Positions 1-64,000 of a stretch of DNA of 64,000 nucleotides are shown one piece after another. The notes beneath the pieces are model-generated. The model did no database searches. It had not been told where the DNA came from and saw only the letters and a list, made by a program, of their open reading frames with translations. The position numbers were made by a program, and so were the translations under genes. The number at the start of each line of letters is the position of its first letter. The first letter of the stretch is position 1. Source of the DNA: Escherichia coli (GTDB lineage Bacteria > Pseudomonadota > Gammaproteobacteria > Enterobacterales > Enterobacteriaceae). The stretch lies in assembly GCF_051903065.1 (NCBI RefSeq), contig NZ_CP178438.1. The stretch is one strand, 5' to 3'.

Positions 1-1245
1 CCCTTTGATCTCTTTTGCTGCCTGCGCGCTACGGCTGGCAAGATTGCGCACTTCACCTGCCACTACCGCAAAACCACGCCCCTGCTCTCCGGCGCGAGCC
101 GCTTCCACTGCCGCATTCAGGGCCAGAATATTGGTCTGGAAAGCAATTCCGTCGATAACGCTGATAATGTCGCCAATTTTTTGCGAGCTGGTGGCGATCC
201 CCTGCATGGTGTGAGTCATGGTACTGACCTGAACACCGCCCGCCTGCGCCGTTGTCGCGGCATTTTTTGCCAGTTCCGACGCCTGTCGTGCGTTATCGGC
301 GTTTTGCCCTACCGTGGCGGTTAATTGCTCCATACTGGCGGCCGTTTGTGCCAGCGATGCCGCCTGCTGTTCGGTACGACTTGAGAGATCGTTATTGCCT
401 GCGACAATCTCCGCGATCCCAATGTGCATCTCCTGGCTTCCCTTACGCACATCACTCACCGTCCCACGCAAAGCCTGCTGCATGGTCTTCAGGCTGGCAA
501 AAATGGCGGTGATCTCATTACGACCATATACCGCAATCGGACGCGCCAGATTACCCGCAGCAATGCTGTCAAAATGGCTACCGATAATGGCCAGTGGTTG
601 AACAATCATCTTGCGCGTCCACCACAGCGCACTGCTGATGTAGATCGCCGCAACAATAATCATGCTGATAAACACCAGCGCCGAAATCTGATAGTTACGC
701 TGGCTTTGCGCACTGGCGGCTTCCAGCACATGGTTGATCTCCAGCTGCCAGGCCTCAAAGTTAACGTCAAACGCATTCTGTGATCCCTGCACCGGCGCAG
801 TGAGGAAATCCGAAAGTTGATTACTTTCAAGCCAGGTCGCCTGATGTTCGAGATCGTTGTGCCAGCGGGCAAAACTTTTCTCCGTCTCTTTTTGCAATGC
901 CCTGACGTGCTCGTTGCCCGCAGTCATCGCCATAAAACTTTTAAACAGCGTGGTGGATTGCGTCAGACTGGCGCGCGCCGTCGTCATCAACGTTTTAATG
1001 TCATCCGCCGGATAGCTAAGCGCTGTCAGAGTGCCTGCTTTGTTCAGCGCGGTACTGGCCTGTAACATTACCGCCCGAGTTTGCGCTAATGCCGCACGTT
1101 GCTGATTGCTCTGCTCGACCTGATTCAGTCGTTGCAAATCGTCGCGAAATGCCCAAAAAGACATGCCGTTACTGCCAATCTGCAAGATCCCGCAGAGAAT
1201 CAAAATTAAAAACAGCGTGGTCGAAATTCGAATACGATTAAACAT
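1..1245 (-). CDS. tap: methyl-accepting chemotaxis protein Tap, 3' end cut by window edge
   Basis: Reverse translation from 1245 reads [35 protein letters not shown] and stays open to position 1; lies downstream of tar as in K-12. Confidence 0.9.
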
Positions 1246-1290
1246 CAACGCTCCCCATCAGGCGGCAATGACCGCGTTAGTAAATACTCG

Positions 1291-2952
1291 TCAAAATGTT
1301 TCCCAGTTTGGATCTTGTTCAGCAATTCGCAGTCGTGGCTGTGCCGGTGGTTGCTCACTAGCAGGACGGGATGGTGTTTGCGGTTTATTGGTGAGTGGGC
1401 TGGCTGCCAGACGAAACGCGGAAACCGCTTGCGTTAAACGACTTGCCTGTTCTTCCAGCGCAGCTGCGGCGGCAGCTGATTCCTGCACCAGCGATGCGTT
1501 CTGTTGCGTGACGCGATCCATTTCCGAAACCGCCAATGCGACTTGATCGATGCCACGGCTCTGTTCATCCGATGCCGATGCAATCTCGCCCATAATGTCA
1601 GTCACGCGAGTGACAGCATTGACGATATTGTTCATTGTTTCCCCGGCGCTTTCGACCAGCACCGAACCGGTATCAACGCGCGAGACGGAGTCTTCAATGA
1701 GAGCTTTGATCTCTTTTGCCGCCTGGGCGCTACGACTGGCAAGATTACGCACTTCGCCCGCCACCACGGCAAAACCACGGCCCTGTTCACCCGCTCGCGC
1801 GGCTTCAACCGCGGCATTCAGCGCGAGGATATTAGTCTGGAAGGCAATACCGTCGATAACGCTGATAATGTCGGCAATTTTCTTCGAACTATCGGCGATC
1901 TCATGCATCGTTTTCACTACGCCATCCACCACTTTGCCGCCGTGCTGGGCGGTGTCGGAGGCACTTTGCGCCAGTTGCGAGGCCTGGCGGGCGTTATCGG
2001 CATTTTGCTTCACTGTCGCGGTGAGCTGCTCCATGCTGGCGGCAGTTTCTTCCAGCGCGGATGCCTGCTGTTCAGTACGGGAGGAAAGATCGGTGTTGCC
2101 CGCCGCAATTTCACGGGTACCGGCATAGATGGCATCTGAACCTTCGCGGACATGAGTGACGGTGTCAGTCAAAGAGCGTTGCATATGTGAAACGCTCTGC
2201 GCCAGGTCGCCCATTTCACTGCGCCCGTCAATGGTCAGGGTATTCGCCAGGTTACCACCGGCGATTTCGCGAATGTGAGCAATAATTTTTGCCAGCGGTG
2301 TAAGCAACATACGGCGAATGCCGTACCACGCCACCAGCAGAATCAATACTACCACCAGCGCGATAACCGCCAGTTGCCACTGGGCAAATCGGTAATCATC
2401 TGCGTTGTCAGTGACGATATCGCGATACAGTTTTTCACTGCTGAGGGCGTACTGAGCAAACGCTTCGCCCATTGCATTTTGCATTCCCTGGGTTGGCTGA
2501 GCGAAATAAGCTCCAGTATTGCCATAATCAAGATAATCAATCAGCTCAGTTAACGCTGTGTAATAGTTTTTATATTTTTCATCAATATTACGACTGGTAG
2601 CGACCATTTCAGGTAACGGTGCCATGCTTTTGAATTTTTTATAATGAGTCGCGGCCTGGGCCAATGTTTTCCTGGCGCTATCGAGCAATTCAACTTTGGC
2701 ATTACTTTGTTGATTGGAGGAATCCATCATCATCCGCACCGCTGAACGACTCAGGTTAATGCGCGTTTGCAGCATTAAATCCCAGGTTGACGTCAGCTCG
2801 CCCTGCTGTTCCCGTAATTGATTGGAAACCACAAAGCTCTTCTGGCTATGGTGAAGGGAAGAAAAAAACAGACTGCCGGAAATAAGCTGTAACAGTGCGA
2901 ATACCCCCAGCACCATTACCAACAGCGTGACTACGCGGATACGGTTAATCAT
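1291..2952 (-). CDS. tar: methyl-accepting chemotaxis protein Tar (aspartate/maltose chemoreceptor)
   Basis: ORF 1291..2973; canonical N-terminus [11 protein letters not shown] gives a 553-aa product; MCP signalling domain motifs; synteny. Confidence 0.95.
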
Positions 2953-3035
2953 AAGGCACCTTCCTGAAAACAAGTTGATCTCGTTATCGGCAAGAAGGGG
3001 GGAAACTTTATTGCTGATGCCACCCGCCGCGAAAT

Positions 3036-3066
3036 TGAAATAAAACCCGATGCGCAGATCATCGGG
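3036..3066 (-). terminator. Rho-independent terminator-like hairpin after cheW
   Basis: Stem cccgatg/catcggg (3046-3052 / 3060-3066) followed on the minus strand by a T-rich run. Confidence 0.5.
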
Positions 3067-3094
3067 TTCATTTCAATTGAGGAAATCGGGAGAA

Positions 3095-3598
3095 TTACGC
3101 CACTTCTGACGCCGCGCTATCTAACAGCGCCATCTCTTCGCTGTTCAGCAGTTTTTCGATGTTCACCAGAATCAACATCCGGTCGCCCAGTGCGCCCAGT
3201 CCAGTGAGATATTCTGTTGAAAGCGTCACGGCAAATTCCGGTGCCGGACGAATTTGCTCCGCCGTCAATGAAAGCACGTCTGAAACGCCGTCAACCACGA
3301 TGCCGACCACCCGCTGTCCGAGATTCAGGACGATAACTACCGTGTTGTCGTTATAGTCCACATCCACCTGGCTGAACTTAATTCGTAAGTCAACAATCGG
3401 CACAATAACGCCGCGCAGATTCGTGACGCCTTTGATAAACGCTGGCGTGTTCGCAATCCGTGTTACCTGATCGTAGCCACGGATCTCCTGCACTTTCAGG
3501 ATATCAATACCGTACTCTTCATCACCAAGGGTAAATACCAGAAATTCCTGGCCTGACGGCTCGCTGGCCAGCTTTGTTACATTCGTCATACCGGTCAT
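3095..3598 (-). CDS. cheW: chemotaxis coupling protein CheW
   Basis: 167-aa [35 protein letters not shown]...; synteny. Confidence 0.97.
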
Positions 3599-3618
3599 AT
3601 TGTTACCTTTTTACTCAT

Positions 3619-6510
<2,892 letters not shown>

Positions 6511-6514
<4 letters not shown>

Positions 6515-7398
6515 GCTTCCTCGGTTGTCGTCTGTTGTTGCGGATTTTTCACCGCACGCACATGCTCTTCCAGTTCAATAAACGACGGACGTTCGCTGGA
6601 ATAGAGCGTTTTGCGACCAAACTCAACGGCGATAGGCGGTGCGTAACCGTTCAGATTAGAAAGCAGTGTGACTTTGACGCACTGCATCATTTTGCTGGTT
6701 TCGGCGCTTTTCTGACGTAAAACACTCGCTAATGGGGAAATAAATCCGTAAGCCAATAAAATGCCGAGGAAAGTCCCCACCATCGCATGTGCGATAAGCG
6801 CCCCCAGCTCGGCGGCAGGACGATCGGCTGAACCTAACGCGTGAACGACCCCCATTACAGCCGCGACAATACCAAACGCCGGAAGTGAGTCCCCGACCAG
6901 CGCCAGACTGTTCGCCGGGACTTCTGCCTCGCTTTCGTGCGTCTCAATCTCTTCATCCATCAGGGCTTCGATTTCGAAGGTGTTCATGTGACCGCTGATA
7001 ATCAGGCGCAGATAATCGACGATAAAATCAAGCATGACGCTATCCGCGATGATGCGTGGGTAGCTGGCGAAGATCTCGCTCTCACGGGGATTTTCAATAT
7101 CACGTTCCAGCGAAAACATCCCCATCTGCCGCGATTTCGCCATCAACCGATAAAGCAGAGCCAGCAGATCCATATACATTGCTTTGGTGTATTTGGAGCG
7201 ACGAAACAGCAATGGCAGCGCTTTAAGCGTGCCTTTAATCGCTTTGCCATTATTGCCGACGATAAACGACCCAATCCCTGCACCGGCAATAATCACCAGT
7301 TCAGCGGGTTGATAGAGTGCTCCAAGGCTTCCACCGGTCATCAAATAACCGCCGAAAACTGTACCGAGAACAACCAGGTAACCTAATAAGATAAGCAC
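6511..7398 (-). CDS. motA: flagellar motor stator protein MotA
   Basis: 295-aa [37 protein letters not shown]; 4-bp overlap with motB. Confidence 0.97.
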
Positions 7399-7466
7399 GA
7401 CATCATCCTTCCACTGTTGACCATGACAGGATGTTCAGTCGTCAGGCGTTAACGCGCGATTGGGGC

Positions 7467-7499
7467 AAAAAAAAGCAGCGGTACGTCGTTACCGCTGCT
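7467..7499 (-). terminator. Rho-independent terminator downstream of flhC
   Basis: 9-bp stem gcagcggta/taccgctgc followed by a run of 8 T on the minus strand, between flhC stop and motA start. Confidence 0.7.
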
Positions 7500-7524
7500 G
7501 GAATGTTGCGCCACACCGTATCAG

Positions 7525-8103
7525 TTAAACAGCCTGTACTCTCTGTTCATCCAGCAATTGTGGGATAATATCGGCAGGATTCTGGGAAAGTTTACGTCTT
7601 TTTACTGCCCGGGATGGCGGTTGACATAAGCTGCAGGCAAAGCTGCCAACAGGCTGGTGAGCGTGGGTAATAAAATTGCCGCCGCAGCAGTTGCAGCTGG
7701 AAAGTTGCAGTAATCCACTTTCAACAAACCGCACCAATGTCCAGGCACGGGTTAATGCCAGCAGCGGTCCTTCTTCTGCTTGCGGGCACTGTTCGAGGTA
7801 TAAACGGTAGGCTTTGATCACCGCATCGACGCCATTACACAAACCGGTTTTCAGTAAAAACTGCCATGCATTACAGAACATCGAAGCATGAACGTTTTGT
7901 TCCCAGGTCATAAACCAGTCGGTTGAAAATGGCAGCATGCCTTTCGGCGGTGGGCTTCCGCGCAGTTCTTTATAAAGTTTTATCAGGCGTCCGCGACTTA
8001 ACTGTGTTTCGCTTTCCAGCATCTGCAAACGAGCGCCCAGGGTGATCAATTCCATTGCCAGCTGAATATCCCGCGCTTCCTGAACAATGCTTTTTTCACT
8101 CAT
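7525..8103 (-). CDS. flhC: flagellar master regulator FlhC
   Basis: 192-aa [30 protein letters not shown]; synteny. Confidence 0.97.
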
Positions 8104-8105
8104 GA

Positions 8106-8456
8106 TCAGGCCCTTTTCTTGCGCAGCGCTTCTTCAGGCTGATTAACATCATTCAGCAAGCGTGTTGAGAGCATGATGCCGGTATGAATTTGCTGGAGAT
8201 CGTCAACGCGGGAATCTTGCGTCAACTGAGTAATCGTCTGGTGGCTGTCAAAACGGAAGTGACAAACCAGCTGATTGGTTTCTGCCAGCTTAACCATTTG
8301 CGGAAGAGTCAGTGCCGCTAATGTTGTCGCCATTTCTTCATTTATGCCGAGACGAAACATAGCGGACGCTTTGTCCTGAACAATCAGACGCTGTGCAAGT
8401 AGTAAATATGACAAGTTGATGTCATAAATGTGTTTCAGCAACTCGGAGGTATGCAT
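8106..8456 (-). CDS. flhD: flagellar master regulator FlhD
   Basis: ORF 8106..8465; conventional start at [24 protein letters not shown] gives 116 aa. Confidence 0.95.
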
Positions 8457-9235
8457 TATTCCCACCCAGAATAACCAACTTTATTTTTATGCGGTTTCAC
8501 CGCACCCCGTGATGTCGCCGGGAAGCCCCGGTAAAAAATAATTAGCATTAGAATAGTTGCGATAAGCTGCAATAAGCAGAGCCACCTTTTTGGTTTAATA
8601 AGTCCTTACAAATAGAAGGGGGTCTTTACACTTATCTAAGATTATTCCTAAATCGACGCAACTGTACTCGTCACTACACGCACATACAACGGAGGGGGGC
8701 TGCGATTTTCATTAATGTGTGATGCAGATCACACAAATCACTCAATTACTTAACATAAATGTATAAGTCATACTTTTGTTTTGGGTGTATTTCAATCTGT
8801 TAAAAAGTTTTTCGCTACGCTAGCAAGCAAAAATGAAACAGGAATAATCGAAATGGGATGTTGCGCACAGTTAAAATAACTCACCGTAAATAATCATCTG
8901 CTATAAATAATCACTTTCATGCAATACCAGATAAGCTATTTTTAAACAGACACTTACCGCACAACAAACTAATTAAATACAAAGAAAGGCAACAATCAAC
9001 TTAATGTTAATAAAATGTTTTGCATATATTAACCACTTGTTTAATGCGGGGAATCAGTACATTATTTTCTTATAATTACAGTTGAAATCATATGATCACC
9101 GAGAGTGATTGATTAATTGTCTTTACTAATAATCAGACTAATATTTACCTGTTTGACTGAGTTGGGATTGCGTCGTTTCTCCATTAGGAGTAAAGCTTTA
9201 ATGTCACCTGAAGTTCACAGAATAAGGAACAGGTT
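8457..9235. promoter_or_regulatory. flhDC upstream regulatory region, AT-rich, no IS element present
   Basis: About 780 bp AT-rich intergenic between flhD and uspC; exact promoter and factor sites not mapped here. Confidence 0.5.
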
Positions 9236-9664
9236 ATGAGCTATAGCAATATTCTTGTCGCCGTTGCGGTTACACCGGAAAGTCAGCAACTGCTGGCAAA
9301 AGCGGTATCTATCGCCAGGCCAGTAAAGGGACACATCAGTTTAATTACTCTCGCTTCCGACCCAGAAATGTACAATCAATTAGCTGCGCCGATGCTTGAA
9401 GATTTACGCAGCGTGATGCAGGAAGAAACGCAAAGCTTTCTTGATAAGTTAATTCAGGATGCGGGGTATCCCGTTGACAATACGTTTATTGCCTACGGTG
9501 AGTTAAGCGAACATATTCTGGAAGTTTGTCGCAAATATCATTTCGATTTGGTGATTTGCGGTAATCACAATCACAGTTTCTTTTCGCGAGCATCCTGCTC
9601 GGCGAAAAGAGTGATTGCCTCAAGTGAGGTCGATGTGCTGTTAGTTCCACTTACGGGAGATTAA
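9236..9664 (+). CDS. uspC: universal stress protein C
   Basis: 142-aa ORF MSYSNILVAVAVTPESQQLLAKAVSIARP; Usp fold; synteny. Confidence 0.95.
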   Translation: MSYSNILVAVAVTPESQQLLAKAVSIARPVKGHISLITLASDPEMYNQLAAPMLEDLRSVMQEETQSFLDKLIQDAGYPVDNTFIAYGELSEHILEVCRKYHFDLVICGNHNHSFFSRASCSAKRVIASSEVDVLLVPLTGD

Positions 9665-9670
9665 CCGCTC

Positions 9671-13026
<3,356 letters not shown>

Positions 13027-13037
13027 ACTCTCCTTAC

Positions 13038-14552
13038 TCAGGCAACTGCCTGGCTGACTTTAGGCATCGCAAGGCTCAGTGCCTGACGCTCATCTGCCTG
13101 CTCGTGTAACAATTCACCGGCGATTTCACCTTCCCGCATCACCACAATCCGGTCGGCAACGCCGAGGACTTCAGGTAAGTCGCTGGAGGCAAACAGCACC
13201 GCCACGCCCTGCGCCGCCAGCGCATAAATTACGTTATATATTTCGTGCTTAGCGCCAACATCAATGCCGCGCGTAGGTTCATCCAGCAAAATGACCTTCA
13301 TCTCTTCCGATAACCAGCGGCCCAGAATGGCTTTTTGCTGATTTCCACCTGAGAGATTCATAATCAGTTGCTCAGCGCCCGGCGTTTTGATGTTGAGCGA
13401 ACGAATGTGGTGATCGGCATTGTTTTCTTCCCAACCGTTGTTGATTACACAACCGCCGAGCACATGTTTACGTCTGGCACTGATGTTGATATTGTCGCGA
13501 ACGGAGTGCACAGGAATAATGCCTTCCGCTTTGCGATCTTCCGGGCAGAGCATCATGCCTGCGGCAATGGCGTGGCTCGGTTTACGAATATCGATCGGCT
13601 GTTGGTCGATATAAACCTGACCGGCGGTGATTTGCGTCCCGCCAAACATGCCTTTCATTAATTCGCTACGCCCCGCCCCTACCAGACCAAACAGCCCAAC
13701 AATTTCACCACTGCGAACCGCCAGACTTATTGGCGTACGCACGCCTGGTGCTTTCACAGCATCAAGACGCAGGCGCTCCTCGCCATAACTACGCGGTTGC
13801 CAGCCGTAGATATCGCCAATGTCGCGCCCGACCATCGCCTGCACCAGCGCGTCGTGGTCAACCTGCTGCATATCGGTAAAGGTTTTGACATAACGTCCAT
13901 CTTTAAAGACAGTGATGGCATCGCTGAGGGCAAATATTTCTTCCATACGGTGAGAAACGTATAAGATCACCCGCCCCTCTTTTCGCAGTTCACGAATAAC
14001 GCTGAAAAGATTGTCGATTTCGCGGGCAGAAAGGGAGCTGGTTGGCTCATCAAAGGCGATAATTTTAGCGTTACGCGCCAGCGCCTTGGCGATTTCAACC
14101 ATCTGCCACTGACCAATGGAGAGATATTTCAGCGGCGTGTCCGGGTCAATATCCATACCAAGATGTTTAAGTTGTAAACCCGCCTCATAATTCAGCAATG
14201 AGCGATTCACAATGCCGCCTTTATGCGGCAGCTGGCCGAGATAGATGTTTTCCGCGACGGTCATTTCCGGCACGAGATGCAGTTCCTGGTAAATAATCGC
14301 CACACCCGCGTTAAGTGCTGCGGTCGTGTCGGAAAAGGACATTTCCTGCCCATTAATCACTACAGAACCCGTGGTTGGCGCATAGTTGCCGCTGAGGATT
14401 TTTAAGAGAGTTGATTTTCCTGCGCCATTTTCACCCATCAACGCATGAACCTGACCGGCATAGCAGTCAAAACTAATATCCGTCAGCGCCTTAACGCCGG
14501 GAAACGTTTTACCGATGCCGCGAAATGAGAGATACGGGGTAGACTGTTGCAT
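13038..14552 (-). CDS. araG: L-arabinose ABC transporter ATP-binding protein AraG
   Basis: ORF 13038..14597; canonical start [17 protein letters not shown]; two ABC cassettes (GENGAGKST Walker A). Confidence 0.95.
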
Positions 14553-14621
14553 AACGTCTCCGTGAATCACTGGTCGTTCACACCCCCTCTGCATCATGCA
14601 GAGGGGAATTTTTCCGGCAAA

Positions 14622-15611
14622 TTACTTACCGCCTAAACCTTTTTTCTCCAGTTCTTCTTTAAAGTTGTCACGCGTGATCAGCACCACGTCGGTAACTTCG
14701 GTGAATTTGGTCGGTTCAACACCTTTTGCTACCCAGTTGTAAAGCATTTCGCTGGACTTATAACCATGTACGTCCGGGCTTGGCAACAGGGAACCGTAGA
14801 AGCCGGTTGCCTGTGCCTTAGACAGTTCGCTCACCGCATCCACACCGTTAATACCGATACCGATGATATCGGCCGCTTTAAAGCCCTGACCTTCCGTCGC
14901 GCGTACGCCGCCCAGCACGGTGCTGTCGTTCATACCGACGATCAGCCAATGTTTAACTTCCGGATGTTGAACCAGCATTGAGTTGGCAGCGTCAAATGCC
15001 CCGGGGATGTCGTTAGATTTGGTAGGTACCTGATAAATTTGTTTTTCCGGGAATCCTGCAGCTTTCAGCGCATCCATAGAACCCGTAGTACGGCGACGAG
15101 CCGTATCCAGTTCGTTGGAGGTAATCGCCATCACCGCGCTTTCTTTGACATCCCAGCCACGTTTCTGCATCTCTTTATACAGTTCCTGGCCCTGACGTTC
15201 GCCAATTTTGGTCGCCGCCATCATCACCAGAGGAACGGTATCCATTGGCTTACCTTTGGCGTTAACAAACTGGTCATCCACGGCAATGACTTTCATATCG
15301 TAGCCACGCGCTTTCGCCACGATGGCAGAGCCGAGTTTCGGGTCCGGAGTACAAATAACGAAACCTTTTGCGCCACTGGCGGCCAGGCTATCGATCGCGT
15401 TCAATGTTTTTTCGCCATCCGGCACGGCAATCTTAATAACCTCAAACCCTAAATCCTTCCCGGCTTTATCGGCAAACTTCCATTCGGTCTGGAACCACGG
15501 CTCTTCCGGTTGCTTCACCAGGAAACCGAGCTTCAGGTTCTCCGCCATAGCGGATTGTGACATAACGGCTGCCAGACCAATGGCTGCCAGGGCTTTAGTA
15601 AATTTGTGCAT
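14622..15611 (-). CDS. araF: L-arabinose periplasmic binding protein AraF
   Basis: ORF 14622..15662; canonical start MHKFTKALAAIGLAAVMSQSAMA (signal peptide) gives 329 aa. Confidence 0.95.
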   Translation of the reverse strand: MHKFTKALAAIGLAAVMSQSAMAENLKLGFLVKQPEEPWFQTEWKFADKAGKDLGFEVIKIAVPDGEKTLNAIDSLAASGAKGFVICTPDPKLGSAIVAKARGYDMKVIAVDDQFVNAKGKPMDTVPLVMMAATKIGERQGQELYKEMQKRGWDVKESAVMAITSNELDTARRRTTGSMDALKAAGFPEKQIYQVPTKSNDIPGAFDAANSMLVQHPEVKHWLIVGMNDSTVLGGVRATEGQGFKAADIIGIGINGVDAVSELSKAQATGFYGSLLPSPDVHGYKSSEMLYNWVAKGVEPTKFTEVTDVVLITRDNFKEELEKKGLGGK

Positions 15612-16406
15612 GGTTCTCTCCAGCTTTAGTGTCGTTTTGTGTAGGGCAAAAACGAATGACATTCGTTAAATTAATCGGAAAACAAAGCATTACCTTTTAA
15701 CTAAAAGATAAGTGACTGTGTTGACATAGTTTTAGCGAGAAATTAATTCTCCATAGGAGAGCAATATCACATCGCAGAATTACAGTGAGAACGTGCATAA
15801 ATTTAGCGGGAAAAGACATAAGGAAAGCCAATTTGTCAGACAAATTGTTGAATGCACAGCAGATTAATCCATAAGATTAGCCTGGAAATCCTTGTTGTCT
15901 TTGGTACCCATGCGGGATGTCTTCTTTGTAACCAGTCAATAGGCCGCATTACCTGGCGTTGAGTTTTTGAAATGGTGTAATAACCGCAACTCAAAGATGT
16001 GGAAAATGCACGTCATTCATTTCGTCATTAATTATCACTGTGCTCATTAATTAACAGAACACGTATAATGAGAGCCATCTCGCAAAAATGAAAAAACGTT
16101 TTATAAAATCATCACTTCATCATGAATTCAAATTCATTGATTAATATCAACAAGATACAAAAAGCACTATCATTAAAATTCATTGCAGTTACATTGATTT
16201 CATCAATGAAATGTAAAAATATATAAACTTGATGATTTAAGCATTTTCTTATACCCGTTCAGACGTTATTCTTATTTCAGATCATCGTCAGAATTGACTC
16301 CACGATCACATTTCGGACCGGCAGAAAGGAATTATTCTGCAAACAGTAATTATGGTGTTTTGATTTATCTTGCACCTCTCCACTTCTGGATATAAGGATA
16401 TTAGGT

Positions 16407-16910
16407 ATGGCAACCGCTGGAATGCTTCTCAAACTCAACTCTCAAATGAACCGCGAGTTTTACGCATCCAATCTCTACCTTCACCTGAGTAACTGGTGTT
16501 CTGAACAGAGTCTGAACGGCACCGCCACTTTCCTTCGCGCCCAGGCACAGAGTAATGTGACCCAAATGATGCGCATGTTTAACTTTATGAAGAGTGTCGG
16601 CGCTACCCCCATCGTTAAAGCCATTGATGTTCCCGGTGAAAAACTGAACTCTCTGGAAGAACTGTTCCAAAAAACGATGGAAGAATACGAGCAACGTTCT
16701 AGTACGTTGGCACAGTTAGCCGATGAAGCGAAAGAACTGAATGATGATTCAACCGTCAATTTCCTGCGCGATCTGGAAAAAGAACAGCAGCATGATGGCC
16801 TGTTGCTGCAAACCATTCTTGATGAAGTGCGCAGTGCGAAACTTGCGGGTATGTGCCCAGTGCAGACCGACCAACATGTTCTGAATGTCGTGTCGCATCA
16901 GCTGCATTGA
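16407..16910 (+). CDS. ftnB: ferritin-like protein FtnB
   Basis: 167-aa [36 protein letters not shown]; ferritin fold; synteny. Confidence 0.93.
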
Positions 16911-16954
16911 TCATACATCGGCGCTAATGCATTGCGCCGATGAAGTTTTTGAGA

Positions 16955-16990
16955 AACCGCTGCCTCATCTTTTTGAAGCAGCGGTTTTTT
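16955..16990 (+). terminator. bidirectional Rho-independent terminator between ftnB and yecJ
   Basis: Stem ccgctgc/gcagcgg (16957-16963 / 16978-16984) followed by tttttt. Confidence 0.65.
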
Positions 16991-17240
16991 AATGGGATTC
17001 GCCTTGTGGGGTAAACTTGAGTTCAATCAGCGCGATGGCTTTTTGGATTGCCCGCATGGTGACCGGGTCTGCGGCGGCGGGATGGTTAGTAAAGTCGATA
17101 TTCTTCAGCTGGCTGGACATTTTTTCGCGAACTTCAACGGGCGCGATTACATCGAGAACATCCAGAATTTGTTTGATAACCAACTGGCAAGCAACCACAT
17201 CAGAAACCAGTTCCTGATCGGCATTCAGCGGCTGGGACAT
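16989..17240 (-). CDS. yecJ: DUF2766 family protein YecJ
   Basis: 83-aa [34 protein letters not shown]; synteny. Confidence 0.85.
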
Positions 17241-17354
17241 CGTAAACTCCTGATAGCATTTTGAAAGCCGTTATAGTAGCGGCTTCACATCTTCAGCGAT
17301 AGTCACATCCACCGTCATCAGGACACAAAAAAACCTGCCGGAGCAGGTTTTTTG

Positions 17355-17441
17355 TTATCGGAACATATTGCCTGGCGGTACGTCTTTGAACGTCTTGCAA
17401 TAGTTATTGAACATACTTTTCAGGATTTTGCGCAGTTTCAT
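17355..17441 (-). CDS. azuC: small protein AzuC (28 aa; the transcript is the dual-function sRNA AzuCR/IsrB)
   Basis: Reverse translation gives MKLRKILKSMFNNYCKTFKDVPPGNMFR then stop; below the 60-aa ORF-track cutoff, found by reading the sequence. Confidence 0.85.
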   Translation of the reverse strand: MKLRKILKSMFNNYCKTFKDVPPGNMFR

Positions 17442-17702
17442 CGCGGCACTCCGACCATTTGTTATACAGGTGTTATTGTCTTTGCGCTTATAATATGACA
17501 ACCATCACAAAAATCAATCTTTATGTGATGCAAATCACATAAATACCCCTTTAATGTTATAAAAATGATAATCAAAAAGCAGCCCCCCCTTTCTGACACC
17601 TACAGATGGCGAGAAATAGCGCCTGCCAGGCGTCTTTTCCGGCCATTGTCGCAGCGCTGTAACGCGTAAAATACTGCTTTCTTTTACTCTTCTGGCTGGA
17701 CC

Positions 17703-18026
17703 ATGAGACTTCTGATTCTGACTCTTTCATTAATAACGCTGGCGGGGTGTACGGTTACTCGCCAGGCCCATGTGAGCGAAGTTGACGCGGCAACAGGTAT
17801 TGTACGGTTGGTTTATGACCAGGCTTTTTTGCAGCATGCCCATACCGATCGTTATGTCAGTCGCGGGATCGCCGATCGCGCATGCCAGCAGGAAGGCTAT
17901 ACCCACGCGATCCCCTTTGGTCAGCCAGTAGGCAACTGTGGCCTTTTTGCGGGTTCCTTATGTTTGAATACGGAATTCACTTTGTCATATCAGTGCCATC
18001 ATTCCGCCTTCCCTGTCTTTCTCTAA
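17703..18026 (+). CDS. yecR: lipoprotein YecR
   Basis: 107-aa ORF MRLLILTLSLITLAGCTV (lipobox LAGC); synteny. Confidence 0.9.
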   Translation: MRLLILTLSLITLAGCTVTRQAHVSEVDAATGIVRLVYDQAFLQHAHTDRYVSRGIADRACQQEGYTHAIPFGQPVGNCGLFAGSLCLNTEFTLSYQCHHSAFPVFL

Positions 18027-18196
18027 ATATTTTAATCAGCGAGGGGATCTTCGCTGATTAAAGAAATAGCGGTAATGCGTTTTATTCCCATTCGTATTTT
18101 TAATAATTGAAGTTTATATTTTACCTTTTGCAAATAATAAAATAACAAATTATAGTGACGCCACAGCAACAAATATAACCTTTGTGGAGCACTATC

Positions 18197-18694
18197 ATGC
18201 TGAAACCAGAAATGATTGAAAAACTTAATGAGCAGATGAACCTGGAACTGTACTCTTCACTGCTTTATCAGCAAATGAGCGCCTGGTGCAGCTATCATAC
18301 CTTCGAAGGTGCTGCCGCGTTCCTGCGCCGTCACGCCCAGGAAGAGATGACGCATATGCAGCGTCTGTTTGATTACCTGACTGATACCGGCAATTTACCG
18401 CGTATTAATACCGTTGAATCTCCGTTTGCTGAATATTCCTCACTTGATGAATTATTCCAGGAAACCTATAAACACGAACAATTAATCACCCAGAAAATTA
18501 ACGAACTGGCTCATGCTGCAATGACCAATCAGGACTACCCAACATTTAATTTCCTGCAGTGGTATGTTTCTGAGCAGCATGAAGAAGAGAAACTGTTCAA
18601 ATCGATTATTGATAAATTAAGCCTGGCAGGCAAAAGCGGCGAAGGTCTGTATTTTATCGACAAAGAACTCTCTACCCTCGACACACAAAACTAA
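18197..18694 (+). CDS. ftnA: ferritin FtnA
   Basis: ORF 18182..18694; canonical start [21 protein letters not shown] gives 165 aa. Confidence 0.95.
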
Positions 18695-18730
18695 TGCTCT
18701 CCGGCGGCAGGTTTCTGCCGCCGTTTCAAA

Positions 18731-18970
18731 TCAGTGACGGCAAATCTTACTCTGATCGGTCGAAAAACCGTATTCTGAAGGTATAAATTTGCCTTTTGCT
18801 GCCAGAAACGCTACCAGCTCTCCCGCTGTCATCCCTTCTGCCGAGCAAGTGTGAAAACGTGCCTGTTCACCAAAACGCGCTTTAATCGCAGCTTCCAGAC
18901 TGGCATGCGTATATTGCTCGCCTGATTCAATCATCATATTTAACACTTCATGACCGTGAATAGAGTCCAT
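18731..18970 (-). CDS. yecH: DUF2492 family protein YecH
   Basis: 79-aa ORF MDSIHGHEVLNMMIESGEQYTHASLEAAIKARFGEQARFHTCSAEGM; synteny. Confidence 0.88.
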   Translation of the reverse strand: MDSIHGHEVLNMMIESGEQYTHASLEAAIKARFGEQARFHTCSAEGMTAGELVAFLAAKGKFIPSEYGFSTDQSKICRH

Positions 18971-19051
18971 CGTTCCTCCTCAAAAAAAGCCTAGCGTAGC
19001 GATTGCCGCTTATGAAGACTTTGCGCCAGCGCAGGACTGAATGCTTTTTAT

Positions 19052-19069
19052 TGTACATTTATATTTACA
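19052..19069 (+). promoter_or_regulatory. TyrR box in the tyrP promoter
   Basis: tgtaca-tttata-tttaca fits the TGTAAA-N6-TTTACA consensus about 90 bp upstream of tyrP; a weaker second box tgtaac-N6-ttgacg follows at about 19075-19092. Confidence 0.7.
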
Positions 19070-19160
19070 CCATATGTAACGTCGGTTTGACGAAGCAGCC
19101 GTTATGCCTTAACCTGCGCCGCAGATATCACTCATAAAGATCGTCAGGACAGAAGAAAGC

Positions 19161-20372
19161 GTGAAAAACAGAACCCTGGGAAGTGTTTTTATCGTGGCGG
19201 GAACCACAATTGGCGCAGGCATGCTGGCAATGCCGCTGGCTGCGGCAGGTGTTGGTTTTAGCGTCACGTTAATCTTGTTGATTGGGCTTTGGGCGTTGAT
19301 GTGCTACACGGCGCTATTACTGCTGGAGGTGTACCAGCATGTTCCGGCAGATACCGGCCTGGGCACGCTGGCAAAACGCTATCTGGGACGCTACGGTCAG
19401 TGGCTGACGGGCTTCAGTATGATGTTCTTAATGTATGCTCTGACTGCGGCATACATCAGCGGTGCTGGTGAATTGTTGGCTTCCAGCATCAGCGACTGGA
19501 CAGGTATTTCAATGTCGGCAACCGCTGGCGTGCTGTTGTTCACTTTTGTTGCCGGTGGCGTGGTTTGTGTCGGGACATCGCTGGTCGATTTATTTAACCG
19601 TTTTCTGTTCAGCGCCAAAATTATTTTTCTGGTGGTAATGCTGGTACTACTGCTACCGCATATTCACAAAGTGAATCTTTTAACCCTGCCGTTGCAACAG
19701 GGGCTGGCACTGTCTGCAATCCCGGTGATTTTTACGTCGTTTGGTTTTCACGGTAGTGTGCCGAGTATTGTCAGCTATATGGATGGCAACATTCGTAAGC
19801 TACGCTGGGTGTTTATAACCGGTAGTGCGATCCCCCTGGTGGCATATATTTTCTGGCAGGTGGCGACGCTTGGCAGCATTGATTCAACAACCTTTATGGG
19901 ATTGCTGGCTAATCATGCCGGATTAAACGGGCTGCTACAGGCGTTACGCGAAATGGTGGCCTCTCCGCATGTTGAACTGGCGGTGCATTTATTTGCTGAT
20001 TTAGCCCTCGCCACGTCATTTCTCGGCGTTGCGTTAGGCTTATTTGATTATCTGGCTGATTTGTTTCAGCGTTCAAATACCGTTGGTGGAAGATTGCAAA
20101 CGGGTGCAATTACCTTTCTGCCGCCGTTGGCGTTTGCACTGTTTTATCCACGAGGATTTGTGATGGCGCTGGGTTACGCCGGTGTGGCGCTGGCGGTACT
20201 GGCATTGATTATCCCTTCACTATTGACCTGGCAAAGCAGAAAGCACAATCCTCAGGCGGGTTACCGGGTCAAAGGTGGTCGTCCGGCGCTGGTGGTGGTG
20301 TTTCTCTGTGGTATTGCTGTGATTGGCGTGCAATTTTTGATTGCGGCAGGGTTGTTACCAGAAGTGGGGTGA
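19161..20372 (+). CDS. tyrP: tyrosine-specific transporter TyrP (GTG start)
   Basis: 403-aa ORF (V)[32 protein letters not shown]; HAAAP family; synteny. Confidence 0.95.
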
Positions 20373-20433
20373 TTAGATAGCCTCAAATTCCTTATTGGGT
20401 GCCAGAATTAACGCTGACACCCAATTTGACTTC

Positions 20434-21099
20434 TTAATGCAGGCAGCACTGCTTAAATTTCTTACCACTACCGCACGGGCAAGGATCGTTACGCCCCGGT
20501 TTCTCTTCTGCTATGATCGGTTGCTGAACAGCTTTTTCCTGCGGATGCGCCATCCAGTATGCATGTAAATCAAGCGCCGCCAGTCGAATGGCATCTACGC
20601 TCTCTTCAAACGCTTCTGGCGACATCTTCTCTACCCGCTCGAAGTTTTCCTGAGTACCGTGCAGCGCTATCGCCTCCAGCGCTGGTTTTAACGAATCGGG
20701 CAATGTTGACCAGTCAGAAAGTGCCACGCCCCGCATATAGCCAAAGCACCACTCCTCAACAATCGTCAGCTCGCTGCCATCAACTTCTCGCAAGCCGAAT
20801 AACGGCTCAAACTGCTCCGGGAATTCGTTCAGACGCTCTGCGGTATCGGCCATATGTTGAAAAGCCAGGTTCATAAAGCGCGTCATCTCTTTCTCTGACG
20901 CCCAGCGCGGCACATAGTCAGCCCCACCCCACACGGCAACCAGCCACTGTGCCGGTTCAATCTCTTGCGGAGAACTCAACACCGCCGTCAATAAACCGTC
21001 CAGCTCCGCCACATCAAGGATGGCGTGGTCAGTGTTGTATTTGGTCAGAATATCGTCCAGCCATTCCAACTCACTTTCGTTTAACGGTCCCGTTTTCAT
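20434..21099 (-). CDS. yecA: UPF0149/SEC-C motif protein YecA
   Basis: 221-aa ORF ending in the SecA-type metal-binding motif [15 protein letters not shown]; synteny next to leuZ. Confidence 0.95.
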
Positions 21100-21222
21100 A
21101 CGCTTTTCCTTGTGGATCTCAACTCGCCAGCACCTATCTTACATGCCGGTCCGTATCAGAGATACTTTTTGAGTGGCTTTGCCGGTGATTAAAAATCAAG
21201 GAGGGTGTAACGACAAGTTGCA

Positions 21223-21400
21223 GGCACAAAAAAACCACCCGAAGGTGGTTTCACGACACTGCTTATTGCTTTGATTTTATTCTTATCTTTCCCATGGTAC
21301 CCGGAGCGGGACTTGAACCCGCACAGCGCGAACGCCGAGGGATTTTAAATTCTACGCAGGATCAATGAGTTACATAGCAGTGCATTGCGAAACTTTGCTG
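21223..21400. repeat. att direct repeat copy 1 (host-side leuZ terminator, displaced 56-nt 3' end of tRNA-Leu at 21295-21350, and about 50 bp of shared element-end sequence)
   Basis: Near-identical to 23538-23712; the part through gggattttaaat matches 58630-58754 inside intact leuZ. Confidence 0.85.
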
Positions 21401-21630
21401 TAATTGTTTACTCATTTTACTGTAATTGGCAGTAAATAGATAGACTTGGATAACTTTGAGCACAGAATCTGCACAGGTAAGTCCCCTCTCACGGAGGCCT
21501 ACCTGTGCTATATCTATATGACTGCAAAGTTACGAGTTTGACTGGAAATCTTCAATTATCTTCTGATTGTAATCATCCAGATACTTTTGCAGTTCATCCC
21601 TGTCGATCAGACGTACCAAGGCTGATTCAG

Positions 21631-22171
21631 CTAACTCTTTCGCAGAGCGAGTGAGTAGGAATTAGTCACAACCATCGCCTCATCACAACCATAGAATGTT
21701 TTAGCAGAGATCACCTGCTGCACCGCCGAGTTACCTACAGAACCAGAATAATTTTTCGCCTGAATAACCATATCCTTACCAAATCGAGTGACGAAGAGAT
21801 CTGCCCCCTGATCTTGCGTTCTCTTGGTTTCTTTGACGTCATAGCCCATAGTCTGGAATACTTCCACAAGGAAATCTTCAAACTGGAAACCGTCCATTGC
21901 ATCAACTAAATACATGGTGACGAATTTGTTAGGGTTAAAATGTTCGAGCCGTGTAGCTAATCTATCAACCAGAATATCAAAATAAATATGTTCGCACACA
22001 GCTAAGTATTTTTTAACTTCATCAAATGAAACTAAAGGAACACCAGGCGTAGCCTCCACTTTTTCATTGAACTCTACTGATGAGAACTCTATTTTATTGC
22101 TCCATATATAGAATAGAAACAATGAAAGATCTGCCCTAAAAGTGGTACCCGCTTCCTCAATCCATGACTTC
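21631..22171 (-). pseudogene. Mrr-type restriction endonuclease domain gene, 5' end removed by IS1
   Basis: ORF 21631..22185 begins inside the IS1 left end; product has the Mrr_cat-like motif GADLFVTRFGKDMVIQAKNY (D..QxK). Confidence 0.6.
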
Positions 22172-22939
22172 GGTGATGCTGCCAACTTACTGATTTAGTG
22201 TATGATGGTGTTTTTGAGGTGCTCCAGTGGCTTCTGTTTCTATCAGCTGTCCCTCCTGTTCAGCTACTGACGGGGTGGTGCGTAACGGCAAAAGCACCGC
22301 CGGACATCAGCGCTATCTCTGCTCTCACTGCCGTAAAACATGGCAACTGCAGTTCACTTACACCGCTTCTCAACCCGGTACGCACCAGAAAATCATTGAT
22401 ATGGCCATGAATGGCGTTGGATGCCGGGCAACAGCCCGCATTATGGGCGTTGGCCTCAACACGATTTTACGTCACTTAAAAAACTCAGGCCGCAGTCGGT
22501 AACCTCGCGCATACAGCCGGGCAGTGACGTCATCGTCTGCGCGGAAATGGACGAACAGTGGGGCTATGTCGGGGCTAAATCGCGCCAGCGCTGGCTGTTT
22601 TACGCGTATGACAGGCTCCGGAAGACGGTTGTTGCGCACGTATTCGGTGAACGCACTATGGCGACGCTGGGGCGTCTTATGAGCCTGCTGTCACCCTTTG
22701 ACGTGGTGATATGGATGACGGATGGCTGGCCGCTGTATGAATCCCGCCTGAAGGGAAAGCTGCACGTAATCAGCAAGCGATATACGCAGCGAATTGAGCG
22801 GCATAACCTGAATCTGAGGCAGCACCTGGCACGGCTGGGACGGAAGTCGCTGTCGTTCTCAAAATCGGTGGAGCTGCATGACAAAGTCATCGGGCATTAT
22901 CTGAACATAAAACACTATCAATAAGTTGGAGTCATTACC
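22172..22939 (+). mobile_element. insAB: IS1 copy 1 (768 bp, insA 22227-22502, insB frame 22421-22924), no target-site duplication
   Basis: Left end ggtgatgctgccaacttactgat and right end aagttggagtcattacc; Ins[40 protein letters not shown]; flanking 9-mers differ (catgacttc vs gccgcttca). Confidence 0.95.
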
Positions 22940-23364
22940 GCCGCTTCACGCAATATCATTTCAGGCTGGCCCGGGAGCTTAATATTCCTCCCCAGGCAAT
23001 CGTGTATGCCAATCTACTGGCGTGGGATTACGACGGACTGACCCCTCTCAATCGCCCTCAAAATGAAGTGCAGGAAGTTATATTAGCCTCGCTGAAGCTG
23101 CTGGCGGTACAAATTAAACACCTTGAGCCTGATTTCATCATCTTTGCATCTGGAGCCCGGAGAACAGACTACATCATAAAACAGGTGCTTACTGAGCTGG
23201 GCGGCTATGAGACTTCTGCAGTCATTCCGGGGAAGCTATGGGAGTTCAAAACAGGTAATGCAATCTGTTTCAGAATTGCCCATCCAAGGGCTATGCGCGG
23301 ACACAAGAAGTACAGAGATGAGGTGATTGCACGAATTAAGCAACTTTGTACTCAGGGTGGCTAG
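22940..23364 (+). pseudogene. 3' fragment of the 57717-58457 gene (UDG-like), truncated by IS1
   Basis: 22940-23600 is near-identical to 58033-58698; translation YANLLAWDYDGLTPLNRPQNEVQEV... matches the C-terminal 141 codons of the 246-aa protein. Confidence 0.8.
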
Positions 23365-23537
23365 AGCATTACAGTTTGCTCAGCAGGCCCCCCCTTCCCG
23401 GAAGAGTACCGGAAAACAGGCAAAGCGGCCTGGTTCTCTATGCTGGAGGCGACACGTTCAATTCGGCATTGCCAGGCTGTAGATTGCAGCTCATTGCACC
23501 CCGTGAGCACAGGATATGCACAGGGCGTGAATTGCAT

Positions 23538-23712
23538 GCACAAAAAAACCACCCGGAGGTGGTTTCACGACACTGCTTATTGCTTTGATTATTCTGATGT
23601 TTCCCATGGTACCCGGAGTGGGACTTGAACCCACACAGCGCGAACGCCGAGGGATTTTAAATTCTACGTAGGATCAATGAGTTACATAGCAGTGCATTGC
23701 GAAACTTTGCTG
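23538..23712. repeat. att direct repeat copy 2 (internal; terminator plus tRNA-Leu 3' fragment 23607-23662 with two substitutions)
   Basis: Aligns with copy 1 and copy 3; followed by element-end sequence that diverges after gaaactttgctg. Confidence 0.85.
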
Positions 23713-23938
23713 ACGTTGAATGGTCGTCTTTGCAACCACTGGCAGAAAATGGATAGCCGTAGATTGCGTTGAGCACAGAAACAGCACAGGGTAATCGTCT
23801 ACCTGGTCCTGTAAAGGAGGTTGTTGCCACACAAGCTAAAGCGCTTGACCTGCCCCCAGTATTCGGTACAACTGTCAGTTAGTAATGGACTGACCCCACC
23901 CCGGTAGACGATCCTGCCCTATAGTTACCTTTAACTAA

Positions 23939-26900
23939 TTATGCCAATTCAGACTCAAACGCTGCATCATTCGCTTCAGCCTCTGCGCCATCAATTAATG
24001 CCAAGACTCGGTCAAGAAAGCGTTGCGCTTCGTATACATCTGTTGCTTGCCGCAGATAATGAGGTATTCGTTCAACAAACTCGGAACGTGATAAAGGCTG
24101 ATGTTCCAGCAAAGCCTCAAGCATTGCGGGCCGCAACAAACGACGATCAGCATCAACATTAGGAAGCTCAACCTCAATGACATGTGTGGCAAAATACTTA
24201 AGTTGCTCCTTAAGCCCCAAATTGGGCATAAGAGAATCAATTGAGTCAGACGCCACTTCAGCGCTTGACTCAATCGTTTCTACATATTCATAGGAAGGTA
24301 CAACAACGTCTGGAGCCAATGTTTTAAGCTCATGGAGTTTACGGATAATCGGAGATAGAACCTCATCAGGATTACTGAACCAATCAGTGGACCAAATGCG
24401 GCTAATTCTCCAACCCAAACGCTCCAGAACCTCTTGACGCAAACGGTCACGATCACGAGCAGATTTAGCTGAGTGATAAGCCGCACCATCACACTCTATG
24501 CCCATTAAGTAACGGCCAGGACAACCTGGATCTTTCACAGCTAGATCAATAAAGAATCCTGCAACCCCTACCTGAGGTTCACACTCAAACCCAGCGTGAT
24601 TGAGTGCTTCCATTACAGCAACCTCAAAGTCACTATCTGGAGCCCTGCCGGTATGCGTTGTGAGGGAATCTAGTTTGCCACTTTCGGCAAACTGTAAAAA
24701 ACCTTTCAACGAAATAACACCAAGTTTACTGATTTCACTCGTCAATACATCTTCAGAACGCATTGAACTAAACACATGCATCCGTTTTTTTGATCGAGTG
24801 AAAAGCACATTCAAGCGACGCCAGCCAACATCGGAATTGATAGGTCCAAAGCGTTGATAAACCTTTCCACCATGCTCAGAAGGTCCATAGGTAAAGGAAA
24901 TAAAGATTACATCACGCTCATCCCCTTGAACGTTCTCAAGGTTTTTCACAAAAAGTGGCTCTTCCATGGCATATAAGCCATCGATTGCATCGTTAAATTC
25001 AGGGCGATTTCGGCGCAATTCATCGATAGCGCGCTCAATTTGATCGCGTTGCTTGGAACTCATGGCCACTACCCCGAGTGACTCACCCGGCCGGTGTTGC
25101 GCATGATGAAGTACGGCCTCAGCAACTGCTTGGGCTTCTTCAATATTGTGTTGATTGGAGAACCGACCTTTTGACACATAGGTAAATTTAATCCCATACT
25201 CTGGAGACTCAGCATTTGGGGAAGGGAATATCACCAAATCACTGTTATAAAAATGGCGGTTAGAGTATGCAATCAACTTTTCATGTCGTGAACGATAGTG
25301 CCAACGCAAACGTCTCATAGGAAACAGTGGCAAAGCAGCATCCAAAATGCTGTCAGTATCACTTAAAGCCGCGGCATCATCGTCATCTTCTCCGTCGGCA
25401 CTTCGATCAAAGAAACTGGTTGGTGGTAGCTGTTTCGGGTCACCAACGACCACTAGTTGCTTGCCCCTCGCGATGACACCCAATGCATCCTCTGGCTTCA
25501 CCTGAGACGCTTCGTCCATCACCACCAGATCAAATTCCATTCGTCCAGGTTCTAGGTAATGAGCTGCTGACATTGGCCCCATCATGAAACAAGGTTTAAT
25601 TGCAACCAGCGCATTACATGCACGGTTAACCAATTGCCTAATTGGAATATGTCTGGTTTTTTTACCCAACTCATTTTTGATCAAAGCTAGTTCTGTATAT
25701 TCACTTTTCTTACCACCAGAATTCCCTTCTGGTATATTTCGGCAAGCAATTTTTGCTGCAATCCGCTGACGTTGTAATTCAATCAGTTTTTTATCGTAAT
25801 CTTTAAATGACTTCTGCAAAGCATTGCGCTGTGAGCCGGAAACTCTCATCAATTCAGGGTGGATGTGAATAACCTCCCGCGCCAGCTGGTCATGAATTGC
25901 TAATGCTAAACCCAATTCAACTTTTTCAATCGGGAGCGAGCCCGCAAGTACAGCACTCCAGATTCGCTGCAATCCATTTTCATGCATCTGCTCGTAACAA
26001 CGAATAAAGTTAACCCACCCGTTCAACCAACGGGGTTGCTGTATTGCTCTTTCGTTGCGCTCGATTAATGTATTAAGAGAACCATCAGTCGACTTGAGCC
26101 ACTGACTCCGCTCTAACTTTGTTTCTAGCGCATATAACTCAGCATTTTTAATCTGTTCATTCCATTTCGAAACTATTTCCCCACCATCACGACATAGTAA
26201 ATCGTAATCACTACCACTAGCCAAATGTCTGATCTGGGTAGCCAAGGATACGCAATTTATCTTATCAACCAGTTGCTCGGCAAAATTCAGCGTGTCGTTA
26301 ATAGTGTCTAACGTCAGTTGATTATTTTTATACGCACCGCAAGCCAATGGGGTTAATTGTAAAAACGCCCCTAACTGTAACGAGTCATTTTCAAGGGATA
26401 TCTGAAGATCGTTTATGTTTTGCAAAATCTCGGAGGAATGAGTCATCTGCTCTAATGATATATCTGGATTGATAAACCATCCCTGCAAGGCAATGAGAGT
26501 ATTCCGCACCTGTCGGTAAGATTGCATCAATACACCTTGCTCACCTAACCAAGATGCATGTTCTTCCAACAAGCTAGAAATACGCGGTAATAACTTAGCC
26601 TCGTGCTCGACCCGTTTAACCAAAGTCATTAATCTTGAGCTAATCTGCGATTTCTCGATTAAATGCACACCTTTGATAATCTCACCATCTAGGTTAAATA
26701 ATCCAGAGCCTATCGCAACTCGCTTTCCAAAACCTATCCCGTAACAAGCTCGGACCTTCTTGTACCAATCACGCAATAACATGAGTTGTTCACAGTCGGT
26801 GTCCAACCCTCGGAATGCATTACCAAGTTGATTACCAAAGTCACTTTGTTCAAACCGTTGTAACAGCTCCGAATACTTGAGCAAATCAGCTGAGCAGCGT

Positions 26901-29686
26901 TTTAACTCAGCAAACTTAGTGTCAGGCTTACGAGATTGCGCCATGAGCAGTGCCTTGGCACTACGCCAATCACTCTTAAACCATGCAAATAATCCCCCTT
27001 GCTGGATAACAGCAACGGCATGCGCGAGCATCTCTTGGGAAGGCAACTGGTCCAATTGATACAAAGTAGATAGACCATCTCTTAAAGGACGCAATGTTTC
27101 GATTTGACACATTAAGTCGCGCAATACTGCATCGATATCATCATCATCAAAAAGAGGATCTCGAACTCTAATAAGCTCAGTCGGTAAAGCACCCAGAATC
27201 GACAACAACTCAGAGCAGAATAGCAATCCAGCTTGCGAATCATCGATATACGAAGCAATACCATCTGGCAAAGCATTTTTGAAATCGTTTAATTGCGCAT
27301 AAATAGATGATAACTCATCATGAATTGATTGGATGGATTCAAGCCACCTGACCAAATCACGTAAAGTGAAATCCTCTGCTGCACCATATTTTTCCAGCTC
27401 TTCACGAGGAAAGTCACACGATTGTCCTTGTTCTAAAAGTCGTAGCTTTTGAGGCTCGATAACCTGGCTCAAGGCCACATAATGACCTTGTAGCAACTCG
27501 AACCTATCTAAATAGTGACGCACCCGTGCAATGGCATCGGGTGAATCTAGCTCACTAAGTGCTGGGAAATGCTCTGAACCACACAACACTGGAAGATTCG
27601 ACTGATCTTCTACCAATTGCTCAATATATTGAAGCGTATTAAGGCTTTCGCCTTCTAACGCCCACTTATCTACATATTCTTGATAGCTATGTTGAAAGTC
27701 GATAATTGATGTCTGCCAAGTTTGTAGCAAATCGACTATACGAGCGCTGTCAAACAATTGAATTTGTGTGTTATTCACACCGCTCCAAGGGTGCTCATAT
27801 ATTTCTGCATTAGCCCCCACCTGCTCACGAACCTCTTTGTAGATGCGGCTAAACTCTACTATTTGGTCACGCAGCCGTAATTGGGTCACTTTATCCAACT
27901 GCTTCCCGGAAAGGTTTTCGATATGAAGTGCTGTTGCATCAATATCTAATTTGTGACGATAACGGGTTGCACCACTCAAAATCTGATGGATCGTTTTGCC
28001 TGTTTGCGCCCATTGGTTATTGATCAATGCGGCATATTCATTGAGCTGCTGCTTAAGATCTTCATAACGCAAAATCTGAGCATCAATCTCTTCCATAGTA
28101 GGCATGGTCGCCTGACTCACCAAGCGAGCATTAATATCATCCAGCACCTTGCGCTTATGAGTTTTATGACTGTGCAACTCTAAGCAAAATTGACCTAGCC
28201 CCGCACGATCCAAGCGACGTTTGACGACCTCCAGTGCAGCCATCTTCTCTGCCACAAACAGGACTTTCTTACCGTTGAGCAGAGCTGCTGCAATCAAGTT
28301 GGTGATCGTTTGTGATTTGCCACTACCAGGAGGGCCCTCAATGACTAAGTTTTGACCACGGATAGCATCGATCAACGCACTGTGCTGCGAGCTATCCGCA
28401 TCATCGATTAGTGGAACCTTGTCATGAATATCAGGGTAACTATCGATGCAGTACTCATGCTGACCGAAGCCACCAGGTAAGCCGGAATTCTCTTGACCAC
28501 AGCTCTGACTGGTGAAAAAGCGACGAATTACTTCATGAGACAATATATTGCGCTTGTCACAAGGCCAGCGGGCAGGATCGAGGTCAAGATACATCATCAT
28601 CTTGCCAAAATTGAGCAAGCTAAGTGCACCATAACGTTTCACAGACCATTTAGGTTTGTGCTGCTCTACAACCTTCTTCACCGAAGCAAAATAAGACTCT
28701 GGAGTTTCCTCTTCATTGAACAAAGGAAGAGCGAGGCCAAAGTCAGCCTGAAGTTTTTCCTTCAAAGAGAGATTGGGCAAAATATCTTCACCCGTGTAAT
28801 AAAGTTGAAACTTGTAAAGACCATCCTTCGGATCTAATTTTCCTCGTTCACATCTCACCGGAATTGTAAATAACGGTGCATAACGTGCCTTTTCAGAGGA
28901 ATCGCTTTCATACCACTCAAGGAACCCTAACGCCAAATACAAGATGTTGGCGCCACTCTCCTCCAAAGCAGTTTGAGCCTTACCATAGATGGCGCGCAAA
29001 CAAGCTTCCAGTTCATTTGGATAAAGCAGAGCCTGTATCCGATTATCGTCATGAGAGGGATTGGAAGAAGATATACTAATCTCATTCCCAGCCTTTGCCT
29101 GTCGTTCAAAATCCTCAAGCCCTTCATAGCCTGCTAAGCAGCACGCCTCCTTCAACGCTGACAAAGCTATACCTTGATTAACGTATTCAGAACGAATCCC
29201 TGTTAATTTTCCATTCTGGCCTTGGGCATATTGCAAGATAAACTGATGGGCTTTTTCCAGCAACTCTCTATCTGAATCAGAAACAACCGTTTTATGGCTA
29301 TCTGGTAAATCAAAATCTGTACGGATTCCTAAGACGTGCGCCCAATCCTTAGCGCTAGGATGAGCTCTTAACTGTATATCTTTACCATCTGGCCCAACTT
29401 TGAGATAGCCATGCTCTAACAGCTGCGCTCTAGTTGGATCGGGCACAGGAGCAAATTCCATCGGGATTTCCGAGCAAAGGGTTTCATAAAGCTGTTCTGG
29501 TAATTCATCAACAATACGTAGTGAAGACCCTTTTTGAGTGATAGGGAAATTCAAAAGTCGATTTCGAGACGTAAGGTCCAATAACTTCTTACGCATAGCC
29601 TCGAGGGAAGTCAGAATAAAATCTGAGCCTCCTTGATTGAGTTCCTCTGCTGTAGAGGTATCTACAGTCGACATAATGTTCTCCAT
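23939..29686 (-). CDS. 1915-aa DUF4011 / SF1 (Upf1-like) helicase / Vsr-like (DUF559) endonuclease protein; resembles single-gene Hhe-type defence proteins
   Basis: N-terminus LLDLTSRNRLLNF; Walker A GPPGSGKSQT; Walker B and motif III DLVVMDEASQ...VVVGDPKQLPP; C-terminal GFFIDLAVKD...GIECDGAAYH...RDRDR. Confidence 0.75.
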   Translation of the reverse strand: MENIMSTVDTSTAEELNQGGSDFILTSLEAMRKKLLDLTSRNRLLNFPITQKGSSLRIVDELPEQLYETLCSEIPMEFAPVPDPTRAQLLEHGYLKVGPDGKDIQLRAHPSAKDWAHVLGIRTDFDLPDSHKTVVSDSDRELLEKAHQFILQYAQGQNGKLTGIRSEYVNQGIALSALKEACCLAGYEGLEDFERQAKAGNEISISSSNPSHDDNRIQALLYPNELEACLRAIYGKAQTALEESGANILYLALGFLEWYESDSSEKARYAPLFTIPVRCERGKLDPKDGLYKFQLYYTGEDILPNLSLKEKLQADFGLALPLFNEEETPESYFASVKKVVEQHKPKWSVKRYGALSLLNFGKMMMYLDLDPARWPCDKRNILSHEVIRRFFTSQSCGQENSGLPGGFGQHEYCIDSYPDIHDKVPLIDDADSSQHSALIDAIRGQNLVIEGPPGSGKSQTITNLIAAALLNGKKVLFVAEKMAALEVVKRRLDRAGLGQFCLELHSHKTHKRKVLDDINARLVSQATMPTMEEIDAQILRYEDLKQQLNEYAALINNQWAQTGKTIHQILSGATRYRHKLDIDATALHIENLSGKQLDKVTQLRLRDQIVEFSRIYKEVREQVGANAEIYEHPWSGVNNTQIQLFDSARIVDLLQTWQTSIIDFQHSYQEYVDKWALEGESLNTLQYIEQLVEDQSNLPVLCGSEHFPALSELDSPDAIARVRHYLDRFELLQGHYVALSQVIEPQKLRLLEQGQSCDFPREELEKYGAAEDFTLRDLVRWLESIQSIHDELSSIYAQLNDFKNALPDGIASYIDDSQAGLLFCSELLSILGALPTELIRVRDPLFDDDDIDAVLRDLMCQIETLRPLRDGLSTLYQLDQLPSQEMLAHAVAVIQQGGLFAWFKSDWRSAKALLMAQSRKPDTKFAELKRCSADLLKYSELLQRFEQSDFGNQLGNAFRGLDTDCEQLMLLRDWYKKVRACYGIGFGKRVAIGSGLFNLDGEIIKGVHLIEKSQISSRLMTLVKRVEHEAKLLPRISSLLEEHASWLGEQGVLMQSYRQVRNTLIALQGWFINPDISLEQMTHSSEILQNINDLQISLENDSLQLGAFLQLTPLACGAYKNNQLTLDTINDTLNFAEQLVDKINCVSLATQIRHLASGSDYDLLCRDGGEIVSKWNEQIKNAELYALETKLERSQWLKSTDGSLNTLIERNERAIQQPRWLNGWVNFIRCYEQMHENGLQRIWSAVLAGSLPIEKVELGLALAIHDQLAREVIHIHPELMRVSGSQRNALQKSFKDYDKKLIELQRQRIAAKIACRNIPEGNSGGKKSEYTELALIKNELGKKTRHIPIRQLVNRACNALVAIKPCFMMGPMSAAHYLEPGRMEFDLVVMDEASQVKPEDALGVIARGKQLVVVGDPKQLPPTSFFDRSADGEDDDDAAALSDTDSILDAALPLFPMRRLRWHYRSRHEKLIAYSNRHFYNSDLVIFPSPNAESPEYGIKFTYVSKGRFSNQHNIEEAQAVAEAVLHHAQHRPGESLGVVAMSSKQRDQIERAIDELRRNRPEFNDAIDGLYAMEEPLFVKNLENVQGDERDVIFISFTYGPSEHGGKVYQRFGPINSDVGWRRLNVLFTRSKKRMHVFSSMRSEDVLTSEISKLGVISLKGFLQFAESGKLDSLTTHTGRAPDSDFEVAVMEALNHAGFECEPQVGVAGFFIDLAVKDPGCPGRYLMGIECDGAAYHSAKSARDRDRLRQEVLERLGWRISRIWSTDWFSNPDEVLSPIIRKLHELKTLAPDVVVPSYEYVETIESSAEVASDSIDSLMPNLGLKEQLKYFATHVIEVELPNVDADRRLLRPAMLEALLEHQPLSRSEFVERIPHYLRQATDVYEAQRFLDRVLALIDGAEAEANDAAFESELA

Positions 29687-29860
29687 TTCTTAGGGTCCAC
29701 AAGTAAAACGTTTTATGCTGATGCATCACAAAAAGACCGCAGTAAACTGCTGCAAAGAAGAGGAGATTTTTAGTCTCCCCTTCTTTATCAATCAGATCAT
29801 ACAATCAACTTAACGCCCATTAGTTGATAGCAGCCAAATTTCATAAACAGATTCAATCCG

Positions 29861-31903
29861 TTATTGCTGAATTTGATTGGATAGTAAGACCTGCAACATA
29901 TCTTGTTGATGCACAGCTATCTCATCTTCCAGCCAACGACCTTTATCTTTCATCAGCCGAATCATAGCAAGCAATTTAAGACTATCAGTCTGGTTATTGG
30001 CAAGGCTTGCTTCAAAGTGCTCCTGCTTCTGTTGCGGCTGGAAGTTACTCAAGCGCGAGTTCTTGCTGTGGCTGATAAGGCAAAGGTTGCCAAACGAATG
30101 GAGTGCACTCTGCTCAACCGGTTTATAGCCATCCATCGGATGCTGGGGTGAGAAGTGCTCCACCGAGCTGCGGAAAGTGAACTCAAAGGAGCCAGCAACT
30201 TTGTCGCTATTCCGATCTCGTACCCACAGCAGATAGTCGAGGAAGTTGAAGACAAAGTTGTTCTCGATATGACCGAAGCGAAGTTTGGATGTAATCACCT
30301 TGTGCCAACTCTCATCCACATTGATGGCGGGCAACAGGGCGTTATCAAGGTAGAGCATCTGGTAATAGGAAGCCCCTTCACCAGGCGCCAAAAAGCGCTG
30401 GAAGACAAAGCGGCGAGCCTGACTCTCCAGATAGGACAGATAAGCCCCGGCATCCACCGGTTGATCAGGGTGACAATTGTCGAACAGATATCTCAGTGCA
30501 CCATTCAGCCAATGTTTGTAAACCAGGGTCGGGGTCGACACATGAAACGCCGACAGCAACATCAGGACCCGCCGGTTAACACCAGAGAAACCATTCTCAT
30601 TTTCATCCTTGTCAAAGGTATTGATGTAACTGACGCTCTTTTCCGAATACCAGTGCAGCCGCTTCAGACTCCAACTATCCTTGCCATCGGCAAACTCGCG
30701 CTTGATGATGAACTGATCAAACAGATACTTGCTCTTTAACAGGCCATAGATAAAACGCTGAACTGCCGCTACTGGATCCGGTTGCCTTATCACTCGCAGC
30801 TCAAACTGATCGACCAGTTGTTTATCATCAAGCGGCACCCCCTCCGTATCACCCGGGTCGCGGCTCACGAGTCGCAGCACATGGAGCAAGAAGTTGGAGA
30901 AGTTGATGACGCTGTTAAAGCGCTCGGAGCCTGCGCTCTCCTCCTCCACCGTCTGCTCACCATCAAGCTTGTCATCCTGCAAAATGGCCAACAAGGTGCG
31001 CCCTTGGCTACCGGCAGCTGCACGGCTTTTATCGGCAGCGTCGGCCGTGTTTGGGGATCCTAGCAGATCAAGCAGATGGGCAAAGTCACGGGGCACAAAC
31101 TGACCCCAGTCGCTCTCACCAAACAGACGGTGGCGCTCTTGCGGGGTAAAGCCGTACTGGATATAGCGCTCCATATTGGCGCAGGCATCCCATACCCGGG
31201 TCAGGATATGAATACTTTGGCGACGATGCTCTTCCTCGGGTATCTGGTTCAGCGTCTCCATCAGCCGCGCCTTGATCACTTCATGCTTTTCCAACTGCTC
31301 GCCGCGATTGTTCATCGCCTCGAAGAAGTGATTGAGATCGGTATCCTTGGGTACTTCGATACGAGAGATCTGCACATGCTTGAAGAGGTAGTCGCAAAAG
31401 GTCGTCAGTTTAGCCCCTACCAAACCAAGATCCGCCATTGCCTTGCCAATCAGCTCAAAACCGTTCACCAAACCTTCATTGAAGGTACTCCCCCGCAAAT
31501 CGTAGGGGGCAACACCCTGCCATAAGCGCTCGAAGGTATGGCTCGATATCGGGCGACTCTCAAAAGCGAGGTTGATGGTCTGATACCAGCTCATATCCAC
31601 CGAATCTATCGCGTGATGTTTGAGCCAATTGGCCAGCAGAGAGAGGGTAGTAAAGCGCTGCTGGCCATCGATTACCTCGAAACTGCCATCGTCCCGGGCA
31701 AACACCACCAGGGTGCCGATATAGTAGGTTTGCGGCCCCTTACCACTGACCAATTTTTGCTGATAATCCAGCACATCCTGCAGCAGCTGGGTGATCTCTC
31801 CCTCACCCCAGGCATAGTTGCGCTGGTACATGGGCACCAGATAGCGGGCGCGATCTTCAAGCAGTGCACGAATGGAAAAGGGGCGAACGCCTGCATCATT
31901 CAT
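29861..31903 (-). CDS. GmrSD-like protein (N-terminal DUF262, C-terminal DUF1524 His-Me finger nuclease), putative type IV restriction component
   Basis: DUF262 motifs [16 protein letters not shown] and DGQQR; DUF1524 motifs VEHFSPQHP and [17 protein letters not shown]; 8-bp overlap with the upstream gene. Confidence 0.75.
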
Positions 31904-33350
31904 AATATTTCATCTCCCGAAACAGCCCGACCAGCTCATCTTCGGCACCATTGCGATTGTTCTTGTTCTCTCGACTGCTCATGCTAGGCAAAGGGAAGCC
32001 GTGCAGATCTCCCGGCAGACGAGCATCACGAATGGCACGGATCAGATTGTGCTCCAGCACATAGTTATCCATGGTTGCCAACTGCACTACCTGCTGGCGG
32101 ATGCGGCAGCGATAGGCCCAGATAAAGCACTTCTCGATGGCCAGTGACAGCCCTTGGCTGCCGAACTTGTCGATATAGAAGATCAGGGCGCAGTCGAACA
32201 TGGCCCGCACATAACGATCCCCGGTGCGGTGGCGACGCTCGTAGCTGCCCAGGGTCGATAGCACCTTGCTGGCCATCGGTGTCAGCGTTTCGCCGAGCAG
32301 GGTGGCAGATTGCGCCTTGCCGGAATCAGACTCCTCGGCCACGATGGCGGCCACCCGCGTCTGGTAGTACTCGGCCATCTCGAAAAAGCGCCGACCATTG
32401 ATGATCATCTGGTCGAGATGAAAGGGAAACGTCATGTACTGGCCGTCAATCTTGCGCTGGTACTGGCGGTTGTACTCATCGACAAAGTGGTGGGCGATGC
32501 GCAGCGACTCCACGTAAGGATAATGCCCTACCCGATCTAGGTTGACCCCCTTGAAGAGATCCACCTCCCCCTTGCCAAAGTAGCGGGCCGACTTGCCCTC
32601 GGCCCACTGGCGTACCCGATAGAGATAGAGGGCGAACAGATTGGCCAGCTCGTCGCTTGGCAGGCGCTCCCAATGGGCGACCGCCTCGGCCTTGAGATTG
32701 GCCTCATGACCGGCAAACTCGCGCAGGTGAAATGCCTTGAGCAGATCGTGAGGAGCCAGATCGCGCCCCCGGGCATTTTGCGAATCGAAGAACTGGAACG
32801 CCTCCGAGATATCCTGCAGTACAAAGCAGACCACCTGACAGCGGTTGAGCAGAAAGTCAATTTGCTGCTCGTCAAACTCAGGGCGGGCCACCAGCCGACG
32901 CAACTCCAGATAGTTGCGTCTGAGGTTGAACTCCGAATCCCGGCTGGGGAAGCGCTGGCGCTGCATAAACGCATCGATAGGTCCACGCAAGACCTGCAAT
33001 TGCTCACGCAGATCCTGACGTTGAAACCGGATACTCTTCTCTTTGCCACTGCGATTTTCGTTATCCAGCACCTCGATCAGCGCCTTGACGGTCAACATCA
33101 GGGTCAGGGTGCGTTGCTGACCATCGACGATATCAAGCATCTCGCCCTGCTCACTATCGGTGTGCTGATGAAACACCACCGAGCCCAGCCGGTAGGCGCT
33201 CTTGTCCTGATGGGTTGCCAAATCGGTAAAGAGATCCGAGATATTCTTGGAGCCCCAGCGGTAAGGTCGCTGATAGCTTGGGATGGCCAGTTGGGGAATG
33301 GCCAGCAACTGGCGTACCGACTGCACTTGATTATTAATGCTCTCCATCAT
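31896..33350 (-). CDS. DUF262 (ParB/Srx-like NTPase) protein, GmrS-like, no recognisable nuclease domain
   Basis: Motifs [22 protein letters not shown] and DGQQRTLTL; translationally coupled to the DUF262-DUF1524 gene. Confidence 0.7.
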
Positions 33351-33371
33351 GCCTCCTGCGGTATGAAGTGG

Positions 33372-33973
<602 letters not shown>

Positions 33974-34004
33974 GACAAATGAGCCCATTGGAATAAGTTA
34001 GAAA

Positions 34005-34760
34005 CTACATATCTGCCAACAACATCCCAGCCATACCATCCAGTCGCTTCTTAACCTTTTCCCAGCCCGGCATAACCTGCCCCATCAGACGGTAAAACTC
34101 CTCGCTGTGGTTGTGCTCAGCCACATGGCATAACTCATGTAGCAAAACATAATCGATACATTCTGAGGATGCCTTAACCAGCCATGGATTCAGGGTCAGA
34201 CAGCCTTTTGCTGAACAGTTGCCCCATTGCGTTTGCATCGCCCGCAGACGTATCGGAGGACGCTCACTGACCCAAAGGGTCTGCGGAATCAGTAAATCAA
34301 GCCTGCGCTGAAAAACATCTCTGGCACGTTCCCGATACCATTCAGCCAGCAAGGCTTTAATCTTTTCTGCCGATTTGTGTCTGACAGTCACTTCCAGACG
34401 CCCACGCAACATTTTCACTCGTTGCGGCACAGTAGCGTCTTCTGTCACTTTCAACTGATATTGCTTACCGAGATAATAATGGCTTTCTCCGCTGACATAC
34501 TGACGCGGAACAATGTGTATCTGTTGCTCCCTGAAATCACGCAGTTGCTGGTATATCCAGCGCCCACGTTTTTTCAGCGCAGACAATACCTCGTGCTCCG
34601 GTGTTTCAGGCGGTACAGAGGCCACAACCCGGCAGTCCGGATAAACCTTAATGAGCACCCTGCCCTTTACGACCTGACGCGGAACACACTGTACGACGAT
34701 GACCTCATCACCATAGACAATGCGTAACGCTTTCATTGATGGCGATTCTTTTTCACTCAT
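34005..34760 (-). CDS. DUF45/M48-family zinc metallopeptidase (YgjP-like), often linked to type I R-M loci
   Basis: 251-aa ORF with HExxH motif HELCHVAEHNH; ATGA overlap with the hsdR stop. Confidence 0.7.
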   Translation of the reverse strand: MSEKESPSMKALRIVYGDEVIVVQCVPRQVVKGRVLIKVYPDCRVVASVPPETPEHEVLSALKKRGRWIYQQLRDFREQQIHIVPRQYVSGESHYYLGKQYQLKVTEDATVPQRVKMLRGRLEVTVRHKSAEKIKALLAEWYRERARDVFQRRLDLLIPQTLWVSERPPIRLRAMQTQWGNCSAKGCLTLNPWLVKASSECIDYVLLHELCHVAEHNHSEEFYRLMGQVMPGWEKVKKRLDGMAGMLLADM

Positions 34761-37700
34761 GATTTCATCAAACCAACGCGCAGTATCTGGATGATGGTTT
34801 CCACAATACGGTTAACCTGATTCATTCCGGCACCAATTTCCCGGCAGGCCGTAAACAGCAGTGGTAGCAGACTTGTCTTAACGACTTTCTCAATGTCCTG
34901 GGGGTTCAGGGAGTTTTCTGCCACCGCTCTAACGATAATGCTGTCCACTTCAAAAGCCAGCTTCGTCCACTTATCCTGCACCTGAACGTCTTTTACCACA
35001 AAAACCTCAGGTAGCTCTTTTTTAAATACACCGTAATACGCCTGAGCATGCTTGTTTACCGCCAGTGCATCCGGGATATCGCTGAGCTTACGGGCTTCAA
35101 CCTGTTCTTCAAACTCACGGAATAAGAGGTACTGCTTAAGTGGATGGTCGAACAGTTTTTCAGCCTCTTCGATTGCCATACGCAGGAGTCTGGAAAAGGC
35201 CTCCTGAGCATACGGATCATCACGCAGCTCCTGCTCAATCATCTTCGTCACACGGGTTTTAATGATGTCGGTTTCATTGCGGGTTTTATTGTTGTCCCAC
35301 TCTTCGGGCTTTTCGCTCTTACCCATTTTACCGACTTCATACACGCCATCCGGTTCACGAACCTCAACGCCGGTGACATGCTTATCCAGCAGTTTTTTCA
35401 CCTGCTCGGCGTAGTCGTCATAATTGACCTGCTCTCCACTGACCTGCATCGCCCACTGGCGCAGGCTGGACATCTGTTTTACGGTTTCTTTATAGAGGTT
35501 TCGGTCTTGTTCCGTAAAGCTCTTGTCGGTGAAGAAGGTGGCGGACTGCAGTGCCACTTTCAGGCATCCGGCAAAGGCCGTTAACGCCTCGAAGAAATCA
35601 TCACGGGTTTTCTGATGGATATCGACCATCTCTCCGTCACGTTCTTCCATTTTAGGCACCAGTACCGCACGTAACTGCTCAGTATCATTTTTGTTTTTGA
35701 CACCAGCAAATATGGCCCACAGCTGGTTATACAGATGCGGCAGGCGCTTGTATTCAGAGCTCATGGCGCTGTACAGCCCGTCAATATCTTTGATGTCGTA
35801 TCCGCCCTGAGTTCGGGAGGCGAGGTCCTGATATTTGCCGATAGTCGTGTCCAGCTCAGCCAGAATACCGCGATAATCAATCAGCAGACCGAACTTTTTT
35901 AGTGGATGCAGTCGGTTCACCCGCGCAATCGCCTGGATAAGGTTGTGGGACTTAAGCGGCTTGTCGATATACAGCACGGTATTCTTCGGCTCATCAAACC
36001 CGGTGAGCAGTTTATCAACGACTATCAGCAATTTGAGCTTCTCATCGGTATCGAAACGACTGATGATATTGCGGGTATACACAGACTCATCCTGCGTGCC
36101 GACGTTATCTTTCCACCATTTCGTCACTTCCGGCAGTTTGCTTTCATCCACCTCAGTATTCCCTTCCCGGGTATCCGGCGGGCTGATAACTACAGCTGAC
36201 TCAAACAACCCGGCTTCATCAAGATACTTTTTATATTTGATGGCGGAAATCTTGCTGTCGCAGGCAAGCTGGCCTTTCAGCCCCTCATCAATATTCTTCG
36301 AGAAGTGCGTGGCGATATCGAGTGCGATCAGACGGATGCGATCATCTGCACTATAAACCTCACCTTTACGGGCATATTTACGCTTAAGGTCGGCTTTTTG
36401 CGCTTCGCTTAACCCATCGGTAATACGATCAAACCAGGCATCTATTGCCCGATCGTTAACCTCAAGGTCGGGAATACGTTCTTCATACAGCAAAGGTGTA
36501 ACGGCTTTATCTTCTACCGCTCGCTGCATGGTATAAGCGTGGACAATCGGTCCGAATTTATTGGTGGTCTTATCTTCTTTTAGCAATGGCGTACCAGTAA
36601 ATGCTACAAAGGCGGCGTTCGGCAGTGCCAGTTTCATTCGCACATGGTTCTCACCACCCTGGCTACGGTGTCCTTCATCAATCAGAACGATGATATCGGG
36701 GCTGGTATTGACGCATTCAGGAAGTTTTGTCGCTGAATTAAATTTCTGGATTAGGGTGAAAATGATGCGTTCTTTACCGGAGCCAATCTGTTTCGCCAGC
36801 ATCTGCCCGGATGTCGCCATTGCATTGGCTTTGTCTTTTTTCCCGGCCAACTCGCCGCCGGATGCAAAGGTACTGCTGAGCTGTTCTTCAAGATCGATAC
36901 GGTCCGTCACCACCACGATACGACACCGCTTCAGGCTGTCATGAAGGATCAGCGCCTTGCTGAGGAACACCATGGTGTACGATTTGCCAGAGCCGGTGGT
37001 ATGCCAGATAACACCACCTTCCCTGCCCCCATCGGGTCTGCGGGTACTGATGCGTTCCAGCAGTCTTTTAATCCCGAACACCTGCTGATAGCGGGCAACA
37101 ATTTTTCCGGTCTTTTTATCAAACAGGGTGAAGAAGCGGGTCATCTCCAGCAGACGTTCCGGCGAAAGCAGACTGATGAGCAGCTTATCCTGCCCGCTGA
37201 CAGCCAGTTCCCCCCCGGCGATTAACTGCTGATACCAGTTGAGATCGCCAACAGGACGATGCTCAAATAACGCATCAATTTGTTCAGTCGATAAAGGATG
37301 GTTGCGCAGGGCATACATCTGCGCATCGGTAATATCCTCTTCGCGCCATGCCGCCCAGAATTTCATTGGCGTATGGCATGTACCGTAGCGCCCGTCATGA
37401 CCGTTAATCGAAAGTAATAACTGGCTGTAGACAAACAGCTGCGGGATTTCATCGTTGAACTGGTTGCGGATACTCTGGGATATCCCCTCGTCAATGGTTG
37501 GCCCTTTCTTGCCATGACCAGCCGGGCTTTTCGCTTCAATAACAGCCAGCGGGATACCATTAACAAAGCAGACAATATCTGGCCTCCGGGTTTCAACACC
37601 ACCTGACCGCAATACCGTAAATTCTTCAGTAAAATGGAACTGGTTATTTTCCGGATGTTCCCAGTCGATCAGCGCAATGGTGGGGTTGACCTTCTTGCCA

Positions 37701-38044
37701 TCGACAAACTCCGTGACGGCGATACCGTAGAGCAGATGGTTATACATCCGCTCATTGGCTTTGAGCAGCCCTTCATTCAGCGCCGGAGAACAGACCTGTG
37801 ATATCAGGTTATCCAGTGCTTTTTCCGATAACTGGCAGGTTTTGCCACCCGCCATAAAGGAACGCTTCGACAGCTCTTCACGCAGAACCGGACGCAGCAC
37901 CACCTCATCCTGTTTATAGCCCCGGTAATCCATAATCTGTTTCGGAGATAAAAACGCCCAGCCGAGGCTGGTCAGTAACGTCAGTGCCGGAATTTTGGCG
38001 CTGTATTCTTCCTGGAATTTTGGCGTGTACGTCTGGTTCATCAT
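34757..38044 (-). CDS. hsdR: type I restriction enzyme R subunit
   Basis: 1095-aa ORF MMNQTYTPKFQEEYSAKIPALTLLTSLGWAF; helicase motifs HTTGSGKSYTMVF and VLIDEGHRSQ; operon with hsdM and hsdS. Confidence 0.9.
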   Translation of the reverse strand: MMNQTYTPKFQEEYSAKIPALTLLTSLGWAFLSPKQIMDYRGYKQDEVVLRPVLREELSKRSFMAGGKTCQLSEKALDNLISQVCSPALNEGLLKANERMYNHLLYGIAVTEFVDGKKVNPTIALIDWEHPENNQFHFTEEFTVLRSGGVETRRPDIVCFVNGIPLAVIEAKSPAGHGKKGPTIDEGISQSIRNQFNDEIPQLFVYSQLLLSINGHDGRYGTCHTPMKFWAAWREEDITDAQMYALRNHPLSTEQIDALFEHRPVGDLNWYQQLIAGGELAVSGQDKLLISLLSPERLLEMTRFFTLFDKKTGKIVARYQQVFGIKRLLERISTRRPDGGREGGVIWHTTGSGKSYTMVFLSKALILHDSLKRCRIVVVTDRIDLEEQLSSTFASGGELAGKKDKANAMATSGQMLAKQIGSGKERIIFTLIQKFNSATKLPECVNTSPDIIVLIDEGHRSQGGENHVRMKLALPNAAFVAFTGTPLLKEDKTTNKFGPIVHAYTMQRAVEDKAVTPLLYEERIPDLEVNDRAIDAWFDRITDGLSEAQKADLKRKYARKGEVYSADDRIRLIALDIATHFSKNIDEGLKGQLACDSKISAIKYKKYLDEAGLFESAVVISPPDTREGNTEVDESKLPEVTKWWKDNVGTQDESVYTRNIISRFDTDEKLKLLIVVDKLLTGFDEPKNTVLYIDKPLKSHNLIQAIARVNRLHPLKKFGLLIDYRGILAELDTTIGKYQDLASRTQGGYDIKDIDGLYSAMSSEYKRLPHLYNQLWAIFAGVKNKNDTEQLRAVLVPKMEERDGEMVDIHQKTRDDFFEALTAFAGCLKVALQSATFFTDKSFTEQDRNLYKETVKQMSSLRQWAMQVSGEQVNYDDYAEQVKKLLDKHVTGVEVREPDGVYEVGKMGKSEKPEEWDNNKTRNETDIIKTRVTKMIEQELRDDPYAQEAFSRLLRMAIEEAEKLFDHPLKQYLLFREFEEQVEARKLSDIPDALAVNKHAQAYYGVFKKELPEVFVVKDVQVQDKWTKLAFEVDSIIVRAVAENSLNPQDIEKVVKTSLLPLLFTACREIGAGMNQVNRIVETIIQILRVGLMKS

Positions 38045-38093
38045 TAATCCTTTTCTTTCTGGCGCTACTCGCTACTGGTCACATGAAGATTCA

Positions 38094-38777
38094 TCAATGC
38101 AGACAGCACCTCTTAAATTTTTTACCGCTGCCACACGGACACGGGTCATTTCGCCCGGGCATGTTTTCTGCCCCCTTCACTGGAACAGGCCGGGATGATG
38201 CCTCTGACATTCTCACTGACAACCAGTACTGATAAAGTGCCAGTGCAGCAGGCTGAATAAGGGAAATACTTTTCTCAAACTGCTCTCCGGTCATTTTCTC
38301 AAGTACAGGAAAATTCTTCTCCACGCCATGAAGAGCGATCACTTCCAGAGAAGGCCGTAACTCACCGGGAAGACCAGACCAGTCATCCAGTGACTTTCCT
38401 TTCATATAACCAAAACACCACTCTTCCACAATGGTATATTTTTCCCCCTTTACCTCACGCTCATTGAAAATCGGTTCAAACTGTTCAGGGGCCTCATACA
38501 GGCAGCCAGCGATATCGTTCATATGCTGAAAACACAGCCCCACAAAACGCGTCATCTCTTTTTCGGTGGTCCAGCGAGGGTGGTAATCACCTCGCCCCCA
38601 GATAGCACTGAGCCAGGTATTAGGGGAAATCGTATTCGGGCCAGAGACAATCGCTGTCAGAAAGCCATCCAGCTCAGAGAAACAGAGCACAGAATCATCA
38701 TTGCCGTATTTCAGCAACACCTCTTCCAGCCAGTCGATTTCCCGGTCAATCAGCGGCCCGCTTTTCGTCAGTTTCAT
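38094..38777 (-). CDS. YecA-like UPF0149 / SEC-C motif protein, paralogue of chromosomal yecA, inside the hsd operon
   Basis: 227-aa ORF MKLTKSGPLIDREIDWLEEVLLKYG... aligns along its length with YecA (20434-21099), including [11 protein letters not shown] and the terminal [21 protein letters not shown]; start overlaps hsdS stop, 49 bp before hsdR. Confidence 0.85.
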   Translation of the reverse strand: MKLTKSGPLIDREIDWLEEVLLKYGNDDSVLCFSELDGFLTAIVSGPNTISPNTWLSAIWGRGDYHPRWTTEKEMTRFVGLCFQHMNDIAGCLYEAPEQFEPIFNEREVKGEKYTIVEEWCFGYMKGKSLDDWSGLPGELRPSLEVIALHGVEKNFPVLEKMTGEQFEKSISLIQPAALALYQYWLSVRMSEASSRPVPVKGAENMPGRNDPCPCGSGKKFKRCCLH

Positions 38778-40012
38778 TCGGCAACCGCCTCATCGACCTT
38801 AACACGACGTTTGCCAGTCAGTAGCTGTTGCATCAGGGCTTTTTTCTCATCTCTCAGGCAGGCGAGTTTTTTCTCCAGCGTGGAGATTTCGGCATCGGCG
38901 ACGGACAGGACGGCGGCGATTTTTTGTTGTTCTCTTATACTGGGTAAGTCTAGTTCAAACTCTTTAACCATTCCGGCGTTTAGGTTGGACTGTGTACCTT
39001 GCTGGCCTTGTAGTTTTATTTTTTCTTTTAATGATGTAAGATAGAAATATAAAAACTCATAATTTAAACAATCTTTTGGTCTAATACCCAAGATTGCCTG
39101 CGAAGATGTTAAATTTACAGCAGCAATGCTGCATTCACCTATAGAAGCATACATAGCATAAAGAACCGAGTTTTTTGGATATATTCTTGCGGATGAACTG
39201 TTCAATCCTAATTCAGTCAGATATTTTTCAGTTGTAGCAATCCACTTTCCATTAGATGTCATATCAGAAATAGATACCCATGGGATATTCCCGCCATAAT
39301 ACTCTTCAACCGTTGATTTCGGAGTACCTCCACTGTTCATATCGGCTATCGCACCCAGTTTTACTCTCTTCCACTCCCCACTAAACCTCACCCCATTCTC
39401 ATCCAGCAAGCGTTTCTTCCCGGTAAGTAATTGCTGCATCAGGGCTTTTTTCTGCTGCTGACTATTGGCGAGCAGCTTTTCCGTCACTGAAATCGCGTTA
39501 TCCCAGGTTGACAAGATTTTGGCTATTTTCTTTTGTTCCGCCAGTGGGGGGAGTAATACAGGAAAACCGCAAACATCATCACGTGTAATATTAGGGTCTT
39601 TACGACTACTTGCCGCAAATTTCTTCCATAATTTTACATTCCCGTTTAAGTAATTCAGGATATATGCTGGTTCTGCTTTATCACGATCGAGTATAAGACC
39701 GGATAATGCTTGGTTTATTGCTGCCGGTATAGTGAGAAGTCCAGTTCTTCCGATCTGGTTAAAGCCTCCATACATCGCTACTAAAACAGTACCAACAGGA
39801 AATACAGAGCAAGATGTTTCTAAAAGGGCTGTGTCAGTAATTTTCTCATCAGTTGAGATAATTTCACCGTTATTTAGGTCTAATGTCTTTACCCATGGAG
39901 TACCAGCAGTAGAAAAATAACGCTCTCCCTCAGCCCTCAGCGGAGTAGATCCAGATTTAATTTTTGCTATGTCCGATAATTTGACATGTCTCCAGCCAGG
40001 TTTGAGCTTCAT
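38774..40012 (-). CDS. hsdS: type I restriction-modification specificity subunit
   Basis: 412-aa ORF with two target-recognition halves and conserved HsdS core LLTGK(K/R)RL; overlaps hsdM stop. Confidence 0.88.
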   Translation of the reverse strand: MKLKPGWRHVKLSDIAKIKSGSTPLRAEGERYFSTAGTPWVKTLDLNNGEIISTDEKITDTALLETSCSVFPVGTVLVAMYGGFNQIGRTGLLTIPAAINQALSGLILDRDKAEPAYILNYLNGNVKLWKKFAASSRKDPNITRDDVCGFPVLLPPLAEQKKIAKILSTWDNAISVTEKLLANSQQQKKALMQQLLTGKKRLLDENGVRFSGEWKRVKLGAIADMNSGGTPKSTVEEYYGGNIPWVSISDMTSNGKWIATTEKYLTELGLNSSSARIYPKNSVLYAMYASIGECSIAAVNLTSSQAILGIRPKDCLNYEFLYFYLTSLKEKIKLQGQQGTQSNLNAGMVKEFELDLPSIREQQKIAAVLSVADAEISTLEKKLACLRDEKKALMQQLLTGKRRVKVDEAVAE

Positions 40013-41565
40013 AAGCTATCCTCTTGCATACTGAAGTTTTCTCTTTCACCATAACCCAACTCCTTCAGATAACCCGCCATCTCTGTTTCGAGTTTTGACA
40101 GTTCCACTTTCAATTGCTCACGTTCGGCACGCACAGCCAGCAAGTCAATCTCGTCTTCTTCCTCAAAGGTATCGACATAGCGCGGAATATTGAGGTTGTA
40201 ATCGTTGTCCTGAATTTCCTTCAGGCTGGCGAGATAGGCGTATTTCTCGACGTTATCGCCATCACGGTAGGTCTTGACGATTTTCTTAATGTTTTCTTCG
40301 CTAAGCTGGTTCTGGTTTTTACCTGCCTTGAATTCACGGCTGGCATCGATAAACAGCACCTTATCATCAACTTTCTGCTTTTTGAAAATCAGAATCGCAG
40401 CCGGAATCCCCGTACCGTAGAACAGTTTTTCCGGCAGACCAATTACCGCATCCAGCAAATTTTCGTCGATCAGTTTCTGGCGAATTTTACCTTCGCTGGA
40501 GCCACGGAAAAGCACACCGTGTGGCACAACTACGCCCATACGGCCAGTTCCCGGTTTCAGGGTTTCGATCATATGCGAGATAAAAGCGTAATCTCCTTTA
40601 GTCTTCGGCGGTACACCGCGACGAAAACGGCCAAACTTATCGTTCTCAGCCTCGTCATGGCCCCACTTATCCAGGCTGAACGGTGGGTTAGCGGTCACGA
40701 TATCAAACAGCATCAGGTCGCCATTTTTATCGAGCAGTTTCGGGTTACGAATGGTATCGCCCCACTCGATTTTATGGTTGTCTTCGCCGTGCAGGAACAT
40801 GTTCATTTTCGCCAGCGACCACGTGGAGCCAATCGCTTCCTGACCAAACAACGCATAATTACGGCTGTTATGTCCGGAGACAATTTTACGTCCGCACTTC
40901 ATCAATAACGAACCAGAGCCGCAGGCCGGATCGCAGATGGTATCACCCGGTTGCGGATCAAGCAGTTCAGCAATCAGGTCTGAAACTTCTGGTGGGGTAT
41001 AGAATTCCCCGGCTTTCTGCCCACCGCTGGCGGCAAAGTTTTTGATCAGATATTCGTAGGCATTACCGATAACGTCCAGCGTACCTACACGGCTTGGCTT
41101 CAGGTTGAGATCTTCACCGGCGAAGTCTTCCAGCAACTGACGCAGGATGGTGTTCTTCTGTTTTTCTTCACCCAAGCGGTCAGTGTTAAACGAAATATCC
41201 TGGAACACGCTTTTCCCGGCATCTTTCAGTTTGGTTCCGTTGGCTTCTTCGATTGCATGCAGAGCCTGATCGATACGCTCACCGTTACCCGGCTCATGGC
41301 GGCGTTCGTACAGCGCATAAAAGCTGGCACTTTTTGGCAGTACAAAACGCTCGTTGGCCATCATCGCTTCAATCAGTTCCGGCGCATCGCCATACTGTTC
41401 TTTGTATTCGTCATAGTGATCCTGCCAGACATCTGAAATGTACTTGAGGAACAGCATGGTAAGGATAAAGTCTTTATAGGTATCAGCACTGATGGTGCCA
41501 CGGAACGTATCACACGCGGCCCACAGGGCTTTGTTGATCGTGTCCTGACTGATTTTGTCGTTCAT
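40009..41565 (-). CDS. hsdM: type I restriction-modification DNA methyltransferase subunit (N6-adenine)
   Basis: 518-aa ORF MNDKISQDTINKALWAACDTFRG; motif I DPACGSGSLL; motif IV NPPF in TANPPFSLDKWG. Confidence 0.92.
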   Translation of the reverse strand: MNDKISQDTINKALWAACDTFRGTISADTYKDFILTMLFLKYISDVWQDHYDEYKEQYGDAPELIEAMMANERFVLPKSASFYALYERRHEPGNGERIDQALHAIEEANGTKLKDAGKSVFQDISFNTDRLGEEKQKNTILRQLLEDFAGEDLNLKPSRVGTLDVIGNAYEYLIKNFAASGGQKAGEFYTPPEVSDLIAELLDPQPGDTICDPACGSGSLLMKCGRKIVSGHNSRNYALFGQEAIGSTWSLAKMNMFLHGEDNHKIEWGDTIRNPKLLDKNGDLMLFDIVTANPPFSLDKWGHDEAENDKFGRFRRGVPPKTKGDYAFISHMIETLKPGTGRMGVVVPHGVLFRGSSEGKIRQKLIDENLLDAVIGLPEKLFYGTGIPAAILIFKKQKVDDKVLFIDASREFKAGKNQNQLSEENIKKIVKTYRDGDNVEKYAYLASLKEIQDNDYNLNIPRYVDTFEEEDEIDLLAVRAEREQLKVELSKLETEMAGYLKELGYGERENFSMQEDSL

Positions 41566-41868
41566 GAATCATCCTGGTCTGAAGAAAAAGCTAGCGATGC
41601 AGGGCTTTGCATCTTAAAAATTGCGGTAAATGATACCGTAAGATGCCTCCCCTGACACGCCAATATCGCAGCATTCAGGTTTGCATCATCCCCGTAATAT
41701 CGACATGAGACAGACTGACACAACCTGGCTCGTCACTCGCTAAAAACCAATTATCTTAGTAAGATAGCATCCATATTAGCCATGGTGTAAAACTGCCGTT
41801 GGGGTAATGATGATCCATATATCACCCGTTCTGGTGTGTGGAGCTGACATGATCCATAATCGGCAACG

Positions 41869-43104
41869 TTGATGCCCTTTGATAGTAATGATGACCGTCA
41901 ATGTGATTCCCCTGCTGACTGGAGGTCTCCGGATAGAATGAGTATTGCCAACTGCGCTATCGGCCCACTTTATGATGAGCAAATAAAAAAAACACTTATG
42001 TATGCTGACCATAAATTCAAGCGGCTAATGAATACACGAATGTCGTTACTCGAACATTTATCACCCCACTATGACTTATCTTCCATGTTCAGCTATGAGT
42101 TGGAGGGAAGAGTTTTTCGGATTAAATTGATCAAGCCTGAGATTAAATTATCTCGCCAGCAGTTGATCTTCTCCTCACTCTTTTTAGAGCATGATTTTCT
42201 AAAAGAATATAAAAAACACATCTCAAATACTCTACAAAAAACAATCAAACAGTGCATTAAAAAACACAAACAAAAAATCAAAATCGAGCCTTCTATTTTA
42301 GATTACATATCAGCGTCACCCCGCAATACGTCGAGTTATGTATTACATGAGATAGTTTTTGAATCTAAACATTGCGATGAAATTCGCAATATTAAAAATG
42401 ATATATTGCTTGATGAACTAACGTTGAATGGCCGGATCACTAACATTTCAAAATACATTAAAAATAGTCAAGATAAAATCGTCGAACATATAGAGTTCTG
42501 CACTCATAAATTTGTCAATATAAGTCGTAAGAACCGGCACATTTTCAACACCACCACAATATCTGGCAGAAAACCTAACATCACTGGTGTTTTACTTTGC
42601 CTTTCAGAATTGATAAGCAACCTGCATATTTACCCAACTGAAATTAATAATATAAGCAATGCCATAATATTAAGCATTGCATACTCTGTACTTCAACATC
42701 TTCAATCCGGAAGAGAAACAGAAAAAACCAAAACCTCTCCAGCACTGGATTTTATCCCCACCATCATCGCACCTCATGTTTTCTACCTGGCGAAACGCGA
42801 AAAATCCTCTCAATATAAATACATTGAAAAAGAATATCTTCTCGGCCAGTTACTTATATTTTTGATGTATAAAACAGTTTACTACTCGATTCATAGCATC
42901 AGGGTAAGCCGTAAGCATTTCTATAATGATATAAAACCAAAATTAGTGACACTAAAAAAAGAAAGCTTATTAAGCACCAATTTCATGAAAAATCGAAGAG
43001 AGATTAGTGGTGAAGTCTTTGGTGATGTTGGTAGTATTGAGGCTGATTTTCGAGAAATCAGTACACTGATTCATCGGCGGAAGGCATTATTTATTTCCTT
43101 TTAA
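41869..43104 (+). CDS. hypothetical protein (AT-rich, Lys/Ile/Asn-rich); start codon uncertain
   Basis: 411-aa ORF in a low-GC block; no recognisable motif. Confidence 0.5.
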   Translation: MMPFDSNDDRQCDSPADWRSPDRMSIANCAIGPLYDEQIKKTLMYADHKFKRLMNTRMSLLEHLSPHYDLSSMFSYELEGRVFRIKLIKPEIKLSRQQLIFSSLFLEHDFLKEYKKHISNTLQKTIKQCIKKHKQKIKIEPSILDYISASPRNTSSYVLHEIVFESKHCDEIRNIKNDILLDELTLNGRITNISKYIKNSQDKIVEHIEFCTHKFVNISRKNRHIFNTTTISGRKPNITGVLLCLSELISNLHIYPTEINNISNAIILSIAYSVLQHLQSGRETEKTKTSPALDFIPTIIAPHVFYLAKREKSSQYKYIEKEYLLGQLLIFLMYKTVYYSIHSIRVSRKHFYNDIKPKLVTLKKESLLSTNFMKNRREISGEVFGDVGSIEADFREISTLIHRRKALFISF

Positions 43105-43610
43105 CTTTAAAACGATAAAAACAAATGAGAGACTGAATAAATATCAGCCTCTCACATAGTTAATAAGTTTCAACTTTAATATCTGAGAAATCATTCTATC
43201 TGGGCCTTGTGGACATTAATCCTCCTGGCAACATACGACTCAAAGTTTCAGCCTTGTATAGCCATCATAAATAGTACAGGATTGGGTGCTGCTCGCATGT
43301 ATCATTCTGGTATTAATACTGATCATCAGGGGTAACTTGTATGTAATTTAAAAACCATCATATCTCAAATCTCACAATGCTCATATTTTAACCATAAAAA
43401 CTAACCGATTTACACCCGCCATATATTATCATAACTTATTGTATTTAAATGGCTATAAGCCTCTAACTCACTGATTACACCATTAAATTCAAGCCATATC
43501 CTTACGCAGATACAAGCTTGCCCCTGCTGCCATTCACGTTTTAGGATTACCTCGCTAACACGACATGCTACTTTTTAAATCAGTGTAATAATTCAAACGA
43601 GGATAAAATT

Positions 43611-44741
43611 ATGTTCGAGAAAATGAAAAACAATGTAACCCGTATACCGGGGAATTTAACAAAACTTAATCAATACCAAAAAGACATTGATCACCTGTCT
43701 AAACTATTTTCTGAACAGCAATTACTGGAACTAATGACGACTACCGAATCCGATCAAATATTGCAAATGAAGCCTGCTGTAGATATTCTTCATGTACTAT
43801 CTCCATCAGCATCTACTGCTAAGCATATCAATTTTTTTCAGCACGTCCCAGTGCTCGAACAATGGTTAAAAAAGGAGTGCACTGCCTTTAATTTACTGGC
43901 AGTACATTTCTATTCACAGCAATCCCGTAAAAATGTCATTCCGAAAGAAATCTGTATGCTACTGGATGCATTTATTAAAACTGAACTTTCATCTGCGGTT
44001 AATGGTAATAATAATGCCGAACTCCTTTCTTGTTTTCAAAACACGCTGGATAAAATGTGCAATACACTAACATTTATAGACCACACAGTTACGGAACAAT
44101 CAGGTCAAGTAGCAATGCTTGATTTCAGCGCAAAAATGCATGAATATACTGTTGAAATCAGGACCTTTTTGAAGTCTGAATACTGGCTAAACAAACTACC
44201 TAAGGATATTAATATTCCATCCATTGACCTATCCTGGCTTGTGTTTTGTTACTTTTGCTCTGAATATCTTTTTGTATTTATTCAAACAACGCTCAATACA
44301 ATGAAGGCAGGAAAAATCATTCGTGATAACTACCTTTATCATCCTAAAATGATTGCATTGATCATTTTATCTATGCTGCCTTATGAAGTCATTCATAACG
44401 ATGGATCACTGAGTGAGTTTAAAACGCCTTTAACCAGCCCTGATGAGTTCATAATCAAATCTATTTGCATTAAAGGTAAGCAAAACACTACAGGGCATAA
44501 AAAAGATATAGAACAATTGCTTCGTAAGACATATATCTATATTGCATTACTCTTAAACCCTGAGTGGGCACCATCTTCCAAGGAGTTGATTTCCTTTTTA
44601 TCAGGAAAGTCCACAGTGATAAGTGGTTCACTCAACTTCCAGTCAACCTCCAGTGGTCTGGGTGTTCAAACAAACAATATCACTCTTCTTAAGAATGAGG
44701 TTTACTTCGAAAAAATAGCGAACAAGATCATGAAACTGTAG
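43611..44741 (+). CDS. hypothetical protein (AT-rich)
   Basis: 376-aa ORF MFEKMKNNVTRIPGNLTKLNQYQ; same strand and composition as the preceding ORF; no recognisable motif. Confidence 0.55.
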   Translation: MFEKMKNNVTRIPGNLTKLNQYQKDIDHLSKLFSEQQLLELMTTTESDQILQMKPAVDILHVLSPSASTAKHINFFQHVPVLEQWLKKECTAFNLLAVHFYSQQSRKNVIPKEICMLLDAFIKTELSSAVNGNNNAELLSCFQNTLDKMCNTLTFIDHTVTEQSGQVAMLDFSAKMHEYTVEIRTFLKSEYWLNKLPKDINIPSIDLSWLVFCYFCSEYLFVFIQTTLNTMKAGKIIRDNYLYHPKMIALIILSMLPYEVIHNDGSLSEFKTPLTSPDEFIIKSICIKGKQNTTGHKKDIEQLLRKTYIYIALLLNPEWAPSSKELISFLSGKSTVISGSLNFQSTSSGLGVQTNNITLLKNEVYFEKIANKIMKL

Positions 44742-44884
44742 TTTCTTAATATAATGGCGACATGGAATTGTGTTGCCATTATATCCGAATCTGCGTTTTT
44801 TCACCTGATGAACTGTGAAAGCTGTAACTGGCAGACTATAACCTCACATCGTATTTTTCCAGTGTCATTTACAGGAGAAATACG

Positions 44885-46021
44885 ATGCCTATTCTGGATC
44901 TGCGTTTCAGCAACAAATCACTTCACCAACTTCTACATCCCCTCACGGGTTGTCAGGAATACCGTGATATTCACTGCCAAAACCTGCGTGCTCTGGTGTA
45001 TCCCAATCGGATCACGCTGGCCTTTCGTGCCACTATAAACAATCAGCGTATATATGAAACCCTGGGTCAGTTCCCTCAGCTCTGCGTTGAGGATGCCCGT
45101 CAGCATGTGATGAAACTGCTTGCTGATAAAAATCGTCTTGCGGTTCAGTCCCGTCGATTCACTGTGGAACAGGCCATCAATGACCTGTGGCTACCGGATT
45201 TGCAGTTGTATAAAAAGAGTCCTCAGTCAGAGTTGTCAAAACTCAACCTCTACGTTCGCCCGTTCTGGGGCAAGCGGCAACTTCGCGACATCACGGCAGG
45301 AGAACTAGAACAATATGCTGCTGGCTTACGGGAAAAATTACGTCCGTCAACAGTAAACCGTATCCTCGCAATATTGTCCAAAATATGCTCTCTGGCAGTA
45401 CGTGCTGGATGGATCACGCATTCCCCGATGTCACATGTCCGCTATCTGAAAGAAAATAACATTCGCTATCGCACACTGTCAGCGACAGAAATCCCGCGCT
45501 TTATTGACGCGGCAACAGCGCTGCAAACACCGGCAGCTGATTCTATATTGCTTGCTCTTTATACGGGGATGCGTATTGGTGAGGTATGTACCCTGAAATG
45601 GGAGTACTGGCACCCGGATATGCATCAACTCATACTGCCTGATACAAAGTCCGGACACCCTTTCACCTGCCCACTTGCACCTCCAGCCATTGCAGTTGTC
45701 CAGTGCCAGCAGGACCTGATGCTCAGCAAAACTTACATTTTTCCACAACTAACCGACAATGTCCGCCCTCTGGCATATCCGCGTGCAACCTTTGCCCGTA
45801 TTTGTCGGGATGCCAACATTGATAACCTGCGGATGCATGACCTGCGCCGTACCTTTGCCACCCGGGTACTACAGGCGACCGGGGATATTGCAATCGCTTC
45901 CCATCTGCTAAATCACCATTCACTCACGGCGACCCGTCGCTACGCTTTTCACAATGCAGCGACATCACACGCAGTGGTTTCTCAGGTCATAGAAAGTTAT
46001 GACACAAAAATGAACCTATGA
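44885..46021 (+). CDS. tyrosine-type site-specific recombinase/integrase (P4-like); true start may lie upstream
   Basis: Catalytic region LYTGMRIGEV, MHDLRRTFATR (HxxR) and LNHHSLTATRRYA (Tyr). Confidence 0.85.
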   Translation: MPILDLRFSNKSLHQLLHPLTGCQEYRDIHCQNLRALVYPNRITLAFRATINNQRIYETLGQFPQLCVEDARQHVMKLLADKNRLAVQSRRFTVEQAINDLWLPDLQLYKKSPQSELSKLNLYVRPFWGKRQLRDITAGELEQYAAGLREKLRPSTVNRILAILSKICSLAVRAGWITHSPMSHVRYLKENNIRYRTLSATEIPRFIDAATALQTPAADSILLALYTGMRIGEVCTLKWEYWHPDMHQLILPDTKSGHPFTCPLAPPAIAVVQCQQDLMLSKTYIFPQLTDNVRPLAYPRATFARICRDANIDNLRMHDLRRTFATRVLQATGDIAIASHLLNHHSLTATRRYAFHNAATSHAVVSQVIESYDTKMNL

Positions 46022-46163
46022 TCTGTGATTCGTGATTGATGCAACACTCGTTTAAGGACGGTATTGTCATTGCATGCTTCTGCAGGGCCCTGCATTAAGT
46101 CATCAAAGAATGTGGATTGATATTAAATCCGCGTGGTTTCTTCTTCTCTAAAACCGGAGGTTT

Positions 46164-46364
46164 ATGTATTTAACCATTAAGCAGTTTGCAGAAAGATTTA
46201 ATCTTTCCGCATCCACGGTTGCGTCAGATATATCGCGCAACCCAGGAAAACTCCCGCCCTTCATCAGAATTGGGCGGGCTATACGATTCTCTCTTGATGA
46301 TATTGTTGAGTGGGAAAATGCACATCGTCAAAACAAACTTAAAGGTGATATAAATGGTTACTAA
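46164..46364 (+). CDS. AlpA-family HTH protein (excisionase/regulator-like)
   Basis: 66-aa ORF MYLTIKQFAERFNLSASTVASDISRNPGKLPPFIRIGRAIRFSLDDIVEWE. Confidence 0.75.
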   Translation: MYLTIKQFAERFNLSASTVASDISRNPGKLPPFIRIGRAIRFSLDDIVEWENAHRQNKLKGDINGY

Positions 46365-48058
46365 GAACACAGCAAATAATGCTAATAATGCACTGAACAT
46401 TCTTCCTGAAGCAGCAAACGGCTTTGTTGAATAAATCGAACTTTTGCTGAGTTGAAGGATCAGATCACGTATCTTCCCGACAACGCAGACCGTTCCGTGG
46501 CAAAGCAAAAGTTCAAAATCACCAACTGGCCCACCTACAATAAAGCCCTCATCAACCGTGGCTCCATAACTTTCTGGCTGGATGATGAAGCTATTCAGGC
46601 CTGGTATGAGTCAGCAACACCTTCTTCACGAGGCAGACCTCAGCGCTATTCTGACCTTGCCATCACGACTGTGCTGGTCATTAAACGCGTATTCAGGCTG
46701 ACCCTGCGCGCTGCGCAGGGCTTTATTGATTCCATTTTTTCTCTGATGAACGTTCCGCTACGCTGCCCGGATTACAGCTGTGTCAGCAGGCGGGCAAAGT
46801 CGGTTAATGTCAGTTTCAAAACGCCCACCCGGGGTGAAATCGCACACCTGGTAATTGATTCCACCGGGCTGAAGGTCTTCGGTGAAGGCGAGTGGAAAGT
46901 CAAAAAGCATGGCCAGGAACGCCGCCGTATCTGGCGTAAGCTGCATCTCGCCGTTGACAGTAAAACACATGAAATCATCTGCGCTGACCTGTCGCTGAAC
47001 AACGTTACGGACTCAGAGGCCTTCCCCGGGTTAATCCGGCAAACCCACCGGAAAATCAGGTCAGCCGCCGCCGATGGCGCTTACGATACCCGGCTATGTC
47101 ACGATGAACTGCGGCGTAAGAAAATCAGCGCGCTTATCCCTCCCCGAAAAGGTGCGGGTTACTGGCCCGGTGAATATGCAGACCGTAACCGTGCAGTGGC
47201 TAATCAGCGAATGACCGGGAGTAATGCGCGGTGGAAATGGACAACAGATTACAACCGTCGCTCGATAGCGGAAACGGCGATGTACCGGGTAAAACAGCTG
47301 TTCGGGGGTTCACTGACACTGCGTGACTACGATGGTCAGGTTGCAGAGGCTATGGCCCTGGTACGAGCGCTGAACAAAATGACGAAAGCAGGTATGCCTG
47401 AAAGCGTGCGTATTGCCTGAAAACACAACCCGCTACGGGGGAGACTTACCCGAAATCTGATTTATTCAACAAAGCCGCAGCAAACACAGCTGTAGACAAC
47501 GATGAAAAATATCTGTCCTTTGCATTAGTTCTCGCTATCACGATTATGGACAACTTAGTAAAGCTCATCGGCACAGATGGCTTCGTACTTTATACCTACA
47601 CCCTGCAGGACACGGCTACTGCTCGTGCTGTTTTTAATGAATTAGCCAGGCGTCTCAAAAATTTCAATCGTCAGGAGGAGGTCTACACCACCGATTCCCT
47701 CACCTTTCGAATGAAATACATTTACGGTGTTACCCTGTTCGAACATGATAGTAAATCTATCCTTAACCTCTTTGATAAGAAGGGTTATCCGGTATTGAGT
47801 GAATCAGGAGAACCCGGTTCTCTTGATGATATGTATCTTGACATTCAAGCCCGATTACATGGCGGCTACGCCTCAAAAAAGTTTCTTCATTTACATGAAC
47901 ATTGTCTGTTATCTGCACACGTTACCCCGTCTGTGGAAAAGACGCAACGCGGTATCCTGATTAAAGTAGGCAGGAAACTCGTTTCCTTTATCCATGTAGA
48001 TGATGAATCACACAAAACCGATATTTTCAAATCTGTAGTAAATGTTATTAAATCTTGA
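46354..48058 (+). pseudogene. small ORF interrupted by IS903 after codon 22; the 3' part persists as a 170-aa ORF (47546-48058)
   Basis: ATG at 46354 (MVTKNTANNANNALNILPEAAN) runs into the IS; removing the IS and one TSD copy restores an in-frame ORF of about 212 codons ending 48058. Confidence 0.65.
46420..47476 (+). mobile_element. IS903-like element (IS5 family, 1057 bp; transposase ORF 46452-47420) with 9-bp target-site duplication
   Basis: Terminal inverted repeats ggctttgttgaataaatcg / cgatttattcaacaaagcc; 322-aa DDE transposase ORF; TSD gcagcaaac at 46411-46419 and 47477-47485. Confidence 0.9.
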
Positions 48059-48066
48059 TTCTTTAT

Positions 48067-48094
48067 GCCGGGACACAGCTCCCGGCATTTTTTC
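48067..48094 (+). terminator. hairpin plus T-run between the interrupted ORF and the polymerase gene (terminator or attenuator)
   Basis: Stem gccggga/tcccggc followed by attttttc, 11 bp before the RBS and ATG at 48105. Confidence 0.45.
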
Positions 48095-48104
48095 GGAGTT
48101 AACT

Positions 48105-50705
48105 ATGAGCAATAATTTGCAGGACATCCTCGCTGCCGCCTCGGGGTATCAGTCCGTGACTTCAGAGCCAGCGTTCAATCGTAAAAGACCTAAAACGCTT
48201 GATGATTATCCTGTGATACCACCTGCATCAAAAAAAGTATCTGTTATTTCAAGTGACCTGACACTCCATATCGGTTTTGATACCGAATATGTTTTCAACC
48301 CTGAAACACGACAGAATGATATTCTGTCATATCAGAGTTATGTTGTCTTACCCGATAATACAGGTATATCGAACATTATCTATCCACCTGACTCACAGAA
48401 AAAATCCCGGCTGTCTTTTAAGGAATTTCTCTGTCAAACGATTACACCGCTTCTTGAAACGGGTGTGATTACAAAATGGCCCGGTATTATTAATATATAT
48501 GCGCATTTCATTCGTGCGGATATCGCCTCCTTTGCCAATTTCTGGTCAGACTACAAAATTCTTCTGAAAGGAATACGCGGTACTGTCAGCAGCTTCAAAA
48601 ATCGTTACGGTATCGATTTTGATGAACAGCAGGAACGTCGCGTAAAGACTGAACAGATAATGTTTGACAAACGAACTTCCCCTCCGCGTTGCAGTAACGT
48701 AGCTTTCATCGATACACTGCTTATCACTCCCGGGGGTATGGGTCTGGCTGAATGTGGTGAATTACTGGGTCTTCCCAAACTCACCATTCCTGCACCTTAT
48801 TCCATAACCAATATGCGTGAATATCTTCTGGGCGACAGAGCAGGGTTTGAAGCCTATGCTCTGCGGGATGCCGAGATTGCGGTTCGTTATGCTTTACAGG
48901 TTCGCAATTTTTGCGCCCGGGAGCTGATGATTGATCGTGTCCCCGCCACCATCGGGGCGATGGCAGTTTCACGGTTCACCAAAACACTTAAAGAAAACAA
49001 TATGTCTCCTGAAGTCTGCCTTGGGACACACATTAAAACCCGTGAACTCTGGCTCACGGAGAAACAGGCATTCCGGACGATTAAAAACCCCGCCAGTGTT
49101 CCTTCAAGAGAGTTGTTTGAAACGTTCCCGATCAACTGTTACCACGGCGGACGCAATGAGTGTTTTATGATGGGGGTTACACCGTCTGATCACTGGTATG
49201 ACTACGATCTGGCTGGAGCGTATACCACCGGGCTATTAGATATCCTCACACCCGATTACGGGAACATCCGCCTCAGTAAAAATCCGGACGATTACTGTGG
49301 GCATGTAATGGGATTTGCGCTTGTCACATTTCGGTTCCCGGAATCAGTTCCCTATCCCAGCCTGCCGGTTCGGACCGATCAATATGGGTTATTCTTTCCA
49401 TTAAGTGGCGAATCATGGGCAACGGCACCTGAAATCGAACTTGCTCTGTCGCTCGGGGCAGAGATGACGATCCATAATGGGATCATCGTCCCCTGGATCT
49501 GTGACACCTCCCCACATAACAGCGAATCAACATCGGTGTTTCTTCCCTTTGTTCAACAGGTCCGTGAGAACCGTAATCGCCATATTAAAGGTTCTCTGGA
49601 GGAGAAATTCTGGAAAGAAATTGGCAACTCGCTTTATGGCAAACTTGCTCAGGGCCTTCGCGCCAAAACCGCCTTTGATACTGCCCGTGGATTAAACAGA
49701 TCCCTCCCACCATCATCGGTTACTCAGCCATTCTTTGCTGCGCATGTGACGGGATTTATCCGCGCCGTTGTCGGGGAACTCATGAATGCTTTGCCTTCTG
49801 ATTCATCGGTTGTCAGCGTCACAACCGATGGTTTTTTGACAAATTGCCCACTTGACAAGATAAACATGAGCGGTCCACTGTCTTCCCGCTTCCAGTCGCT
49901 GTGCGATATTGTTGATCCGGGTTCATCAATGTTGACATGTAAGCATGAGGTCAGCCAGCTTATCGCCATGAAAACCCGGGGGCAGTTAACCTATAGAGCT
50001 ATTCAGGGAAAACCTGTTGTTCATGCCAGGGCTGGCGTCAAACCTCCTGCCGATATTCCACGCAGTGACTATAACGACTATATGGTAGATCTTTACCTTA
50101 ATCGTTTACCCGGTCAGACGTTATCCCGAAGTACGTTGATATCAACGCGTGAGATGTGGCTCTCGGAAAGCGATCTGGTATCCCGGGAACAGGATATCCG
50201 TCTTAATCTGGAATTCGATTTCAAACGCCAGCCCGTACAGCCCGCCATGAATGAAGGGCATTTACTGATGTTTTCCCGCCCGTGGGATAATATGGAAGAG
50301 GCTCTGCAGCAACGCTCTCTTTTCGACGACTGGCGGCAAACGCATACACTGAAGACCCTGGCTGACTGGGATGACTGGTGTGATTTTCTCTATTGCCGGA
50401 CGGTGTTTTCTGATATGAAACTAAAAGTCGGAAGCAAACGTAGTGATGATATTTTAGTCAGACTATTTCTCCGGGCGCTGACTCAGTGCCAATGGGGGCT
50501 GATGCTGAAAGATAAAAAAAGTTATTCCTGTAAAGAGGTTGCTGAATGGCTGACGTCAGAAGGCTATTCAGTAACGGTGACTGATGTAAAAAATGCGGTA
50601 AGAGCAAAAATACCCCAAATGAAATTTAGTTCTGTAACACCGCGAATGAAGTCACTGATGGATATCATAGCCCGTAAATATCCGACATTCTGTCTTCCAG
50701 TCTGA
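48105..50705 (+). CDS. family-B DNA polymerase with piPolB-like motifs (pipolin primer-independent PolB)
   Basis: Exo I in LHIGFDTEYVF; YALRD (Exo III-like); KTRG in AMKTRGQLTY; motif B KEIGNSLYGKLAQ; motif C SVTTDGFL; RBS ggag before ATG 48105. Confidence 0.8.
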   Translation: MSNNLQDILAAASGYQSVTSEPAFNRKRPKTLDDYPVIPPASKKVSVISSDLTLHIGFDTEYVFNPETRQNDILSYQSYVVLPDNTGISNIIYPPDSQKKSRLSFKEFLCQTITPLLETGVITKWPGIINIYAHFIRADIASFANFWSDYKILLKGIRGTVSSFKNRYGIDFDEQQERRVKTEQIMFDKRTSPPRCSNVAFIDTLLITPGGMGLAECGELLGLPKLTIPAPYSITNMREYLLGDRAGFEAYALRDAEIAVRYALQVRNFCARELMIDRVPATIGAMAVSRFTKTLKENNMSPEVCLGTHIKTRELWLTEKQAFRTIKNPASVPSRELFETFPINCYHGGRNECFMMGVTPSDHWYDYDLAGAYTTGLLDILTPDYGNIRLSKNPDDYCGHVMGFALVTFRFPESVPYPSLPVRTDQYGLFFPLSGESWATAPEIELALSLGAEMTIHNGIIVPWICDTSPHNSESTSVFLPFVQQVRENRNRHIKGSLEEKFWKEIGNSLYGKLAQGLRAKTAFDTARGLNRSLPPSSVTQPFFAAHVTGFIRAVVGELMNALPSDSSVVSVTTDGFLTNCPLDKINMSGPLSSRFQSLCDIVDPGSSMLTCKHEVSQLIAMKTRGQLTYRAIQGKPVVHARAGVKPPADIPRSDYNDYMVDLYLNRLPGQTLSRSTLISTREMWLSESDLVSREQDIRLNLEFDFKRQPVQPAMNEGHLLMFSRPWDNMEEALQQRSLFDDWRQTHTLKTLADWDDWCDFLYCRTVFSDMKLKVGSKRSDDILVRLFLRALTQCQWGLMLKDKKSYSCKEVAEWLTSEGYSVTVTDVKNAVRAKIPQMKFSSVTPRMKSLMDIIARKYPTFCLPV

Positions 50706-50753
50706 TAACCGTTAAATCTCCCCCAACTCCTTTAACAGAAGTTGGGGGCTTAA

Positions 50754-51080
50754 TCACAGGCAATCGGCATCAAAACAGTGAAATAACTGCCGCGCGTCAG
50801 GATGGCCATTTACATGATAGATCCGCATGGCATGACAGGTGATACTCTGGAGATTAGCCGCCAGCCTTTTCCCCATATTCACCAGTATGCCGTGTGGTAT
50901 TTTACTGCTTGTACTGTTTACTGTCAGAGTAAAACAATTTGTTTCAACGCTGACCTCAATAAAATCATTTCCAAATAATGTACCGACAACCTGCCTGATT
51001 GTTTCTTCATAATCTGTCAGATCAATGACATCACGCCATCTCGCATTTACGAGTTGATACTTTCTGATATGTAAATACAT
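50754..51080 (-). CDS. hypothetical protein (108 aa)
   Basis: ORF MYLHIRKYQLVNARWRDVIDLTDYEETIRQ; divergent from the WYL regulator gene; no recognisable motif. Confidence 0.45.
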   Translation of the reverse strand: MYLHIRKYQLVNARWRDVIDLTDYEETIRQVVGTLFGNDFIEVSVETNCFTLTVNSTSSKIPHGILVNMGKRLAANLQSITCHAMRIYHVNGHPDARQLFHCFDADCL

Positions 51081-51299
51081 AGAACCACCTTTATGTTATT
51101 TCAACTAATATGATGTTCTCCGATATTATGAAAATATTAATCATCATTGTAATTGCTGATAACCTCTCTAACCTTCGGATCTTACGTTCCCCCCTGCCTC
51201 TCCGACTTGATGGCAAAAGTGCATGGTCAAATATGCAGCAAAAACATGTCATGTACAGGTCAGGATAATAATTATCACCCTGAACTTAAAAATACACAT

Positions 51300-51410
51300 G
51301 GACAGGATGAGTCCACATGTTATTCGATGATTCCAGCAATGTTTTAATATATTGATAATTAATGAGTTAATTTTTTTCTCCGTCACAGTAAAAGTGGACT
51401 CATCCTGTCC
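51300..51410. promoter_or_regulatory. perfect 17-bp inverted repeat pair, candidate operator in the divergent promoter region upstream of the WYL regulator
   Basis: ggacaggatgagtccac at 51300-51316 and its reverse complement gtggactcatcctgtcc at 51394-51410, spaced by 77 bp of AT-rich DNA, 50 bp before the ATG at 51460. Confidence 0.5.
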
Positions 51411-51459
51411 GTTACTTTGCTGAAAATATCCTCTTCGCTGGCATTAACCGGATAAACGA

Positions 51460-52362
51460 ATGGGTAAGCACGATAAACTTGGATATCGACTCGGATTGAT
51501 ATTAACTCGCCTGAACAATGGTGAGTCACTAGCCGTCCGGGAGTTATCTGAGGAATTTAACGTTTGCGAAAAAACTATCCGTCGCGATCTTACTCAGCGC
51601 CTGTCCTATCTTAATCTGATTCGACAAAATGGTCGCTATCGCCTGTCTGACGGTGTTCTCGGTCAACGCAGCAATGCTGATTTACGTCATTTCACGCGCA
51701 TCCTGGGTATTGAAGGGCTGTTCCCTCGCTGGGATGACAGACTACTGAGTATTTTGTTAGGTAACACGAAAAATAACCCGTTTCTGATAAAACAACGTCC
51801 ATACGAAAACTGCGGATCATTCATGTCAATTCTGAATGTATTATCCGATGCCATCCTGTCACAGAAGAAAGTAAATTTTAATTACAAAGATAAAGAGTTT
51901 CGGGCTGTTGAGCCATACAGACTGGTTAATGACAACGGATTGTGGTATCTCGCTGCCGCCCATGACAGTACATTAAAAAGCTTTGTTATCTCATCTGTCA
52001 AAGACGTTTGCATGAGTAATATCTCTTTCAGGATAATCCCCGAAATTAATGAAAAAATAGAAAAGACAGATGGTATCTGGTATAGCGAAGACCTTATCGA
52101 AGTTCTCATTTCAGTTTCCGCACATGTTGCTCCGTGGTTTACCCACCGTCATCTATTGCCAGGACAGGAAATAATTCATACTTCCCGGTCTGGCGATTTA
52201 CTGGTGATATCACGTGTAACACACACAGATCAGATAATGCCTTTAATGAAATACTGGATACCGGATGTCGAAGTAATACAACCGGCCTCAATCCGTCAAC
52301 AACTTGCTGAAGATATACAATCCGCACTGAAACGTTACACCCAGCCAAGTAACGCCCCGTAA
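51460..52362 (+). CDS. HTH plus WYL-domain transcriptional regulator (BrxR/CapW-like)
   Basis: 300-aa ORF; N-terminal [37 protein letters not shown]; WYL motif in [13 protein letters not shown]. Confidence 0.75.
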
Positions 52363-52423
52363 TGACACGGATAATATAATTTTCATTAAGTGCTATTTTT
52401 ATAAGCTAAAAAATGGAGTTACC

Positions 52424-53242
52424 ATGAAAAAATGCCCGGTTCTTCTTGTTGTATCAGGGTTTCTGACCGAAAATGATATATCATGGTTTAACCGAATTAA
52501 AGCAGGGTGTGGCCTTGATGTCAGATACTATAAATGGGAATCGGCAAATCTACTATCCATATTAAGTTCTGACATAGCGAACAAGTGGGGGTTATATACT
52601 CTCTTCCCCCTGAGAACATCTCCTTTATTGTCATCAATCTCCATTCCATTTAAAGCGCGTCAGGCCTGGTATAATGCAACGAAAGCAGCAGTTAATAACA
52701 GAGAAAAATTAGCACACGTAATAAACGAGATATACGTTAAAGAAAAGCGTAATGTGATCATAATGGGTCATTCTTTAGGGACTCGATTAATAAACAATAC
52801 ATTACCCTATATAAAAAATGATAATATTCTCTTAACAATCTCTATGGCCGGAGCCACCCCAATAACAAGTTATACAGAGAACATAATGAAAATGGCTTAC
52901 GGTTCAAAAATGGGGCATTTAAATATCTACAGTGAACATGATAAAGTACTTAACACGATATACCCTCTCGTAGAGTCAGTAACGCCAATTGGGGTTCGGG
53001 AGGTGAGATTCAGACCTGCTCGGGTGATCAACTGGAAGTGGGATATTGGTCACACTGAATATATTACTTCAAACAGGATTGATTCATTAACACACTGGTT
53101 AAATGTTACCTGTGCCGATTTAGCTGATCCAGCCGTAGAAATCACTGACGACGACATGAAATCATTTCATGATATTATTAATCTTGCGAATTTAACATGT
53201 CATAAAAACACTGTCGCACCTAAATTAATATCATTTGAGTAG
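52424..53242 (+). CDS. alpha/beta-hydrolase-fold serine hydrolase (esterase/lipase-like), function unknown
   Basis: 272-aa ORF; nucleophile elbow GHSLG in VIIMGHSLGTRL; candidate triad Asp in SEHDKV and His in DIGHTEY; 61 bp downstream of the WYL gene. Confidence 0.65.
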   Translation: MKKCPVLLVVSGFLTENDISWFNRIKAGCGLDVRYYKWESANLLSILSSDIANKWGLYTLFPLRTSPLLSSISIPFKARQAWYNATKAAVNNREKLAHVINEIYVKEKRNVIIMGHSLGTRLINNTLPYIKNDNILLTISMAGATPITSYTENIMKMAYGSKMGHLNIYSEHDKVLNTIYPLVESVTPIGVREVRFRPARVINWKWDIGHTEYITSNRIDSLTHWLNVTCADLADPAVEITDDDMKSFHDIINLANLTCHKNTVAPKLISFE

Positions 53243-53317
53243 TTAAAAAAAGGTTGCATTATAACGGGAGTGTATATTTACTCCCGTTAAGTTTCATATT
53301 TTATAGAATTGATATGG

Positions 53318-54085
53318 GGTGATGCTGCCAACTTACTGATTTAGTGTATGATGGTGTTTTTGAGGTGCTCCAGTGGCTTCTGTTTCTATCAGCTGTCCCT
53401 CCTGTTCAGCTACTGAAGGCGTGGTGCGTAACGGTAAAAGTACTGCCGGACATCAGCGCTATCTCTGCTCTCACTGCCGTAAAACATGGCAACTGCAGTT
53501 CACTTACACCGCTTCTCAACCCGGTACGCACCAGAAAATCATTGATATGGCCATGAATGGCGTTGGATGCCGGGCAACCGCCCGCATTATGAGCGTTGGC
53601 CTCAACACGATTTTCCGCCATTTAAAAAACTCAGGCCGCAGTCGGTAACCTCGCGCATACAGCCGGGCAGTGACGTCATCGTCTGCGCGGAAATGGACGA
53701 ACAGTGGGGCTATGTCGGGGCTAAATCGCGCCAGCGCTGGCTGTTTTACGCGTATGACAGGCTCCGGAAGACGGTTGTTGCGCACGTATTCGGTGAACGC
53801 ACTATGGCGACGCTGGGGCGTCTTATGAGCCTGCTGTCACCCTTTGACGTGGTGATATGGATGACGGATGGCTGGCCGCTGTATGAATCCCGCCTGAAGG
53901 GAAAGCTGCACGTAATCAGCAAGCGATATACGCAGCGAATTGAGCGGCATAACCTGAATCTGAGGCAGCACCTGGCACGGCTGGGACGGAAGTCGCTGTC
54001 GTTCTCAAAATCGGTGGAGCTGCATGACAAAGTCATCGGGCATTATCTGAACATAAAACACTATCAATAAGTTGGAGTCATTACC
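53318..54085 (+). mobile_element. insAB: IS1 copy (768 bp; insA 53373-53648, insB frame 53567-54070) with 9-bp target-site duplication
   Basis: IS1 terminal repeats; TSD ttgatatgg at 53309-53317 and 54086-54094; InsA differs from copy 1 at a few residues. Confidence 0.95.
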
Positions 54086-54100
54086 TTGATATGGATTCGA

Positions 54101-54328
54101 TTAAAAATTTCGTCTAACTCGTTCCCTTATCAAACTTGCCAGCCTTACCCTTCCAGGTGAAATAGTTTCCGTTACAGTTTCAACTCTCAACAAATCACGC
54201 TGTCCGGTTCGGCGACTGACCGCGAAACGCTGACATATATCATTAACCGATACCGTATTACCGGTATACAGTTGAAGTAATATCCAGCACAGCCTTTCTG
54301 CGATCCTTTCACCGCGAGTTTTATACAT
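54101..54328 (-). CDS. small HTH protein (75 aa) resembling the N-terminal HTH of WYL/DeoR-type regulators
   Basis: ERLCWILLQLYTGNTVSVNDICQRFAVSRRTGQRDL parallels the HTH of the 51460 regulator; natural stop 7 bp from the IS1 TSD. Confidence 0.4.
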   Translation of the reverse strand: MYKTRGERIAERLCWILLQLYTGNTVSVNDICQRFAVSRRTGQRDLLRVETVTETISPGRVRLASLIRERVRRNF

Positions 54329-54629
54329 CTGTAAAACCTTCAGTTATCGTCAACGATGACATAGCCCACCTCAAAACCCACATAACTGACTGTATTCATG
54401 AACATTTATTACCGGTGTAATACTGTCGTTGGGGTAATGGATTAACCGTTATCACCCTGCTACAGGAGAATGCTCCATAGGGGGCAAAAACCACGAGGGA
54501 TCTGAGATCCCCCGTGTCTGCACTTGTTTATGCGAACAGCCAGGAAAAAGAGACATCATCTCCATGCTGTGATGCACGCCACATGCAGTAGATTACAAAG
54601 CCGCCCGCTTTCTTCCTGTTCATAACGGG

Positions 54630-55064
54630 TCAACAACTTTCCACAGTTACCGTTACCCGGTAAATCCCCATAGAGAGATACTCCATAAAATTACGCTCCC
54701 ACAGGGACCAGAGTTCATTCCTCTCTGCTGCCAGTGAAATATCCCCAATCAGATAATGGAATACATAATTCCCCGACCAGCAAAAATCAATTTCTTTTTC
54801 CAGCTCAGGGTAGACACGCCCCATATAACTAAAATCTGTGACATAATCAAAATACCATTCATTATTCTTACGGATAAACCGTATTTCAACGGGATGAAAG
54901 CCCCCGGATTCTGCACTGTAGTCCGGATCACGGAAATTAATAACCACTGCCTCAGTTATTTTTTGTAAAACCTGATTTGCCAGAAGAGTAGTAATATGCT
55001 GCTGAAATTCTTTAGTAACAGGCAGAGTTAATCCTGCCTGTTTTAAGGCATATTGGGTTTGCAT
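54630..55064 (-). CDS. hypothetical protein (144 aa)
   Basis: ORF MQTQYALKQAGLTLPVTKEFQQHITTLLANQ; co-oriented with the integrase-proximal small genes. Confidence 0.5.
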   Translation of the reverse strand: MQTQYALKQAGLTLPVTKEFQQHITTLLANQVLQKITEAVVINFRDPDYSAESGGFHPVEIRFIRKNNEWYFDYVTDFSYMGRVYPELEKEIDFCWSGNYVFHYLIGDISLAAERNELWSLWERNFMEYLSMGIYRVTVTVESC

Positions 55065-55136
55065 AATAAATTTTCCTTTAGAAAGTAAATAGCGGTGTGT
55101 GGTGATTTCTGGTTGTATAACAGTGCAGGAAATAAA

Positions 55137-55670
55137 TTAATCCTCTGTAATCTTTTCCTGGCTACTGATCGTATTAAGTTTATTCAACCGCTCCCTCCAG
55201 TCCGGGTATAATACATGAGTAAATAACTTCTCTGGATGTGCCTCCAGCAGACATATATCCGGGGAGCGTAAAACAGCAGCCAGAAAACCTGCATTGTTGG
55301 CGCTTGCCCCTTTGAATAGCGGCCTGAATACTCCGGATGAGAAGCCGGTAGCAGGTTGTGTTTCCAGAACGGTTGCAATCTTTGAAAGTGAGATCCAGTC
55401 CTTAGAGAACAACCCTCCACAGCCATTTGCCACCAGACGAAGATAAAGTTCATTGTCCACCTCTGATATCGCCAGTTGCCATGTCAGCATACCACTTGCC
55501 TTAGGACTGATTTTTTCTGCCTGGCCTGTTTCAATGAGCAACTGATAGTCTTTTACATCAGATAATGTTTGTTCATCTGCACTGAGATTTTCATGAATAA
55601 CCTCTGCCTCATTTTTAATCTCCTTCGAAACTGACTCAACATTATTTTTAACTAATTTTGATTTACTCAT
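55137..55670 (-). CDS. hypothetical protein (177 aa)
   Basis: ORF MSKSKLVKNNVESVSKEIKNEAEVIHENLSADEQ; no recognisable motif. Confidence 0.5.
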   Translation of the reverse strand: MSKSKLVKNNVESVSKEIKNEAEVIHENLSADEQTLSDVKDYQLLIETGQAEKISPKASGMLTWQLAISEVDNELYLRLVANGCGGLFSKDWISLSKIATVLETQPATGFSSGVFRPLFKGASANNAGFLAAVLRSPDICLLEAHPEKLFTHVLYPDWRERLNKLNTISSQEKITED

Positions 55671-55695
55671 TTTGCGTTCCTGGTTTTGCTTGTGT

Positions 55696-56067
55696 TTAAT
55701 AGCGTGATTCGGCCATAGAAATTAATAAATCAATACCCTTCAGAGGGCAATCGGGGTGAAATAACAGATAAATACCGTTCCCGTTATCTTCCGTAACAGA
55801 AAGCATCAGGTAATAGTCATCTGTCAGACGGACTACAAATTCTGGATTTGCAATTAACTGATGAATCACATTTAATACCTGCGCTTTAATATCTTCAGGT
55901 ACATCATCGGGCTCGACATATATTAATGTCACCCCGACTTCATCCCAGAAACTCATTGCAGAGTATTCATCTTCAAATGGGAGTACCAGCTCTGTTTTCA
56001 ACAGACTCATTACTGACTCCGGAAGAGATAGTGATGGCAGACTTTGCCAGTTAGCGATAAACTTCAT
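55696..56067 (-). CDS. hypothetical acidic protein (123 aa)
   Basis: ORF MKFIANWQSLPSLSLPESVMSLLKTELVLPFEDEY; Asp/Glu-rich. Confidence 0.5.
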   Translation of the reverse strand: MKFIANWQSLPSLSLPESVMSLLKTELVLPFEDEYSAMSFWDEVGVTLIYVEPDDVPEDIKAQVLNVIHQLIANPEFVVRLTDDYYLMLSVTEDNGNGIYLLFHPDCPLKGIDLLISMAESRY

Positions 56068-56163
56068 TGTTCAATCCTTATAAGTAAAAAACCCCGATAC
56101 AATTAACGTATCGGGGTTTTTATACATGCGCATAACTATTATTTACAGTTATTGGTTTTCTAT

Positions 56164-56406
56164 TTAAATTCTTTCATAATATCCACAGTCCATACAGATA
56201 AGAACTGGAGCATTATTCCTTTCACACTGTTCAAGGAATCCAAATAGTTTTTTAATAGCCTTAATAATTTCTTTCAGTATTTCAGGTAAAAACTCCAGGC
56301 TAATATACCCAGAGCGTTTATTATCGGTTATTGATGGCAGTTTTCCTGCTGAACTTATCAATGTATTACAACTGCCACACTGTGGGCATTTTAAATGCAT
56401 CCTCAT
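56164..56406 (-). CDS. hypothetical zinc-ribbon protein (80 aa)
   Basis: Two CxxC pairs: CPQCGSC near the N-terminus and CMDCGYY near the C-terminus. Confidence 0.5.
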   Translation of the reverse strand: MRMHLKCPQCGSCNTLISSAGKLPSITDNKRSGYISLEFLPEILKEIIKAIKKLFGFLEQCERNNAPVLICMDCGYYERI

Positions 56407-56436
56407 TCTCCATATTTATAGTTTGCTAAAAAGTAG

Positions 56437-57666
56437 TCACATCTGCTTCGTAGCCGCAGTATTCAGAAGCAGGTCAGTCACTCCCTGCCCTGTCTGACGC
56501 ATACGTTCCGGTGTTAATTTCGCGTAACGTTCTGTACTCTGAATACTGGCATGCGCCAGTTGGGCTTTAACGTCATACAGGCTGAATTGACCACTCGAAA
56601 CCAGTAAAGAGGCAACAGAATGACGTGTGGTGTGAAAACAGACTTCATTCTTGTCTATACCGCACTGTGCCAGTATTTTTTCATATGCCCATCGGGGTTC
56701 CGATATCGGTTTTCCATTATCCTTAATGGCGAACAGATACGGATTACTGCCAACTCGTGGGATAGCATCAATAATCGATAATGCGGCATCGCTTAGATAT
56801 ACCGTCCGACTGCGACCATTTTTTGTATAAGGAATGAACAGAGTACGATTGGCCCGGTCGATATGTTCATGCCTGACATTAAGCATTTCTGATTTGCGTG
56901 TACCGGTTAACAACAACATGGCTATCAATCCCCCGGCAGCTTTGTTGGGATATTGGGTAGCAGCGTCAAGAATGCGCCTGATCTCATCAGCATCAAAAAA
57001 GCGCGTCCGCTGATTATTCTCTTTCAGTAAAGGGATCTTATCGGCTTCATTCTTTTCCAGCACATCCTGTCGCAACGCATAACGCCCCATCGTTTTCAGA
57101 ATAGCAAGGGCTCTGTTACAGGTAGACGGCGCATATTGCTGCCCGTGAATACGCCCCTCCAGCATGTCAAACAGCACCTGTTGTATCTCTCTGGCCCTGA
57201 GATCGCAGTAACGTATCTTTCCCAGACGAGGTTCAATGTATTGCGTGAAACGCTGAACATCCTTATCCCAGGACTTTTTATGGCGCTTGATGAACGGAAC
57301 ATAGGTCTGGTGAAAAAACTCACTAAGCGTTGGCATCGCACGATAATTATCGCGCTCTGCCTTGGGGTCATTTCCAAGTGCAATCGCCTCCTTATGACGG
57401 CGAGCTATCTGGCGAGCTGTCCCCACATCAATTTCAGGGAATCTGCCAATACTGATACTTTTTTTGGTACCGTGGAATGTGTAGCGCAGGAGGAAACGTT
57501 TGTTACCCGTTCGACCTGAGAGACATTTGAGGCCAATAACTTCGGTATCAGATACCTCAAGCTCTGTAGATCGGGTATCTGTGTTTGCCGGAAGGGCTTT
57601 GATGGATGAATTGGTGAATCGGAAGGATTTTTGCATATTTATCCTCATGTATCTGATTGATATCAT
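56437..57666 (-). CDS. tyrosine-type site-specific integrase (P4-like), next to the att/leuZ junction; start may be the internal Met at 57636
   Basis: 409-aa ORF; catalytic motifs LLTGTRKSEM, HTTRHSVASLL and ERYAKL. Confidence 0.88.
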   Translation of the reverse strand: MISIRYMRINMQKSFRFTNSSIKALPANTDTRSTELEVSDTEVIGLKCLSGRTGNKRFLLRYTFHGTKKSISIGRFPEIDVGTARQIARRHKEAIALGNDPKAERDNYRAMPTLSEFFHQTYVPFIKRHKKSWDKDVQRFTQYIEPRLGKIRYCDLRAREIQQVLFDMLEGRIHGQQYAPSTCNRALAILKTMGRYALRQDVLEKNEADKIPLLKENNQRTRFFDADEIRRILDAATQYPNKAAGGLIAMLLLTGTRKSEMLNVRHEHIDRANRTLFIPYTKNGRSRTVYLSDAALSIIDAIPRVGSNPYLFAIKDNGKPISEPRWAYEKILAQCGIDKNEVCFHTTRHSVASLLVSSGQFSLYDVKAQLAHASIQSTERYAKLTPERMRQTGQGVTDLLLNTAATKQM

Positions 57667-57716
57667 GAAAATAATATATATCTGAAGGTGTTTTTATTAC
57701 GGGGCAGGATTGAAGA

Positions 57717-58457
57717 ATGGAAAAGCTATTAGACGCGTACAAACGGATATTGCAGGAAGTTAACGCCCAGTCATTTAACCTGAATGAGGATAAATACTCA
57801 GGCGTATTTTTACCCGTACCCTTTGAAGAATACTGGCATTCACCGGTAAAAATCATGCTGGTTGGACGTGAAACCGCAGGCTGGAATACGCTGAATGGTA
57901 AGAATACGATATCACGGGTGTTGGGACTTATACCTGACGTTACCATCGGGCAAGTGGTTGAAGAAGCTGTAGATCGTTACAGGAAACATCTTCCGGTACA
58001 AAATTATGGCACCGCCAACCTCAAATCACGTAGCCGCTTCACGCAATATCATTTCAGGCTGGCCCGGGAGCTTAATATCCCTCCTCAGGCTATCGTGTAT
58101 GCCAATCTACTGGCGTGGGATTACGACGGACTGACCCCTCTCAATCGCCCTCAAAATGAAGTGCAGGAAGTTATATTAGCCTCGCTGAAGCTGCTGGCGG
58201 TACAAATTAAACACCTTGAGCCTGATTTCATGATCTTTGCATCCGGAGCCCGGAGAACAGACTACATCATTAAACAGGTGCTTACTGAGCTGGGCGGTTA
58301 TGAGACTTCTTCAGTCATTCCGGGGAAGCTGTGGGAGTTCAAAACAGGTAATACAATCTGTTTCAGAATTGCCCATCCAAGGGCTATGCGCGGACACCAG
58401 AAGTACAGAGATGAGGTGATTGCACGAATTAAGCAACTTTGTACTAAGGGCGGCTAG
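57717..58457 (+). CDS. putative uracil-DNA glycosylase-like protein (assignment tentative)
   Basis: 246-aa ORF; possible UDG-like motifs VGRETAGW and AHPRAM by position only; its 3' part is duplicated at 22940-23364. Confidence 0.45.
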   Translation: MEKLLDAYKRILQEVNAQSFNLNEDKYSGVFLPVPFEEYWHSPVKIMLVGRETAGWNTLNGKNTISRVLGLIPDVTIGQVVEEAVDRYRKHLPVQNYGTANLKSRSRFTQYHFRLARELNIPPQAIVYANLLAWDYDGLTPLNRPQNEVQEVILASLKLLAVQIKHLEPDFMIFASGARRTDYIIKQVLTELGGYETSSVIPGKLWEFKTGNTICFRIAHPRAMRGHQKYRDEVIARIKQLCTKGG

Positions 58458-58629
58458 AGCATTACAACTTGCTCAGCAGGCCCCCCTTCCCGGAAGAGTA
58501 CCGGAAAACAGGCAAAGCGGCCTGGTTCTCTATGCTGGAGGCGACACGTTCAATTCGGCATTGCCAGGCTGTAGATTGCAGCTCATTGCACCCCGTGCGC
58601 ACAGGATATGCACAGGGCGTGAATTGCAT

Positions 58630-58754
58630 GCACAAAAAAACCACCCGAAGGTGGTTTCACGACACTGCTTATTGCTTTGATTATTCTGATGTTTCCCATG
58701 GTACCCGGAGCGGGACTTGAACCCGCACAGCGCGAACGCCGAGGGATTTTAAAT
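58630..58754. repeat. att direct repeat copy 3 (element-borne terminator plus the 3' 56 nt of intact leuZ)
   Basis: Matches copies 1 and 2 through gggattttaaat, after which the intact tRNA continues. Confidence 0.85.
58634..58657 (-). terminator. Rho-independent terminator of the glyW-cysT-leuZ operon (also present in att copies 1 and 2)
   Basis: Minus-strand hairpin aaccacc-ttcg-ggtggtt followed by ttttttt. Confidence 0.75.
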
Positions 58755-58785
58755 CCCTTGTGTCTACCGATTCCACCATCCGGGC
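58699..58785 (-). tRNA. leuZ: tRNA-Leu (UAA anticodon)
   Basis: Reverse complement reads GCCCGGATGGTGGAATCGGTAGACACAAGGGATTTAAAATCCC...CTCCGGGTACCA (87 nt, CCA end). Confidence 0.95.
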
Positions 58786-58797
58786 TCGGGAAGAAAG

Positions 58798-58871
58798 TGG
58801 AGGCGCGTTCCGGAGTCGAACCGGACTAGACGGATTTGCAATCCGCTACATAACCGCTTTGTTAACGCGCC
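58798..58871 (-). tRNA. cysT: tRNA-Cys (GCA anticodon)
   Basis: Reverse complement reads GGCGCGTTAACAAAGCGGTTATGTAGCGGATTGCAAATCCG...GCGCCTCCA (74 nt). Confidence 0.95.
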
Positions 58872-58924
58872 AAATTCTTCAGGCCTTTCAGCCAGACATC
58901 CGCTGACGCCGATGTCTTTTAAAC

Positions 58925-59000
<76 letters not shown>

Positions 59001-59151
59001 ATTCATCAAGCAATCAGTTAATCACTTGATTTTATTATCGTCTGGCAATCAGTGCCGCCGTTCGATGCGTTGCATTCTACTTACCTGGCGCGATGAGTCA
59101 ACGATATTTTTCACCACTTTTGATCGTTTGCTGAAAATTGCGCCGAAACGA

Positions 59152-59700
59152 TCACTGATCAAGCAAATCTGCACGCGCAGCGCTCAAATATTGCAACATT
59201 GACCACAGAGTCAGTACCGCAGCCACAAAGAAAAGTGCAATACCGGCGTACTCAACCCAAATGTTCGGACGCCACAGCAGCCATGCCAACGCCACCATCT
59301 GGGCAGTGGTTTTCACTTTCCCAATCCAGGAGACAGCCACGCTACTGCGTTTACCCAACTCCGCCATCCATTCGCGTAGCGCAGAAATAATAATTTCACG
59401 GGCGATCATCGTTGCCGCCGGTAAGGTCACCCACCAGCTGTGGTAATGCTCGGTTACCAGCACCATGGCGATAGCCACGAGAACTTTATCTGCTACAGGG
59501 TCAAGGAAAGCACCAAACCGGGTACTCTGGTTCCAGCGGCGTGCCAGAAAACCATCGAACCAGTCAGTCACCGCCGCGACGCAGAAAATGAGCGCGGCGG
59601 CAAACGGCGACCAGGTGACAGGCAGATAAAAGACCAATACAAAGAATGGGATAAGGATGACACGGAACAGTGTAAGCAACGTAGGGATATTAAATTGCAT
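59152..59700 (-). CDS. pgsA: CDP-diacylglycerol--glycerol-3-phosphate 3-phosphatidyltransferase
   Basis: 182-aa [29 protein letters not shown]; CDP-alcohol phosphatidyltransferase motif region [10 protein letters not shown]; synteny. Confidence 0.95.
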
Positions 59701-59756
59701 AATGACGGGTAACTATCTGTTGTCAGTAAGATTACCCCTATGTTGCTACAGAGACA

Positions 59757-61589
59757 TCAATGTTTCAACGACCAGAAGATCTTTTCTGCCAGACCTTGCG
59801 AAATACCCGGCACTTTTGCAATTTCCTCAACGCTGGCGTTACGTAAACCTTGCAAACCGCCCATATATTTCAACAACATTTGCCGACGTTTTGGCCCGAC
59901 GCCTTCAATGGTTTCCAGGGAACTGGTATTTTTGACCTTCGCCCGTTTCTTACGGTGCCCACCAATCGCGTGATCGTGAGATTCATCGCGAATATGCTGG
60001 ATAACATGCAGCGCGGGAGAATCTGGCGGCAAACTGAATCCCTCACCTTCCGGCTCAAAGAACAGCGTTTCCAGCCCAGCCTTACGATCTGCTCCTTTGG
60101 CAACGCCAAGTAGCAGCGGATGATTTTTATCCCATGAGACATCCAGTTCGGCGAAGACATTTTTCGCCTGCGCAAGCTGGCCTTTGCCGCCGTCGATAAG
60201 TATCACATCCGGGATCTTACTGTCGTCGATGGCTTTACCATAACGCCGACGCAGCACCTGATTCATCGCCGCATAATCATCGCCCGGCGTGATGCCTGTA
60301 ATGTTATAGCGCCGATACTCCGCACGCAGCGGGCCGTTAGCATCAAACACCACACAGGAAGCGACGGTTTGTTCACCCATGGTATGGCTGATGTCAAAGC
60401 ACTCCATCCGCTTCACTTCCGGCAATTTCAACACGCTGGCAAGCGCGGTCAGTCGCTGGTGAACGGTAGATTGCTGCGAAAGTTTGCTGGTTAAGGCCGT
60501 CGCCGCATTGGTGCGCGCGAGTTTCAGATAACGCGCCCTATCGCCGCGAGGTTTGGTTTGAACATTAATCTTGCGTCCCGCCAGTTCTGAAAGGGAATCG
60601 GCGAGCAGCGTTTTATCGCTAAGATTAAAATCGAGCAGGATCTCACCCGGTAAGGTGCGCATCTGGCTGCCTTGTAAATAGAACTGTCCTACGAAGGTTT
60701 CCACCACCTCGCTCAGTTCCGTACCGCCAGGCACTTTCGGGAAATAGCTGCGGCTGCCAAGCACTTTGCCCTGACGAATGAACAATACGTGGACACAAGC
60801 CATGCCCGCATCGAACGCCACACCAATAACGTCAAGGTCGTCGCCGGTATTGGAAACAAACTGTTTTTCGGTGACGCGTCGCACCGCCTGAATTTGGTCG
60901 CGAATACGTGCCGCTTCTTCAAACTCCAGATTGTGACTGGCAGTTTCCATACGGCTAATCAGTTGCGTAAGCACCTGATCATCTTTGCCAGACAAAAACA
61001 GGCGCACATACTCGACCTGCTGAGCGTATTCTTCTTCACTAACCAGTCCTTCAACGCACGGTCCCAGACAGCGCCCTATCTGATATTGCAGACATGGACG
61101 CGAGCGATTGCGATAAACACTATTTTCGCACTGGCGAATGGGGAAAATCTTTTGCAGTAGCGCCAGTGTTTCACGTACGGCATAGCCATTCGGGAACGGG
61201 CCGAAATATTCACCTTTGGCATGCTTCGCACCACGATGCATCGCCAGACGCGGGTGGGTATCGCCACTCAGGAAGATAAAAGGATATGATTTATCATCGC
61301 GTAGCAAAACATTGTAACGCGGCTGATAGAGTTTGATGTAGTTGTGTTCCAGCAACAGCGCTTCGGTTTCTGTATGAGTAACCGTTACATCAATTTGCTG
61401 GATCTGGGCGACCAGCGCTTCGGTTTTGCGCGAAGCGAGGTTGCTACGGAAATAGCTGGAAAGCCGTTTTTTCAGGTCTTTCGCTTTGCCGACATAGATA
61501 ACCGTACCACCAGCATCGTACATGCGATAAACGCCAGGCTGGCTGGTTACGGTTTTTAAAAACGCTTTTGCGTCAAACTGATCACTCAC
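59757..61589 (-). CDS. uvrC: excinuclease ABC subunit C
   Basis: 610-aa [45 protein letters not shown] (GIY-YIG N-terminus); synteny. Confidence 0.97.
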
Positions 61590-62242
61590 TGACTTGATAA
61601 TGTCTCCGCATTACACAGACCATGGCGAATTGCCAGGTGAGTCAGCTCAACATCGCCATGAATGTTTAGTTTACTGAACATACGATAGCGGTAGCTGTTC
61701 ACCGTTTTCGGACTGAGATTGAGCTGTTCTGAGATCTCATTGACCTTCTGGCCCTTCGTGATCATCAGCATAATCTGCAATTCACGTTCAGACAAACTGG
61801 CAAATGGGCTTTCTGTTTTTTCTGGTTCGATCTGGCTTAACGCCATTTGTTGAGCGATATCAGAAGCAATGTAACGCTGCCCTGAATAGACAGAACGGAT
61901 CGCACTCACGACTTCCTGCGGAGCCGCGCCTTTGCTGAGGTAGCCCGCAGCACCGGCCTGCATGACTTTCGCTGGTAAAGGGTTTTCTGTATGGACGGTA
62001 AGCATGATGATTTTTACATCAGCTGTGGAACGCGCGATTTTACGCGTCGCCTCAAGACCGCCAATGCCCGGCATACTCATGTCCATTAGCACCACGTCAA
62101 CGGCATTTGCCCGGCACCACTTAACGGCGTCTTCACCGCACGATGCCTCACCGACGACTTTTATACCCTTTATATCTTCCAGAATGCGTCGTATCCCTGC
62201 GCGCACCAGTTCGTGGTCATCAACAAGTAGAACGTTGATCAA
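61586..62242 (-). CDS. uvrY: response regulator UvrY (BarA/UvrY two-component system)
   Basis: 218-aa [26 protein letters not shown]; receiver plus LuxR-type HTH; 4-bp overlap with uvrC. Confidence 0.97.
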
Positions 62243-62700
62243 AGGAATATCTCCAGAAATAGGGATAACGCTACTGATAGTTAGTCATTCGTATATTAGC
62301 GGTTTTTATTGCAACTTTGAAACGTTAAAAATGGTGGGTATTCGATTTTTCTCTCGTTTTTGTAAATTCGATTGTCCACAGTTATGGTCACGCCCGTCAC
62401 CAACGGCTTCCGGGATCGTTTCACAGTAAGCCCTGCGATGAAATGTGACAAAAATTGACTTTATTCAGCAAAAATGAAAATCAGCCCGCTGAATATGTAA
62501 CATTAATTAACCCGAACAATACGGGCAAAAAACATTCATGATAAAAATATTTATTGGTCATTATATTAACGCATTTAATAGCACCGTTGACGACACGCTC
62601 AAAAAACAACCACTGCTATTTTTAGCAAAGCTTATGGTATACTCCGCCGCCTTAACATTTTTCACCGCAAATTTTCATTGCAACATGACGAGGAAAATAA

Positions 62701-62925
62701 ATGAGTACGCCTGATTTTTCTACTGCCGAGAATAATCAAGAACTGGCAAATGAAGTCTCCTGCCTGAAAGCGATGCTGACGCTGATGCTGCAGGCGATGG
62801 GACAAGCTGACGCGGGCCGCGTGATGTTAAAGATGGAAAAACAGCTTGCGCTGATCGAAGACGAAACCCAGGCTGCAGTATTTTCCAAAACGGTTAAGCA
62901 AATTAAACAAGCCTACCGTCAGTAA
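62701..62925 (+). CDS. yecF: DUF2594 family protein YecF
   Basis: 74-aa [38 protein letters not shown]; synteny. Confidence 0.88.
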
Positions 62926-62930
62926 TATAA

Positions 62931-62965
62931 AACCGGCTGATAGCGTGCCTTTCAGCCGGTTTTTG
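62931..62965 (+). terminator. bidirectional Rho-independent terminator between yecF and sdiA
   Basis: Stem ccggctga/tcagccgg (62933-62940 / 62952-62959) followed by ttttt. Confidence 0.65.
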
Positions 62966-62992
62966 CATCTGGCACGCAGGACAGAAAAGAGA

Positions 62993-63715
62993 TCAAATTA
63001 AGCCAGTAGCGGCCGCGTAACAGGCAACCTGGGTCTTATTTGGTGCATTAATTTTTTTCTGCATGTTTTTCTGGTGGAAATTGACCGTATTCTCAGAGAT
63101 TGACAAAATCATCGCTATCTCTGCTGATGTCTTCCCTTCCGCCGTCCACCTCAGAATTTCTTTTTCGCGCTTGCTGAAATTCATCTCTGGCGTCATCACT
63201 ATTTCATCATTTAAACGCATCAGAGCCATCAGACTTTCGCGCACCAGTAACTGCATTTTTAATTGCAGTTCATCACTAAGAATGGGTATTTCGCGCGCGC
63301 TGCAACGGGAAAAGGACAAAAAGCCCAGCGCCCGGTTTGGCAGCATTAAATACTGAGTGACACCGCGGCGTAAACCATGTGCGCGCGCGGCTTCCCATAA
63401 CGGCTGTGCTTCGCTGAATAAGTCATCATTCCACATTAAATGGCCCTGACTAAAGTTTTCAGGGTTCAGCACCGGATCAATTGCGAGAAAGTTTTTTGCC
63501 TGATAATAACTAACCCACGCCTCAGGGTAATTGGTGTAAAAAGCCACTTTAGGTCGCGTGAATGGTACCGGGTGGCGAACACATAACGAATAGTAATCGT
63601 ACTCCAGCAGCTGAGCCTGAAGCTCTATTTCATGGTAGACCTCTTCTGCGGCCTCCATCCTCTGAAAACGCAACAGCATCGTGCGACGCCAGCTGAAAAA
63701 ATCCGTATCCTGCAT
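62993..63715 (-). CDS. sdiA: LuxR-family quorum-sensing regulator SdiA
   Basis: ORF 62993..63727; canonical start MQDTDFFSWRRTMLLRFQRM gives 240 aa; C-terminal LuxR HTH. Confidence 0.95.
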   Translation of the reverse strand: MQDTDFFSWRRTMLLRFQRMEAAEEVYHEIELQAQLLEYDYYSLCVRHPVPFTRPKVAFYTNYPEAWVSYYQAKNFLAIDPVLNPENFSQGHLMWNDDLFSEAQPLWEAARAHGLRRGVTQYLMLPNRALGFLSFSRCSAREIPILSDELQLKMQLLVRESLMALMRLNDEIVMTPEMNFSKREKEILRWTAEGKTSAEIAMILSISENTVNFHQKNMQKKINAPNKTQVACYAAATGLI

Positions 63716-63944
63716 AGTAAACCGCAACGCCCCTGAGAGTGAGTATCATTTATAATGATAATTCAAACTATCACATAAATAAGATTTATATATAATTTAT
63801 ATTATTCAGGCAATGAATTACTTTTGCAAGCCATCACATTCTCTTATGTTATTAATGAGTTATGCTGATTTGTTAAGCAGTTTTATCAGGCTTGAAATGG
63901 CGTTCCGCCCCGACTGTCGAATCGTCGGGGCTGATTTTTTCTTA

Positions 63945-64000
63945 TTATTGCAGCAGAAACTTCTCGAGGAACTGGCGGGTGCGAGGCTGCTTGGGATCGG
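63945..64000 (-). CDS. tcyN: C-terminal end of ABC transporter ATP-binding protein YecC/TcyN (5' part beyond window)
   Basis: Reverse translation of the window end reads ...RQFLEKFLLQ then stop; position matches K-12 synteny after sdiA; only 18 codons visible. Confidence 0.5.
   Translation of the reverse strand, partial: DPKQPRTRQFLEKFLLQ

Follow-up and report, generated by a model that had tools for sequence, protein, structure and literature searches.

An uninterrupted flhD-uspC control region in an IS1-rich, non-K-12 strain of Escherichia coli

K-12 stocks of Escherichia coli become more motile when an insertion sequence (IS) inserts upstream of flhD, as the initial annotation of the DNA studied here noted and as is well described (PMC11237407, PMC8652233, PMC5289928, PMC5493358). 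The locus raises the question of whether this strain carries such an element, or the trace of one, and of what can be concluded on lineage and on flhDC regulation when it does not. The initial annotation had described the flhD-uspC interval as IS-free and took this both to help place the strain outside the K-12 stocks and to predict native flhDC regulation. The interval lies in a 64-kb stretch of DNA, referred to below as the window. Gene order around it is motB, motA, flhC and flhD, with flhC and flhD on the minus strand, followed by the divergent uspC and then otsA and otsB. Open reading frames and annotation boundaries agree that positions 8457-9235 make up the entire intergenic region (779 bp), with the ATG of flhD at 8456 (minus strand) and that of uspC at 9236 (plus strand) giving exact coordinates:

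7525-8103, minus strand: flhC coding sequence, 192 aa (WP_001291603.1)
8106-8456, minus strand: flhD coding sequence, 116 aa (WP_001295647.1 in 23CRST027, BW25113 and W3110)
8457-9235: flhD-uspC intergenic region, uninterrupted, 779 bp
9236-9664, plus strand: uspC coding sequence, 142 aa, with four amino-acid differences from K-12

The FlhD and FlhC protein sequences are identical to those of K-12.

The interval was compared with those of the K-12 references MG1655, W3110 and BW25113, taken from the complete-genome collection. Their intergenic regions measure 1,555 bp in MG1655 (IS1H), 1,978 bp in W3110 (IS5) and 779 bp in BW25113, which has no insert. Alignment of the window to the BW25113 region was ungapped, with 18 substitutions, no indels and 97.7% identity. 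The two share their length, gap-free collinearity, promoter hexamers, a 198-nt leader and the FlhD/FlhC proteins, whereas they differ by the 18 substitutions, among them the CRP half-site (TCACG in K-12, TCACA in the window) and five positions in the leader. A length of exactly 779 bp was found in seven of nine phylogenetically spread strains (K-12, BL21, O157:H7, STEC307, S65EC, SF-166 and the window); the regions of strain 042 (780 bp) and of the divergent strain MFDS1022581 (781 bp) depart from it through single-base indels. The locus is thus a collinear, divergent flhD-uspC intergenic region of the ~779 bp seen in the canonical IS-free state.

The positions of the K-12 elements were taken directly from the MG1655 and W3110 sequences by prefix/suffix mapping onto the window. 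The MG1655 insert is an IS1 of 768 bp with an 8-bp target duplication, and that of W3110 is an IS5 of 1,195 bp with a 4-bp target duplication (TTAA). The backbone on both sides of the insertion points is the same in the window, which possesses both target sequences but neither the elements nor their duplications:

8750-8753: TTAA, the IS5 target of K-12 W3110, single-copy and intact in the window
8754-8761: CATAAATG, the IS1 target of K-12 MG1655, single-copy and intact in the window

Relative to the start of flhDC transcription, the second of these, the equivalent of the MG1655 IS1 site, lies 100-107 bp upstream. No inverted repeats of at least 12 nt were identified within 8457-9235, nor any meaningful direct repeats, the sole pair of at least 12 nt being a chance 13-mer whose copies are 751 bp apart. 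No transposase ORF was found in the interval; its one ORF of at least 40 aa (40 aa, 9117-9239) extends into uspC and shows no IS similarity. Similarity to IS1 or IS5 across 8457-9235 consists of just 8-11-nt matches, which is chance level. The marks of an IS-activated allele, namely 0.8-1.2 kb of extra IS DNA between the flhD promoter and uspC and a duplicated target (8-9 bp for IS1, 4 bp for IS5) as flank or scar, are both missing from the interval. The alignment to K-12 that the initial annotation had proposed as a check, with a cryptic scar or deletion as contrary evidence, therefore revealed neither, and it is confirmed that the interval contains no IS, IS scar or deletion. That an element was once inserted and later excised, with a retained duplication or small deletion changing regulation, is a vanishingly improbable reading and is effectively refuted: IS1 is abundant in the strain, the window alone holding two complete copies and a partial one, so the opportunity for insertion exists, but there are no indels against BW25113, 779 bp is the modal length across phylogenetically diverse strains, the known IS target sites are single-copy and repeats of 12 nt or more are absent apart from the chance 13-mer pair.

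How common this state is was determined among complete E. coli genomes. A 1,559-bp query bridges IS-sized gaps and its coverage is blind to IS, so queries of at most 504 bp and junction-specific queries were used instead. The promoter-proximal half gave a single uninterrupted match, with at least 80% query coverage, in 5,246 of the 5,413 matching complete genomes, and the uspC-proximal half was uninterrupted in 5,359 of 5,420. The region is accordingly uninterrupted in about 5,250-5,360 of ~5,420 complete genomes (~97%); as the 504-bp query still joined at least one IS1-containing genome (H71), the interrupted fractions are lower bounds. Of the junctions queried specifically, that of IS1 in MG1655 was identified in 60 genomes and that of IS5 in W3110 in 57. 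These two laboratory alleles account for most of the ~3% of genomes that are interrupted, some 50 interrupted genomes having neither junction. IS absence is the default state of the species and amounts to nothing beyond chance.

A different arrangement was seen in the K-12-like strain LTE950 (NZ_CP184740.1), which has 774 extra bp in its flhD-uspC region (1201-2753 of the extracted locus). Internal IS1 sequence makes up the extra DNA, and 127 bp of the promoter region are directly duplicated on either side of it. The simple IS1 insertion of MG1655 looks different, and the LTE950 arrangement may have come about by rearrangement or engineering, or be an artefact of assembly.

It is with respect to lineage that the initial annotation went too far. 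Its reading, that the IS-free state is informative evidence against a laboratory K-12 stock, is very improbable: the MG1655 (IS1) and W3110 (IS5) references do carry an element, with junctions in 60 and 57 genomes, but the K-12 stocks BW25113, DH1, DH5alpha, C600, J53 and NCM3722, among others, are uninterrupted at both targets, IS-free stocks of MG1655 and BW25113 have been reported (PMC11237407), and ~97% of all genomes lack an IS here. With a 60-bp K-12 query that covers the two targets, matches without interruption and at 100% identity were obtained in many K-12 stocks (BW25113, DH1, DH5alpha, NEB 5-alpha, C600, J53, RR1, NCM3722, RV308, ER2796 and GM4792), as well as in several assemblies labelled MG1655; some non-laboratory isolates also match this 60-mer exactly. 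This agrees with the literature, in which MG1655 stocks vary in the presence of an IS upstream of flhD and BW25113 is natively IS-free (PMC11237407), while IS5 is sporadic in Keio derivatives (PMC11237407; also PMC8652233, PMC5289928, PMC5493358). IS-bearing subpopulations have been reported for the IS1-carrying MG1655 stock CGSC 7740 and for Keio strains. Because the IS-free state is common to ~97% of E. coli and to many K-12 stocks, it carries almost no discriminating power, and the step from IS absence to lineage is refuted as an inference.

The strain is indeed non-K-12, but on other grounds: the 18 intergenic substitutions, near-identity to 23CRST027 and a ~37-kb island, the last by the 23CRST027 annotation. 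The K-12 haplotype, recognised by the CRP half-site TCACG and by near-identity to MG1655/BW25113, was not found in the interval, given its 18 substitutions in 779 bp. The best genome match of the 64-kb window is 23CRST027, a human faecal isolate from Ecuador, at 99.994% identity with no mismatches and four single-base gaps. One of these gaps, at 21655, is a base gained or lost in a short run of A (AA) within a restriction-endonuclease pseudogene. The gaps may be sequencing or assembly noise, or the window may derive from a sister isolate such as 23CRST031. Over flhD-uspC the window is 100% identical to both 23CRST027 and 23CRST031 and differs at one position from ECNB21-M121. Against O157:H7 it is 99.6% identical over 1,559 bp, and in an O157:H7 sample within 8457-8960 (99.4%) it differs only at -84, -58 and +11 relative to the flhDC transcription start.

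This start was placed from the MG1655 annotation, in which the end of the antisense RNA AsflhD lies 198 nt upstream of the flhD ATG, and from the description of AsflhD as starting 22 nt inside flhD and being ~220 nt long (PMC9600491). By coordinate transfer its equivalent in the window is 8654. The -10 and -35 hexamers were assigned by their position relative to the mapped start. The elements of the control region are as follows:

8715-8736, minus strand: CRP site centred at -71.5, with the core TGTGA-N6-TCACA at 8718-8733, a perfect consensus core
8684-8689, minus strand: -35 hexamer TTGTAT, with a 17-bp spacer
8661-8666, minus strand: -10 hexamer TACAGT
8637-8650, minus strand: presumed RcsAB/RcsB box (+5 to +18), TAGGAATAATCTTA in the window and TAGGAAAAATCTTA in K-12
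8457-8654, minus strand: flhDC 5' leader, 198 nt (MG1655 asflhD annotation and PMC9600491)
8435-8654, plus strand: equivalent of the AsflhD antisense RNA (coordinate transfer from the MG1655 annotation, PMC9600491)

None of the nine strains shows any change in the promoter hexamers or the spacer, and TTGTAT-17-TACAGT and TGTGATCTGCATCACA are present at the expected positions and conserved across strains, as sequence. The centre of the CRP site at -71.5 is the established placement (Soutourina 1999, cited in PMC5493358). Its core TGTGA-N6-TCACA was identified in eight of the nine strains, the sole exception being K-12, which has TCACG (half-site at 8718). It is therefore K-12, and not the window strain, that is the outlier at this half-site in the nine-strain sample; its allele is a minority one, though not strictly private to K-12. 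The leader is as long as in BW25113 (198 nt) and shows five substitutions relative to K-12, at +11, +36, +37, +54 and +74. The RcsAB box is presumed to occupy +5 to +18, a placement attributed to Francez-Charlot 2003. Rcs boxes have been described just downstream of the flhDC transcription start (PMC11879457).

A consensus promoter scan missed the flhDC promoter, as TTGTAT/TACAGT matches the consensus at 8 of 12 positions and the threshold was 9 of 12; its one match (8848-8877, plus strand) is at chance level. An Rfam scan of 7000-11000 at E<=1 gave no match, hence the positions of AsflhD and MotR by transfer from MG1655. The equivalent of the MotR sRNA, at 7467-7561 (flhC 3' end/motA leader), has two substitutions relative to K-12, at 7513 and 7557.

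The reading best able to explain these data, to which we give a probability of about 95%, is that of an ordinary uninterrupted control region, with no mobile element or footprint, in which normal flhDC regulation is expected. Its structural part was observed directly in the alignments described above. The locus would be an ancestral-type flhDC-uspC divergent control region of a non-K-12 E. coli nearly identical to 23CRST027. Judging from the K-12 literature, its sigma-70 promoter (TTGTAT-17-TACAGT) would be activated by CRP at the consensus-core site at -71.5, and repression would act through the long A/T-rich upstream region and the Rcs box just past the start; proteins listed as binding the flhDC region are RcsAB, OmpR, LrhA, H-NS, Fur, IHF, MatA and YjjQ (PMC5493358). 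The 198-nt leader would be, as in K-12, a target of CsrA, small RNAs and AsflhD (PMC9600491). With no IS or footprint in place, flhDC would be expected to stay under its normal repressor and activator inputs, and not to be derepressed as in MG1655 (IS1) and W3110 (IS5), where the effect of insertion at this locus is documented (PMC11237407, PMC8652233, PMC5493358).

The prediction of native flhDC regulation stands only in part. Since the IS is absent, the core promoter, CRP site and leader are present and FlhD and FlhC equal those of K-12, IS-mediated derepression is excluded. Against a wider functional reading, eight of the 18 differences from K-12 fall in the stretch from -84 to +74. Common polymorphisms that O157:H7 and other strains also have make up five of them; the remaining three are very rare, two next to the CRP site and one within the presumed Rcs box. 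In flhD sense, the rare substitutions relative to K-12 are as follows:

8738: T>A at -84
8712: T>A at -58
8644: A>T at +11

On account of these three changes, K-12-like regulation cannot simply be assumed. In addition, the genes of the trans-acting regulators lrhA, rcsB, ompR and hns lie outside the 64-kb window. Native regulation is thus a reasonable description only if narrowly taken to mean that no IS derepresses flhDC, the phenotype not being readable from sequence.

The alternative that survives best is that these lineage-private substitutions tune flhDC without any IS, so that its regulation would depart from the native K-12 pattern; we consider this unlikely. The alleles -84A, -58A and +11T are absent from O157:H7 and from all other sampled genomes except 23CRST027, 23CRST031 and ECNB21-M121, and a 41-bp query that matches only if -58A or -84A is present identified just these three among 5,426 complete genomes. 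They were gained stepwise: A16 has none of them, ECNB21-M121 carries those at +11 and -58, and -84 is further present in the window strain. The three sites are confined to 96 bp of the 779 bp, around the promoter (P about 0.04), but this test of clustering is post hoc. The changes at -84 and -58 flank the CRP site, and the -10, the -35 and the CRP core are all untouched, which argues against an effect on flhDC. The +11 position lies in TAGGAA[A>T]AATCTTA, the presumed RcsAB box (+5 to +18), directly beside the first of the leader's CsrA GGA motifs; the change would bring the box one base closer to the consensus TaAGaatatTCctA. Substitutions are not denser here than nearby: relative to A16 there are four in the 779 bp of the intergenic region (0.51%) and 82 in the surrounding 17.5 kb (0.47%), and relative to ECNB21-M121 three differences occur in 17.5 kb, one of them in the intergenic region. 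Selection on the rare promoter substitutions is not claimed, because their density matches this local background and their clustering was noted post hoc. That flhDC expression has been retuned in the 23CRST027/23CRST031/ECNB21-M121 lineage by these substitutions, two flanking the CRP site and one in the presumed Rcs box/CsrA-site region, is likewise unlikely.

The ordinary, uninterrupted control region favoured here is found in a strain with a considerable IS1 load. Full-length copies of IS1 were identified at 22172-22939 and 53318-54085 (99.9% and 98.6% identical to the IS1 of MG1655), along with a partial copy at 33598-33973. In the near-identical 23CRST027 genome, 39 places match the first 25 kb of the window, most of them presumably IS1 copies. 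The nearest intact IS1 is ~13 kb from the flhDC promoter, so that an element that could supply K-12-style activation is close at hand in this IS1-rich strain, but the promoter remains IS-free.

According to the 23CRST027 annotation, a genomic island of ~37 kb (21500-58200) is located between yecA and a tRNA-Leu/Cys/Gly cluster. It encodes an Hhe (DUF4011) anti-phage protein (23939-29674, minus strand), two DUF262 proteins and a type I restriction-modification system accompanied by an M48 peptidase and a YecA-like gene. Also annotated within it are two integrases, a gene for a B-family DNA polymerase and remnants of IS1 and IS5-family elements.

The absence of an IS from flhD-uspC in this strain was correctly observed, but it is an ordinary negative result at a well-studied locus. 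Its practical value is one of caution, IS absence being the default of the species and frequent among K-12 stocks: the presence of a specific junction (IS1 of MG1655, IS5 of W3110) is informative, whereas its absence is unfit as a lineage marker. For motility work with this strain, what is relevant is that it is IS1-rich, with an intact copy 13 kb away, and that its promoter carries three rare substitutions. If these do retune flhDC, they would parallel, in nature and without an IS, the promoter mutations that arise under selection for motility in the laboratory.

Follow-up and report, generated by a model that had tools for sequence, protein, structure and literature searches.

Two pipolin-type elements, one of them reduced to a remnant, probably lie in tandem in the leuZ tRNA-Leu gene of Escherichia coli

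We analyzed a stretch of 64,000 nt of Escherichia coli DNA (the window), in which the genes yecA and leuZ are separated by about 37.5 kb. These genes (1990954-1991619 and 1991815-1991901, respectively) are neighbors in strain K-12, with 195 bp between them, which bears out the separation of about 37 kb recorded in a first-pass annotation of the window. The leuZ gene, encoding tRNA-Leu(UAA), is intact (58699-58785, minus strand; ARAGORN; Rfam tRNA, 57.7 bits), and tRNA-Cys and then tRNA-Gly genes come after it (ARAGORN, Rfam). Pipolins of E. coli are known to integrate at this locus, the tRNA-Leu gene flanked by yecA and pgsA (PMC7385651, PMC11551731).

A repeat search and BLAST analysis revealed a segment of 131-133 nt present in three direct copies (21218-21350, 23532-23662 and 58624-58754) sharing 96-98% identity, which is far beyond chance. 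The repeat comprises the last 56 nt of leuZ, the downstream spacer and the terminator; positions 58699-58754 of the third copy are exactly the 3′ 56 nt of the gene. A pipolin is expected to be bounded by direct repeats of this kind, with one of them reaching into the 3′ end of a tRNA gene, which in E. coli is that of tRNA-Leu. The triple repeat had been recognized before and this stands, whereas the intervals then assigned to two of its copies (21223-21400 and 23538-23712) do not: they overran the att core, as the left-end sequence of the element is likewise common to copies 1 and 2. The att terminators were not flagged by a simple terminator scan; the terminator is documented in PMC6191717 and in the K-12 annotation.

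The three copies can be told apart by their polymorphisms. The first, att1 (21218-21350), which forms the attL of the array, contains the displaced native 3′ 56 nt of leuZ, the 3′ETS-leuZ spacer and the terminator, and is identical to the K-12 sequence along the entire repeat. The second, att2 (23532-23662), is an attP-like junction, in which the tRNA/3′ETS copy of a small unit (A) is joined to the left end of a large unit (B). It carries a C-G to U-A change in the T-stem and a change in the terminator loop, and differs from att3 at three positions (the compensatory T-stem pair and the terminator-loop base); it is 100% identical, compensatory change included, to the functional attR/leuZ of strain ECCHD184. 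The third, att3 (58624-58754; attR), is the copy of unit B, which now supplies the functional 3′ 56 nt of leuZ, the 3′ETS and the terminator. A sequence composed of the left part of att1 and the right part of att3 is identical at every base to the empty site of K-12.

Unit B (23663-58623; about 35 kb), located between att2 and att3, is an essentially complete, typical enterobacterial pipolin. It is bimodular, with a conserved core on the tRNA side and a tRNA-distal module of defence cargo. The core contains (i) a terminal orphan gene encoding 246 aa (57717-58457, plus strand), which is kept beside attR in the comparison loci L002-L006, L009 and L010, (ii) a tyrosine integrase with an Arm domain (56437-57666, minus strand; Pfam Arm-DNA-bind_3, 7e-14, and Phage_integrase, 1.4e-23), occupying by position the "IntSXT" slot, whose protein (WP_001172378.1) is also found in another pipolin, (iii) two small conserved orphan genes (55137-55670 and 55696-56067) and a DUF2787 gene (54630-55064), all on the minus strand and identified by RefSeq annotation and PHROG matches (PHROGs 13741, 28971 and 32947, of unknown function in all three cases), (iv) genes for a DUF726 protein (52424-53242, plus strand; RefSeq annotation) and an HTH-WYL regulator (51460-52362, plus strand; PADLOC WYL, 7.5e-22; RefSeq annotation), and (v) a polymerase gene, preceded by a second recombinase gene with that of an excisionase-like HTH protein. 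This gene set, with an integrase, DUF2787, WYL and orphan genes beside attR, and a second recombinase and an excisionase near piPolB, is that of the gammaproteobacterial pipolin core, and its order agrees with the description in section 16 of PMC11551731.

The second tyrosine recombinase (44885-46021, plus strand; Pfam Phage_integrase, 6.7e-21, and Phage_int_M; PHROG integrase) occupies by position the "IntP2" slot, upstream of piPolB and with the Xis-like gene next after it. Both tyrosine recombinases of the first-pass annotation are therefore confirmed. Their domain architectures (Arm-DNA-bind_3 with Phage_integrase, and Phage_int_M with Phage_integrase) fit IntSXT and IntP2, and a tblastn comparison with phages gave only matches of less than 30% identity for either protein. 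The 66-aa product of the adjacent gene (46164-46364, plus strand) is indeed a small HTH protein, as had been proposed, but the label AlpA-like could not be retained: it matches Pfam HTH_17 (1e-8) and phrog_66, "excisionase and transcriptional regulator" (4e-7), and not Pfam Phage_AlpA. On the other side of the recombinase gene, a stretch of low G+C content (0.34-0.37) encodes two orphans of 411 and 376 aa (41869-44741, plus strand), which had no significant match in Pfam, NCBIfam, PADLOC or PHROG; hypothetical genes of equal length hold their position in comparison locus L003.

The polymerase gene (48105-50705, plus strand) is intact and encodes a protein of 866 aa. The NSLYGK and KTRG motifs reported previously are present at residues 508 and 623, respectively, and the KH-X8-KTRG motif (KHEVSQLIAMKTRG) spans residues 613-626. 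As a reference for residue numbering we used the biochemically characterized piPolB of E. coli 3-373-03_S1_C2 (PMC5695915). Every residue mutated in that enzyme is present here at the same numbering (D59, E61, D368, K613, H614, K623 and R625). At the nucleotide level, the gene shares 99.6-100% identity with those of listed pipolin strains, including 99-3165 and 2014EL-1346-6 (99.6% each), named as pipolin carriers in PMC7385651. A copy with at least 95% identity occurs in 295 of 5,426 complete E. coli genomes, chromosomal in every case and with published pipolin strains among them. Pfam gave only a weak match (DNA_pol_B_2, E 0.015), a PDB sequence search found no relevant solved structure, and the only homologous proteins retrieved were near-identical ones of E. 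coli, bearing the names "hypothetical" or "DNA polymerase"; the assignment therefore rests on motifs and near-identity. As judged from its exonuclease motifs, PolA/PolC carboxylates and a KH-X8-KTRG in place of KxY, and from its near-identity to relatives of the characterized protein, the predicted product is a primer-independent family-B DNA polymerase, piPolB.

The distal module, beyond the conserved left end of the unit (23663-23794, defined by alignment to the left end of unit A and by a motif described below), carries genes on the minus strand encoding (i) the DUF4011 anti-phage helicase Hhe (23939-29686; NCBIfam Hhe_antiphage, 2735.9 bits against a cutoff of 2000), (ii) an overlapping pair of proteins, both annotated in RefSeq as DUF262 (29861-31903 and 31896-33350), resembling HEC-06 and GmrSD-type cargo (PADLOC matches to HEC-06, Orf5 and SspE, 1e-30 to 1e-33), and (iii) a type I R-M operon (34005-41565). 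The latter includes hsdM (40009-41565; NCBIfam, 2e-84), hsdS (38774-40012), a gene for a YecA-like protein (38094-38777; PADLOC PDC-S12, 1.9e-99) with 57% identity to the chromosomal YecA, hsdR (34757-38044; NCBIfam, 8.7e-138) and a gene for an M48 peptidase (34005-34760). The core and cargo genes agree with the enterobacterial pipolin lists in PMC11551731. No phage structural family was matched by PHROGs among 10 ORFs, and the RefSeq annotation of a near-identical record holds no structural genes, in line with what the first-pass annotation had observed. Within the scope of PHROGs (10 ORFs), NCBIfam, PADLOC and the RefSeq annotation, neither virion and lysis genes nor genes for mobilization or conjugation were detected.

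Several insertion sequences and their scars were identified. An IS903-like element of the IS5 family (46420-47476, plus strand), flanked by a 9-bp target duplication (GCAGCAAAC), breaks a 212-aa gene located just upstream of piPolB, which means that this copy of unit B may be impaired. The remaining 170 codons of the 3′ part (47546-48058, plus strand) encode a sequence that shares 98% identity with residues 43-212 of the uninterrupted protein of locus L003. One copy of IS1 (copy B; 53318-54085, plus strand) is a simple insertion with a 9-bp target duplication (TTGATATGG), at a site that is empty in L002. The scar at 33372-33975 (minus strand; RefSeq pseudogene annotations) consists of an IS3-family fragment and the left 378 bp of IS1 (33598-33975, 99.5% identical to IS1). 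The other complete IS1 (copy A; 22172-22939, plus strand; NCBIfam IS1 transposase) is located in unit A and lacks a target-site duplication, its left flank being ...CATGACTTC and its right flank GCCGCTTCA...; it marks a deletion junction.

Unit A (21351-23531; 2.2 kb), between att1 and att2, consists of two element ends and a fragment of restriction-endonuclease cargo beside this IS1. Its left end (21351-21480) is a conserved pipolin segment, 87% identical to 23663-23794. It is followed by the C-terminal fragment of a gene for an Mrr-like restriction endonuclease (21530-22171, minus strand), a cargo pseudogene cut by IS1, annotated in RefSeq as an incomplete restriction endonuclease and matching ZorD, Mrr-like nuclease and PDC-S02 in PADLOC. 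Both this left end and the endonuclease gene, in full length, occur at the left end of the piPolB-bearing pipolin of Z1323CEC0006. The right end (22940-23531, plus strand) contains the 3′ part of a homolog of the 246-aa terminal gene; with att2 included, 22940-23662 is 97.2% identical to 58033-58754, and 23240-23662 matches the attR-proximal end of other strains at 99.8% identity. The segment 21351-23606 had been described as a decayed first unit: the decay is evident, the limits are corrected to 21351-23531, and unit A is not a copy of unit B but what a deletion beside IS1 has left of another pipolin variant. The order of ends also settles whether the units are tandem or nested, both of which had been considered: att2 is flanked by a pipolin right end to its left and a pipolin left end to its right, i.e. 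the arrangement is tandem, and nesting was rejected. The same kind of junction, right end-att-left end, was found in about 14 of the 5,426 complete E. coli genomes. Strain ECNB21-M121 (L002) shares the endonuclease::IS1 junction and lacks IS1 copy B; it was rejected as a simple ancestor or derivative, its right part being only 98.1% identical to unit B and its history mosaic.

The first-pass annotation recommended aligning the three att copies to locate the crossover core; the att polymorphisms put the crossover within the final 29 nt of the repeat, toward the anticodon-loop side of a 131-nt identity block. The motif GAGCACAGnAnnnGCACAGG has four occurrences in the window against 0.07 expected, and these lie only at the four element-side att flanks: at the left and right ends of unit A (21458-21477 and 23505-23524) and at the left and right ends of unit B (23771-23790 and 58597-58616, the latter on the plus strand). 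It is kept in the elements of seven other strains and absent from K-12. We regard the paired GCACAG motifs of the two arms as candidate arm-type sites for an integrase.

Considered together, these features indicate that two pipolin-type integrative elements very probably occupy leuZ in tandem. The earlier proposal that the element is a pipolin holds, given the piPolB residues, the published tRNA-Leu site, and the core and cargo genes. In the mechanism we envisage, the attP of the circular form would be a copy of the 3′ half of leuZ with the 3′ETS and terminator, which one of the tyrosine recombinases would recombine with the chromosomal leuZ. The copy borne by the element would then rebuild a functional tRNA gene at attR, with the native copy displaced to attL, and a second integration into an att of the resident element would create the third att. 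Deducing the order of integration from the att polymorphisms was rejected, since entry of B into the attR of A and of A into the attL of B give the same att trio.

Alternatively, the third att could stem from unequal crossing-over between the attL and attR of a single pipolin, which would have duplicated it locally, with subsequent IS1-mediated deletion in the left copy and no second integration. Direct repeats commonly give rise to tandem duplications, the two units share about 97% identity at their right ends, and each contains an IS1 (98.7% identity between copies A and B). However, their left ends are only 87% identical, the endonuclease fragment of unit A is absent from unit B, att2 equals the attR of another strain exactly while differing from att3, and the right end of unit A is nearer to the pipolins of other strains than to unit B. 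Because of the divergence of the left ends and the match of att2 to ECCHD184, two lineages are favored; duplication as the source of the third att and the 2.2-kb unit is strongly disfavored, and the scenario as a whole seems highly improbable. It is improbable, too, that unit A derives from a non-pipolin element using the leuZ att, either a P2-like prophage or a piPolB-less pipolin-like island, even though three att copies in E. coli have been ascribed to an adjacent myovirus prophage (PMC7385651), possible islands of the latter type have been reported (PMC11551731), and the left units of the tandem arrays L004-L006 and L011 are without piPolB in the parts inspected. The att1-att2 interval contains no phage genes, only the endonuclease fragment, IS1 and the 3′ part of the terminal gene; both its ends are pipolin ends, down to that gene and both arm motifs, and the endonuclease gene has its counterpart in a piPolB-bearing pipolin. 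With 2.2 kb left, unit A is too decayed to prove a former piPolB, and a piPolB-less ancestor is possible.

The question of present mobility is separate. Excision mediated by att "still needs to be confirmed in vivo" (PMC9710591), and this, together with the lack of conjugation or packaging genes and the presence of IS scars and insertions, including that in the 212-aa gene ahead of piPolB, would fit a defence island that is now fixed, with relic att sites and a patchy distribution due to homologous recombination in the flanks. We consider this rather unlikely, since both recombinases, the Xis-like gene, piPolB, all att copies and the arm motifs are intact, the array itself bears witness to two or more site-specific events within one 29-nt segment, and horizontal transfer was shown by a published cophylogeny (PMC7385651). 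The tandem array also supplies evidence that a single chromosomal site served two pipolin lineages.

The element belongs to an established class of mobile defence islands of E. coli and is typical of it; its only somewhat unusual trait is that 2.3 kb of wreckage from a second pipolin lies alongside. A survey from 2024 found no tandem "reinfection" by pipolins in Enterobacterales (PMC11551731). Contrary to this, pipolin-type elements may accrete in tandem at E. coli leuZ (in about 14 of 5,426 genomes), with one unit decaying by IS-mediated deletion, and each integration may swap the 3′ half of tRNA-Leu and the 3′ETS-leuZ sRNA sponge for variants of the element; we judge the chances for and against this generalization to be even. 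The att repeat contains the whole sponge, which ties a mobile element to the host sRNA-buffering circuit, and, if the generalization holds, element-borne tRNA/3′ETS variants could subtly alter the tRNA or the buffering of RyhB and RybB. The RyhB-pairing segment is unchanged, so a functional change is not indicated. The main value of the analysis lies in correct annotation, since RefSeq names most of the genes "hypothetical" or "DNA polymerase" and leaves the element unflagged; pipolins are of interest as carriers of primer-independent DNA polymerases and as reservoirs of exchangeable anti-phage systems. The 29-nt crossover segment, the paired GCACAG motifs and the use of one site by two lineages could help in the design of excision and integration experiments.

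Compared with described E. coli pipolins (PMC5695915, PMC7385651, PMC11551731), unit B has the same catalytic and KH-X8-KTRG residues in piPolB, the same tRNA-Leu site with tRNA-overlapping att-like repeats, the same core beside attR (two recombinases with an excisionase, WYL and DUF2787) and the same bimodular layout, and its cargo (type I R-M, PDC-S12, Hhe and HEC-06) is all named in PMC11551731. Features of this copy are the IS903 that interrupts the gene ahead of piPolB and the IS1 in the core. In the published three-att strains of E. coli a myovirus prophage was involved, whereas here the extra att encloses a pipolin stump. Tandem pipolins of Vibrionales (PMC11551731, section 16), and islands and ICEs at tRNA genes, likewise place related elements side by side in one tRNA gene, with an attP-like junction between units and later deletions and rearrangements. 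In the Vibrio arrays, however, both units carry piPolB and the integrases are only 30-35% identical; in the present array one unit survives only as a stump. The unit ends described here are 87-97% identical, and therefore both units used the same att. Casposons and Polintons also encode their own family-B DNA polymerase, but casposons rely on a Cas1 integrase and terminal inverted repeats, and Polintons on a retroviral-type integrase and a protein-primed PolB, in contrast to the tyrosine recombinases, tRNA-overlapping direct repeats and KTRG-type piPolB of the present element.

The element lies between yecA and a tRNA-Leu(UAA) gene, leuZ (58699-58785, minus strand), identified by both ARAGORN and Rfam. 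Beyond leuZ are located tRNA-Cys, tRNA-Gly, pgsA and uvrC, in that order, while tyrP and yecA (20434-21099) are placed on the opposite side of the element. The yecA-leuZ gap, which is 195 bp in K-12, extends over approximately 37.5 kb in the window. Three direct repeats, 131-133 nt long, 96-98% identical and in the same orientation, were designated att1 (21218-21350), att2 (23532-23662) and att3 (58624-58754). The last of these (attR) corresponds exactly to the 3′ 56 nt of leuZ with the downstream spacer and terminator. The tRNA calls, the repeats and the comparison with K-12 bear out the locus and the three direct repeats described in the first-pass annotation, although its first two repeat intervals were too long, since att1 and att2 are also followed by approximately 130 nt of a shared element left end (87% identity). 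Comparison of positions 19000-61000 with the chromosome of strain 23CRST027 (NZ_AP045789.1) revealed four single-base indels and no substitutions. The three of these indels that could be located fall within short one-base runs, and all four are probably sequencing artefacts. They are listed at 21655, 23394, 47027 and 53818, are the sole differences over these 42 kb, and affect whether some IS transposase ORFs read as intact or as frameshifted.

The larger of the two units delimited by the repeats, unit B (23663-58623), contains an intact ORF (48105-50705) encoding an 866-aa polymerase with residues D59/E61 (exonuclease) and D368 (polymerase), the motifs NSLYGK at 508 and TTDG at 573, and KHEVSQLIAMKTRG at residues 613-626. 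The same residues, with the same numbering, are found in the biochemically characterised primer-independent polymerase (piPolB) of E. coli 3-373-03_S1_C2, and KH-X8-KTRG, in place of KxY, is specific to this family (PMC5695915). A chromosomal gene at least 95% identical to this piPolB gene is present in 295 of 5,426 complete E. coli genomes, and the copies in strains 99-3165 and 2014EL-1346-6, both listed as pipolin carriers (PMC7385651), are 99.6% identical. A Pfam search gave a weak match to DNA_pol_B_2 (E 0.015) and no relative was found in the PDB; such weak generic matches are expected for a divergent clade.

The genes surrounding the polymerase match the published core of enterobacterial pipolins (PMC11551731, section 16). 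Adjoining attR are a 246-aa orphan gene, a tyrosine integrase gene (domains Arm-DNA-bind_3 and Phage_integrase), two small orphans and a DUF2787 gene, and farther inward a DUF726 protein and an HTH-WYL regulator are encoded. Upstream of piPolB lie genes for a second tyrosine recombinase and then a 66-aa HTH_17 excisionase-like protein. Searches against NCBIfam and, for 10 of the ORFs, PHROGs gave no match to phage structural, lysis or conjugation families. The polymerase residues, the core genes and the att repeats at leuZ together support the earlier interpretation of this element as a pipolin.

The genes for piPolB, both recombinases and the Xis-like protein are intact, as are all copies of att. 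An IS903-like element (46420-47476), flanked by a clean 9-bp target duplication (GCAGCAAAC), splits a conserved 212-aa gene that ends 46 bp short of the piPolB start codon. Where this gene is uninterrupted, as in another strain (locus L003), its 5′ end overlaps the gene for the excisionase-like protein. The insertion may uncouple piPolB from the upstream operon. Further IS scars are present at 33372-33975.

The tRNA-distal half of unit B is comprised of cargo: (i) hhe, whose product scored 2735.9 bits (cutoff 2000), (ii) genes for two DUF262 proteins matching the HEC-06, Orf5 and SspE models, and (iii) a type I R-M operon, hsdM-hsdS-hsdR, with an M48 peptidase gene and an embedded gene for a YecA paralogue (38094-38777, minus strand), located between hsdR and hsdS and recognized by PADLOC as PDC-S12 (1.9e-99). 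The systems named for enterobacterial pipolins (PMC11551731) are exactly these: type I R-M, PDC-S12, hhe and HEC-06. The YecA paralogue shares 57% identity with chromosomal YecA, which is encoded next to the element on its att1 side, approximately 17 kb away. The R-M operon has the same layout in two pipolins of other strains (L003 and L005). Two orphan genes (411 and 376 aa; 41869-44741) have a markedly low GC content (0.34-0.37) and no significant match in Pfam, NCBIfam, PADLOC or PHROG; the only hint in this stretch was a very weak similarity to AbiJ_NTD4 (E 0.05).

The segment between att1 and att2, unit A (21351-23531), consists solely of a conserved left end, a gene fragment encoding the C-terminal portion of an Mrr-like restriction endonuclease, a copy of IS1 (22172-22939) and a right end. 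The sequence to the left of att2 (22940-23531) corresponds to the right end of unit B and takes in the 3′ portion of the 246-aa gene (97.2% identity between 22940 through att2 and 58033-58754), while to the right of att2 there is an 87%-similar counterpart of the sequence following att1. Since att2 is thus flanked by a right end on one side and a left end on the other, it constitutes a right-end/att/left-end junction, and the order att1, unit A, att2, unit B, att3 is that of a tandem array. The IS1 of unit A lacks a target duplication, unlike the IS903-like element and the IS1 of unit B (53318-54085), which has a clean 9-bp one (TTGATATGG); a deletion adjoining an IS1 thus seems to have produced unit A, in keeping with the decayed unit suggested in the first-pass annotation. 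The endonuclease left end is present in approximately 200 E. coli genomes, and in Z1323CEC0006 the full-length endonuclease gene heads a single-unit pipolin with piPolB at leuZ.

Such an array might have originated by duplication of a single pipolin. However, att2 has a compensatory C-G to U-A exchange in the tRNA T-stem and an altered terminator loop, and the functional leuZ/attR of strain ECCHD184 matches it at 100% identity. In addition, the right end of unit A is closer to pipolins of other strains (99.8%) than to unit B. These affinities indicate that units A and B stem from different pipolin lineages and that the array arose through two integrations rather than by duplication. Either order of these two integrations would yield the same three att sequences.

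Junctions of a pipolin right end, att and a pipolin left end are found in approximately 14 complete E. coli genomes, and a 701-bp query spanning the att2 junction gave four matches in one genome, which may carry more than three att copies. Tandem arrays at leuZ were recognized in strains 1916D6 (L004), LD93-1 (L005 and L011) and 2017.02.04CC (L006), where the left units contain fimbrial operons, a pseudogene for a reverse transcriptase, or hhe together with a pair of DUF262 genes. These left units retain the attR-type integrase; piPolB was not seen in the inspected parts of these loci. Strain ECNB21-M121 (NZ_CP083585.1) shares the yecA allele and the endonuclease::IS1 junction of the window, and its locus (L002, 19868-28720) is a single 8.9-kb pipolin derivative without piPolB, in which 46 bp of IS1 are followed by IS903, WYL, DUF726, DUF2787 and integrase genes. 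The history of this locus is mosaic and IS-shaped.

Over the whole repeat att1 has the native K-12 sequence. Spacer differences common to att2 and att3 are element-specific (loss of 2 nt, the substitutions T>G and C>G, and G>T close to the foot of the terminator). All informative polymorphisms, including the T-stem pair of att2, stay with the left (3′-of-tRNA) side, which places both crossovers within the final 29 nt of the repeat (CAGCGCGAACGCCGAGGGATTTTAAAT). In the tRNA, this sequence starts at the last base of the 5′ strand of the anticodon stem, takes in the anticodon loop and extends to the variable arm. The identity block begins at the anticodon loop, which would fit a crossover in this loop, consistent with established knowledge of tRNA-targeting tyrosine integrases.

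A 20-nt motif, GAGCACAGnAnnnGCACAGG, in which two GCACAG units stand at 11-bp spacing, has four copies in the 64-kb window (0.07 expected). All of them share one orientation and are confined to the element-side att flanks, 8 nt ahead of att2 and att3 and 108 nt beyond att1 and att2 (21458-21477, 23505-23524, 23771-23790 and 58597-58616). The motif is kept at the same positions in elements of seven other strains and is absent from K-12. We propose these copies as candidate arm-type integrase sites. The first-pass annotation counted local duplication of the repeats among the findings that would speak against it; given the motif pattern on their flanks they look, as far as the sequence goes, like functional recombination sites rather than chance duplications. 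A second shared submotif, GTAGATTGC, is located near the paired GCACAG motifs.

Pipolins of E. coli at tRNA-Leu with att repeats, including three-att cases, have been described (PMC7385651), as has their bimodular layout of core and cargo (PMC11551731). The finding is thus already known in kind and detail, with minor new anatomical detail, and two points go slightly past the published accounts consulted. One is the extra unit, which is pipolin-derived in the window, whereas published three-att cases were put down to an adjacent myovirus (PMC7385651); a 2024 survey detected no pipolin "reinfection" in Enterobacterales (PMC11551731).

The other is that the att repeat contains the entire 3′ETS-leuZ (b4759 in K-12), an sRNA sponge for RyhB (/RybB) (PMC6191717), with copies at 21228-21294, 23542-23606 and 58634-58698 (all minus strand). 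In the literature library searched, no paper names pipolins and leuZ together. Integration replaces the host sponge and the 3′ half of the tRNA by element-borne copies, and the copy now placed for transcription with glyW-cysT-leuZ is the pipolin-borne variant, whose 5′ linker lacks 2 nt and has two substitutions. The predicted RyhB-pairing segment is the same in all copies and the predicted duplex is identical (-27.2 kcal/mol), so the swap is probably neutral. The C-G to U-A variant is present in the att2 tRNA fragment (23605-23662) and in the functional leuZ of ECCHD184 (L009, 667-753); in some strains, therefore, pipolin integration changes the sequence of the host tRNA-Leu(UAA).

Follow-up and report, generated by a model that had tools for sequence, protein, structure and literature searches.

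A probable IS1-joined remnant of a pipolin-type island beside a complete pipolin at leuZ of Escherichia coli

Pipolins, for which the presence of piPolB is the defining criterion, integrate at tRNA-Leu with att direct repeats and carry at their right end a recombinase gene and a gene that is named type-4 UDG in the pipolin literature (Flament-Simon et al. 2020, PMC7385651; Mateo-Caceres et al. 2024, PMC11551731). Strain H10407 is a published pipolin host. For enterobacterial pipolins, deletions, IS elements and tandem accretion have been discussed, and the tandem accretion of islands is cited (PMC11551731). A literature search returned nothing specific on islands at leuZ, and the pipolin literature is the body of work relevant to the locus described here.

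IS1-promoted adjacent deletions, which arise by intramolecular transposition, belong to classical IS1 genetics. A decayed element that retains both att sites and has lost its recombination genes is termed a CIME; CIMEs, as well as the tandem accretion of ICEs and genomic islands, are known from the work on ICESt1 and ICESt3 of Streptococcus thermophilus.

The window analysed here is a stretch of 64,000 nucleotides from E. coli (contig NZ_CP178438.1 of RefSeq assembly GCF_051903065.1). Within it, the segment 21351-23662 (approximately 2.3-2.4 kb) is bounded by two copies of an att repeat of about 133 bp that contains the leuZ 3' end (Table 1). Only the two extremities of a unit (unit 1) are kept in this segment, and its interior is gone. 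The left extremity consists of a terminal arm followed by a 3' fragment of an Mrr-type endonuclease gene, and the right extremity of the 3' part of a UDG-fold gene, a non-coding end and an element-borne 3' half of leuZ; the joint between them is occupied exactly by one intact IS1 without a target-site duplication. Because both element ends are kept, the segment represents an internally deleted unit, and it is very probably what is left of an integrative defence island of pipolin type, formerly resident at leuZ, whose interior was lost in an IS1-dependent manner. The open reading frames of the segment include no polymerase gene, the recombinase is absent, and the remnant cargo contains nothing intact apart from IS1.

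Table 1. Features of the leuZ region, in coordinates of the window
Feature	Position	Strand	Basis or remarks
att copy 1, yecA side	21218..21350	-	displaced native leuZ 3' 56 nt (21295-21350) and downstream terminator region
Left terminal arm of unit 1 (element end adjoining att)	21351..21477	.	with att, 21218-21477 matches 23532-23790 at 87%
5'-truncated Mrr_cat restriction endonuclease pseudogene	21530..22171	-	Pfam and RefSeq annotation
Complete IS1 (IS1A type) at joint	22172..22939	+	sequence read directly; 768 bp
UDG-fold gene fragment of unit 1	22942..23364	+	140 codons and stop, residues 107-246
att copy 2	23532..23662	-	unit 1 right-end repeat and unit 2 left boundary
Unit 2, complete pipolin of about 35.1 kb	23663..58754	.	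RefSeq annotation, piPolB identity
Functional leuZ (tRNA-Leu, anticodon UAA)	58699..58785	-	ARAGORN; 3' 56 nt within third att copy 58624-58754

Each att copy comprises the 3' 56 nt of leuZ and about 75 nt downstream. Att copy 1, found as a member of a direct-repeat family, is 96% identical to the third copy and 100% identical to the leuZ end of strain 675SK2. The leuZ 3' half in att copy 2 has a compensatory T-stem variant at 23619/23633; these positions correspond to tRNA positions 75 and 61 (assigned by hand from the alignment and the leuZ coordinates) and form U-A in att copy 2 and C-G in the current leuZ. Next to att copy 1, the left arm of the remnant recurs as the left end in related single islands (loci L002 and L003). 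Identity between the remnant and unit 2 is 87% at the left end (127 bp) and 97% at the right end (723 bp).

The endonuclease fragment on the left flank corresponds to the 3' 642 nt of a gene of 1182 nt, which when intact encodes 393 aa. The PD-(D/E)XK catalytic domain Mrr_cat (PF04471) of Mrr-type (type IV-like) enzymes is matched with E = 2.8e-21 by the fragment and with E = 7.4e-30 by the intact homologue, Mrr-like nuclease domains are the sole PADLOC matches, and the fragment is labelled 'restriction endonuclease, missing N-terminus' in RefSeq. In addition, one base of a homopolymer is missing at 21653 in the window, a deletion that is found neither in the near-identical RefSeq record nor in any comparator. 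With the N-terminal 180 aa lost and the frame shifted at 21653, the gene is non-functional here. The endonuclease gene is also split near the joint in strains LR-46 and ESBL_DR28, which were considered as cases of simple IS1 insertion and rejected, the inserted element being ISKpn26, which is unrelated to IS1.

On the right flank, the UDG fragment lacks the conserved G50-N57 motif of its intact counterpart in unit 2, a 246-aa protein encoded at 57717-58457 (+). The fragment shows 0 mismatches to locus L003 from position 16049 onward and 97% identity to the unit 2 copy. The UDG-fold protein has no sequence match in Pfam, NCBIfam or PDB, and profile searches with it returned no family except an uncharacterised PHROG. 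The top 50 Foldseek matches in PDB to its AlphaFold (AF2) model (pLDDT 89.6), however, are all members of the UDG superfamily, with TM-scores of 0.35-0.57 and identities of 10-15%. Invariant in the alignment are G50-R-E-T-x-G-W-N57 and H220-P221, which by our reading may equate to UDG motif A (GE-x-PG-like) and motif B (HP-x), respectively. A role of the gene as part of an integration module was considered and rejected, because its distant homologues do not adjoin integrases or tRNA genes: those in Proteus lie beside Mrr and type I R-M genes, and those in Stutzerimonas among small genes of no known function.

Elements of the IS1 family are 768 bp long, with terminal inverted repeats of about 23 bp and insA/insB' read through a programmed frameshift, and a simple insertion is flanked by a duplication of 8-9 bp. 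At the joint, the terminal inverted repeats of the IS1 (GGTGATGCTGCC... / ...GGAGTCATTACC) are intact. Strain 2022CK-00450 and loci L003, L004 and L020 carry an IS1 with 100% identity to this one, and an identical copy is annotated in RefSeq with an intact transposase that is expressed through a programmed frameshift. No target-site duplication is present, the 9-bp flanks being CATGACTTC on the left and GCCGCTTCA on the right (flanking sequences at the joint atccatgacttc and gccgcttcacgc). Since other IS copies of the same window have 9-bp duplications, namely the IS1 at 53318-54085 (TTGATATGG) and the IS903B at 46420-47476 (GCAGCAAAC), the missing duplication is meaningful, and the joint IS1 is a genuine IS1 but not a simple insertion.

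These results confirm what the original prediction had described from the DNA alone. All parts of the decayed segment between att copies 1 and 2 were found where it had placed them; the Mrr-type endonuclease keeps its Mrr_cat domain and is 5'-truncated; and the IS1 does lie without a duplication between two unrelated truncated flanks, both genes being truncated and the flanking 9-mers unlike each other. The 3' 141 codons ascribed to a second copy of the UDG-like gene are the 140 codons and stop of Table 1. The statement that 22940-23600 is near-identical to 58033-58698 holds in so far as the similarity is far beyond chance, but it is slightly generous, as the identity between 22940-23662 and 58033-58754 is 97.2% (19 mismatches and 1 gap in 723).

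Unit 2 is a pipolin and so belongs to a published family of defence islands that integrate at leuZ. Its piPolB (48105-50705, 866 aa) shares 99% identity with the ETEC H10407 protein and matches the Pfam DNA_pol_B_2 family weakly. Its recombinases are an integrase at 56437-57636 (-), with domains identified by profile search, and a second tyrosine recombinase at 44885-46021, and it also carries Hhe, two DUF262 genes, type I R-M, DUF726 and DUF2787. The same unit is found alone beside yecA in FDAARGOS_944. In H10407, the endonuclease cargo seen in the remnant and the integrase/UDG end lie within one backbone of about 27 kb, on which the points matching the two remnant joints are about 25.9 kb apart.

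The remnant appears to belong to a series of related deletions. On a common reference, the left end of IS1 lies at 10644 in NDM5, at 4775 in 675SK2 and EC-129, at 2777 in 720632, at 2724 in 2022CK-00450, 22AR0118 and 1008S19, and at 2602, within the endonuclease gene, in the window and ECNB21-M121; the right joint of the window falls in the UDG gene, at position 16049 of L003. Across the E. coli genomes, the IS1 in the island has five left endpoints and five right-flank classes, with duplications at none. In three pairs (NDM5/720632, 2022CK-00450/22AR0118 and window/ECNB21-M121) one joint is common and the other differs; 2022CK-00450 and 22AR0118 are of the same lineage and differ by a further 1111 bp deleted on the right. 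Such nested endpoints, shared single joints and missing duplications fit stepwise IS1-promoted deletion, and the interior was probably lost in several steps, not all at once. At both of its joints the window departs from the remnants most closely related to it, which implies at least two further events, or parallel erosion from a common IS1-bearing ancestor. The IS1 and right end of the remnant are sequence-identical to those of 2022CK-00450, and the chromosomal flanks are about 1.5% diverged; near-identity of the remnant on diverged chromosomal backgrounds would require horizontal spread.

Under the proposed mechanism, the island would first have acquired an IS1, and its interior would then have gone in one or several deletions dependent on that element. 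The likeliest form is the IS1-promoted adjacent deletion by intramolecular transposition, in which the IS is kept and the duplication destroyed; from both ends of the IS1, the gap would have widened step by step. Measured against the H10407 unit, the loss would amount to about 26 kb, with both tyrosine recombinases, piPolB and type I R-M. The earlier proposal that most of a first unit, including its integrase, had been removed through IS1 is borne out by the two retained ends, the existence of complete relatives and the nested IS1 endpoints elsewhere, and the comparison with other leuZ occupants that had been put forward as its check found in H10407 an undivided counterpart.

The order of events may be approached through ECNB21-M121, a strain with the same chromosomal background as the window: over 20 kb of the left side the two are separated by 5 substitutions and 1 indel, and to the right of 58598 there is no difference. 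The endonuclease/IS1 joint of this strain is identical to that of the window, but a divergence of about 1.5% separates its right-hand unit from unit 2. Derivation of ECNB21-M121 from the window by an IS903B-mediated deletion alone was considered and rejected, because 118 positions distinguish its remaining right-hand unit from unit 2, whereas the chromosome to the right is identical. The left joint would therefore have arisen before the window strain and ECNB21-M121 split, and, as the two share this joint but have different right-hand units, the remnant is probably older than unit 2, with erosion under way before unit 2 arrived and not inside a full tandem. The remnant would first have been alone at leuZ, its element-borne 3' half keeping the gene functional; a complete pipolin (unit 2) would later have integrated into leuZ beside it, to give the order att1, remnant, att2, pipolin, leuZ. 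Having no recombinase of its own, the remnant would now be fixed in place, unless att1 can serve as a substrate for the integrase of unit 2. Remnant-only states are present in other lineages. In none of the 5,426 complete E. coli genomes, nor in metagenome contigs, was leuZ found to be occupied by precisely this remnant and nothing else (642-nt endonuclease fragment, IS1, 423-nt UDG fragment, leuZ), so that we infer, rather than observe, that the remnant came first.

Several other explanations of the locus have to be considered, beginning with those in which no eroded unit exists. The window contains three copies of IS1 and the genome at least 37, so that repeats of this element might have been collapsed or wrongly joined to give a false joint, and the assembly is not error-free, as the window and the RefSeq record differ at four homopolymer runs. 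Both exact joints, however, are identical in two separately assembled complete genomes of the 5,426, 23CRST027 and 23CRST031, and since 23CRST031 carries an additional IS1 close by, its assembly is no copy of the other. The left joint is also present in ECNB21-M121, which comes from another country and study. Exact-pattern scans of metagenome contigs returned neither joint. A misjoin, moreover, would not give both correct element ends together with their own att copy and allele, and an assembly artefact is thus highly improbable. Equally hard to credit is the idea that the 723-bp repeat is no trace of an older unit but an intrinsic long terminal duplication formed when unit 2 integrated. It would explain why the repeat ends exactly at the att core adjoining unit 2, but the lone unit 2 in FDAARGOS_944 has only the att repeat of about 133 bp on its left and no UDG fragment. 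Furthermore, the remnant copy matches the 2022CK-00450 allele without a difference and departs from the unit 2 copy at 19 places, which is the opposite of what a local duplication is expected to produce.

The route and timing of the deletion leave more room for alternatives. The end product is compatible with adjacent deletion as well as with IS1 x IS1 recombination at each step, and missing duplications have been attributed to either cause, the former reported to proceed stepwise and the latter listed as common (PMC11708052). If the endonuclease gene and the UDG-fold gene had each independently acquired an IS1, the two being in direct orientation, RecA-dependent recombination between them would delete the interior and leave one IS1 with one half of each duplication. 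This course has a real, if lesser, chance of being correct: the number of IS1 copies in these genomes makes it conceivable, and simple IS1 insertions with duplications do occur in the UDG gene of 1008S19 (inverted) and GD33 (direct). However, no genome searched has a simple IS1 insertion at either joint position, and each of the three pairs would need a new insertion and a recombination, whereas a single step suffices for adjacent deletion. The IS1 at the joint is also non-mosaic, a point of little weight because identical copies recombine invisibly. As to timing, two full-length pipolins might have stood in tandem at leuZ before an IS1-mediated deletion removed the yecA-proximal interior in place. 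The final order of parts would be the same under either history, and tandem occupancy of the att site is documented in H10407, where a pipolin and a prophage are accompanied by three att repeats. Such a history is nevertheless unlikely in view of the different right-hand allele behind the shared left joint in ECNB21-M121 and of the remnant-only states elsewhere; in addition, two full units with about 25 kb of direct, 97-99% identical backbone should, by our reasoning, collapse fast by homologous recombination.

With erosion before the arrival of unit 2 as the preferred reading, the locus offers a clean natural example of how IS elements erode an island in steps while the att sites and the tRNA gene stay usable, so that the site can accept another island. 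For annotation, three att copies with a UDG fragment signify a pipolin remnant and a pipolin, not a single 37-kb island. Such remnants go uncounted where a survey takes piPolB as the mark of a pipolin; among the 5,426 complete E. coli genomes, at least 237 have the UDG right-end gene without detectable piPolB (532 versus 295). It might be speculated, with considerable doubt, that the remnant is a mini-element mobilizable in cis by the unit 2 integrase and that IS1-eroded, piPolB-less shells form a large class overlooked by piPolB-centred surveys. If so, recombination of att1 by that integrase would allow the remnant and the pipolin to excise and transfer together, or the remnant to excise alone, and the shells would keep leuZ att sites available for the capture of new defence islands. 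In itself, the remnant is real but ordinary genome decay of a known kind of element, with no new system or mechanism and little wider significance.

The locus may finally be set against the known systems. As in IS1-promoted adjacent deletions, the IS is kept precisely at the joint, there is no duplication, the deleted interval starts exactly at the IS end, and related strains form a nested series of endpoints in which one joint is constant; the present case differs in that it is known from its products alone and that, compared with the nearest relatives, the joint has shifted on either side of the IS. The CIME structural feature is also present: the remnant has att sites on both sides and no recombination or transfer genes, and its tandem neighbour is an intact element whose integrase and att are of the same type. 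In contrast to CIMEs, it is only 2.3 kb long and has no intact cargo other than IS1. The locus also resembles pipolins. The site leuZ and att-like repeats overlapping the tRNA 3' end are common to the remnant and unit 2, while unit 2 and its intact relative H10407 have in common the integrase and UDG right-end module and a backbone with DUF2787, a second recombinase and an HTH gene, defence cargo and piPolB. By the piPolB criterion, the remnant, which lacks both piPolB and recombinase, is a shell of a pipolin and not a pipolin. Three att repeats, deletions and IS insertions have already been reported for pipolins; in the three-att cases of the papers cited here the neighbour is a prophage, whereas here it is a pipolin remnant.

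The segment between att copies 1 and 2 (the remnant, or unit 1) is, as read from its sequence, a pipolin-type unit minus its interior, because ETEC H10407 holds the same Mrr-type endonuclease, PD-(D/E)XK and DUF262 cargo in a single unit that agrees in backbone and right end, and because the left 127 bp and the right 723 bp of the remnant share homology with the corresponding ends of the adjoining complete unit (unit 2). The lost interior, measured on H10407 as a stand-in for the ancestor, would amount to about 25.9 kb and would include both recombinases and piPolB, the primer-independent family-B DNA polymerase. With both unit ends retained and this length missing, the predicted loss of most of a first unit, including its integrase, is supported.

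Features of the leuZ region (positions in the window)
Feature	Position	Strand	Remarks
yecA	20434-21099	-	chromosomal flank of the integration site
att copy 1	21218-21350
Remnant	21351-23662
Joint IS1	22172-22939		768 bp, both ends intact
Unit 2	23663-58754		35.1 kb
IS scar	33598-33975		inverted 5' IS1 fragment adjoining an IS3-family fragment; DUF262 pair on one side, M48/type I R-M genes on the other
YecA/YgfB family gene	~38090-38780		in the type I R-M operon of unit 2, between hsdR and hsdS
IS903B (IS5 family)	46420-47476		separates the recombinase/HTH pair from the piPolB region
Second complete IS1	53318-54085		between the DUF726 and DUF2787 genes
UDG-fold gene	57717-58457
leuZ (of leuZ-cysT-glyW)	58699-58785	-

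Unit 2 is a pipolin, because its polymerase shares 99% identity with the protein of ETEC H10407, a published pipolin host (PMC7385651), and because it has the traits described for E. coli pipolins, which are tRNA-Leu integration, att-like repeats on both sides (sometimes three in all), and a right end with recombinases and a type-4 UDG (PMC7385651). Among its genes are Hhe, two DUF262 genes, an M48 peptidase and a type I R-M system, and it also carries a tyrosine recombinase with an HTH gene, the family-B polymerase, DUF726 and DUF2787. At its leuZ end lie an Arm-DNA-bind_3/Phage_integrase integrase and the UDG-fold gene, which adjoins leuZ. The IS scar is also found in strain FDAARGOS_944, and is therefore an old trait of this pipolin variant. 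The R-M operon holds a YecA/YgfB family gene, and the flank of the integration site is yecA itself.

The 246-aa protein labelled 'UDG-like' has no Pfam or NCBIfam family, and sequence profile searches gave no match, but its confident structure model matches UDG-superfamily structures only, with modest TM-scores. Homologues with 50-87% identity occur across Gammaproteobacteria (Pectobacterium, Proteus, Marinobacter, Pseudoalteromonas and Stutzerimonas; loci L013-L018), and in Proteus the neighbours of the gene are Mrr and a type I R-M system, not an integrase.

The joint IS1 is flanked by CATGACTTC on one side and GCCGCTTCA on the other, and so has no target-site duplication, as originally predicted. 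This absence is meaningful, because other IS copies within the window have one: the second complete IS1 (98.7% identity with the joint IS1, its site empty in the close relative ECNB21-M121) and IS903B are simple insertions with 9-bp duplications, TTGATATGG and GCAGCAAAC, respectively. The left flank of the joint IS1 stems from a 1182-nt gene that encodes an Mrr_cat-domain protein, and comprises its 3' 642 nt. The right flank comprises 140 codons and the stop of the 246-codon UDG-fold gene, and this fragment, with its downstream DNA and att, is 97.2% identical to 58033-58754. Both the 5'-truncated endonuclease gene and the repeated UDG-like 3' fragment of the original prediction are borne out.

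It is very unlikely that misassembly created the joint, because both joints (endonuclease/IS1 on the left, IS1/UDG-fold gene on the right) occur in two complete genomes that were assembled separately, and a third, from another study, has the left one. The proposed comparison with other strains also revealed single units and remnant-only loci. The window is chromosomal DNA of E. coli, and over 47.5 kb it differs from 23CRST027 (NZ_AP045789.1) by 0 substitutions and four single-base homopolymer lengths (21653, 23388, 47024 and 53815), which look like long-read errors in one or other assembly. The first is a 1-bp deletion that gives the endonuclease fragment an additional frameshift and is absent from the RefSeq record and all comparators; the last two lie in IS903B and the second complete IS1, respectively, both marked frameshifted by RefSeq.

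In other complete genomes too, an IS1 in the same orientation joins left parts of the island to right parts. Placed on one common reference, the IS1 left ends fall at 10644 (NDM5), 4775 (675SK2, EC-129), 2777 (720632), 2724 (2022CK-00450, 22AR0118, 1008S19) and 2602 (the window, ECNB21-M121), while the right flanks are five distinct ones, and no duplication is present at these linking copies in the window and the listed strains. Three strain pairs have one joint in common and the other different. In the cleanest pair, 2022CK-00450 and 22AR0118, which are of one lineage, the left joint is identical and the right joint is displaced by 1111 bp, out of the integrase gene and into the UDG gene; that of the window is found another 274 bp farther inside the UDG gene. 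The IS1 and right-end fragment of the window show 0 substitutions against 2022CK-00450, and the yecA-side chromosome is about 1.5% diverged. Such a series of endpoints would be expected of IS-promoted adjacent deletions growing stepwise, as reported for other IS elements (PMC11708052). A missing duplication is usually caused by adjacent deletion or by IS x IS recombination (PMC11708052), and recombination between two IS1 copies is a possible origin of the joint, considering that the UDG gene carries simple IS1 insertions with duplications in 1008S19 and GD33. However, no simple IS1 insertion was found at either joint position in the genomes searched. The predicted IS1-mediated deletion or recombination is thus supported by the duplication-less, nested endpoints in other strains.

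With respect to the order of events, ECNB21-M121 has the chromosomal background of the window (5 substitutions and 1 indel in 20 kb on the left, none right of 58598) and an identical endonuclease/IS1 joint; therefore, the left joint is older than the divergence of the two strains. In ECNB21-M121 an IS903B, identical to the copy in the window but at a different site, interrupts this IS1 at nt 37 in a duplication-less joint. The right-hand unit of ECNB21-M121 shows 118 differences from unit 2 and a UDG allele of its own, so the right-hand units of the two strains are not the same. Remnant-only loci are present in other lineages, and FDAARGOS_944 has unit 2 alone. On these grounds together we favour the order in which the remnant was first at leuZ and a new pipolin later integrated into leuZ, which the element-borne 3' half would have kept intact until then. 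It is conceivable that a full tandem came first and that one of its units then lost its interior, but two direct-orientation units with about 25 kb of common backbone should be unstable.

Every att copy consists of the 3' 56 nt of leuZ and about 75 nt downstream. In the T stem of the leuZ 3' half in att copy 2, pair 61-75 is U-A (23619 and 23633) versus C-G in the current leuZ (58711 and 58725; positions derived by hand), a compensatory change. In 2022CK-00450 and 22AR0118 leuZ is completed by the same 3' half, and the resulting tRNA is still expected to fold.

Among 5,426 complete E. coli genomes, piPolB is present in 295, the UDG right-end gene in 532 (555 places, at most 3 per genome), and the Mrr-type endonuclease in 243, truncated in 23 of them. 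The excess of the UDG gene over piPolB indicates that many leuZ islands of pipolin type, relatives or remnants, are without piPolB, and these may match or exceed pipolins in frequency. In ETEC H10407 (L019, 45223 onward) a prophage that has an integrase of its own lies next to the pipolin, on the leuZ side; this is the published three-att arrangement, and it shows the site to be commonly occupied in tandem. The same strain has a Mza defence system and ISCro1 between yecA and the endonuclease gene.

By its anatomy the remnant is a candidate cis-mobilizable element. Pipolins are defined by piPolB, which the remnant does not have; therefore, it counts as what is left of a pipolin, not as a member of the family. 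Earlier work has described IS1, Mrr-type endonucleases, pipolins, tandem accretion at tRNA genes and erosion by IS elements, and deletions, IS elements and accretion are already mentioned in the pipolin literature (PMC11551731). The remnant is an ordinary, though well-supported, instance of island decay.

Follow-up and report, generated by a model that had tools for sequence, protein, structure and literature searches.

The window, a stretch of 64,000 nucleotides of Escherichia coli DNA, carries a large gene that we identify with high confidence as hhe, a known anti-phage defence gene whose product is a helicase-nuclease. Here the gene belongs to the exchangeable cargo of an E. coli pipolin at tRNA-Leu and lies at the integrase-distal end of that element. 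Defence by hhe as a single gene has already been described and is not new. The value of the annotation itself is small, as RefSeq, PADLOC and NCBIfam already have hhe under its name and both the type of its host element and its cargo status have been published.

Identity and domain architecture of Hhe

The preliminary description of this region reported a single large reading frame, and this frame is real: the longest hhe frame in the ORF listing occupies 23939-29686 on the minus strand, with 1915 codons from an ATG start, and by our own arithmetic the chance of 1915 stop-free codons is about (61/64)^1915, or roughly 1e-40. The length of 1915 amino acids reported there holds for the longest frame, but most likely not for the protein. 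The fifth codon, at 29674, is also an ATG and is preceded by a GGAG Shine-Dalgarno sequence. Both the GGAG and this ATG are kept in four homologous loci, the first ATG is absent from two of those four, and the RefSeq coding sequence likewise begins at codon 5. For these reasons we prefer a start at the conserved Met5, from which the coding sequence (23939-29674, minus strand) most likely specifies 1911 amino acids. Two numberings are in use below, one for the 1915 residues of the longest frame and one for the 1911 residues from Met5. A scan for sigma-70 promoters returned 12 matches against 13.7 in shuffled sequence and, since this is the shuffled level, we make no claim of a promoter.

PADLOC, NCBIfam and RefSeq all lead to the same name. 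The PADLOC Hhe model scores 4302.8 bits, with residues 5-1915 matching model positions 1-1911 of 1911, and the NCBIfam equivalog NF042953.1 (Hhe_antiphage) reaches 2735.9 bits where the cutoff is 2000, with residues 23-1894 aligned to profile positions 1-1797 of 1797. RefSeq WP_065944754.1, product name "anti-phage protein Hhe", is 100% identical. These matches bear out the Hhe-type single-protein architecture proposed at the outset. When the window gene is set beside the described system (hhe/HheA; PADLOC PDLC02194; NF042953.1), all tested features match, and the start codon is the sole refinement.

The combination of a DUF4011 region, a split SF1 helicase and a DUF559/Vsr-like nuclease, also part of that early proposal, was recovered in full by Pfam search. 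All Pfam domains of the protein, DUF4011, AAA_11/AAA_12 and DUF559 among them, lie above their gathering cutoffs, and each of the 120 best homologues has this set as well. The N-terminal DUF4011 region (28751-29587, minus strand; residues 34-312 in 1915-aa numbering; E 1.6e-37) holds a helical insert of about 80 amino acids, around residues 120-200, that most homologues are without. It is followed by the N-terminal part of RecA1 with motifs Q, I and Ia (28202-28393, minus strand), matched by AAA_11, AAA_19 and AAA_30 at residues 432-495, with the Walker A motif GPPGSGKS at residue 451 (1915-aa numbering). An all-alpha-helical insertion in RecA1 of about 840 residues (25655-28177, minus strand; residues 500-1340 in 1911-aa numbering) then splits the helicase core; measured as the gap between Pfam matches, the split is roughly 840-880 residues. 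The C-terminal part of RecA1 and RecA2 follow at 24764-25543 (minus strand; AAA_11 at 1382-1424, AAA_12 at 1459-1641), carrying motifs II (DEASQ, 1391), III (GDPKQLPP, 1415), IV (YRS), V (QGDERD) and VI (TR) in 1915-aa numbering. Judged by its motifs, the Upf1-like SF1B-type ATPase/helicase core is intact.

Downstream of the helicase lies a Vsr-like PD-(D/E)xK nuclease (MTES_1575/DUF559; 24335-24628, minus strand). The MTES_1575 endonuclease family matches residues 1687-1784 (E 4e-37, 126.6 bits against a cutoff of 38.2) and DUF559 matches residues 1728-1784 (24.4 bits against 20.6). The putative catalytic set is D1714, E1731, D1733 and H1738 in 1915-aa numbering, or D1710/E1727/D1729/H1734 in 1911-aa numbering; E1731, the Glu of IECDG, is the glutamate of the published E1731A mutant and is present in the window copy. 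Within the tail of about 130 amino acids that closes the protein (23942-24334, minus strand), about 40 residues form a conserved stretch, LLRPxMxEAL...P.SxxEF.E.IP.YLR, whose conserved columns fall at residues 1846-1878. The tail has no Pfam match and no family assignment. Fold searches returned no structural relative for the DUF4011 region or the helical insertion, a PDB sequence search returned no Hhe structure, and a literature search on DUF4011 found no mechanistic paper.

Across the 120 homologues, 357 positions are at least 97% invariant, including Walker A and B and the D/E/D/H of the nuclease, and the catalytic motifs of both enzymes are intact in the window protein. Decayed copies, IS-disrupted or truncated, are found in other E. 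coli strains. Together these observations uphold the earlier argument that integrity speaks for function, and the window copy is intact and probably functional.

Relatives, phenotype and proposed mode of action

Two families, ProA and the PADLOC candidate PDC-S37, are sisters of Hhe. ProA (NF058533.1) has a helicase-nuclease body in common with it and aligns to residues 194-1794, but its score of 1132.8 bits is below the 1500-bit equivalog cutoff, and hence Hhe is not a member. A literature search on ProA returned no relevant paper. PDC-S37 covers residues 1028-1877 (1267 bits), which is the C-terminal half of Hhe only.

In its helicase Hhe has the same motif set as the Upf1-like SF1B enzymes (Q, I, Ia, II, III, IV, V and VI). 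The nearest PDB sequences are IGHMBP2, Sen1, Upf1 and Dna2, by short and weak matches (E 1e-7 to 1e-3); IGHMBP2 is nearest to the N-terminal part of RecA1, and Sen1, Dna2 and Upf1 to its C-terminal part and RecA2. TIGR00376, the IGHMBP2 family, matches in part. Upf1 has its domains 1B and 1C in RecA1 between motifs Ia and II, and the accessory material of Hhe sits at the same place. Dna2 also joins a Upf1-like helicase to a PD-(D/E)xK nuclease. What sets Hhe apart from the Upf1-like enzymes is the insertion of about 840 residues, made of helical bundles without structural relative, together with the C-terminal Vsr-like nuclease and DUF4011, the latter found on the Hhe side only. Among defence systems, Hachiman HamAB, Nhi and Mokosh MkoA/MkoC follow the same logic of helicase sensor or motor and nuclease effector, an analogy of mechanism only. 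MkoA and MkoC have the AAA_11/AAA_12 region in common with Hhe, the match being confined to the C-terminal part of the helicase, whereas Hachiman consists of two proteins with an SF2-type helicase, unlike Hhe. Hachiman has been described as a DNA-integrity sensor (PMC12278908); for Hhe there is no evidence of DNA-damage sensing.

Hhe is reportedly part of the Gao et al. 2020 defence panel, an attribution that comes from citing papers. An origin in Vassallo et al. 2022 was considered and dropped, because neither Hhe nor DUF4011 nor Vsr is named anywhere in it and the citing papers trace the gene to the panel of Gao et al.

As a single gene, hhe is reported to defend E. coli against lambda, T3, T7 and PhiV-1, not against T4, and the nuclease mutation E1731A to abolish this defence (10.1101/2022.06.16.496414). 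One laboratory found only very weak defence against T7. In the literature, gene g40 of phage Bas63 is toxic solely in cells with hhe, and several T7 class II genes of DNA metabolism score as hhe triggers. The PhageMaP preprint adds that the NAD+-synthesis genes g79 and g80 of Bas63 raise phage fitness on hhe cells, an effect limited to plaque size.

We hypothesize that Hhe stays inactive until a DNA-metabolism activity of the phage creates a signal, which would be an aberrant DNA structure or else an altered state of the host. The DUF4011 region, the large and fast-evolving helical insertion, or both would probably be the sensor. ATP-driven translocation by the helicase would then bring DNA to the C-terminal nuclease, which would cut phage DNA, and probably host DNA too, so that infection stops. 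Taken alone, these steps stand at about even chances in our judgement, and we infer the substrate (DNA or RNA), the polarity, the trigger and the discrimination of self from non-self alike. Upf1-like helicases often act on RNA, which we count against a model of DNA cutting.

The NAD+-gene effect in Bas63 is not predicted by a simple DNA-cutting model. The PhageMaP authors suggest that depletion of NAD+ or adenine may be involved. In a rival explanation Hhe would kill or arrest the infected cell mainly by depleting nucleotides or NAD+, or by some other non-nucleolytic route, with the nuclease as sensor or regulator. We think this very unlikely: Pfam and PADLOC scans of Hhe found no NADase, Sir2, TIR or nucleosidase domain, and defence needs the catalytic glutamate of the nuclease (10.1101/2022.06.16.496414). 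The g79/g80 effect on plaque size could itself be indirect if, for example, NAD+ is spent on the repair of DNA damage.

Neighbouring genes and the question of cooperation

In the window, hhe travels with two DUF262 genes in a 9.7-kb cargo block (23925-33610), delimited by blastn against a Klebsiella plasmid. The block is 99.8% identical to its counterpart on that IncFIB conjugative plasmid. One of its borders lies 14 bp beyond the stop codon of hhe, and an IS1 remnant (33598-33973) bounds the opposite side. DUF262 gene 1 (31896-33350, minus strand) encodes 484 amino acids with GmrSD_N (2.1e-28) and DUF7834 (1.3e-76), and gene 2 (29861-31903, minus strand), which overlaps it by 8 nt, encodes 680 amino acids with GmrSD_N (1.8e-29) and GmrSD_C (1.5e-11). 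Both resemble the GmrSD/SspE/DndB-like DUF262 type IV enzymes. The 680-aa protein has the complete GmrSD-like architecture, with both Pfam domains above cutoff, and its best PADLOC matches (HEC-06, Orf5 and SspE) concern the N-terminal domain only; the 484-aa protein differs from GmrSD in that DUF7834 replaces the nuclease. Neither protein has a full-length match to any PADLOC or NCBIfam model, and within these libraries the pairing of the two genes does not correspond to a described system.

A gap of 186 nt between the DUF262 genes and hhe holds two hairpins (29736-29780, minus strand), the first followed by a T-rich run, that were picked up by a scan for terminator-like sequences. In a comparison of two sequences, an Aeromonas locus retains both stems, with paired changes. 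The hairpins look like an intrinsic terminator parting two transcription units, which we offer as a weak suggestion.

The position of hhe beside the DUF262 pair had raised the question of cooperation. Copy numbers in E. coli cannot answer it. Of 5426 complete E. coli genomes, 308 have the gene, the cluster of 100%-identical Hhe proteins has 4010 member sequences, and Hhe is present at 99% identity or above (99.7%) on more than 200 Klebsiella plasmids. All E. coli copies, however, are more than 99% identical and thus represent one recently spread block, so their co-occurrence with the pair is no test. Cooperation was instead examined with divergent homologues, in 13 Hhe contexts (the window and 12 others), a small and phylogenetically clustered sample. 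The DUF262 pair is present in 5 of the 13, namely the window block, its Klebsiella plasmid copy and the three loci whose Hhe is 84%, 79% and 65% identical, and absent from the other 8; co-occurrence is thus not obligate.

A single cooperative system of three genes, in which the pair senses or nicks modified DNA or regulates Hhe and all three would be needed for full activity or spectrum, is in our view unlikely. It is true that the three genes adjoin one another in 242 E. coli genomes and on Klebsiella plasmids, that their order is kept at 84, 79 and 65% Hhe identity, and that the DUF262 proteins diverge in parallel (94-97%, 84% and 74-77%). Yet the pair is missing beside Hhe homologues of 89% (remnant only), 62, 62, 61, 60, 56, 54, 53 and 46% identity, and the 89% homologue, which keeps only a DUF262 remnant, is the closest sampled outside the >99% block. 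At one locus (L008) DarT-Macro fills the slot of the pair, in ETEC strains (H112-H114) hhe is intact although the DUF262 gene next to it is truncated, the gap with its conserved hairpins parts the pair from hhe, and published papers treat hhe as sufficient by itself. On the question of cooperation, what is borne out is that the three genes move as one block. Because the pair is absent from 8 of the 12 other homologue contexts, we consider that it most likely forms a GmrSD-like, type IV restriction-like unit of its own, which is transferred together with hhe but which Hhe does not require as a partner.

Type I restriction-modification (R-M) genes are a commoner neighbour of Hhe than the DUF262 pair: hsd genes lie within 7 kb in 9 of the 13 contexts, in at least four arrangements and with two types of hsdR. 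Four loci have hhe 18-21 nt upstream of hsdR, in operons of the order hsdM-hsdS-[variable cargo]-hhe-hsdR-YgjP, and the Klebsiella plasmid copy is followed by a 54-codon hsdR remnant. These arrangements could mean that Hhe is functionally tied to type I R-M, for example by processing DNA after its engagement or cleavage by HsdR, or by backing up R-M when phages inhibit it. It is well known, however, that unrelated defence genes settle in type I R-M operons; the window's own operon of the same kind holds PDC-S12, and DarTG occupies the slot at L008. Given also that 4 of the 13 contexts have no R-M nearby and that so small and phylogenetically clustered a sample was compared, we regard a functional tie as quite unlikely.

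A wider proposal, which we hold to be doubtful, joins Hhe with type I R-M, the GmrSD-like pair or both in a layered nuclease module, with a coupling that is functional beyond the clustering of defence islands. If it were true, Hhe might, for example, degrade DNA engaged by those enzymes, or act against unmodified phages and leave the modified ones to the GmrSD-like pair. It draws on the spacing of hhe and hsdR and on the co-divergence of the DUF262 pair with hhe in one clade.

The pipolin and the exchange of its cargo

The island that holds hhe has the features of a pipolin: a type-B DNA polymerase (piPolB, by RefSeq annotation), one or more site-specific integrases and DUF2787, also by annotation, and direct att repeats at tRNA-Leu in three copies. 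The pipolin att site is known as the tRNA-Leu between pgsA and yecA (PMC11551731). In the window, attC (58624-58804) overlaps an intact tRNA-Leu (58699-58785, minus strand, by ARAGORN) and is the integrase-proximal end. The internal copy, attB (23532-23712), repeats the 3' end of tRNA-Leu with its terminator and marks the integrase-distal end, and the outer copy, attA (21218-21400), adjoins yecA; all three copies were found by repeat search and three-way alignment. The region at 21.4-23.5 kb is a gutted second element with an Mrr-like endonuclease fragment (Pfam Mrr_cat on a 184-aa ORF), an IS1 and a second, truncated version of the hypothetical gene that lies at about 57715-58455. As first described, hhe lies at the edge of its element: it is the outermost pipolin gene, with attB about 230 bp beyond its stop codon.

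Such a position, adjoining att, and the carriage of hhe by both pipolins and conjugative plasmids could suggest that the gene chiefly serves its mobile element, for example by excluding rival plasmids or elements or by processing element DNA, and that the anti-phage effect, very weak in one study, is a by-product of over-expression. We find this most improbable. Some homologues lie in plain chromosomal contexts without mobile-element genes, triggering specific to phage genes has been reported (PhageMaP preprint), and the study of pipolins names hhe as an exchangeable cargo gene and not as core (PMC11551731).

The near-identity of the block in E. coli pipolins and on Klebsiella conjugative plasmids, such as the one at locus L012, makes it a clean case of recent exchange of defence cargo between types of mobile element.

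A full-length hhe gene

The preliminary description proposed a single-protein Hhe-type defence architecture, and we conclude from sequence comparison that the gene is the known hhe itself and not a mere relative. The PADLOC Hhe model is covered whole (residues 5-1915 against model positions 1-1911 of 1911, 4302.8 bits) and the NCBIfam equivalog Hhe_antiphage, whose curated cutoff is 2000 bits, gives 2735.9. The E. coli matches already carry the annotation "hhe: DUF4011 domain-containing anti-phage protein Hhe", and the cluster of 100% identical proteins holds 4010 member sequences. Two other identities were rejected: the sister family ProA scores 1132.8 bits, below its cutoff of 1500, and PADLOC PDC-S37 matches the C-terminal half only. 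Citing papers credit hhe to the defence panel of Gao et al.; Hhe is absent from Vassallo 2022.

As previously described, hhe is one open reading frame of 1915 codons (23939-29686); it starts with ATG, and we now place it on the minus strand. By our own arithmetic the chance of such a stop-free run is ~(61/64)^1915, or ~1e-40. The true start is probably codon 5, the ATG at 29674, because this ATG and the GGAG Shine-Dalgarno sequence 6 nt 5' of it are invariant across four homologous loci, two of these four lack the upstream ATG, and RefSeq annotates the 1911-aa form.

A Pfam search backs every domain that had been named from the sequence. In 1915-aa numbering these are DUF4011 (residues 34-312, E 1.6e-37), the N-terminal part of an SF1 helicase (AAA_11/AAA_19/AAA_30, 432-495, with Walker A GPPGSGKS at 451), the C-terminal part of AAA_11 (1382-1424, with DEASQ at 1391), AAA_12 (1459-1641) and a C-terminal restriction-endonuclease-like MTES_1575 domain (1687-1784, E 4e-37), which is overlapped by a weaker DUF559 match that is still above its cutoff. 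The closest solved proteins by sequence are the Upf1-like SF1B helicases IGHMBP2, Sen1, Dna2 and Upf1. Members of this family typically carry their accessory domains within RecA1, in the stretch from motif Ia to motif II, and the split in Hhe therefore falls at the canonical site. However, the insertion is unusually large, the two helicase parts being more than 850 residues apart.

Across 120 homologues that all share this Pfam architecture (43-100% identity), 357 positions are at least 97% invariant, and these cluster in the helicase motifs, the nuclease (D1710, E1727, D1729 and H1734 in 1911-aa numbering) and part of DUF4011 (for example G250-F-L-E-W254). In the same alignment, conservation is low over residues 640-1200 (0.36-0.49). 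Within DUF4011, residues ~120-200 (29074-29326) form an extra helical segment of ~80 residues in the E. coli/Aeromonas clade, missing from most of the 120 homologues (gap fraction 0.55-0.76). Confident AlphaFold models, built on 60-sequence alignments, predict a mixed alpha/beta domain with a helical sub-bundle for the DUF4011 region (1-430, pLDDT 80.8) and a wholly alpha-helical insertion (500-1340, pLDDT 88.4).

A pipolin cargo gene and its DUF262 companions

The window covers the E. coli chromosome around yecA and pgsA and contains three att repeats derived from the 3' end of tRNA-Leu and its terminator: one adjoining yecA (21218-21400), a second at 23532-23712, and a third (58624-58804) overlapping the intact tRNA-Leu (58699-58785). 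A pipolin occupies the stretch between the second and third copies, with piPolB, two tyrosine recombinases, DUF2787 and a type I restriction-modification (R-M) system among its contents. Its insertion site matches that described for pipolins in PMC11551731, where hhe is explicitly named as an exchangeable cargo gene. The gene had been placed at the element edge and is indeed outermost, ~230 bp from att at the integrase-distal end. The additional att copy makes the arrangement tandem, the 2.3 kb between copies 1 and 2 being a gutted second element with a fragment of an Mrr-like restriction endonuclease (21631-22185, minus), an IS1 (~22228-22925) and a truncated duplicate (22940-23365) of the hypothetical gene at ~57715-58455 that adjoins the tRNA-Leu end of the pipolin. 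Elsewhere in the island, its lowest-GC patch (0.34-0.37) holds two orphan genes of ~410 and 376 aa (41869-43104 and 43611-44741, both plus) with no Pfam or PADLOC match; these may be the 'orphan' pipolin core genes of PMC11551731.

Upstream of hhe lie two minus-strand DUF262 genes overlapping by 8 nt, which encode a 680-aa protein (29861-31903; GmrSD_N and GmrSD_C) and a 484-aa protein (31896-33350; GmrSD_N and DUF7834). Matches to PADLOC HEC-06, Orf5 and SspE are confined to the N-terminal domain common to both, and neither protein matches an NCBIfam model. The 186-nt gap between the pair and hhe contains two hairpins, of which the first precedes a T-rich run, and both stems are kept in Aeromonas with paired changes.

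By megablast hhe occurs in 308 of 5426 complete E. coli genomes, in 305 at 99% identity or more. At 80% coverage or more, hhe is found in 263 genomes, the pair in 253 and the two adjacent in 242. About 45 of the 308 carriers have no copy at that coverage, so hhe is frequently lost. In E. coli genomes H69, H108, H109, H111 and H115-H122 the gene is broken by ISKpn26, IS100, IS3 or IS1, or reduced to fragments. Hhe at 99% identity or more is also encoded on more than 200 plasmids, and one Klebsiella IncFIB conjugative plasmid (NZ_CP028930.1) shares a 9.7-kb block with the window (23925-33610) at 99.8% identity. Remnants of IS1 and an integrase core (33598-33973) separate this DUF262-hhe block from the hsdR-M48 segment, and the IS1 junction with the same segment order is also present on that plasmid.

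Whether the DUF262 pair cooperates with Hhe had been raised as a question. The E. coli copies are all more than 99% identical and represent one recently spread block that is uninformative about function, and we took divergent homologues as the informative test. The triad is kept at 84% Hhe identity in Aeromonas (DUF262 proteins 94-97%), at 79% (84%) and at 65% (74-77%). In contrast, the pair is missing from an 89% homologue, where an intact Hhe has no more than 81 residues of the 680-aa gene left upstream of it, and is likewise absent at identities of 62, 62, 61, 60, 56, 54, 53 and 46%. Some E. coli strains also combine intact hhe with a truncated DUF262 gene, and others the pair with an IS-disrupted hhe. 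From these observations, and from the hairpins in the gap, we conclude that the pair has long travelled with hhe in one clade and is not a required partner.

Proximity to type I R-M operons

A neighbour of Hhe more frequent than the DUF262 pair is type I R-M, with genes no further than 7 kb away in 9 of 13 contexts, and homologues sit inside or beside such operons at loci L002, L013, L007 and L008, and also at L003, L010, L014 and L015. In the first four, hhe is 18-21 nt 5' of hsdR, in the order hsdM-hsdS-[DUF262 pair or DarTG-like DarT-Macro]-hhe-hsdR-YgjP; in others hhe comes after hsdMSR, or hsdR is of another type and differently oriented. Directly after hhe on the Klebsiella plasmid (11734-11895) is a 54-codon remnant of an Aeromonas-type hsdR (87% identity), which suggests that the E. 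coli/Klebsiella DUF262-hhe block originated by excision from such an hsd operon. In the window this remnant is missing, the shared block ending 14 bp beyond the hhe stop codon.

The window's own operon (34005-41565, minus) comprises hsdM (40009-41565), hsdS, a YecA/UPF0149 and SEC-C protein (38094-38777; full-length PADLOC PDC-S12, 2.3e-99), hsdR (34757-38044) and an M48/YgjP-like peptidase (34005-34760), all on the minus strand. Unrelated defence genes are known to settle in type I R-M operons, as PDC-S12 illustrates here, and we therefore read the closeness of Hhe to hsd genes as island clustering; a functional link between the two is a minority possibility.

A hypothesis for Hhe activity

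Experimental reports on Hhe are limited to its phage spectrum and its need for the nuclease; substrate, polarity and trigger we infer. PDB sequence and literature searches found no structural or biochemical study. The substitution E1731A, in the glutamate of the invariant IECDG motif of the window protein (1915-aa numbering), abolishes activity, T4 is not restricted whatever its cytosine modification, and protection against T7 was very weak in that laboratory (10.1101/2022.06.16.496414). In the PhageMaP preprint, T7 g1.4-g2 and g2.8 act as triggers, Bas63 g40 is toxic only in hhe cells, and the NAD+-synthesis genes g79 and g80 aid Bas63 on such cells.

Triggering has been reported for a number of unrelated T7 class II genes and for Bas63 g40, and Hhe would therefore sense a consequence and not one protein. 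We hypothesize that Hhe is most likely inactive before phage DNA-metabolism activity makes a signal, that its Upf1-like motor would then translocate on nucleic acid using ATP, and that the Vsr-like nuclease would cut the translocated nucleic acid. The obvious places for sensor or autoinhibitory parts would be DUF4011 and the rapidly evolving helical insertion. As a trigger gene is toxic to hhe cells in the absence of infection, Hhe may not spare host DNA, and the outcome would then be of the abortive type. The NAD+ observation is unexplained by this helicase-then-nuclease model. With hhe already described, the remaining novelty lies in the mechanism of Hhe and in its proximity to type I R-M genes and the GmrSD-like pair.

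Follow-up and report, generated by a model that had tools for sequence, protein, structure and literature searches.

The GmrS1/GmrSD2 (TgvAB-family) type IV restriction enzyme of Escherichia coli and the insertion-sequence scar upstream of its genes

Two-gene, GmrSD-like restriction systems composed of a pair of DUF262 proteins have been described in Vibrio cholerae and in Escherichia coli. In TgvAB, encoded in VPI-2 of V. cholerae (VC1767/VC1766; PMC11411939, bioRxiv 10.1101/2024.04.05.588314), defence is abolished by mutations of the DGQQR motif in either protein, as well as by the substitutions H571A/N602A in TgvB (PMC11411939). In a survey of its homologues stand-alone hits outnumbered those embedded in type I restriction-modification (RM) systems by 1,341 to 79, and embedding is thus not required (PMC11411939). 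In GrwAB, found in WASA-lineage V. cholerae, both DUF262 proteins are likewise necessary (PMC12137116). The system of E. coli strain ECOR17 (GmrSD-ECOR17, clusters CLS_003/CLS_004) also depends on both genes, and GmrSD2 gives no defence when over-expressed alone, while the E582A/H583A mutant of GmrSD2 is dead, which makes the His-Me/HNH site necessary. It blocks T2, T6 and T4 lacking ip3, its activity being limited to glucosyl-hydroxymethylcytosine (glucosyl-hmC) T-even DNA, T4 counters it with the injected protein Ip3, an inhibitor of the system, and its over-expression is very toxic (PMC12373910).

The window analysed here, a stretch of 64,000 nucleotides from E. coli (contig NZ_CP178438.1), contains the gene pair of the GmrS1/GmrSD2 (TgvAB-family) system known from E. 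coli, a two-protein type IV restriction enzyme that has already been published. GmrS1 is identical to ECOR17 APT18_07330 in 482 of 483 residues and GmrSD2 to APT18_07335 in 678 of 680 (Supplementary Data 5, PMC12373910); the window has R294 instead of S in GmrS1, and T168 instead of A and R348 instead of C in GmrSD2. The agreement extends to the protein lengths (483/680 aa), to the active site, as residues 582-583 of GmrSD2 are EH, exactly the positions mutated in PMC12373910, and to the antisense open reading frames (ORFs) described there, which correspond to ORFs on the plus strand whose ends lie 84 and 244 bp upstream of the gmrSD2 start. The same neighbour, Hhe, is found in lineages encoding a GmrSD2 identical to that of ECOR17. 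From this near-identity the window allele (R294; T168, R348) is predicted to be active against glucosyl-hmC phages. The initial annotation regarded the pair as a type IV module of a GmrS-like and a GmrSD-like protein, in which an extra DUF262 partner may act together with the nuclease, and the published tests on proteins 99.7-99.8% identical to those of the window bear this out (PMC12373910). Since the cloning and phage challenge which it proposed are already in print, we claim no novelty for the enzyme itself.

Table 1. Features of the gmrS1/gmrSD2 locus and its surroundings (positions in the window)
Feature	Position	Strand	Remarks
hhe	23939-29686	-	DUF4011 / SF1 helicase / Vsr-like nuclease; anti-phage
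spacer gmrSD2-hhe	29687-29860	-	AT-rich, GC 0.38
gmrSD2 (tgvB-like)	29861-31903	-	ORF, 680 aa; DUF262 NTPase/sensor and C-terminal DUF1524 His-Me (HNH) nuclease
gmrS1 (tgvA-like)	31896-33350	-	ORF, 484 aa; probable start ATG 33347 (483 aa); no nuclease domain
native leader	33351-33363	-	TACCGCAGGAGGC; 13 nt, sole native remainder; contains Shine-Dalgarno AGGAGG
IS911 (IS3 family) 3' fragment	33364-33597	-	C-terminal end of orfB and right inverted repeat (33364-33399)
IS1 5' fragment	33598-33973	-	left inverted repeat and intact insA; co-oriented with gmrS1
insA	33918-33643	-	intact, 91 aa, within IS1 fragment
promoter-like site in IS1 left inverted repeat	33966-33939	-	promoter scan
type I RM operon (context)	34005-41565	-	Pfam, RefSeq; possible read-through source
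YgjP-like M48 peptidase	34005-34760	-	Pfam/RefSeq
hsdR	34757-38044	-	Pfam/RefSeq
YecA-like/SEC-C gene	38094-38777	-	Pfam/RefSeq
hsdS	38774-40012	-	Pfam/RefSeq
hsdM	40009-41565	-	Pfam/RefSeq

Both ORFs reported earlier (484 and 680 aa) are present and share 8 bp (31896-31903, ATGAATGA), so that the start of gmrSD2 overlaps the stop of gmrS1; this ATGAxTGA overlap is kept in four other genera, and in relatives at 56-90% identity the two genes invariably occur together and overlap by the same 8 bp. For gmrS1 the second ATG is the likelier start, because its spacing from AGGAGG fits and because it is used both by RefSeq and in the published ECOR17 sequence. The upstream protein had been described as "DUF262-only", which is incorrect: besides GmrSD_N/DUF262 (Pfam, 2.1e-28) it has a second domain, DUF7834 (1.3e-76, residues 220-465), common to TgvA. 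GmrSD2 matches GmrSD_N (1.8e-29) and GmrSD_C/DUF1524 (1.5e-11). GmrS1 carries YQR25, DGQQR75-79 and FFDSQN186-191 in a ParB-like NTPase domain, with DGQQR, YQR and FxxxN invariant in 40 homologues, and GmrSD2 carries YQR26, DGQQR79 and FFEAMN193, together with the His-Me motif VEH583...N606...N615, in which H583, N606 and N615 are invariant across five homologues. An AF2 model of GmrS1 built from a 40-sequence alignment reached a mean pLDDT of 69.6, with residues 238-328 below 50, and a Foldseek search of the PDB with it returned DndI only, at a TM of about 0.3. The idea that DUF7834 is a copy of the central region of GmrSD2 found no support, since hhalign of the two families aligned the DUF262 domains only; the GmrSD2 profile was shallow in this comparison (5 sequences), and the middle of GmrSD2 remained without a match.

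The pair shares with TgvAB the order and architecture of the genes (DUF262+DUF7834 followed by DUF262+DUF1524, adjacent and co-oriented), the DGQQR motif in both proteins and the His-Me nuclease in the second, as well as, judging from the ECOR17 allele, the need for both genes and the glucosyl-hmC target. However, the E. coli proteins are only 23-25% identical to those of V. cholerae. In a comparison with the N-terminal ~400 aa of each Vibrio protein (Table S5, PMC11411939), residues 20-419 of GmrS1 aligned with TgvA at 25% identity over about 400 aa (E 1e-21, 83 bits) and residues 9-399 of GmrSD2 with TgvB at 23.5% (E 8e-21, 81 bits), while the cross-pairs, GmrS1 with TgvB and GmrSD2 with TgvA, were confined to DUF262 and scored 60 bits each. 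V. cholerae TgvA (residues 1-399) contains GmrSD_N and DUF7834 (3.4e-38); it was not among the best 120 matches when the V. parahaemolyticus protein served as the query for homologues. A near-identical pair from E. coli FORC31 is hit 101 in the MacSyFinder table of TgvAB homologues (Table S5, PMC11411939). The setting differs too: TgvAB is embedded between hsdS and hsdR, an arrangement also present in the closer relative from V. parahaemolyticus (64%/56% identity), whereas the E. coli pair follows hsdR and the M48 peptidase gene, with the IS1/IS911 scar between. In GrwAB the gene order is reversed, with the nuclease-bearing protein first, the C-terminal domains of GrwB are, according to its authors, unlike those of TgvA, and 7-deazaguanine DNA is also targeted (PMC12137116).

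PADLOC has no specific model for the pair and gave partial N-terminal matches only, to HEC-06, Orf5 and SspE, NCBIfam returned no match, and a sequence search of the PDB revealed weak similarity only, to SspE, DndI and unnamed DUF262 proteins, limited to ~100 residues at the N-terminus; the same proteins are also the best solved-structure matches of GmrSD2. In its two-domain plan and its motifs GmrSD2 agrees with the single-chain enzymes GmrSD, BrxU, SspE and DndI, which are type IV or PT-sensing DUF262-DUF1524 nucleases, but these work as one polypeptide, whereas here a second DUF262 protein is needed (ECOR17 allele). GmrSD2 of ECOR17 is reported to be inactive by itself, and therefore we do not place the pair in the single-chain GmrSD/BrxU/SspE family.

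That single-chain architecture, found in full in GmrSD2, together with the strong toxicity of the system, could suggest that GmrSD2 is the complete enzyme and that GmrS1 is a non-catalytic regulator, chaperone or anti-anti-restriction decoy, for instance a DUF262 look-alike that limits toxicity or catches phage inhibitors such as internal proteins. We regard this as unlikely, considering the failure of over-expressed GmrSD2 to protect by itself and the invariance of the three motifs in the GmrS1 homologues; moreover, TgvAB defence is lost when only TgvA has a mutated DGQQR (NTPase) motif, and therefore the partner's own activity is needed. We rather infer that GmrS1 and GmrSD2 form a hetero-oligomer, in which the ParB-like DUF262 NTPase domains of both proteins, with their DGQQR motifs, would recognise modified DNA and control the one DUF1524 nuclease, that of GmrSD2. 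The conserved overlap of the genes may couple their translation and thereby set the stoichiometry. Taken as a whole, an enzyme against glucosyl-hmC DNA, acting as a probable hetero-oligomer and transcribed from a point farther upstream, is the explanation in which we have high confidence.

The region upstream of gmrS1 had been described as displaced by an IS3-family fragment and a truncated IS1, and this can now be delimited to the base (Table 1). Nucleotide homology to the Vogesella locus begins exactly at 33363, the last base of the native leader, next to which lies the right end of IS911, 13 nt upstream of the first gmrS1 ATG and fused to the IS1 5' fragment on its other side. The IS911 right inverted repeat is identical to the published IRR oligo IRRa at 35/36 positions (PMC2909936); RefSeq labels the fragment as an 'integrase core domain' pseudogene. 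The IS1 fragment is 99.5% identical to a complete IS1 at 22172-22547. Alignment of the window with another locus (L002), in which the IS911 at this insertion site is complete, shows that the IS1/IS911 fusion corresponds to a 1,186-bp deletion at a GCGyGGAAA microhomology. The fusion junction occurs in at least 170 genomes, and the junction of IS911 with gmrS1 is identical in all of the ~254 complete E. coli genomes with an intact pair. The insertion of IS911 in E. coli, 13 nt before the start codon, took away the native promoter, and the scar in the window is a later IS1/IS911 deletion derivative. We found no support for a composite transposon in which inverted copies of IS1 (22172, 33973) carry hhe and the pair, because the flanking 9-mers differ (CATGACTTC vs GACAAATGA).

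Having lost its promoter, the pair in the window might be a transcriptionally silent, decaying remnant. The shortness of the native leader would agree with this, as would the truncated copies present in about 8% of the E. coli genomes with the locus. No usable promoter adjoining gmrS1 was found in a promoter scan, which performed at chance level (6 sites found vs 4.4 expected). The sole adjacent promoter-like match is TTGACC-18-CATGAT, a would-be hybrid with the -35 hexamer TTGACC provided by the IS911 right inverted repeat; we rejected it because its -10 element overlaps the start codons, so that transcription would begin inside gmrS1. On the other hand, neither ORF is disrupted, every motif is kept and identity is at least 99% among the ~254 scar-bearing genomes, and a transposon insertion in gmrSD2 deprives native ECOR17 of its resistance. 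ECOR17 itself appears to share the IS911 junction, judging from lineages that encode its exact GmrSD2. Furthermore, the co-oriented insA promoter and operon lie upstream, and no terminator-like sites were found on the minus strand from 34760 to 33350. We therefore consider a silent pair improbable.

With no usable promoter next to gmrS1, transcription would have to enter from upstream, for which the sequence offers two candidate routes. The first would be the weak, InsA-repressed promoter of insA in the IS1 left inverted repeat, the second read-through of the co-oriented hsdM-hsdS-hsdR-M48 operon; the dependence on IS-derived promoters proposed in the initial annotation is thus one of two possibilities. 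Either route would result in low expression, tolerable for a toxic enzyme. Neither the native promoter nor the DNA upstream of it was used in the published constructs (PMC12373910). The lineages with the exact GmrSD2 of ECOR17 appear to have a complete IS911 upstream and not the deletion seen in the window, hence native expression is known only for another variant of the scar. It is a tentative possibility that in E. coli the scar is not damage, but a fixed, working control region that keeps a toxic enzyme low. If this occurred via the autorepressed left-end promoter of IS1, expression of the defence would be tied to the IS1 load of the cell; if via read-through, the pair would be appended to the type I RM operon, as in the 'type I-embedded' co-expression in Vibrio.

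Downstream of the pair lies a co-oriented helicase-nuclease gene, which had been considered either an independent system or a third component. It can now be identified as Hhe, a known single-gene system: the PADLOC match is full-length (1-1911 of 1911, 4302.8 bits), and with the NCBIfam equivalog NF042953 the score is 2735.9 bits, above the cut-off of 2000. A three-component system would accord with the orientation of the genes, separated by 174 bp (or 186 bp when the RefSeq start, 29674, is taken), and with the almost complete overlap, in E. coli, between the genomes that have this hhe allele and those that have the pair (274 vs 275). However, this co-occurrence is explained by the inheritance of a single block at least 99% identical, and a two-gene construct suffices for activity. 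Hhe has been validated on its own: it acts against lambda, T3 and T7, but not against T4, regardless of how the T4 DNA is modified. Its gene differs from the pair in GC content (0.443 vs 0.54), nucleotide homology to relatives stops at the gmrSD2 stop codon, and Hhe is absent beside the pair in Vogesella, Shewanella, Enterobacter and Vibrio. In the spacer, at 29737-29778, each strand has weak hairpins that resemble terminators. We consider a three-component system very improbable; Hhe is a separate single-gene system that handles unmodified phages.

Among complete E. coli genomes about 5% have the pair, and in each of them it sits in the yecA-leuZ island, preceded by the shared IS911 insertion and with Hhe and a type I RM operon as neighbours. 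What is new in the present analysis is the IS911-gmrS1 junction in all of the ~254 complete E. coli genomes with an intact pair, the IS1/IS911 fusion and the lack of an adjacent usable promoter; the remainder of the biology, including the Ip3 target and the two-protein, GmrSD-like nature of the enzyme, was already published, and we add only its context. In that context, the pair, Hhe and the type I RM system represent defences against modified and unmodified phages stacked at one island. GmrS1/GmrSD2, the long-sought target of Ip3, is one front of the arms race between T4 and E. coli, and it exemplifies the emerging two-protein GmrSD-like restriction enzymes.

The two overlapping minus-strand ORFs described in the initial annotation were confirmed (484 and 680 aa, sharing 8 bp, ATGAATGA) in a window that is 100% identical to the E. 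coli chromosome NZ_AP045789. They are the GmrS1/GmrSD2 system of E. coli ECOR17 (Nat Commun 2025, PMC12373910), since the window proteins differ from the reference proteins APT18_07330 and APT18_07335, taken from Supplementary Data 5 of that paper, at only 1/483 (GmrS1) and 2/680 (GmrSD2) positions. Residues 582-583 of the window GmrSD2 are EH, matching the E582/H583 replaced in the nuclease-dead ECOR17 mutant E582A/H583A, and plus-strand ORFs with ends at 31987 and 32147 are the two antisense ORFs described as extending 84 and 244 bp upstream of the gmrSD2 start (PMC12373910). For gmrS1 the second ATG (33347, 483 aa) is a better start than the first, because the AGGAGG spacing fits and both RefSeq and the published sequence use it.

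Positions in the window of the gene pair, the upstream IS scar and the surrounding island, listed in the minus-strand direction
Feature	Coordinates	Strand	Remarks
leuZ-cysT-glyW tRNA genes	58697-58998		island border
Defence island	~21100-58700		~37 kb
Site-specific integrase	56435-57634		adjoins tRNA-Leu
Neighbour of the polymerase-like gene	50753-51079		
Family-B DNA polymerase-like	48104-50704	+	866 aa
Neighbour of the polymerase-like gene	47545-48057		
Second tyrosine recombinase	44885-46021		
Hypothetical gene	43611-44741	+	
Hypothetical gene	41872-43104	+	
YecA-like gene	38094-38777	-	UPF0149 + SEC-C motif, 227 aa
YgjP-like/M48 metallopeptidase	34005-34760	-	SprT/WLM-like; stop codon at 34005
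Spacer		-	31 nt
IS1 fragment	33598-33973	-	left inverted repeat at 33973
insA, intact	33918-33643	-	
IS911, last 234 bp	33597-33364	-	
TACCGCAGGAGGC		-	13 nt, then gmrS1 ATG
gmrS1	31896-33350	-	
gmrSD2	29861-31903	-	
hhe	23939-29686	-	1,915 aa
Hypothetical-protein fragment	22943-23365	+	
IS1, complete	22172-22939		
Restriction-endonuclease pseudogene	21530-22177	-	
yecA	20434-21099		island border

Both proteins contain the GmrSD_N/DUF262 domain (Pfam, 2.1e-28 in GmrS1 and 1.8e-29 in GmrSD2) with YQR, DGQQR and FxxxN motifs, and GmrSD2 adds GmrSD_C/DUF1524 (1.5e-11) with the His-Me motif VEH583...N606...N615. GmrS1 also holds DUF7834 (1.3e-76, residues 220-465), and therefore is not the 'DUF262-only' protein it had been called. 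In a profile comparison between the two proteins DUF262 alone aligned. The AF2 model of GmrS1 is poor over residues 238-328, and its best structural match is DndI, with a TM of about 0.3.

The system is already known: its classification dates from 2024 and its experimental characterisation from 2025. When the ECOR17 pair is leakily expressed, T2, T6 and T4 without ip2 and ip3 are blocked; restriction is limited to glucosyl-hmC T4, with hmC and C phage not restricted, T4 Ip3 is a specific inhibitor, neither gene alone protects even when over-expressed, and induction of both is grossly toxic (PMC12373910). The cloning and phage challenge suggested earlier have therefore already been carried out, and the type IV restriction proposed for the pair is borne out, as is, essentially, the overall interpretation. 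Both proteins, the NTPase motifs of both and the single nuclease are needed for defence (PMC12373910, PMC11411939). GmrS1 and GmrSD2 would form a heteromer whose two DUF262 sensor/NTPase domains may gate its one His-Me nuclease, and the conserved gene overlap may serve translational coupling.

On sequence grounds, the pair belongs to the TgvAB family, as a genuine though distant member. In V. cholerae both tgv genes are required, defence against the target, glucosylated hmC, is abolished by DGQQR mutants of either protein and by TgvB H571A/N602A, and hit 101 in Table S5 of the same study, E. coli FORC31 AOT32537/AOT32538 (PMC11411939), has the same sequences as the window pair. The assignment follows from this listing, from DUF7834, which is present in V. 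cholerae TgvA (3.4e-38) as in GmrS1, and from partner-to-partner alignments with the Table S5 sequences of about 400 aa each: GmrS1 matches TgvA across residues 20-419 (25%, E 1e-21) and GmrSD2 matches TgvB across residues 9-399 (23.5%, E 8e-21), while alignments of non-matching partners are confined to DUF262. Closer relatives keep the arrangement and the 8-bp overlap; with identities given as GmrS1/GmrSD2 homologue, they are stand-alone in Vogesella (90%/86%, adjoining a type I-E Cas locus), Shewanella (86%/84%) and Enterobacter (78-80%/76%), and embedded as hsdM-hsdS-A-B-hsdR-YgjP in V. parahaemolyticus (64%/56%). Neither PADLOC nor NCBIfam has a specific model for the pair, and a PDB sequence search found no solved structure of a close relative.

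The downstream gene matches the PADLOC model of Hhe along its entire length and scores above the NCBIfam equivalog cut-off, which identifies it as Hhe, a single-gene system reported to act on lambda, T3, T7 and PhiV-1 and to leave T4 unrestricted irrespective of how its DNA is modified (bioRxiv 10.1101/2022.06.16.496414). It had been regarded as either an independent system or a third component. Within E. coli, the window hhe allele (274 genomes) and the pair (275) are distributed almost identically, because one block, at least 99% identical, has been inherited. The third-component reading is rejected and the independent one upheld, since GC differs (0.443 in hhe, 0.54 in the pair, 0.38 in the spacer), Hhe is absent beside the relatives in Vogesella, Shewanella, Enterobacter and Vibrio, and a two-gene construct without hhe suffices for defence (PMC12373910). 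Hhe and the pair look like complementary systems that are not joined. The complete IS1 and the IS1 fragment bracket them in inverted orientation, left ends outward; a composite transposon was considered, but the 9-mers on either side are not the same and give no evidence of block transposition. The complete IS1 lies between a restriction-endonuclease pseudogene and a hypothetical-protein fragment, and the region from yecA to hhe is older island content further eroded by IS activity.

Elsewhere in the island, the YecA-like gene, a paralogue of the bordering chromosomal yecA, sits within the type I RM operon, where it separates hsdS from hsdR, in the slot of tgvAB-like pairs in Vibrio. It is missing from the otherwise similar operon of strain PD7, present in the plasmid copy of strain ET896, and a candidate for an 'embedded' gene with an accessory or defence role. 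The YgjP-like gene overlaps the hsdR stop by 4 bp and a YgjP-like gene likewise follows hsdR in V. parahaemolyticus (14509-15225 of that locus), which suggests a conserved accessory of this type I RM lineage. Two genes without functional annotation, in a stretch of GC 0.34-0.37, lie directly upstream of and divergent from hsdM, and the polymerase-like gene neighbours small hypothetical genes, an HTH regulator and a DUF726 protein.

Replacement of the upstream region by IS remnants was confirmed, the remnants being fragments of IS1 and IS911, the latter with a right inverted repeat matching the published IRR oligo at 35/36 positions. Nucleotide homology with the Vogesella locus (85%) stops at 29889 and starts exactly at 33363, so the native upstream region has been lost right up to the ribosome-binding site. 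In a lineage with the ECOR17-identical GmrSD2, a complete IS911 occupies the same insertion point, behind about 540 bp of IS1; the window differs from this arrangement by a 1,186-bp deletion between GCGCGGAAA (IS1) and GCGTGGAAA (IS911). The IS911-gmrS1 junction is found in 254 complete E. coli genomes, i.e. every genome with an intact pair, and the window-type IS1-IS911 junction in at least 170; PD7 and the ET896 plasmid have further deletion variants. Truncated copies of the pair occur in about 8% of E. coli genomes with the locus, so some lineages are losing the module. In several of these genomes all that is left is the final 1,336 bp of gmrSD2, annotated 'HNH endonuclease family protein', and one plasmid-borne, frameshifted copy is disrupted by a Tn3-family element.

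The only promoter-like site adjoining gmrS1, TTGACC-18-CATGAT with its -35 hexamer from the IS911 IRR, was rejected, as its -10 overlaps the start codons and so cannot serve gmrS1; the scan overall was at chance level (6 sites observed, 4.4 expected). Transcription probably follows one of two routes. The IS-derived promoters initially proposed retain a candidate in the IS1 left-end site at 33966-33939; InsA represses the insA promoter of IS1, which sits in the left inverted repeat. The other route is read-through from the tightly packed, co-oriented hsdM-hsdS-yecA-like-hsdR-M48 operon; a sequence scan found no terminator-like site between it and gmrS1. The constructs in the published work were not driven by the native promoter (PMC12373910). 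At high phage input, native ECOR17 with a transposon in the 2,043-bp DUF262 gene becomes sensitive to T4 without ip2 and ip3, so at least one scar variant does allow expression in its native context. What this locus adds to the known system is contextual, namely the fixed IS911 insertion and the microhomology deletion.

Follow-up and report, generated by a model that had tools for sequence, protein, structure and literature searches.

Gene content and type of the operon

The window analyzed here, a 64,000-nucleotide stretch of Escherichia coli 23CRST027 DNA, contains a type I restriction–modification (R-M) operon of five intact open reading frames, all on the minus strand. These encode the N6-adenine methyltransferase subunit HsdM (40009–41565, 518 aa), the specificity subunit HsdS (38774–40012, 412 aa), a YecA-like protein with a UPF0149 domain and a C-terminal SEC-C metal-binding motif (38094–38777, 227 aa), the restriction/translocase subunit HsdR (34757–38044, 1095 aa), and a YgjP-like/DUF45 zinc metallopeptidase with an HExxH motif (34005–34760, 251 aa). 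PGAP begins hsdR one codon later, at 38041. Overlaps of 4 bp (ATGA), read directly in the sequence, join hsdM to hsdS, hsdS to the YecA-like gene, and hsdR to the peptidase gene. The sole junction without an overlap lies between the YecA-like gene and hsdR, where a 49-bp minus-strand spacer (38045–38093) carries an AAGGA ribosome-binding site. Homologues agree in length with the genes of the operon (1090–1096 aa for HsdR and 243–258 aa for the peptidase), and ORF reading, homologue lengths, and a motif check gave no sign of frameshifts in the five ORFs. The original prediction of a complete, co-oriented, and translationally coupled type I operon is borne out by the agreement of ORFs, profile matches, and ATGA overlaps, and the coordinates and uninterrupted reading frames that it described also hold.

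In type I systems, an HsdM2–HsdS complex methylates a bipartite target, and HsdR joins this complex, translocates on unmodified DNA in an ATP-driven manner, and then cleaves. All three subunits of the operon are predicted to be genuine type I components. HsdM, of the gamma class, matches N6_Mtase (PF02384, 5.5e-107), HsdM_N (PF12161), and TIGR00497 (284 bits, cutoff 243), with a SAM-binding DPACGSG motif at residue 212 and NPPF at residue 293. HsdS matches Methylase_S (PF01420) in two stretches, consistent with two target-recognition domains (TRDs), and contains a conserved LMQQLLTGK repeat at residues 191 and 393. HsdR combines HSDR_N (PF04313), SWI2_SNF2 (PF18766), ResIII (PF04851), and T1R_D3-like (PF22679) matches with scores of 461 bits to TIGR00348 and 1374 bits to the PADLOC model REase_I (PDLC03041). 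It has a PD-(D/E)xK nuclease motif (D156...E170-x-K172) and SF2 helicase motifs at residues 350 (TGSGKS), 456 (DEGH), 482 (FTGTP), and 704 (QAIARVNR).

Judged by HsdM and HsdR sequence identity, used for EcoKI as a proxy of subunit complementation, the operon does not fall into the type I families represented by the reference systems used for comparison. No BLASTP match to the HsdR of EcoKI (type IA) was found at E<=1e-3, and HsdM is 26% identical to its EcoKI counterpart. Against EcoR124I (type IC), HsdR aligns in three short motif patches totaling 119 bits, with the C-terminal third unmatched, and the 237-bit HsdM match is lower than those to other, non-IC methylases. A Klebsiella paper labels plasmid-borne type I systems "IC", a label that may or may not refer to this operon. 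Identity to EcoMII of EC958 (type ID), whose HsdR is reported to be 92% identical to StySBLI, is 30% for HsdR and 31% for HsdM. Set against EcoKI, EcoR124I, and EcoMII, the three systems covered, the operon belongs to what appears to be a distinct type I family, one that is widely transferred.

Genomic setting, distribution, and specificity

The operon is carried as cargo by a pipolin of ~35 kb inserted at tRNA-Leu. This island, which lies between yecA and tRNA-Leu, is annotated with two integrases and DUF2787 in addition to a PolB-type gene, and direct repeats of ~180 nt (23532–23712 and 58624–58804) bound it. Because the PolB gene has no Pfam match, its identification depends on the name given by PGAP. 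These features fit the core genes and the insertion site described for pipolins in PMC11551731, which points to assignment of the operon as pipolin cargo; type I RM and PDC-S12 are among the defence genes that pipolins exchange with other mobile elements (PMC11551731). IS remnants lie directly downstream of the operon.

The hsdR–peptidase backbone is present in 540 of 5426 complete E. coli genomes, and the whole operon matches 385 plasmids (360 from Klebsiella, 365 conjugative) at about 96% identity. Klebsiella pneumoniae IncFII conjugative plasmids, such as p187-2 (NZ_CP025468.1) and the pKP048 type (NC_014312.1), have all five genes of the operon, with about 96.5% identity across 93% of its length, and in p187-2 the operon adjoins an Hhe gene and two DUF262 genes that also neighbor the pipolin copy. 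Unlike the copy in the chromosomal pipolin, these copies travel on conjugative plasmids; they also differ in the first TRD of hsdS, so their predicted specificity differs. By its sequence, the operon is an intact but ordinary type I R-M operon that is also widespread on Klebsiella plasmids. Neither this mobility nor the variable slot with its optional YecA-like gene, described below, was part of the original prediction.

The hsdS allele joins a rare TRD1 to a common TRD2. Its 3' 779 nt are common to many E. coli genomes, and most other E. coli carriers have the same second TRD with a different first one. The full-length allele is rare, and because it occurs in only 3 of 5426 complete E. coli genomes, the strain-specific specificity proposed earlier is plausible as a prediction.

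The YecA-like gene, the peptidase, and their possible roles

The YecA-like protein is a predicted member of the YecA family, combining an N-terminal UPF0149 domain (PF03695, 1.1e-28, 101 bits) with a C-terminal SecA-like metal-binding motif (SEC-C, PF02810, 3.9e-10, 39.8 bits) and scoring 359 bits against NCBIfam PRK10396 (cutoff 149). Its SEC-C motif aligns with the metal-binding domains of SecA and YchJ. Profile searches detected no nuclease, toxin, or NTPase domain in the protein. It also matches the PADLOC candidate PDC-S12 (1.9e-99, 330 bits); this match cannot separate the operon copy from core E. coli YecA, since the same model scores the core protein higher, at 364 bits. No experimental report of anti-phage activity was found for PDC-S12 in the literature, and it stands as a candidate only.

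The gap between hsdS and hsdR is a variable cargo slot that holds mostly known defence genes, and the YecA-like gene is an optional occupant. Of the 55 species loci that could be scored, 51 have the slot filled, with about 60 protein clusters as occupants; these include RhuM, Abi_2, a CBASS-like SMODS+SLATT pair, KAP NTPase, Schlafen-ATPase, AbiEii-like and OLD-like ATPases, HerA, and HD and PD-(D/E)xK nucleases. Within E. coli, 417 of 540 backbones have the YecA-like gene and ~23% are without it. Versions of one backbone occur with an empty slot, with YecA only, and with YecA+CSD, and the junction before hsdR differs among them. One E. coli locus (L005) is otherwise the same operon without the YecA-like gene, with the M, S, R, and peptidase genes intact. 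In 11 of the 13 contexts compared, the gene comes directly after hsdS, usually overlapping it by 4 bp, and does so even with other cargo behind it, suggesting a closer tie to the M–S module than "free cargo" implies. Operon-linked copies form a separate clade with at least 75% identity that is tied to R-M operons.

The peptidase, in contrast to the cargo genes, never varies. In a sample of 80 species loci, it lies directly after a co-oriented HsdR homologue in all 77 that could be judged, with a gap of -8 to +28 bp; of the remaining three loci, two lie at contig ends and one is a pseudogene with 2 stop codons. Six loci located through YecA rather than the peptidase also show HsdR followed by a YgjP-like gene, and one E. 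coli locus type (L006) has kept HsdR and the peptidase after losing hsdM and hsdS. The peptidase behaves as a fixed fourth gene and an essentially obligate companion of this HsdR family. Together with the PGAP annotation and the passages of the EPEC study discussed below (PMC12255303), this linkage upholds the earlier description of the peptidase as a known but unexplained companion of type I systems. The literature yielded no experiment on either accessory protein, peptidase or YecA-like, in the context of R-M.

Profile and motif evidence assigns the peptidase to the YgjP-like/DUF45 family (PF01863, 6.7e-58, 196.6 bits against a cutoff of 26, residues 35–241; HELCH at 208), and its catalytic residues are conserved. 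In PGAP annotations it goes under the names M48 or SprT-family metallopeptidase. The name M48 is imprecise, a point that the original prediction did not raise: the gene encodes a soluble minigluzincin of the YgjP-like type, and neither the M48 profile nor the membrane-embedded architecture of M48 proper (Ste24/HtpX) was found. The closest fold is that of minigluzincins, followed by SPRTN/Wss1, with the anti-restriction protease ArdC also detected; SprT-like and WLM Pfam matches fall just under gathering thresholds. Compared with the minigluzincins proabylysin and selecase and with SPRTN/Wss1, which are DNA–protein-crosslink proteases, the operon peptidase has an extra N-terminal region of ~160 residues, which has no match among solved structures. 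E. coli YgjP reportedly has weak nucleotide pyrophosphatase activity, and the YgjP-like family may therefore be no protease at all.

Taken together, the operon is best explained, with a probability of roughly 80%, as an intact mobile type I R-M system of the form hsdM–hsdS–[slot]–hsdR–peptidase, in which the YecA-like protein is an accessory and the peptidase an obligate partner. The YecA-like protein would be one of many alternative slot occupants, not needed for R-M as such, and most likely acts in an accessory capacity, as an adaptor or sensor retaining the ribosome- and SecB-binding SEC-C motif of YecA. From the gene linkage and the SPRTN/Wss1-like fold we infer HsdR as a target of the peptidase, and the preferred guess is a built-in protease that would act on HsdR or on DNA-engaged R-M complexes. 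Proteolysis of HsdR has precedents in ClpXP for E. coli types IA and IB (PMC11109961) and in Lon/AsrA for Pseudomonas aeruginosa (bioRxiv 2024.10.21.619520). The HsdR proteases known so far are the host's ClpXP and Lon, with none encoded by an operon; the peptidase could provide a host-independent counterpart of such restriction alleviation and so allow the operon to become established in a new host without harm. A stronger and decidedly tentative version, which we consider doubtful, is a four-component type I system whose peptidase removes HsdR independently of the host, linked to the idea that YecA-type proteins are primarily R-M accessories and enterobacterial YecA a domesticated one. If this were true, the peptidase would clear resident DNA of HsdR or of stalled R-M complexes, and self-contained restriction alleviation would explain the free movement of the family among plasmids, pipolins, and distant Proteobacteria.

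Other readings of the two accessory genes were considered. The YecA-like protein may instead be a dedicated chaperone or regulator of R-M itself, a possibility with a minority share of the probability. It could act as an AscA/YecA-like holdase for new Hsd subunits or, like YgfB/MtvS, bind the transcription machinery to time hsdR. The overlap-coupled position after hsdS favors such a role, as do reports that the YecA/AscA chaperone uses the same metal-binding motif to contact SecB and ribosomes (bioRxiv 2020.07.21.215244) and that AlpA and RNA polymerase beta-prime are binding partners of UPF0149 relatives, one of which regulates a CRISPR-Cas locus. However, L005 and the other E. coli backbones without the gene argue against it, as do the other genes that fill the slot in most species of the 80-locus sample and the loci in Providencia, Microbulbifer, and Thiomicrorhabdus in which the YecA-like gene is intact while R-M genes have decayed. 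The peptidase, for its part, is unlikely to be a second-line or counter-counter-defence factor, whether an abortive-infection effector freed when phage proteins block R-M, as with PrrC, or a protease that degrades anti-restriction proteins such as Ocr or ArdA. Genes for guards and effectors such as PrrC and DarTG are known to reside in R-M loci, and this operon family is rich in them, but the peptidase never parts from hsdR, an invariance that matches a core subunit more closely than an accessory. The domain profile search recognized no sensor domain in it, and with hsdM and hsdS lost from L006, a trigger based on R-M inhibition would no longer be workable there.

Two further alternatives concern the activity of the operon and the origin of its YecA-like gene. 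It is improbable that the operon, intact on paper, is silent or methylase-only here and adds no restriction barrier. The presumed promoter region (41566–41868, minus strand) contains one weak sigma-70-like match (41658–41630), and a scan of it gave no more sites than shuffled sequence; no rptR-type regulator gene, as found in the EPEC relative, lies upstream, and the IS remnants are immediately adjacent downstream. Against silence, all catalytic motifs are intact with no frameshifts, near-identical operons are retained in hundreds of genomes and plasmids, and the EPEC island of the same gene layout protects against phage, with no separation of the DarTG contribution. A local duplication of chromosomal yecA, 17 kb away at the island border, is effectively refuted. 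On the chromosome, core yecA (20434–21099) is indeed the first gene next to the integration site, but this closeness follows from the attachment of the pipolin at tRNA-Leu; the two proteins are only 57% identical, megablast gave no DNA match to core yecA, and Klebsiella plasmids share the operon-linked allele, as do other genomes, among them Enterobacter.

Comparison with known systems

Core E. coli YecA (AscA) and the UPF0149 proteins YgfB/MtvS provide the reference for the YecA-like protein. The UPF0149 plus SEC-C domain layout is the same, and the 18-residue SEC-C motif is near-identical to that of core YecA at a protein identity of 57%. Core YecA is a chromosomal gene product reported as a Sec-pathway chaperone, whereas the operon copy is linked to R-M.

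The RRDM island of EPEC E2348/69 (rptR–hsdM–hsdS–darT–darG–hsdR–M48), which gives phage protection (PMC12255303), resembles the operon in layout: accessory genes lie between hsdS and hsdR, and a metallopeptidase annotated as M48 follows hsdR. The passages of that paper that were searched contain no statement on the role of the M48 protein. The EPEC slot holds DarTG2, and an RptR repressor lies upstream; here a YecA paralogue occupies the slot and RptR is absent.

EcoprrI/PrrC (type IC) likewise has an accessory gene, here for an anticodon nuclease, embedded in a type I locus. The PrrC gene also lies between hsdS and hsdR. PrrC carries a nuclease effector domain and responds to a known trigger, T4 Stp, whereas the YecA-like protein shares the position and has no recognizable toxic effector domain, which sets it apart from embedded guards of the PrrC type. 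To our knowledge, EcoprrI has no YgjP-like peptidase.

For the peptidase, EcoKI with ClpXP and the P. aeruginosa iREN system with Lon/AsrA, in which post-translational proteolysis of HsdR avoids self-cutting, serve as the model. ClpXP and Lon are host-encoded and ATP-dependent, whereas the candidate in this operon is a small zinc peptidase with HsdR as its putative target.

An intact type I operon in a pipolin-type island

At 34005-41565, E. coli 23CRST027 carries a type I R-M operon whose gene set is complete and whose catalytic motifs are all intact, as the original prediction had read it. Its five ORFs lie exactly where they had been placed on the minus strand, are uninterrupted and were each identified by profile search with strong scores: hsdM (41565-40009; 518 aa, motifs DPACGSG and NPPF), hsdS (40012-38774; 412 aa, with the LMQQLLTGK repeat present twice), the YecA-like gene (38777-38094; 227 aa), hsdR (38044-34757; 1095 aa, motifs D156...E170-x-K172, TGSGKS, DEGH, FTGTP and QAIARVNR) and a YgjP-like/DUF45 peptidase gene (34760-34005; 251 aa, motif HELCH). 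ATGA overlaps can be read at the hsdM/hsdS, hsdS/yecA-like and hsdR/peptidase junctions, bearing out the coupling proposed for each, and the sole junction with a spacer is the 49 bp between the yecA-like gene and hsdR. A promoter and terminator scan of 33600-42000 returned sites no more numerous than in shuffled sequence. In type I systems, HsdM2-HsdS methylates the target, while R2M2S translocates along unmodified DNA and then cuts it.

The operon region matches E. coli 23CRST027 at 100% identity, and the annotation of that record places the island carrying it between core yecA and a tRNA-Leu/Cys/Gly cluster. Direct repeats of ~180 nt at 21218-21400, 23532-23712 and 58624-58804, the last overlapping tRNA-Leu, bound inserted elements. 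The pipolin-type island itself spans ~35 kb (23532-58804) at tRNA-Leu, and from the three copies of the attachment repeat another element, small and degraded, is predicted between 21.3 and 23.6 kb. Further island genes encode a PolB-type polymerase (~48104-50704), two integrases (44885-46021 and ~56435-57634), DUF2787 (~54628-55062), Hhe and two DUF262/GmrSD-like proteins, accompanied by IS remnants. The island matches published pipolins in core genes and insertion site, which in those elements lies between pgsA and yecA; type I RM and PDC-S12 (a PADLOC candidate defence model) are named among the defence genes swapped between pipolins and other mobile elements (PMC11551731). Fragments of IS1 (InsA-like) and of an IS3-type integrase core lie between the peptidase gene and the DUF262 pair (33372-33918), a scar that E. 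coli ATCC 43886 (L004) shares. Divergent from hsdM lie two hypothetical genes of low GC (34-37%; 41869-43104 and 43611-44741), which gave no Pfam or PADLOC match; the pair is conserved next to the operon in each of the three slot variants of E. coli (the window, L005 and ATCC 43886). A C0465 sRNA (Rfam RF00116, 105 bits) at 3000-3075, in a chemotaxis gene region, is unrelated to the operon.

The operon is mobile, carried by a pipolin here and by plasmids elsewhere. As a whole it matches 654 of 5426 complete E. coli genomes, 540 of the 5426 hold the hsdR and peptidase block at a coverage of at least 80%, and there are 385 plasmid matches (360 from Klebsiella, 365 conjugative) at ~96.5% identity. 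The Hhe and DUF262 genes that adjoin the operon in the window also adjoin it on p187-2, a blaKPC IncFII plasmid, so that a block of ~17 kb is common to plasmids and the 23CRST027 pipolin. Hhe, the DUF262/GmrSD-like genes and the R-M operon look like a defence cassette that moves as one. In the window, Hhe (1911 aa, DUF4011 and MTES_1575 nuclease) and the two overlapping DUF262/GmrSD-like genes adjoin the operon at ~23939-33350; in the p187-2 locus (L103), the Hhe/DUF262 block lies beside it at 1-4141. At a further locus (L013), the peptidase gene is directly followed by two GmrSD-like genes whose domain composition is that of the window's DUF262 pair.

The hsdS allele is present at full length in only 3 of the 5426 E. 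coli genomes, and its TRD2 half is common to many; this rarity supports the strain-specific specificity proposed earlier, as a predicted specificity. PGAP annotations of all five genes already exist, so the operon sequence is already known and the rarity is confined to the hsdS allele. The original prediction was sound in both observation and interpretation. Known and widely distributed as a kind, the operon itself is uncharacterised, and it gives E. coli a further type I specificity, likewise uncharacterised. Its specificity and control bear on plasmid spread because hundreds of conjugative plasmids of Klebsiella, blaKPC IncF plasmids among them, carry the operon.

The peptidase and its partner HsdR

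The peptidase is a soluble YgjP-like minigluzincin, for which 'M48' is a label of convenience. E209, H212, E215 and H218 are invariant in 68 peptidase sequences, and the N-terminal region of ~160 residues is without a solved structural counterpart. A homologue alignment scanned against one genome per species gave 80 loci spanning Gamma-, Beta- and Alphaproteobacteria, Desulfuromonadales, Magnetococcales and Mariprofundaceae. In 77 of them, the peptidase start lies -8 to +28 bp from the end of a co-oriented HsdR homologue that shares 52-96% identity with the operon HsdR in its best segment; this upholds the earlier description of the peptidase as a type I companion. Two of the three loci without an HsdR partner lie at contig ends; the third (L093), an apparent lone peptidase, was dismissed as a pseudogene with two stop codons. 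The HsdR/YgjP-like pair also occurs in six loci found via YecA and not via the peptidase. Every E. coli match with the operon hsdR has the peptidase, and one backbone variant (L006) keeps both genes although IS1 removed hsdM and hsdS. The peptidase is the fixed fourth gene of this operon family, all but inseparable from a single large family of HsdR throughout the Proteobacteria.

The companion had also been called functionally unexplained, and that description stands: a literature search on DUF45/COG1451 or a metalloprotease in restriction alleviation found no functional study of it. The peptidase may act on HsdR or on DNA-engaged R-M complexes. It might instead be an abortive-infection effector or a destroyer of anti-restriction proteins, and the YgjP-like protein might be no protease at all. 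Action on HsdR or on DNA-engaged complexes is the reading we favour, at a probability of roughly one in three, because the gene is linked to hsdR and not to hsdM, hsdS or cargo, is translationally coupled to hsdR, and encodes a fold like that of proteases clearing proteins from DNA. This reading is also favoured because other type I systems need HsdR proteolysis against self-restriction, and a mobile operon cannot rely on its host for it. Such proteolysis is carried out by ClpXP in other type I systems (PMC11109961), and by Lon in another (bioRxiv 2024.10.21.619520). Were the peptidase to control HsdR, type I systems would have in it their first operon-encoded answer to self-restriction and the establishment problem.

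The hsdS-hsdR slot and the YecA-like gene

The gap between hsdS and hsdR is a cargo slot in this operon family. It is occupied in 51 of the 55 loci (among the 80) where hsdS and hsdR could both be placed, by ~60 unrelated protein clusters that are nearly all co-oriented. Occupants include RhuM, Schlafen AlbA_2 with an ATPase domain, Abi_2, KAP NTPases, a SMODS+AGS_C cyclase with a SLATT_6 effector, AbiEii-like and OLD-like ATPases with partners, YhcG/DUF1016 and NucS-like nucleases, HerA, an HD dGTPase-like protein, a nucleotide cyclase, NYN, DUF4357 and DUF6933. Several slot genes have no Pfam match, such as the small partners at L083:5028-5672 and L040:5149-5631. In E. coli, the slot is empty (L005), holds the YecA-like gene alone (the window) or holds it with a 620-aa protein (ATCC 43886), and the backbone also occurs as an hsdR-peptidase remnant (L006). 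The variant with the 620-aa protein is found in 199 E. coli genomes. That protein (L004:7107-8969) gave no more than a weak match to a cold-shock domain at its N-terminus and nothing in PADLOC; a 594-aa protein in the same position (L010:3801-5585) has neither a Pfam nor a PADLOC match. The slot is a compact, rich and easily mined source of accessory and new defence genes.

The YecA-like gene is present in 417 E. coli genomes, ~77% of backbones, and its product has the whole YecA architecture, with a SEC-C motif nearly identical to those of SecA and YchJ. Its origin as a local duplicate of core yecA (20434-21099), 17 kb away, was rejected: the two proteins share 57% identity, the genes do not match at the DNA level, and plasmids carry the operon allele too. 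YecA homologues at least 75% identical to the operon copy, among those checked, follow hsdS or an hsdS remnant, and core enterobacterial YecAs reach at most 60%. A separate Aeromonas clade (72-87% identity within, ~45% to the operon copy) is also R-M linked, its genes being followed by a second cargo of Schlafen-ATPase, MoxR+VWA or RhuM. Aliidiomarina and Pseudomonas copies also lie in the slot, the Microbulbifer copy in a decayed R-M locus and the Thiomicrorhabdus copy in a defence island. All nine non-enterobacterial YecA-type genes whose context was checked are linked to an R-M operon or island. In Providencia (L007-L009), Microbulbifer (L099) and Thiomicrorhabdus (L100), intact YecA-like genes stand beside hsdS fragments or in defence islands, with the rest of the operon decayed or absent. 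One metagenomic contig (L011), where the context is non-R-M, carries two YecA-like genes ~2 kb apart (1527-2207 and 4087-4629; 69% and 46% identity to the operon copy). A neighbour-joining tree, from a small sample and without support values, puts the enterobacterial clade with R-M linkage next to the core YecA of enterobacteria and away from the Aeromonas clade, suggesting, as a lead only, that YecA may have been recruited to R-M operons more than once.

With the PADLOC PDC-S12 HMM, core E. coli YecA reaches 364 bits and the operon copy 330 bits, and the model does not separate the two. A PDC-S12 match is therefore no evidence of defence function, and genome surveys using the model may be counting housekeeping yecA. 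YecA/AscA is described as a holdase chaperone whose SEC-C motif binds SecB and ribosomes (bioRxiv 2020.07.21.215244), and UPF0149 relatives are described in the literature as AlpA and RNA polymerase binders. A literature search on YecA with type I restriction or SEC-C with hsdR found no functional study of the YecA-like gene. In 11 of 13 contexts, the start of the gene is no more than a few bases from where hsdS ends, and this constant position would suit a regulator or chaperone for the R-M system. An accessory adaptor or sensor, separate from basic R-M, is favoured instead, since the gene is optional and survives in decayed loci. For both accessory genes, the operon family gives unusually clean comparative material for study.

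Relation to known type I systems

Types IA, IC and ID were ruled out as the operon's family by low or patchy sequence identity of HsdM and HsdR. Against EcoKI (type IA), BLASTP of HsdR gave no match and HsdM shows 26% identity; against the StySBLI-like type ID system of EC958, the values are 30% for HsdR and 31% for HsdM. HsdR aligns with EcoR124I (type IC) in three motif patches only, and HsdM is nearer to other solved methylases than to EcoR124. By sequence, the operon thus belongs to none of the three, a placement that covers these types only. In a Klebsiella study (PMC11223367), the type I systems carried by blaKPC plasmids are named 'type IC'. The operon on p187-2, its test plasmid, is of the same family as the window's and not EcoR124-like, and the label may be misapplied, provided that the authors meant this operon.

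The EcoKI and EC958 loci also differ in having no YgjP-like peptidase gene. PrrC is the classical case of a gene embedded in a type I locus. In the EPEC E2348/69 RRDM island (PMC12255303), DarTG2 sits in the equivalent slot and an M48-annotated gene follows hsdR, a likeness to the present operon by description alone.
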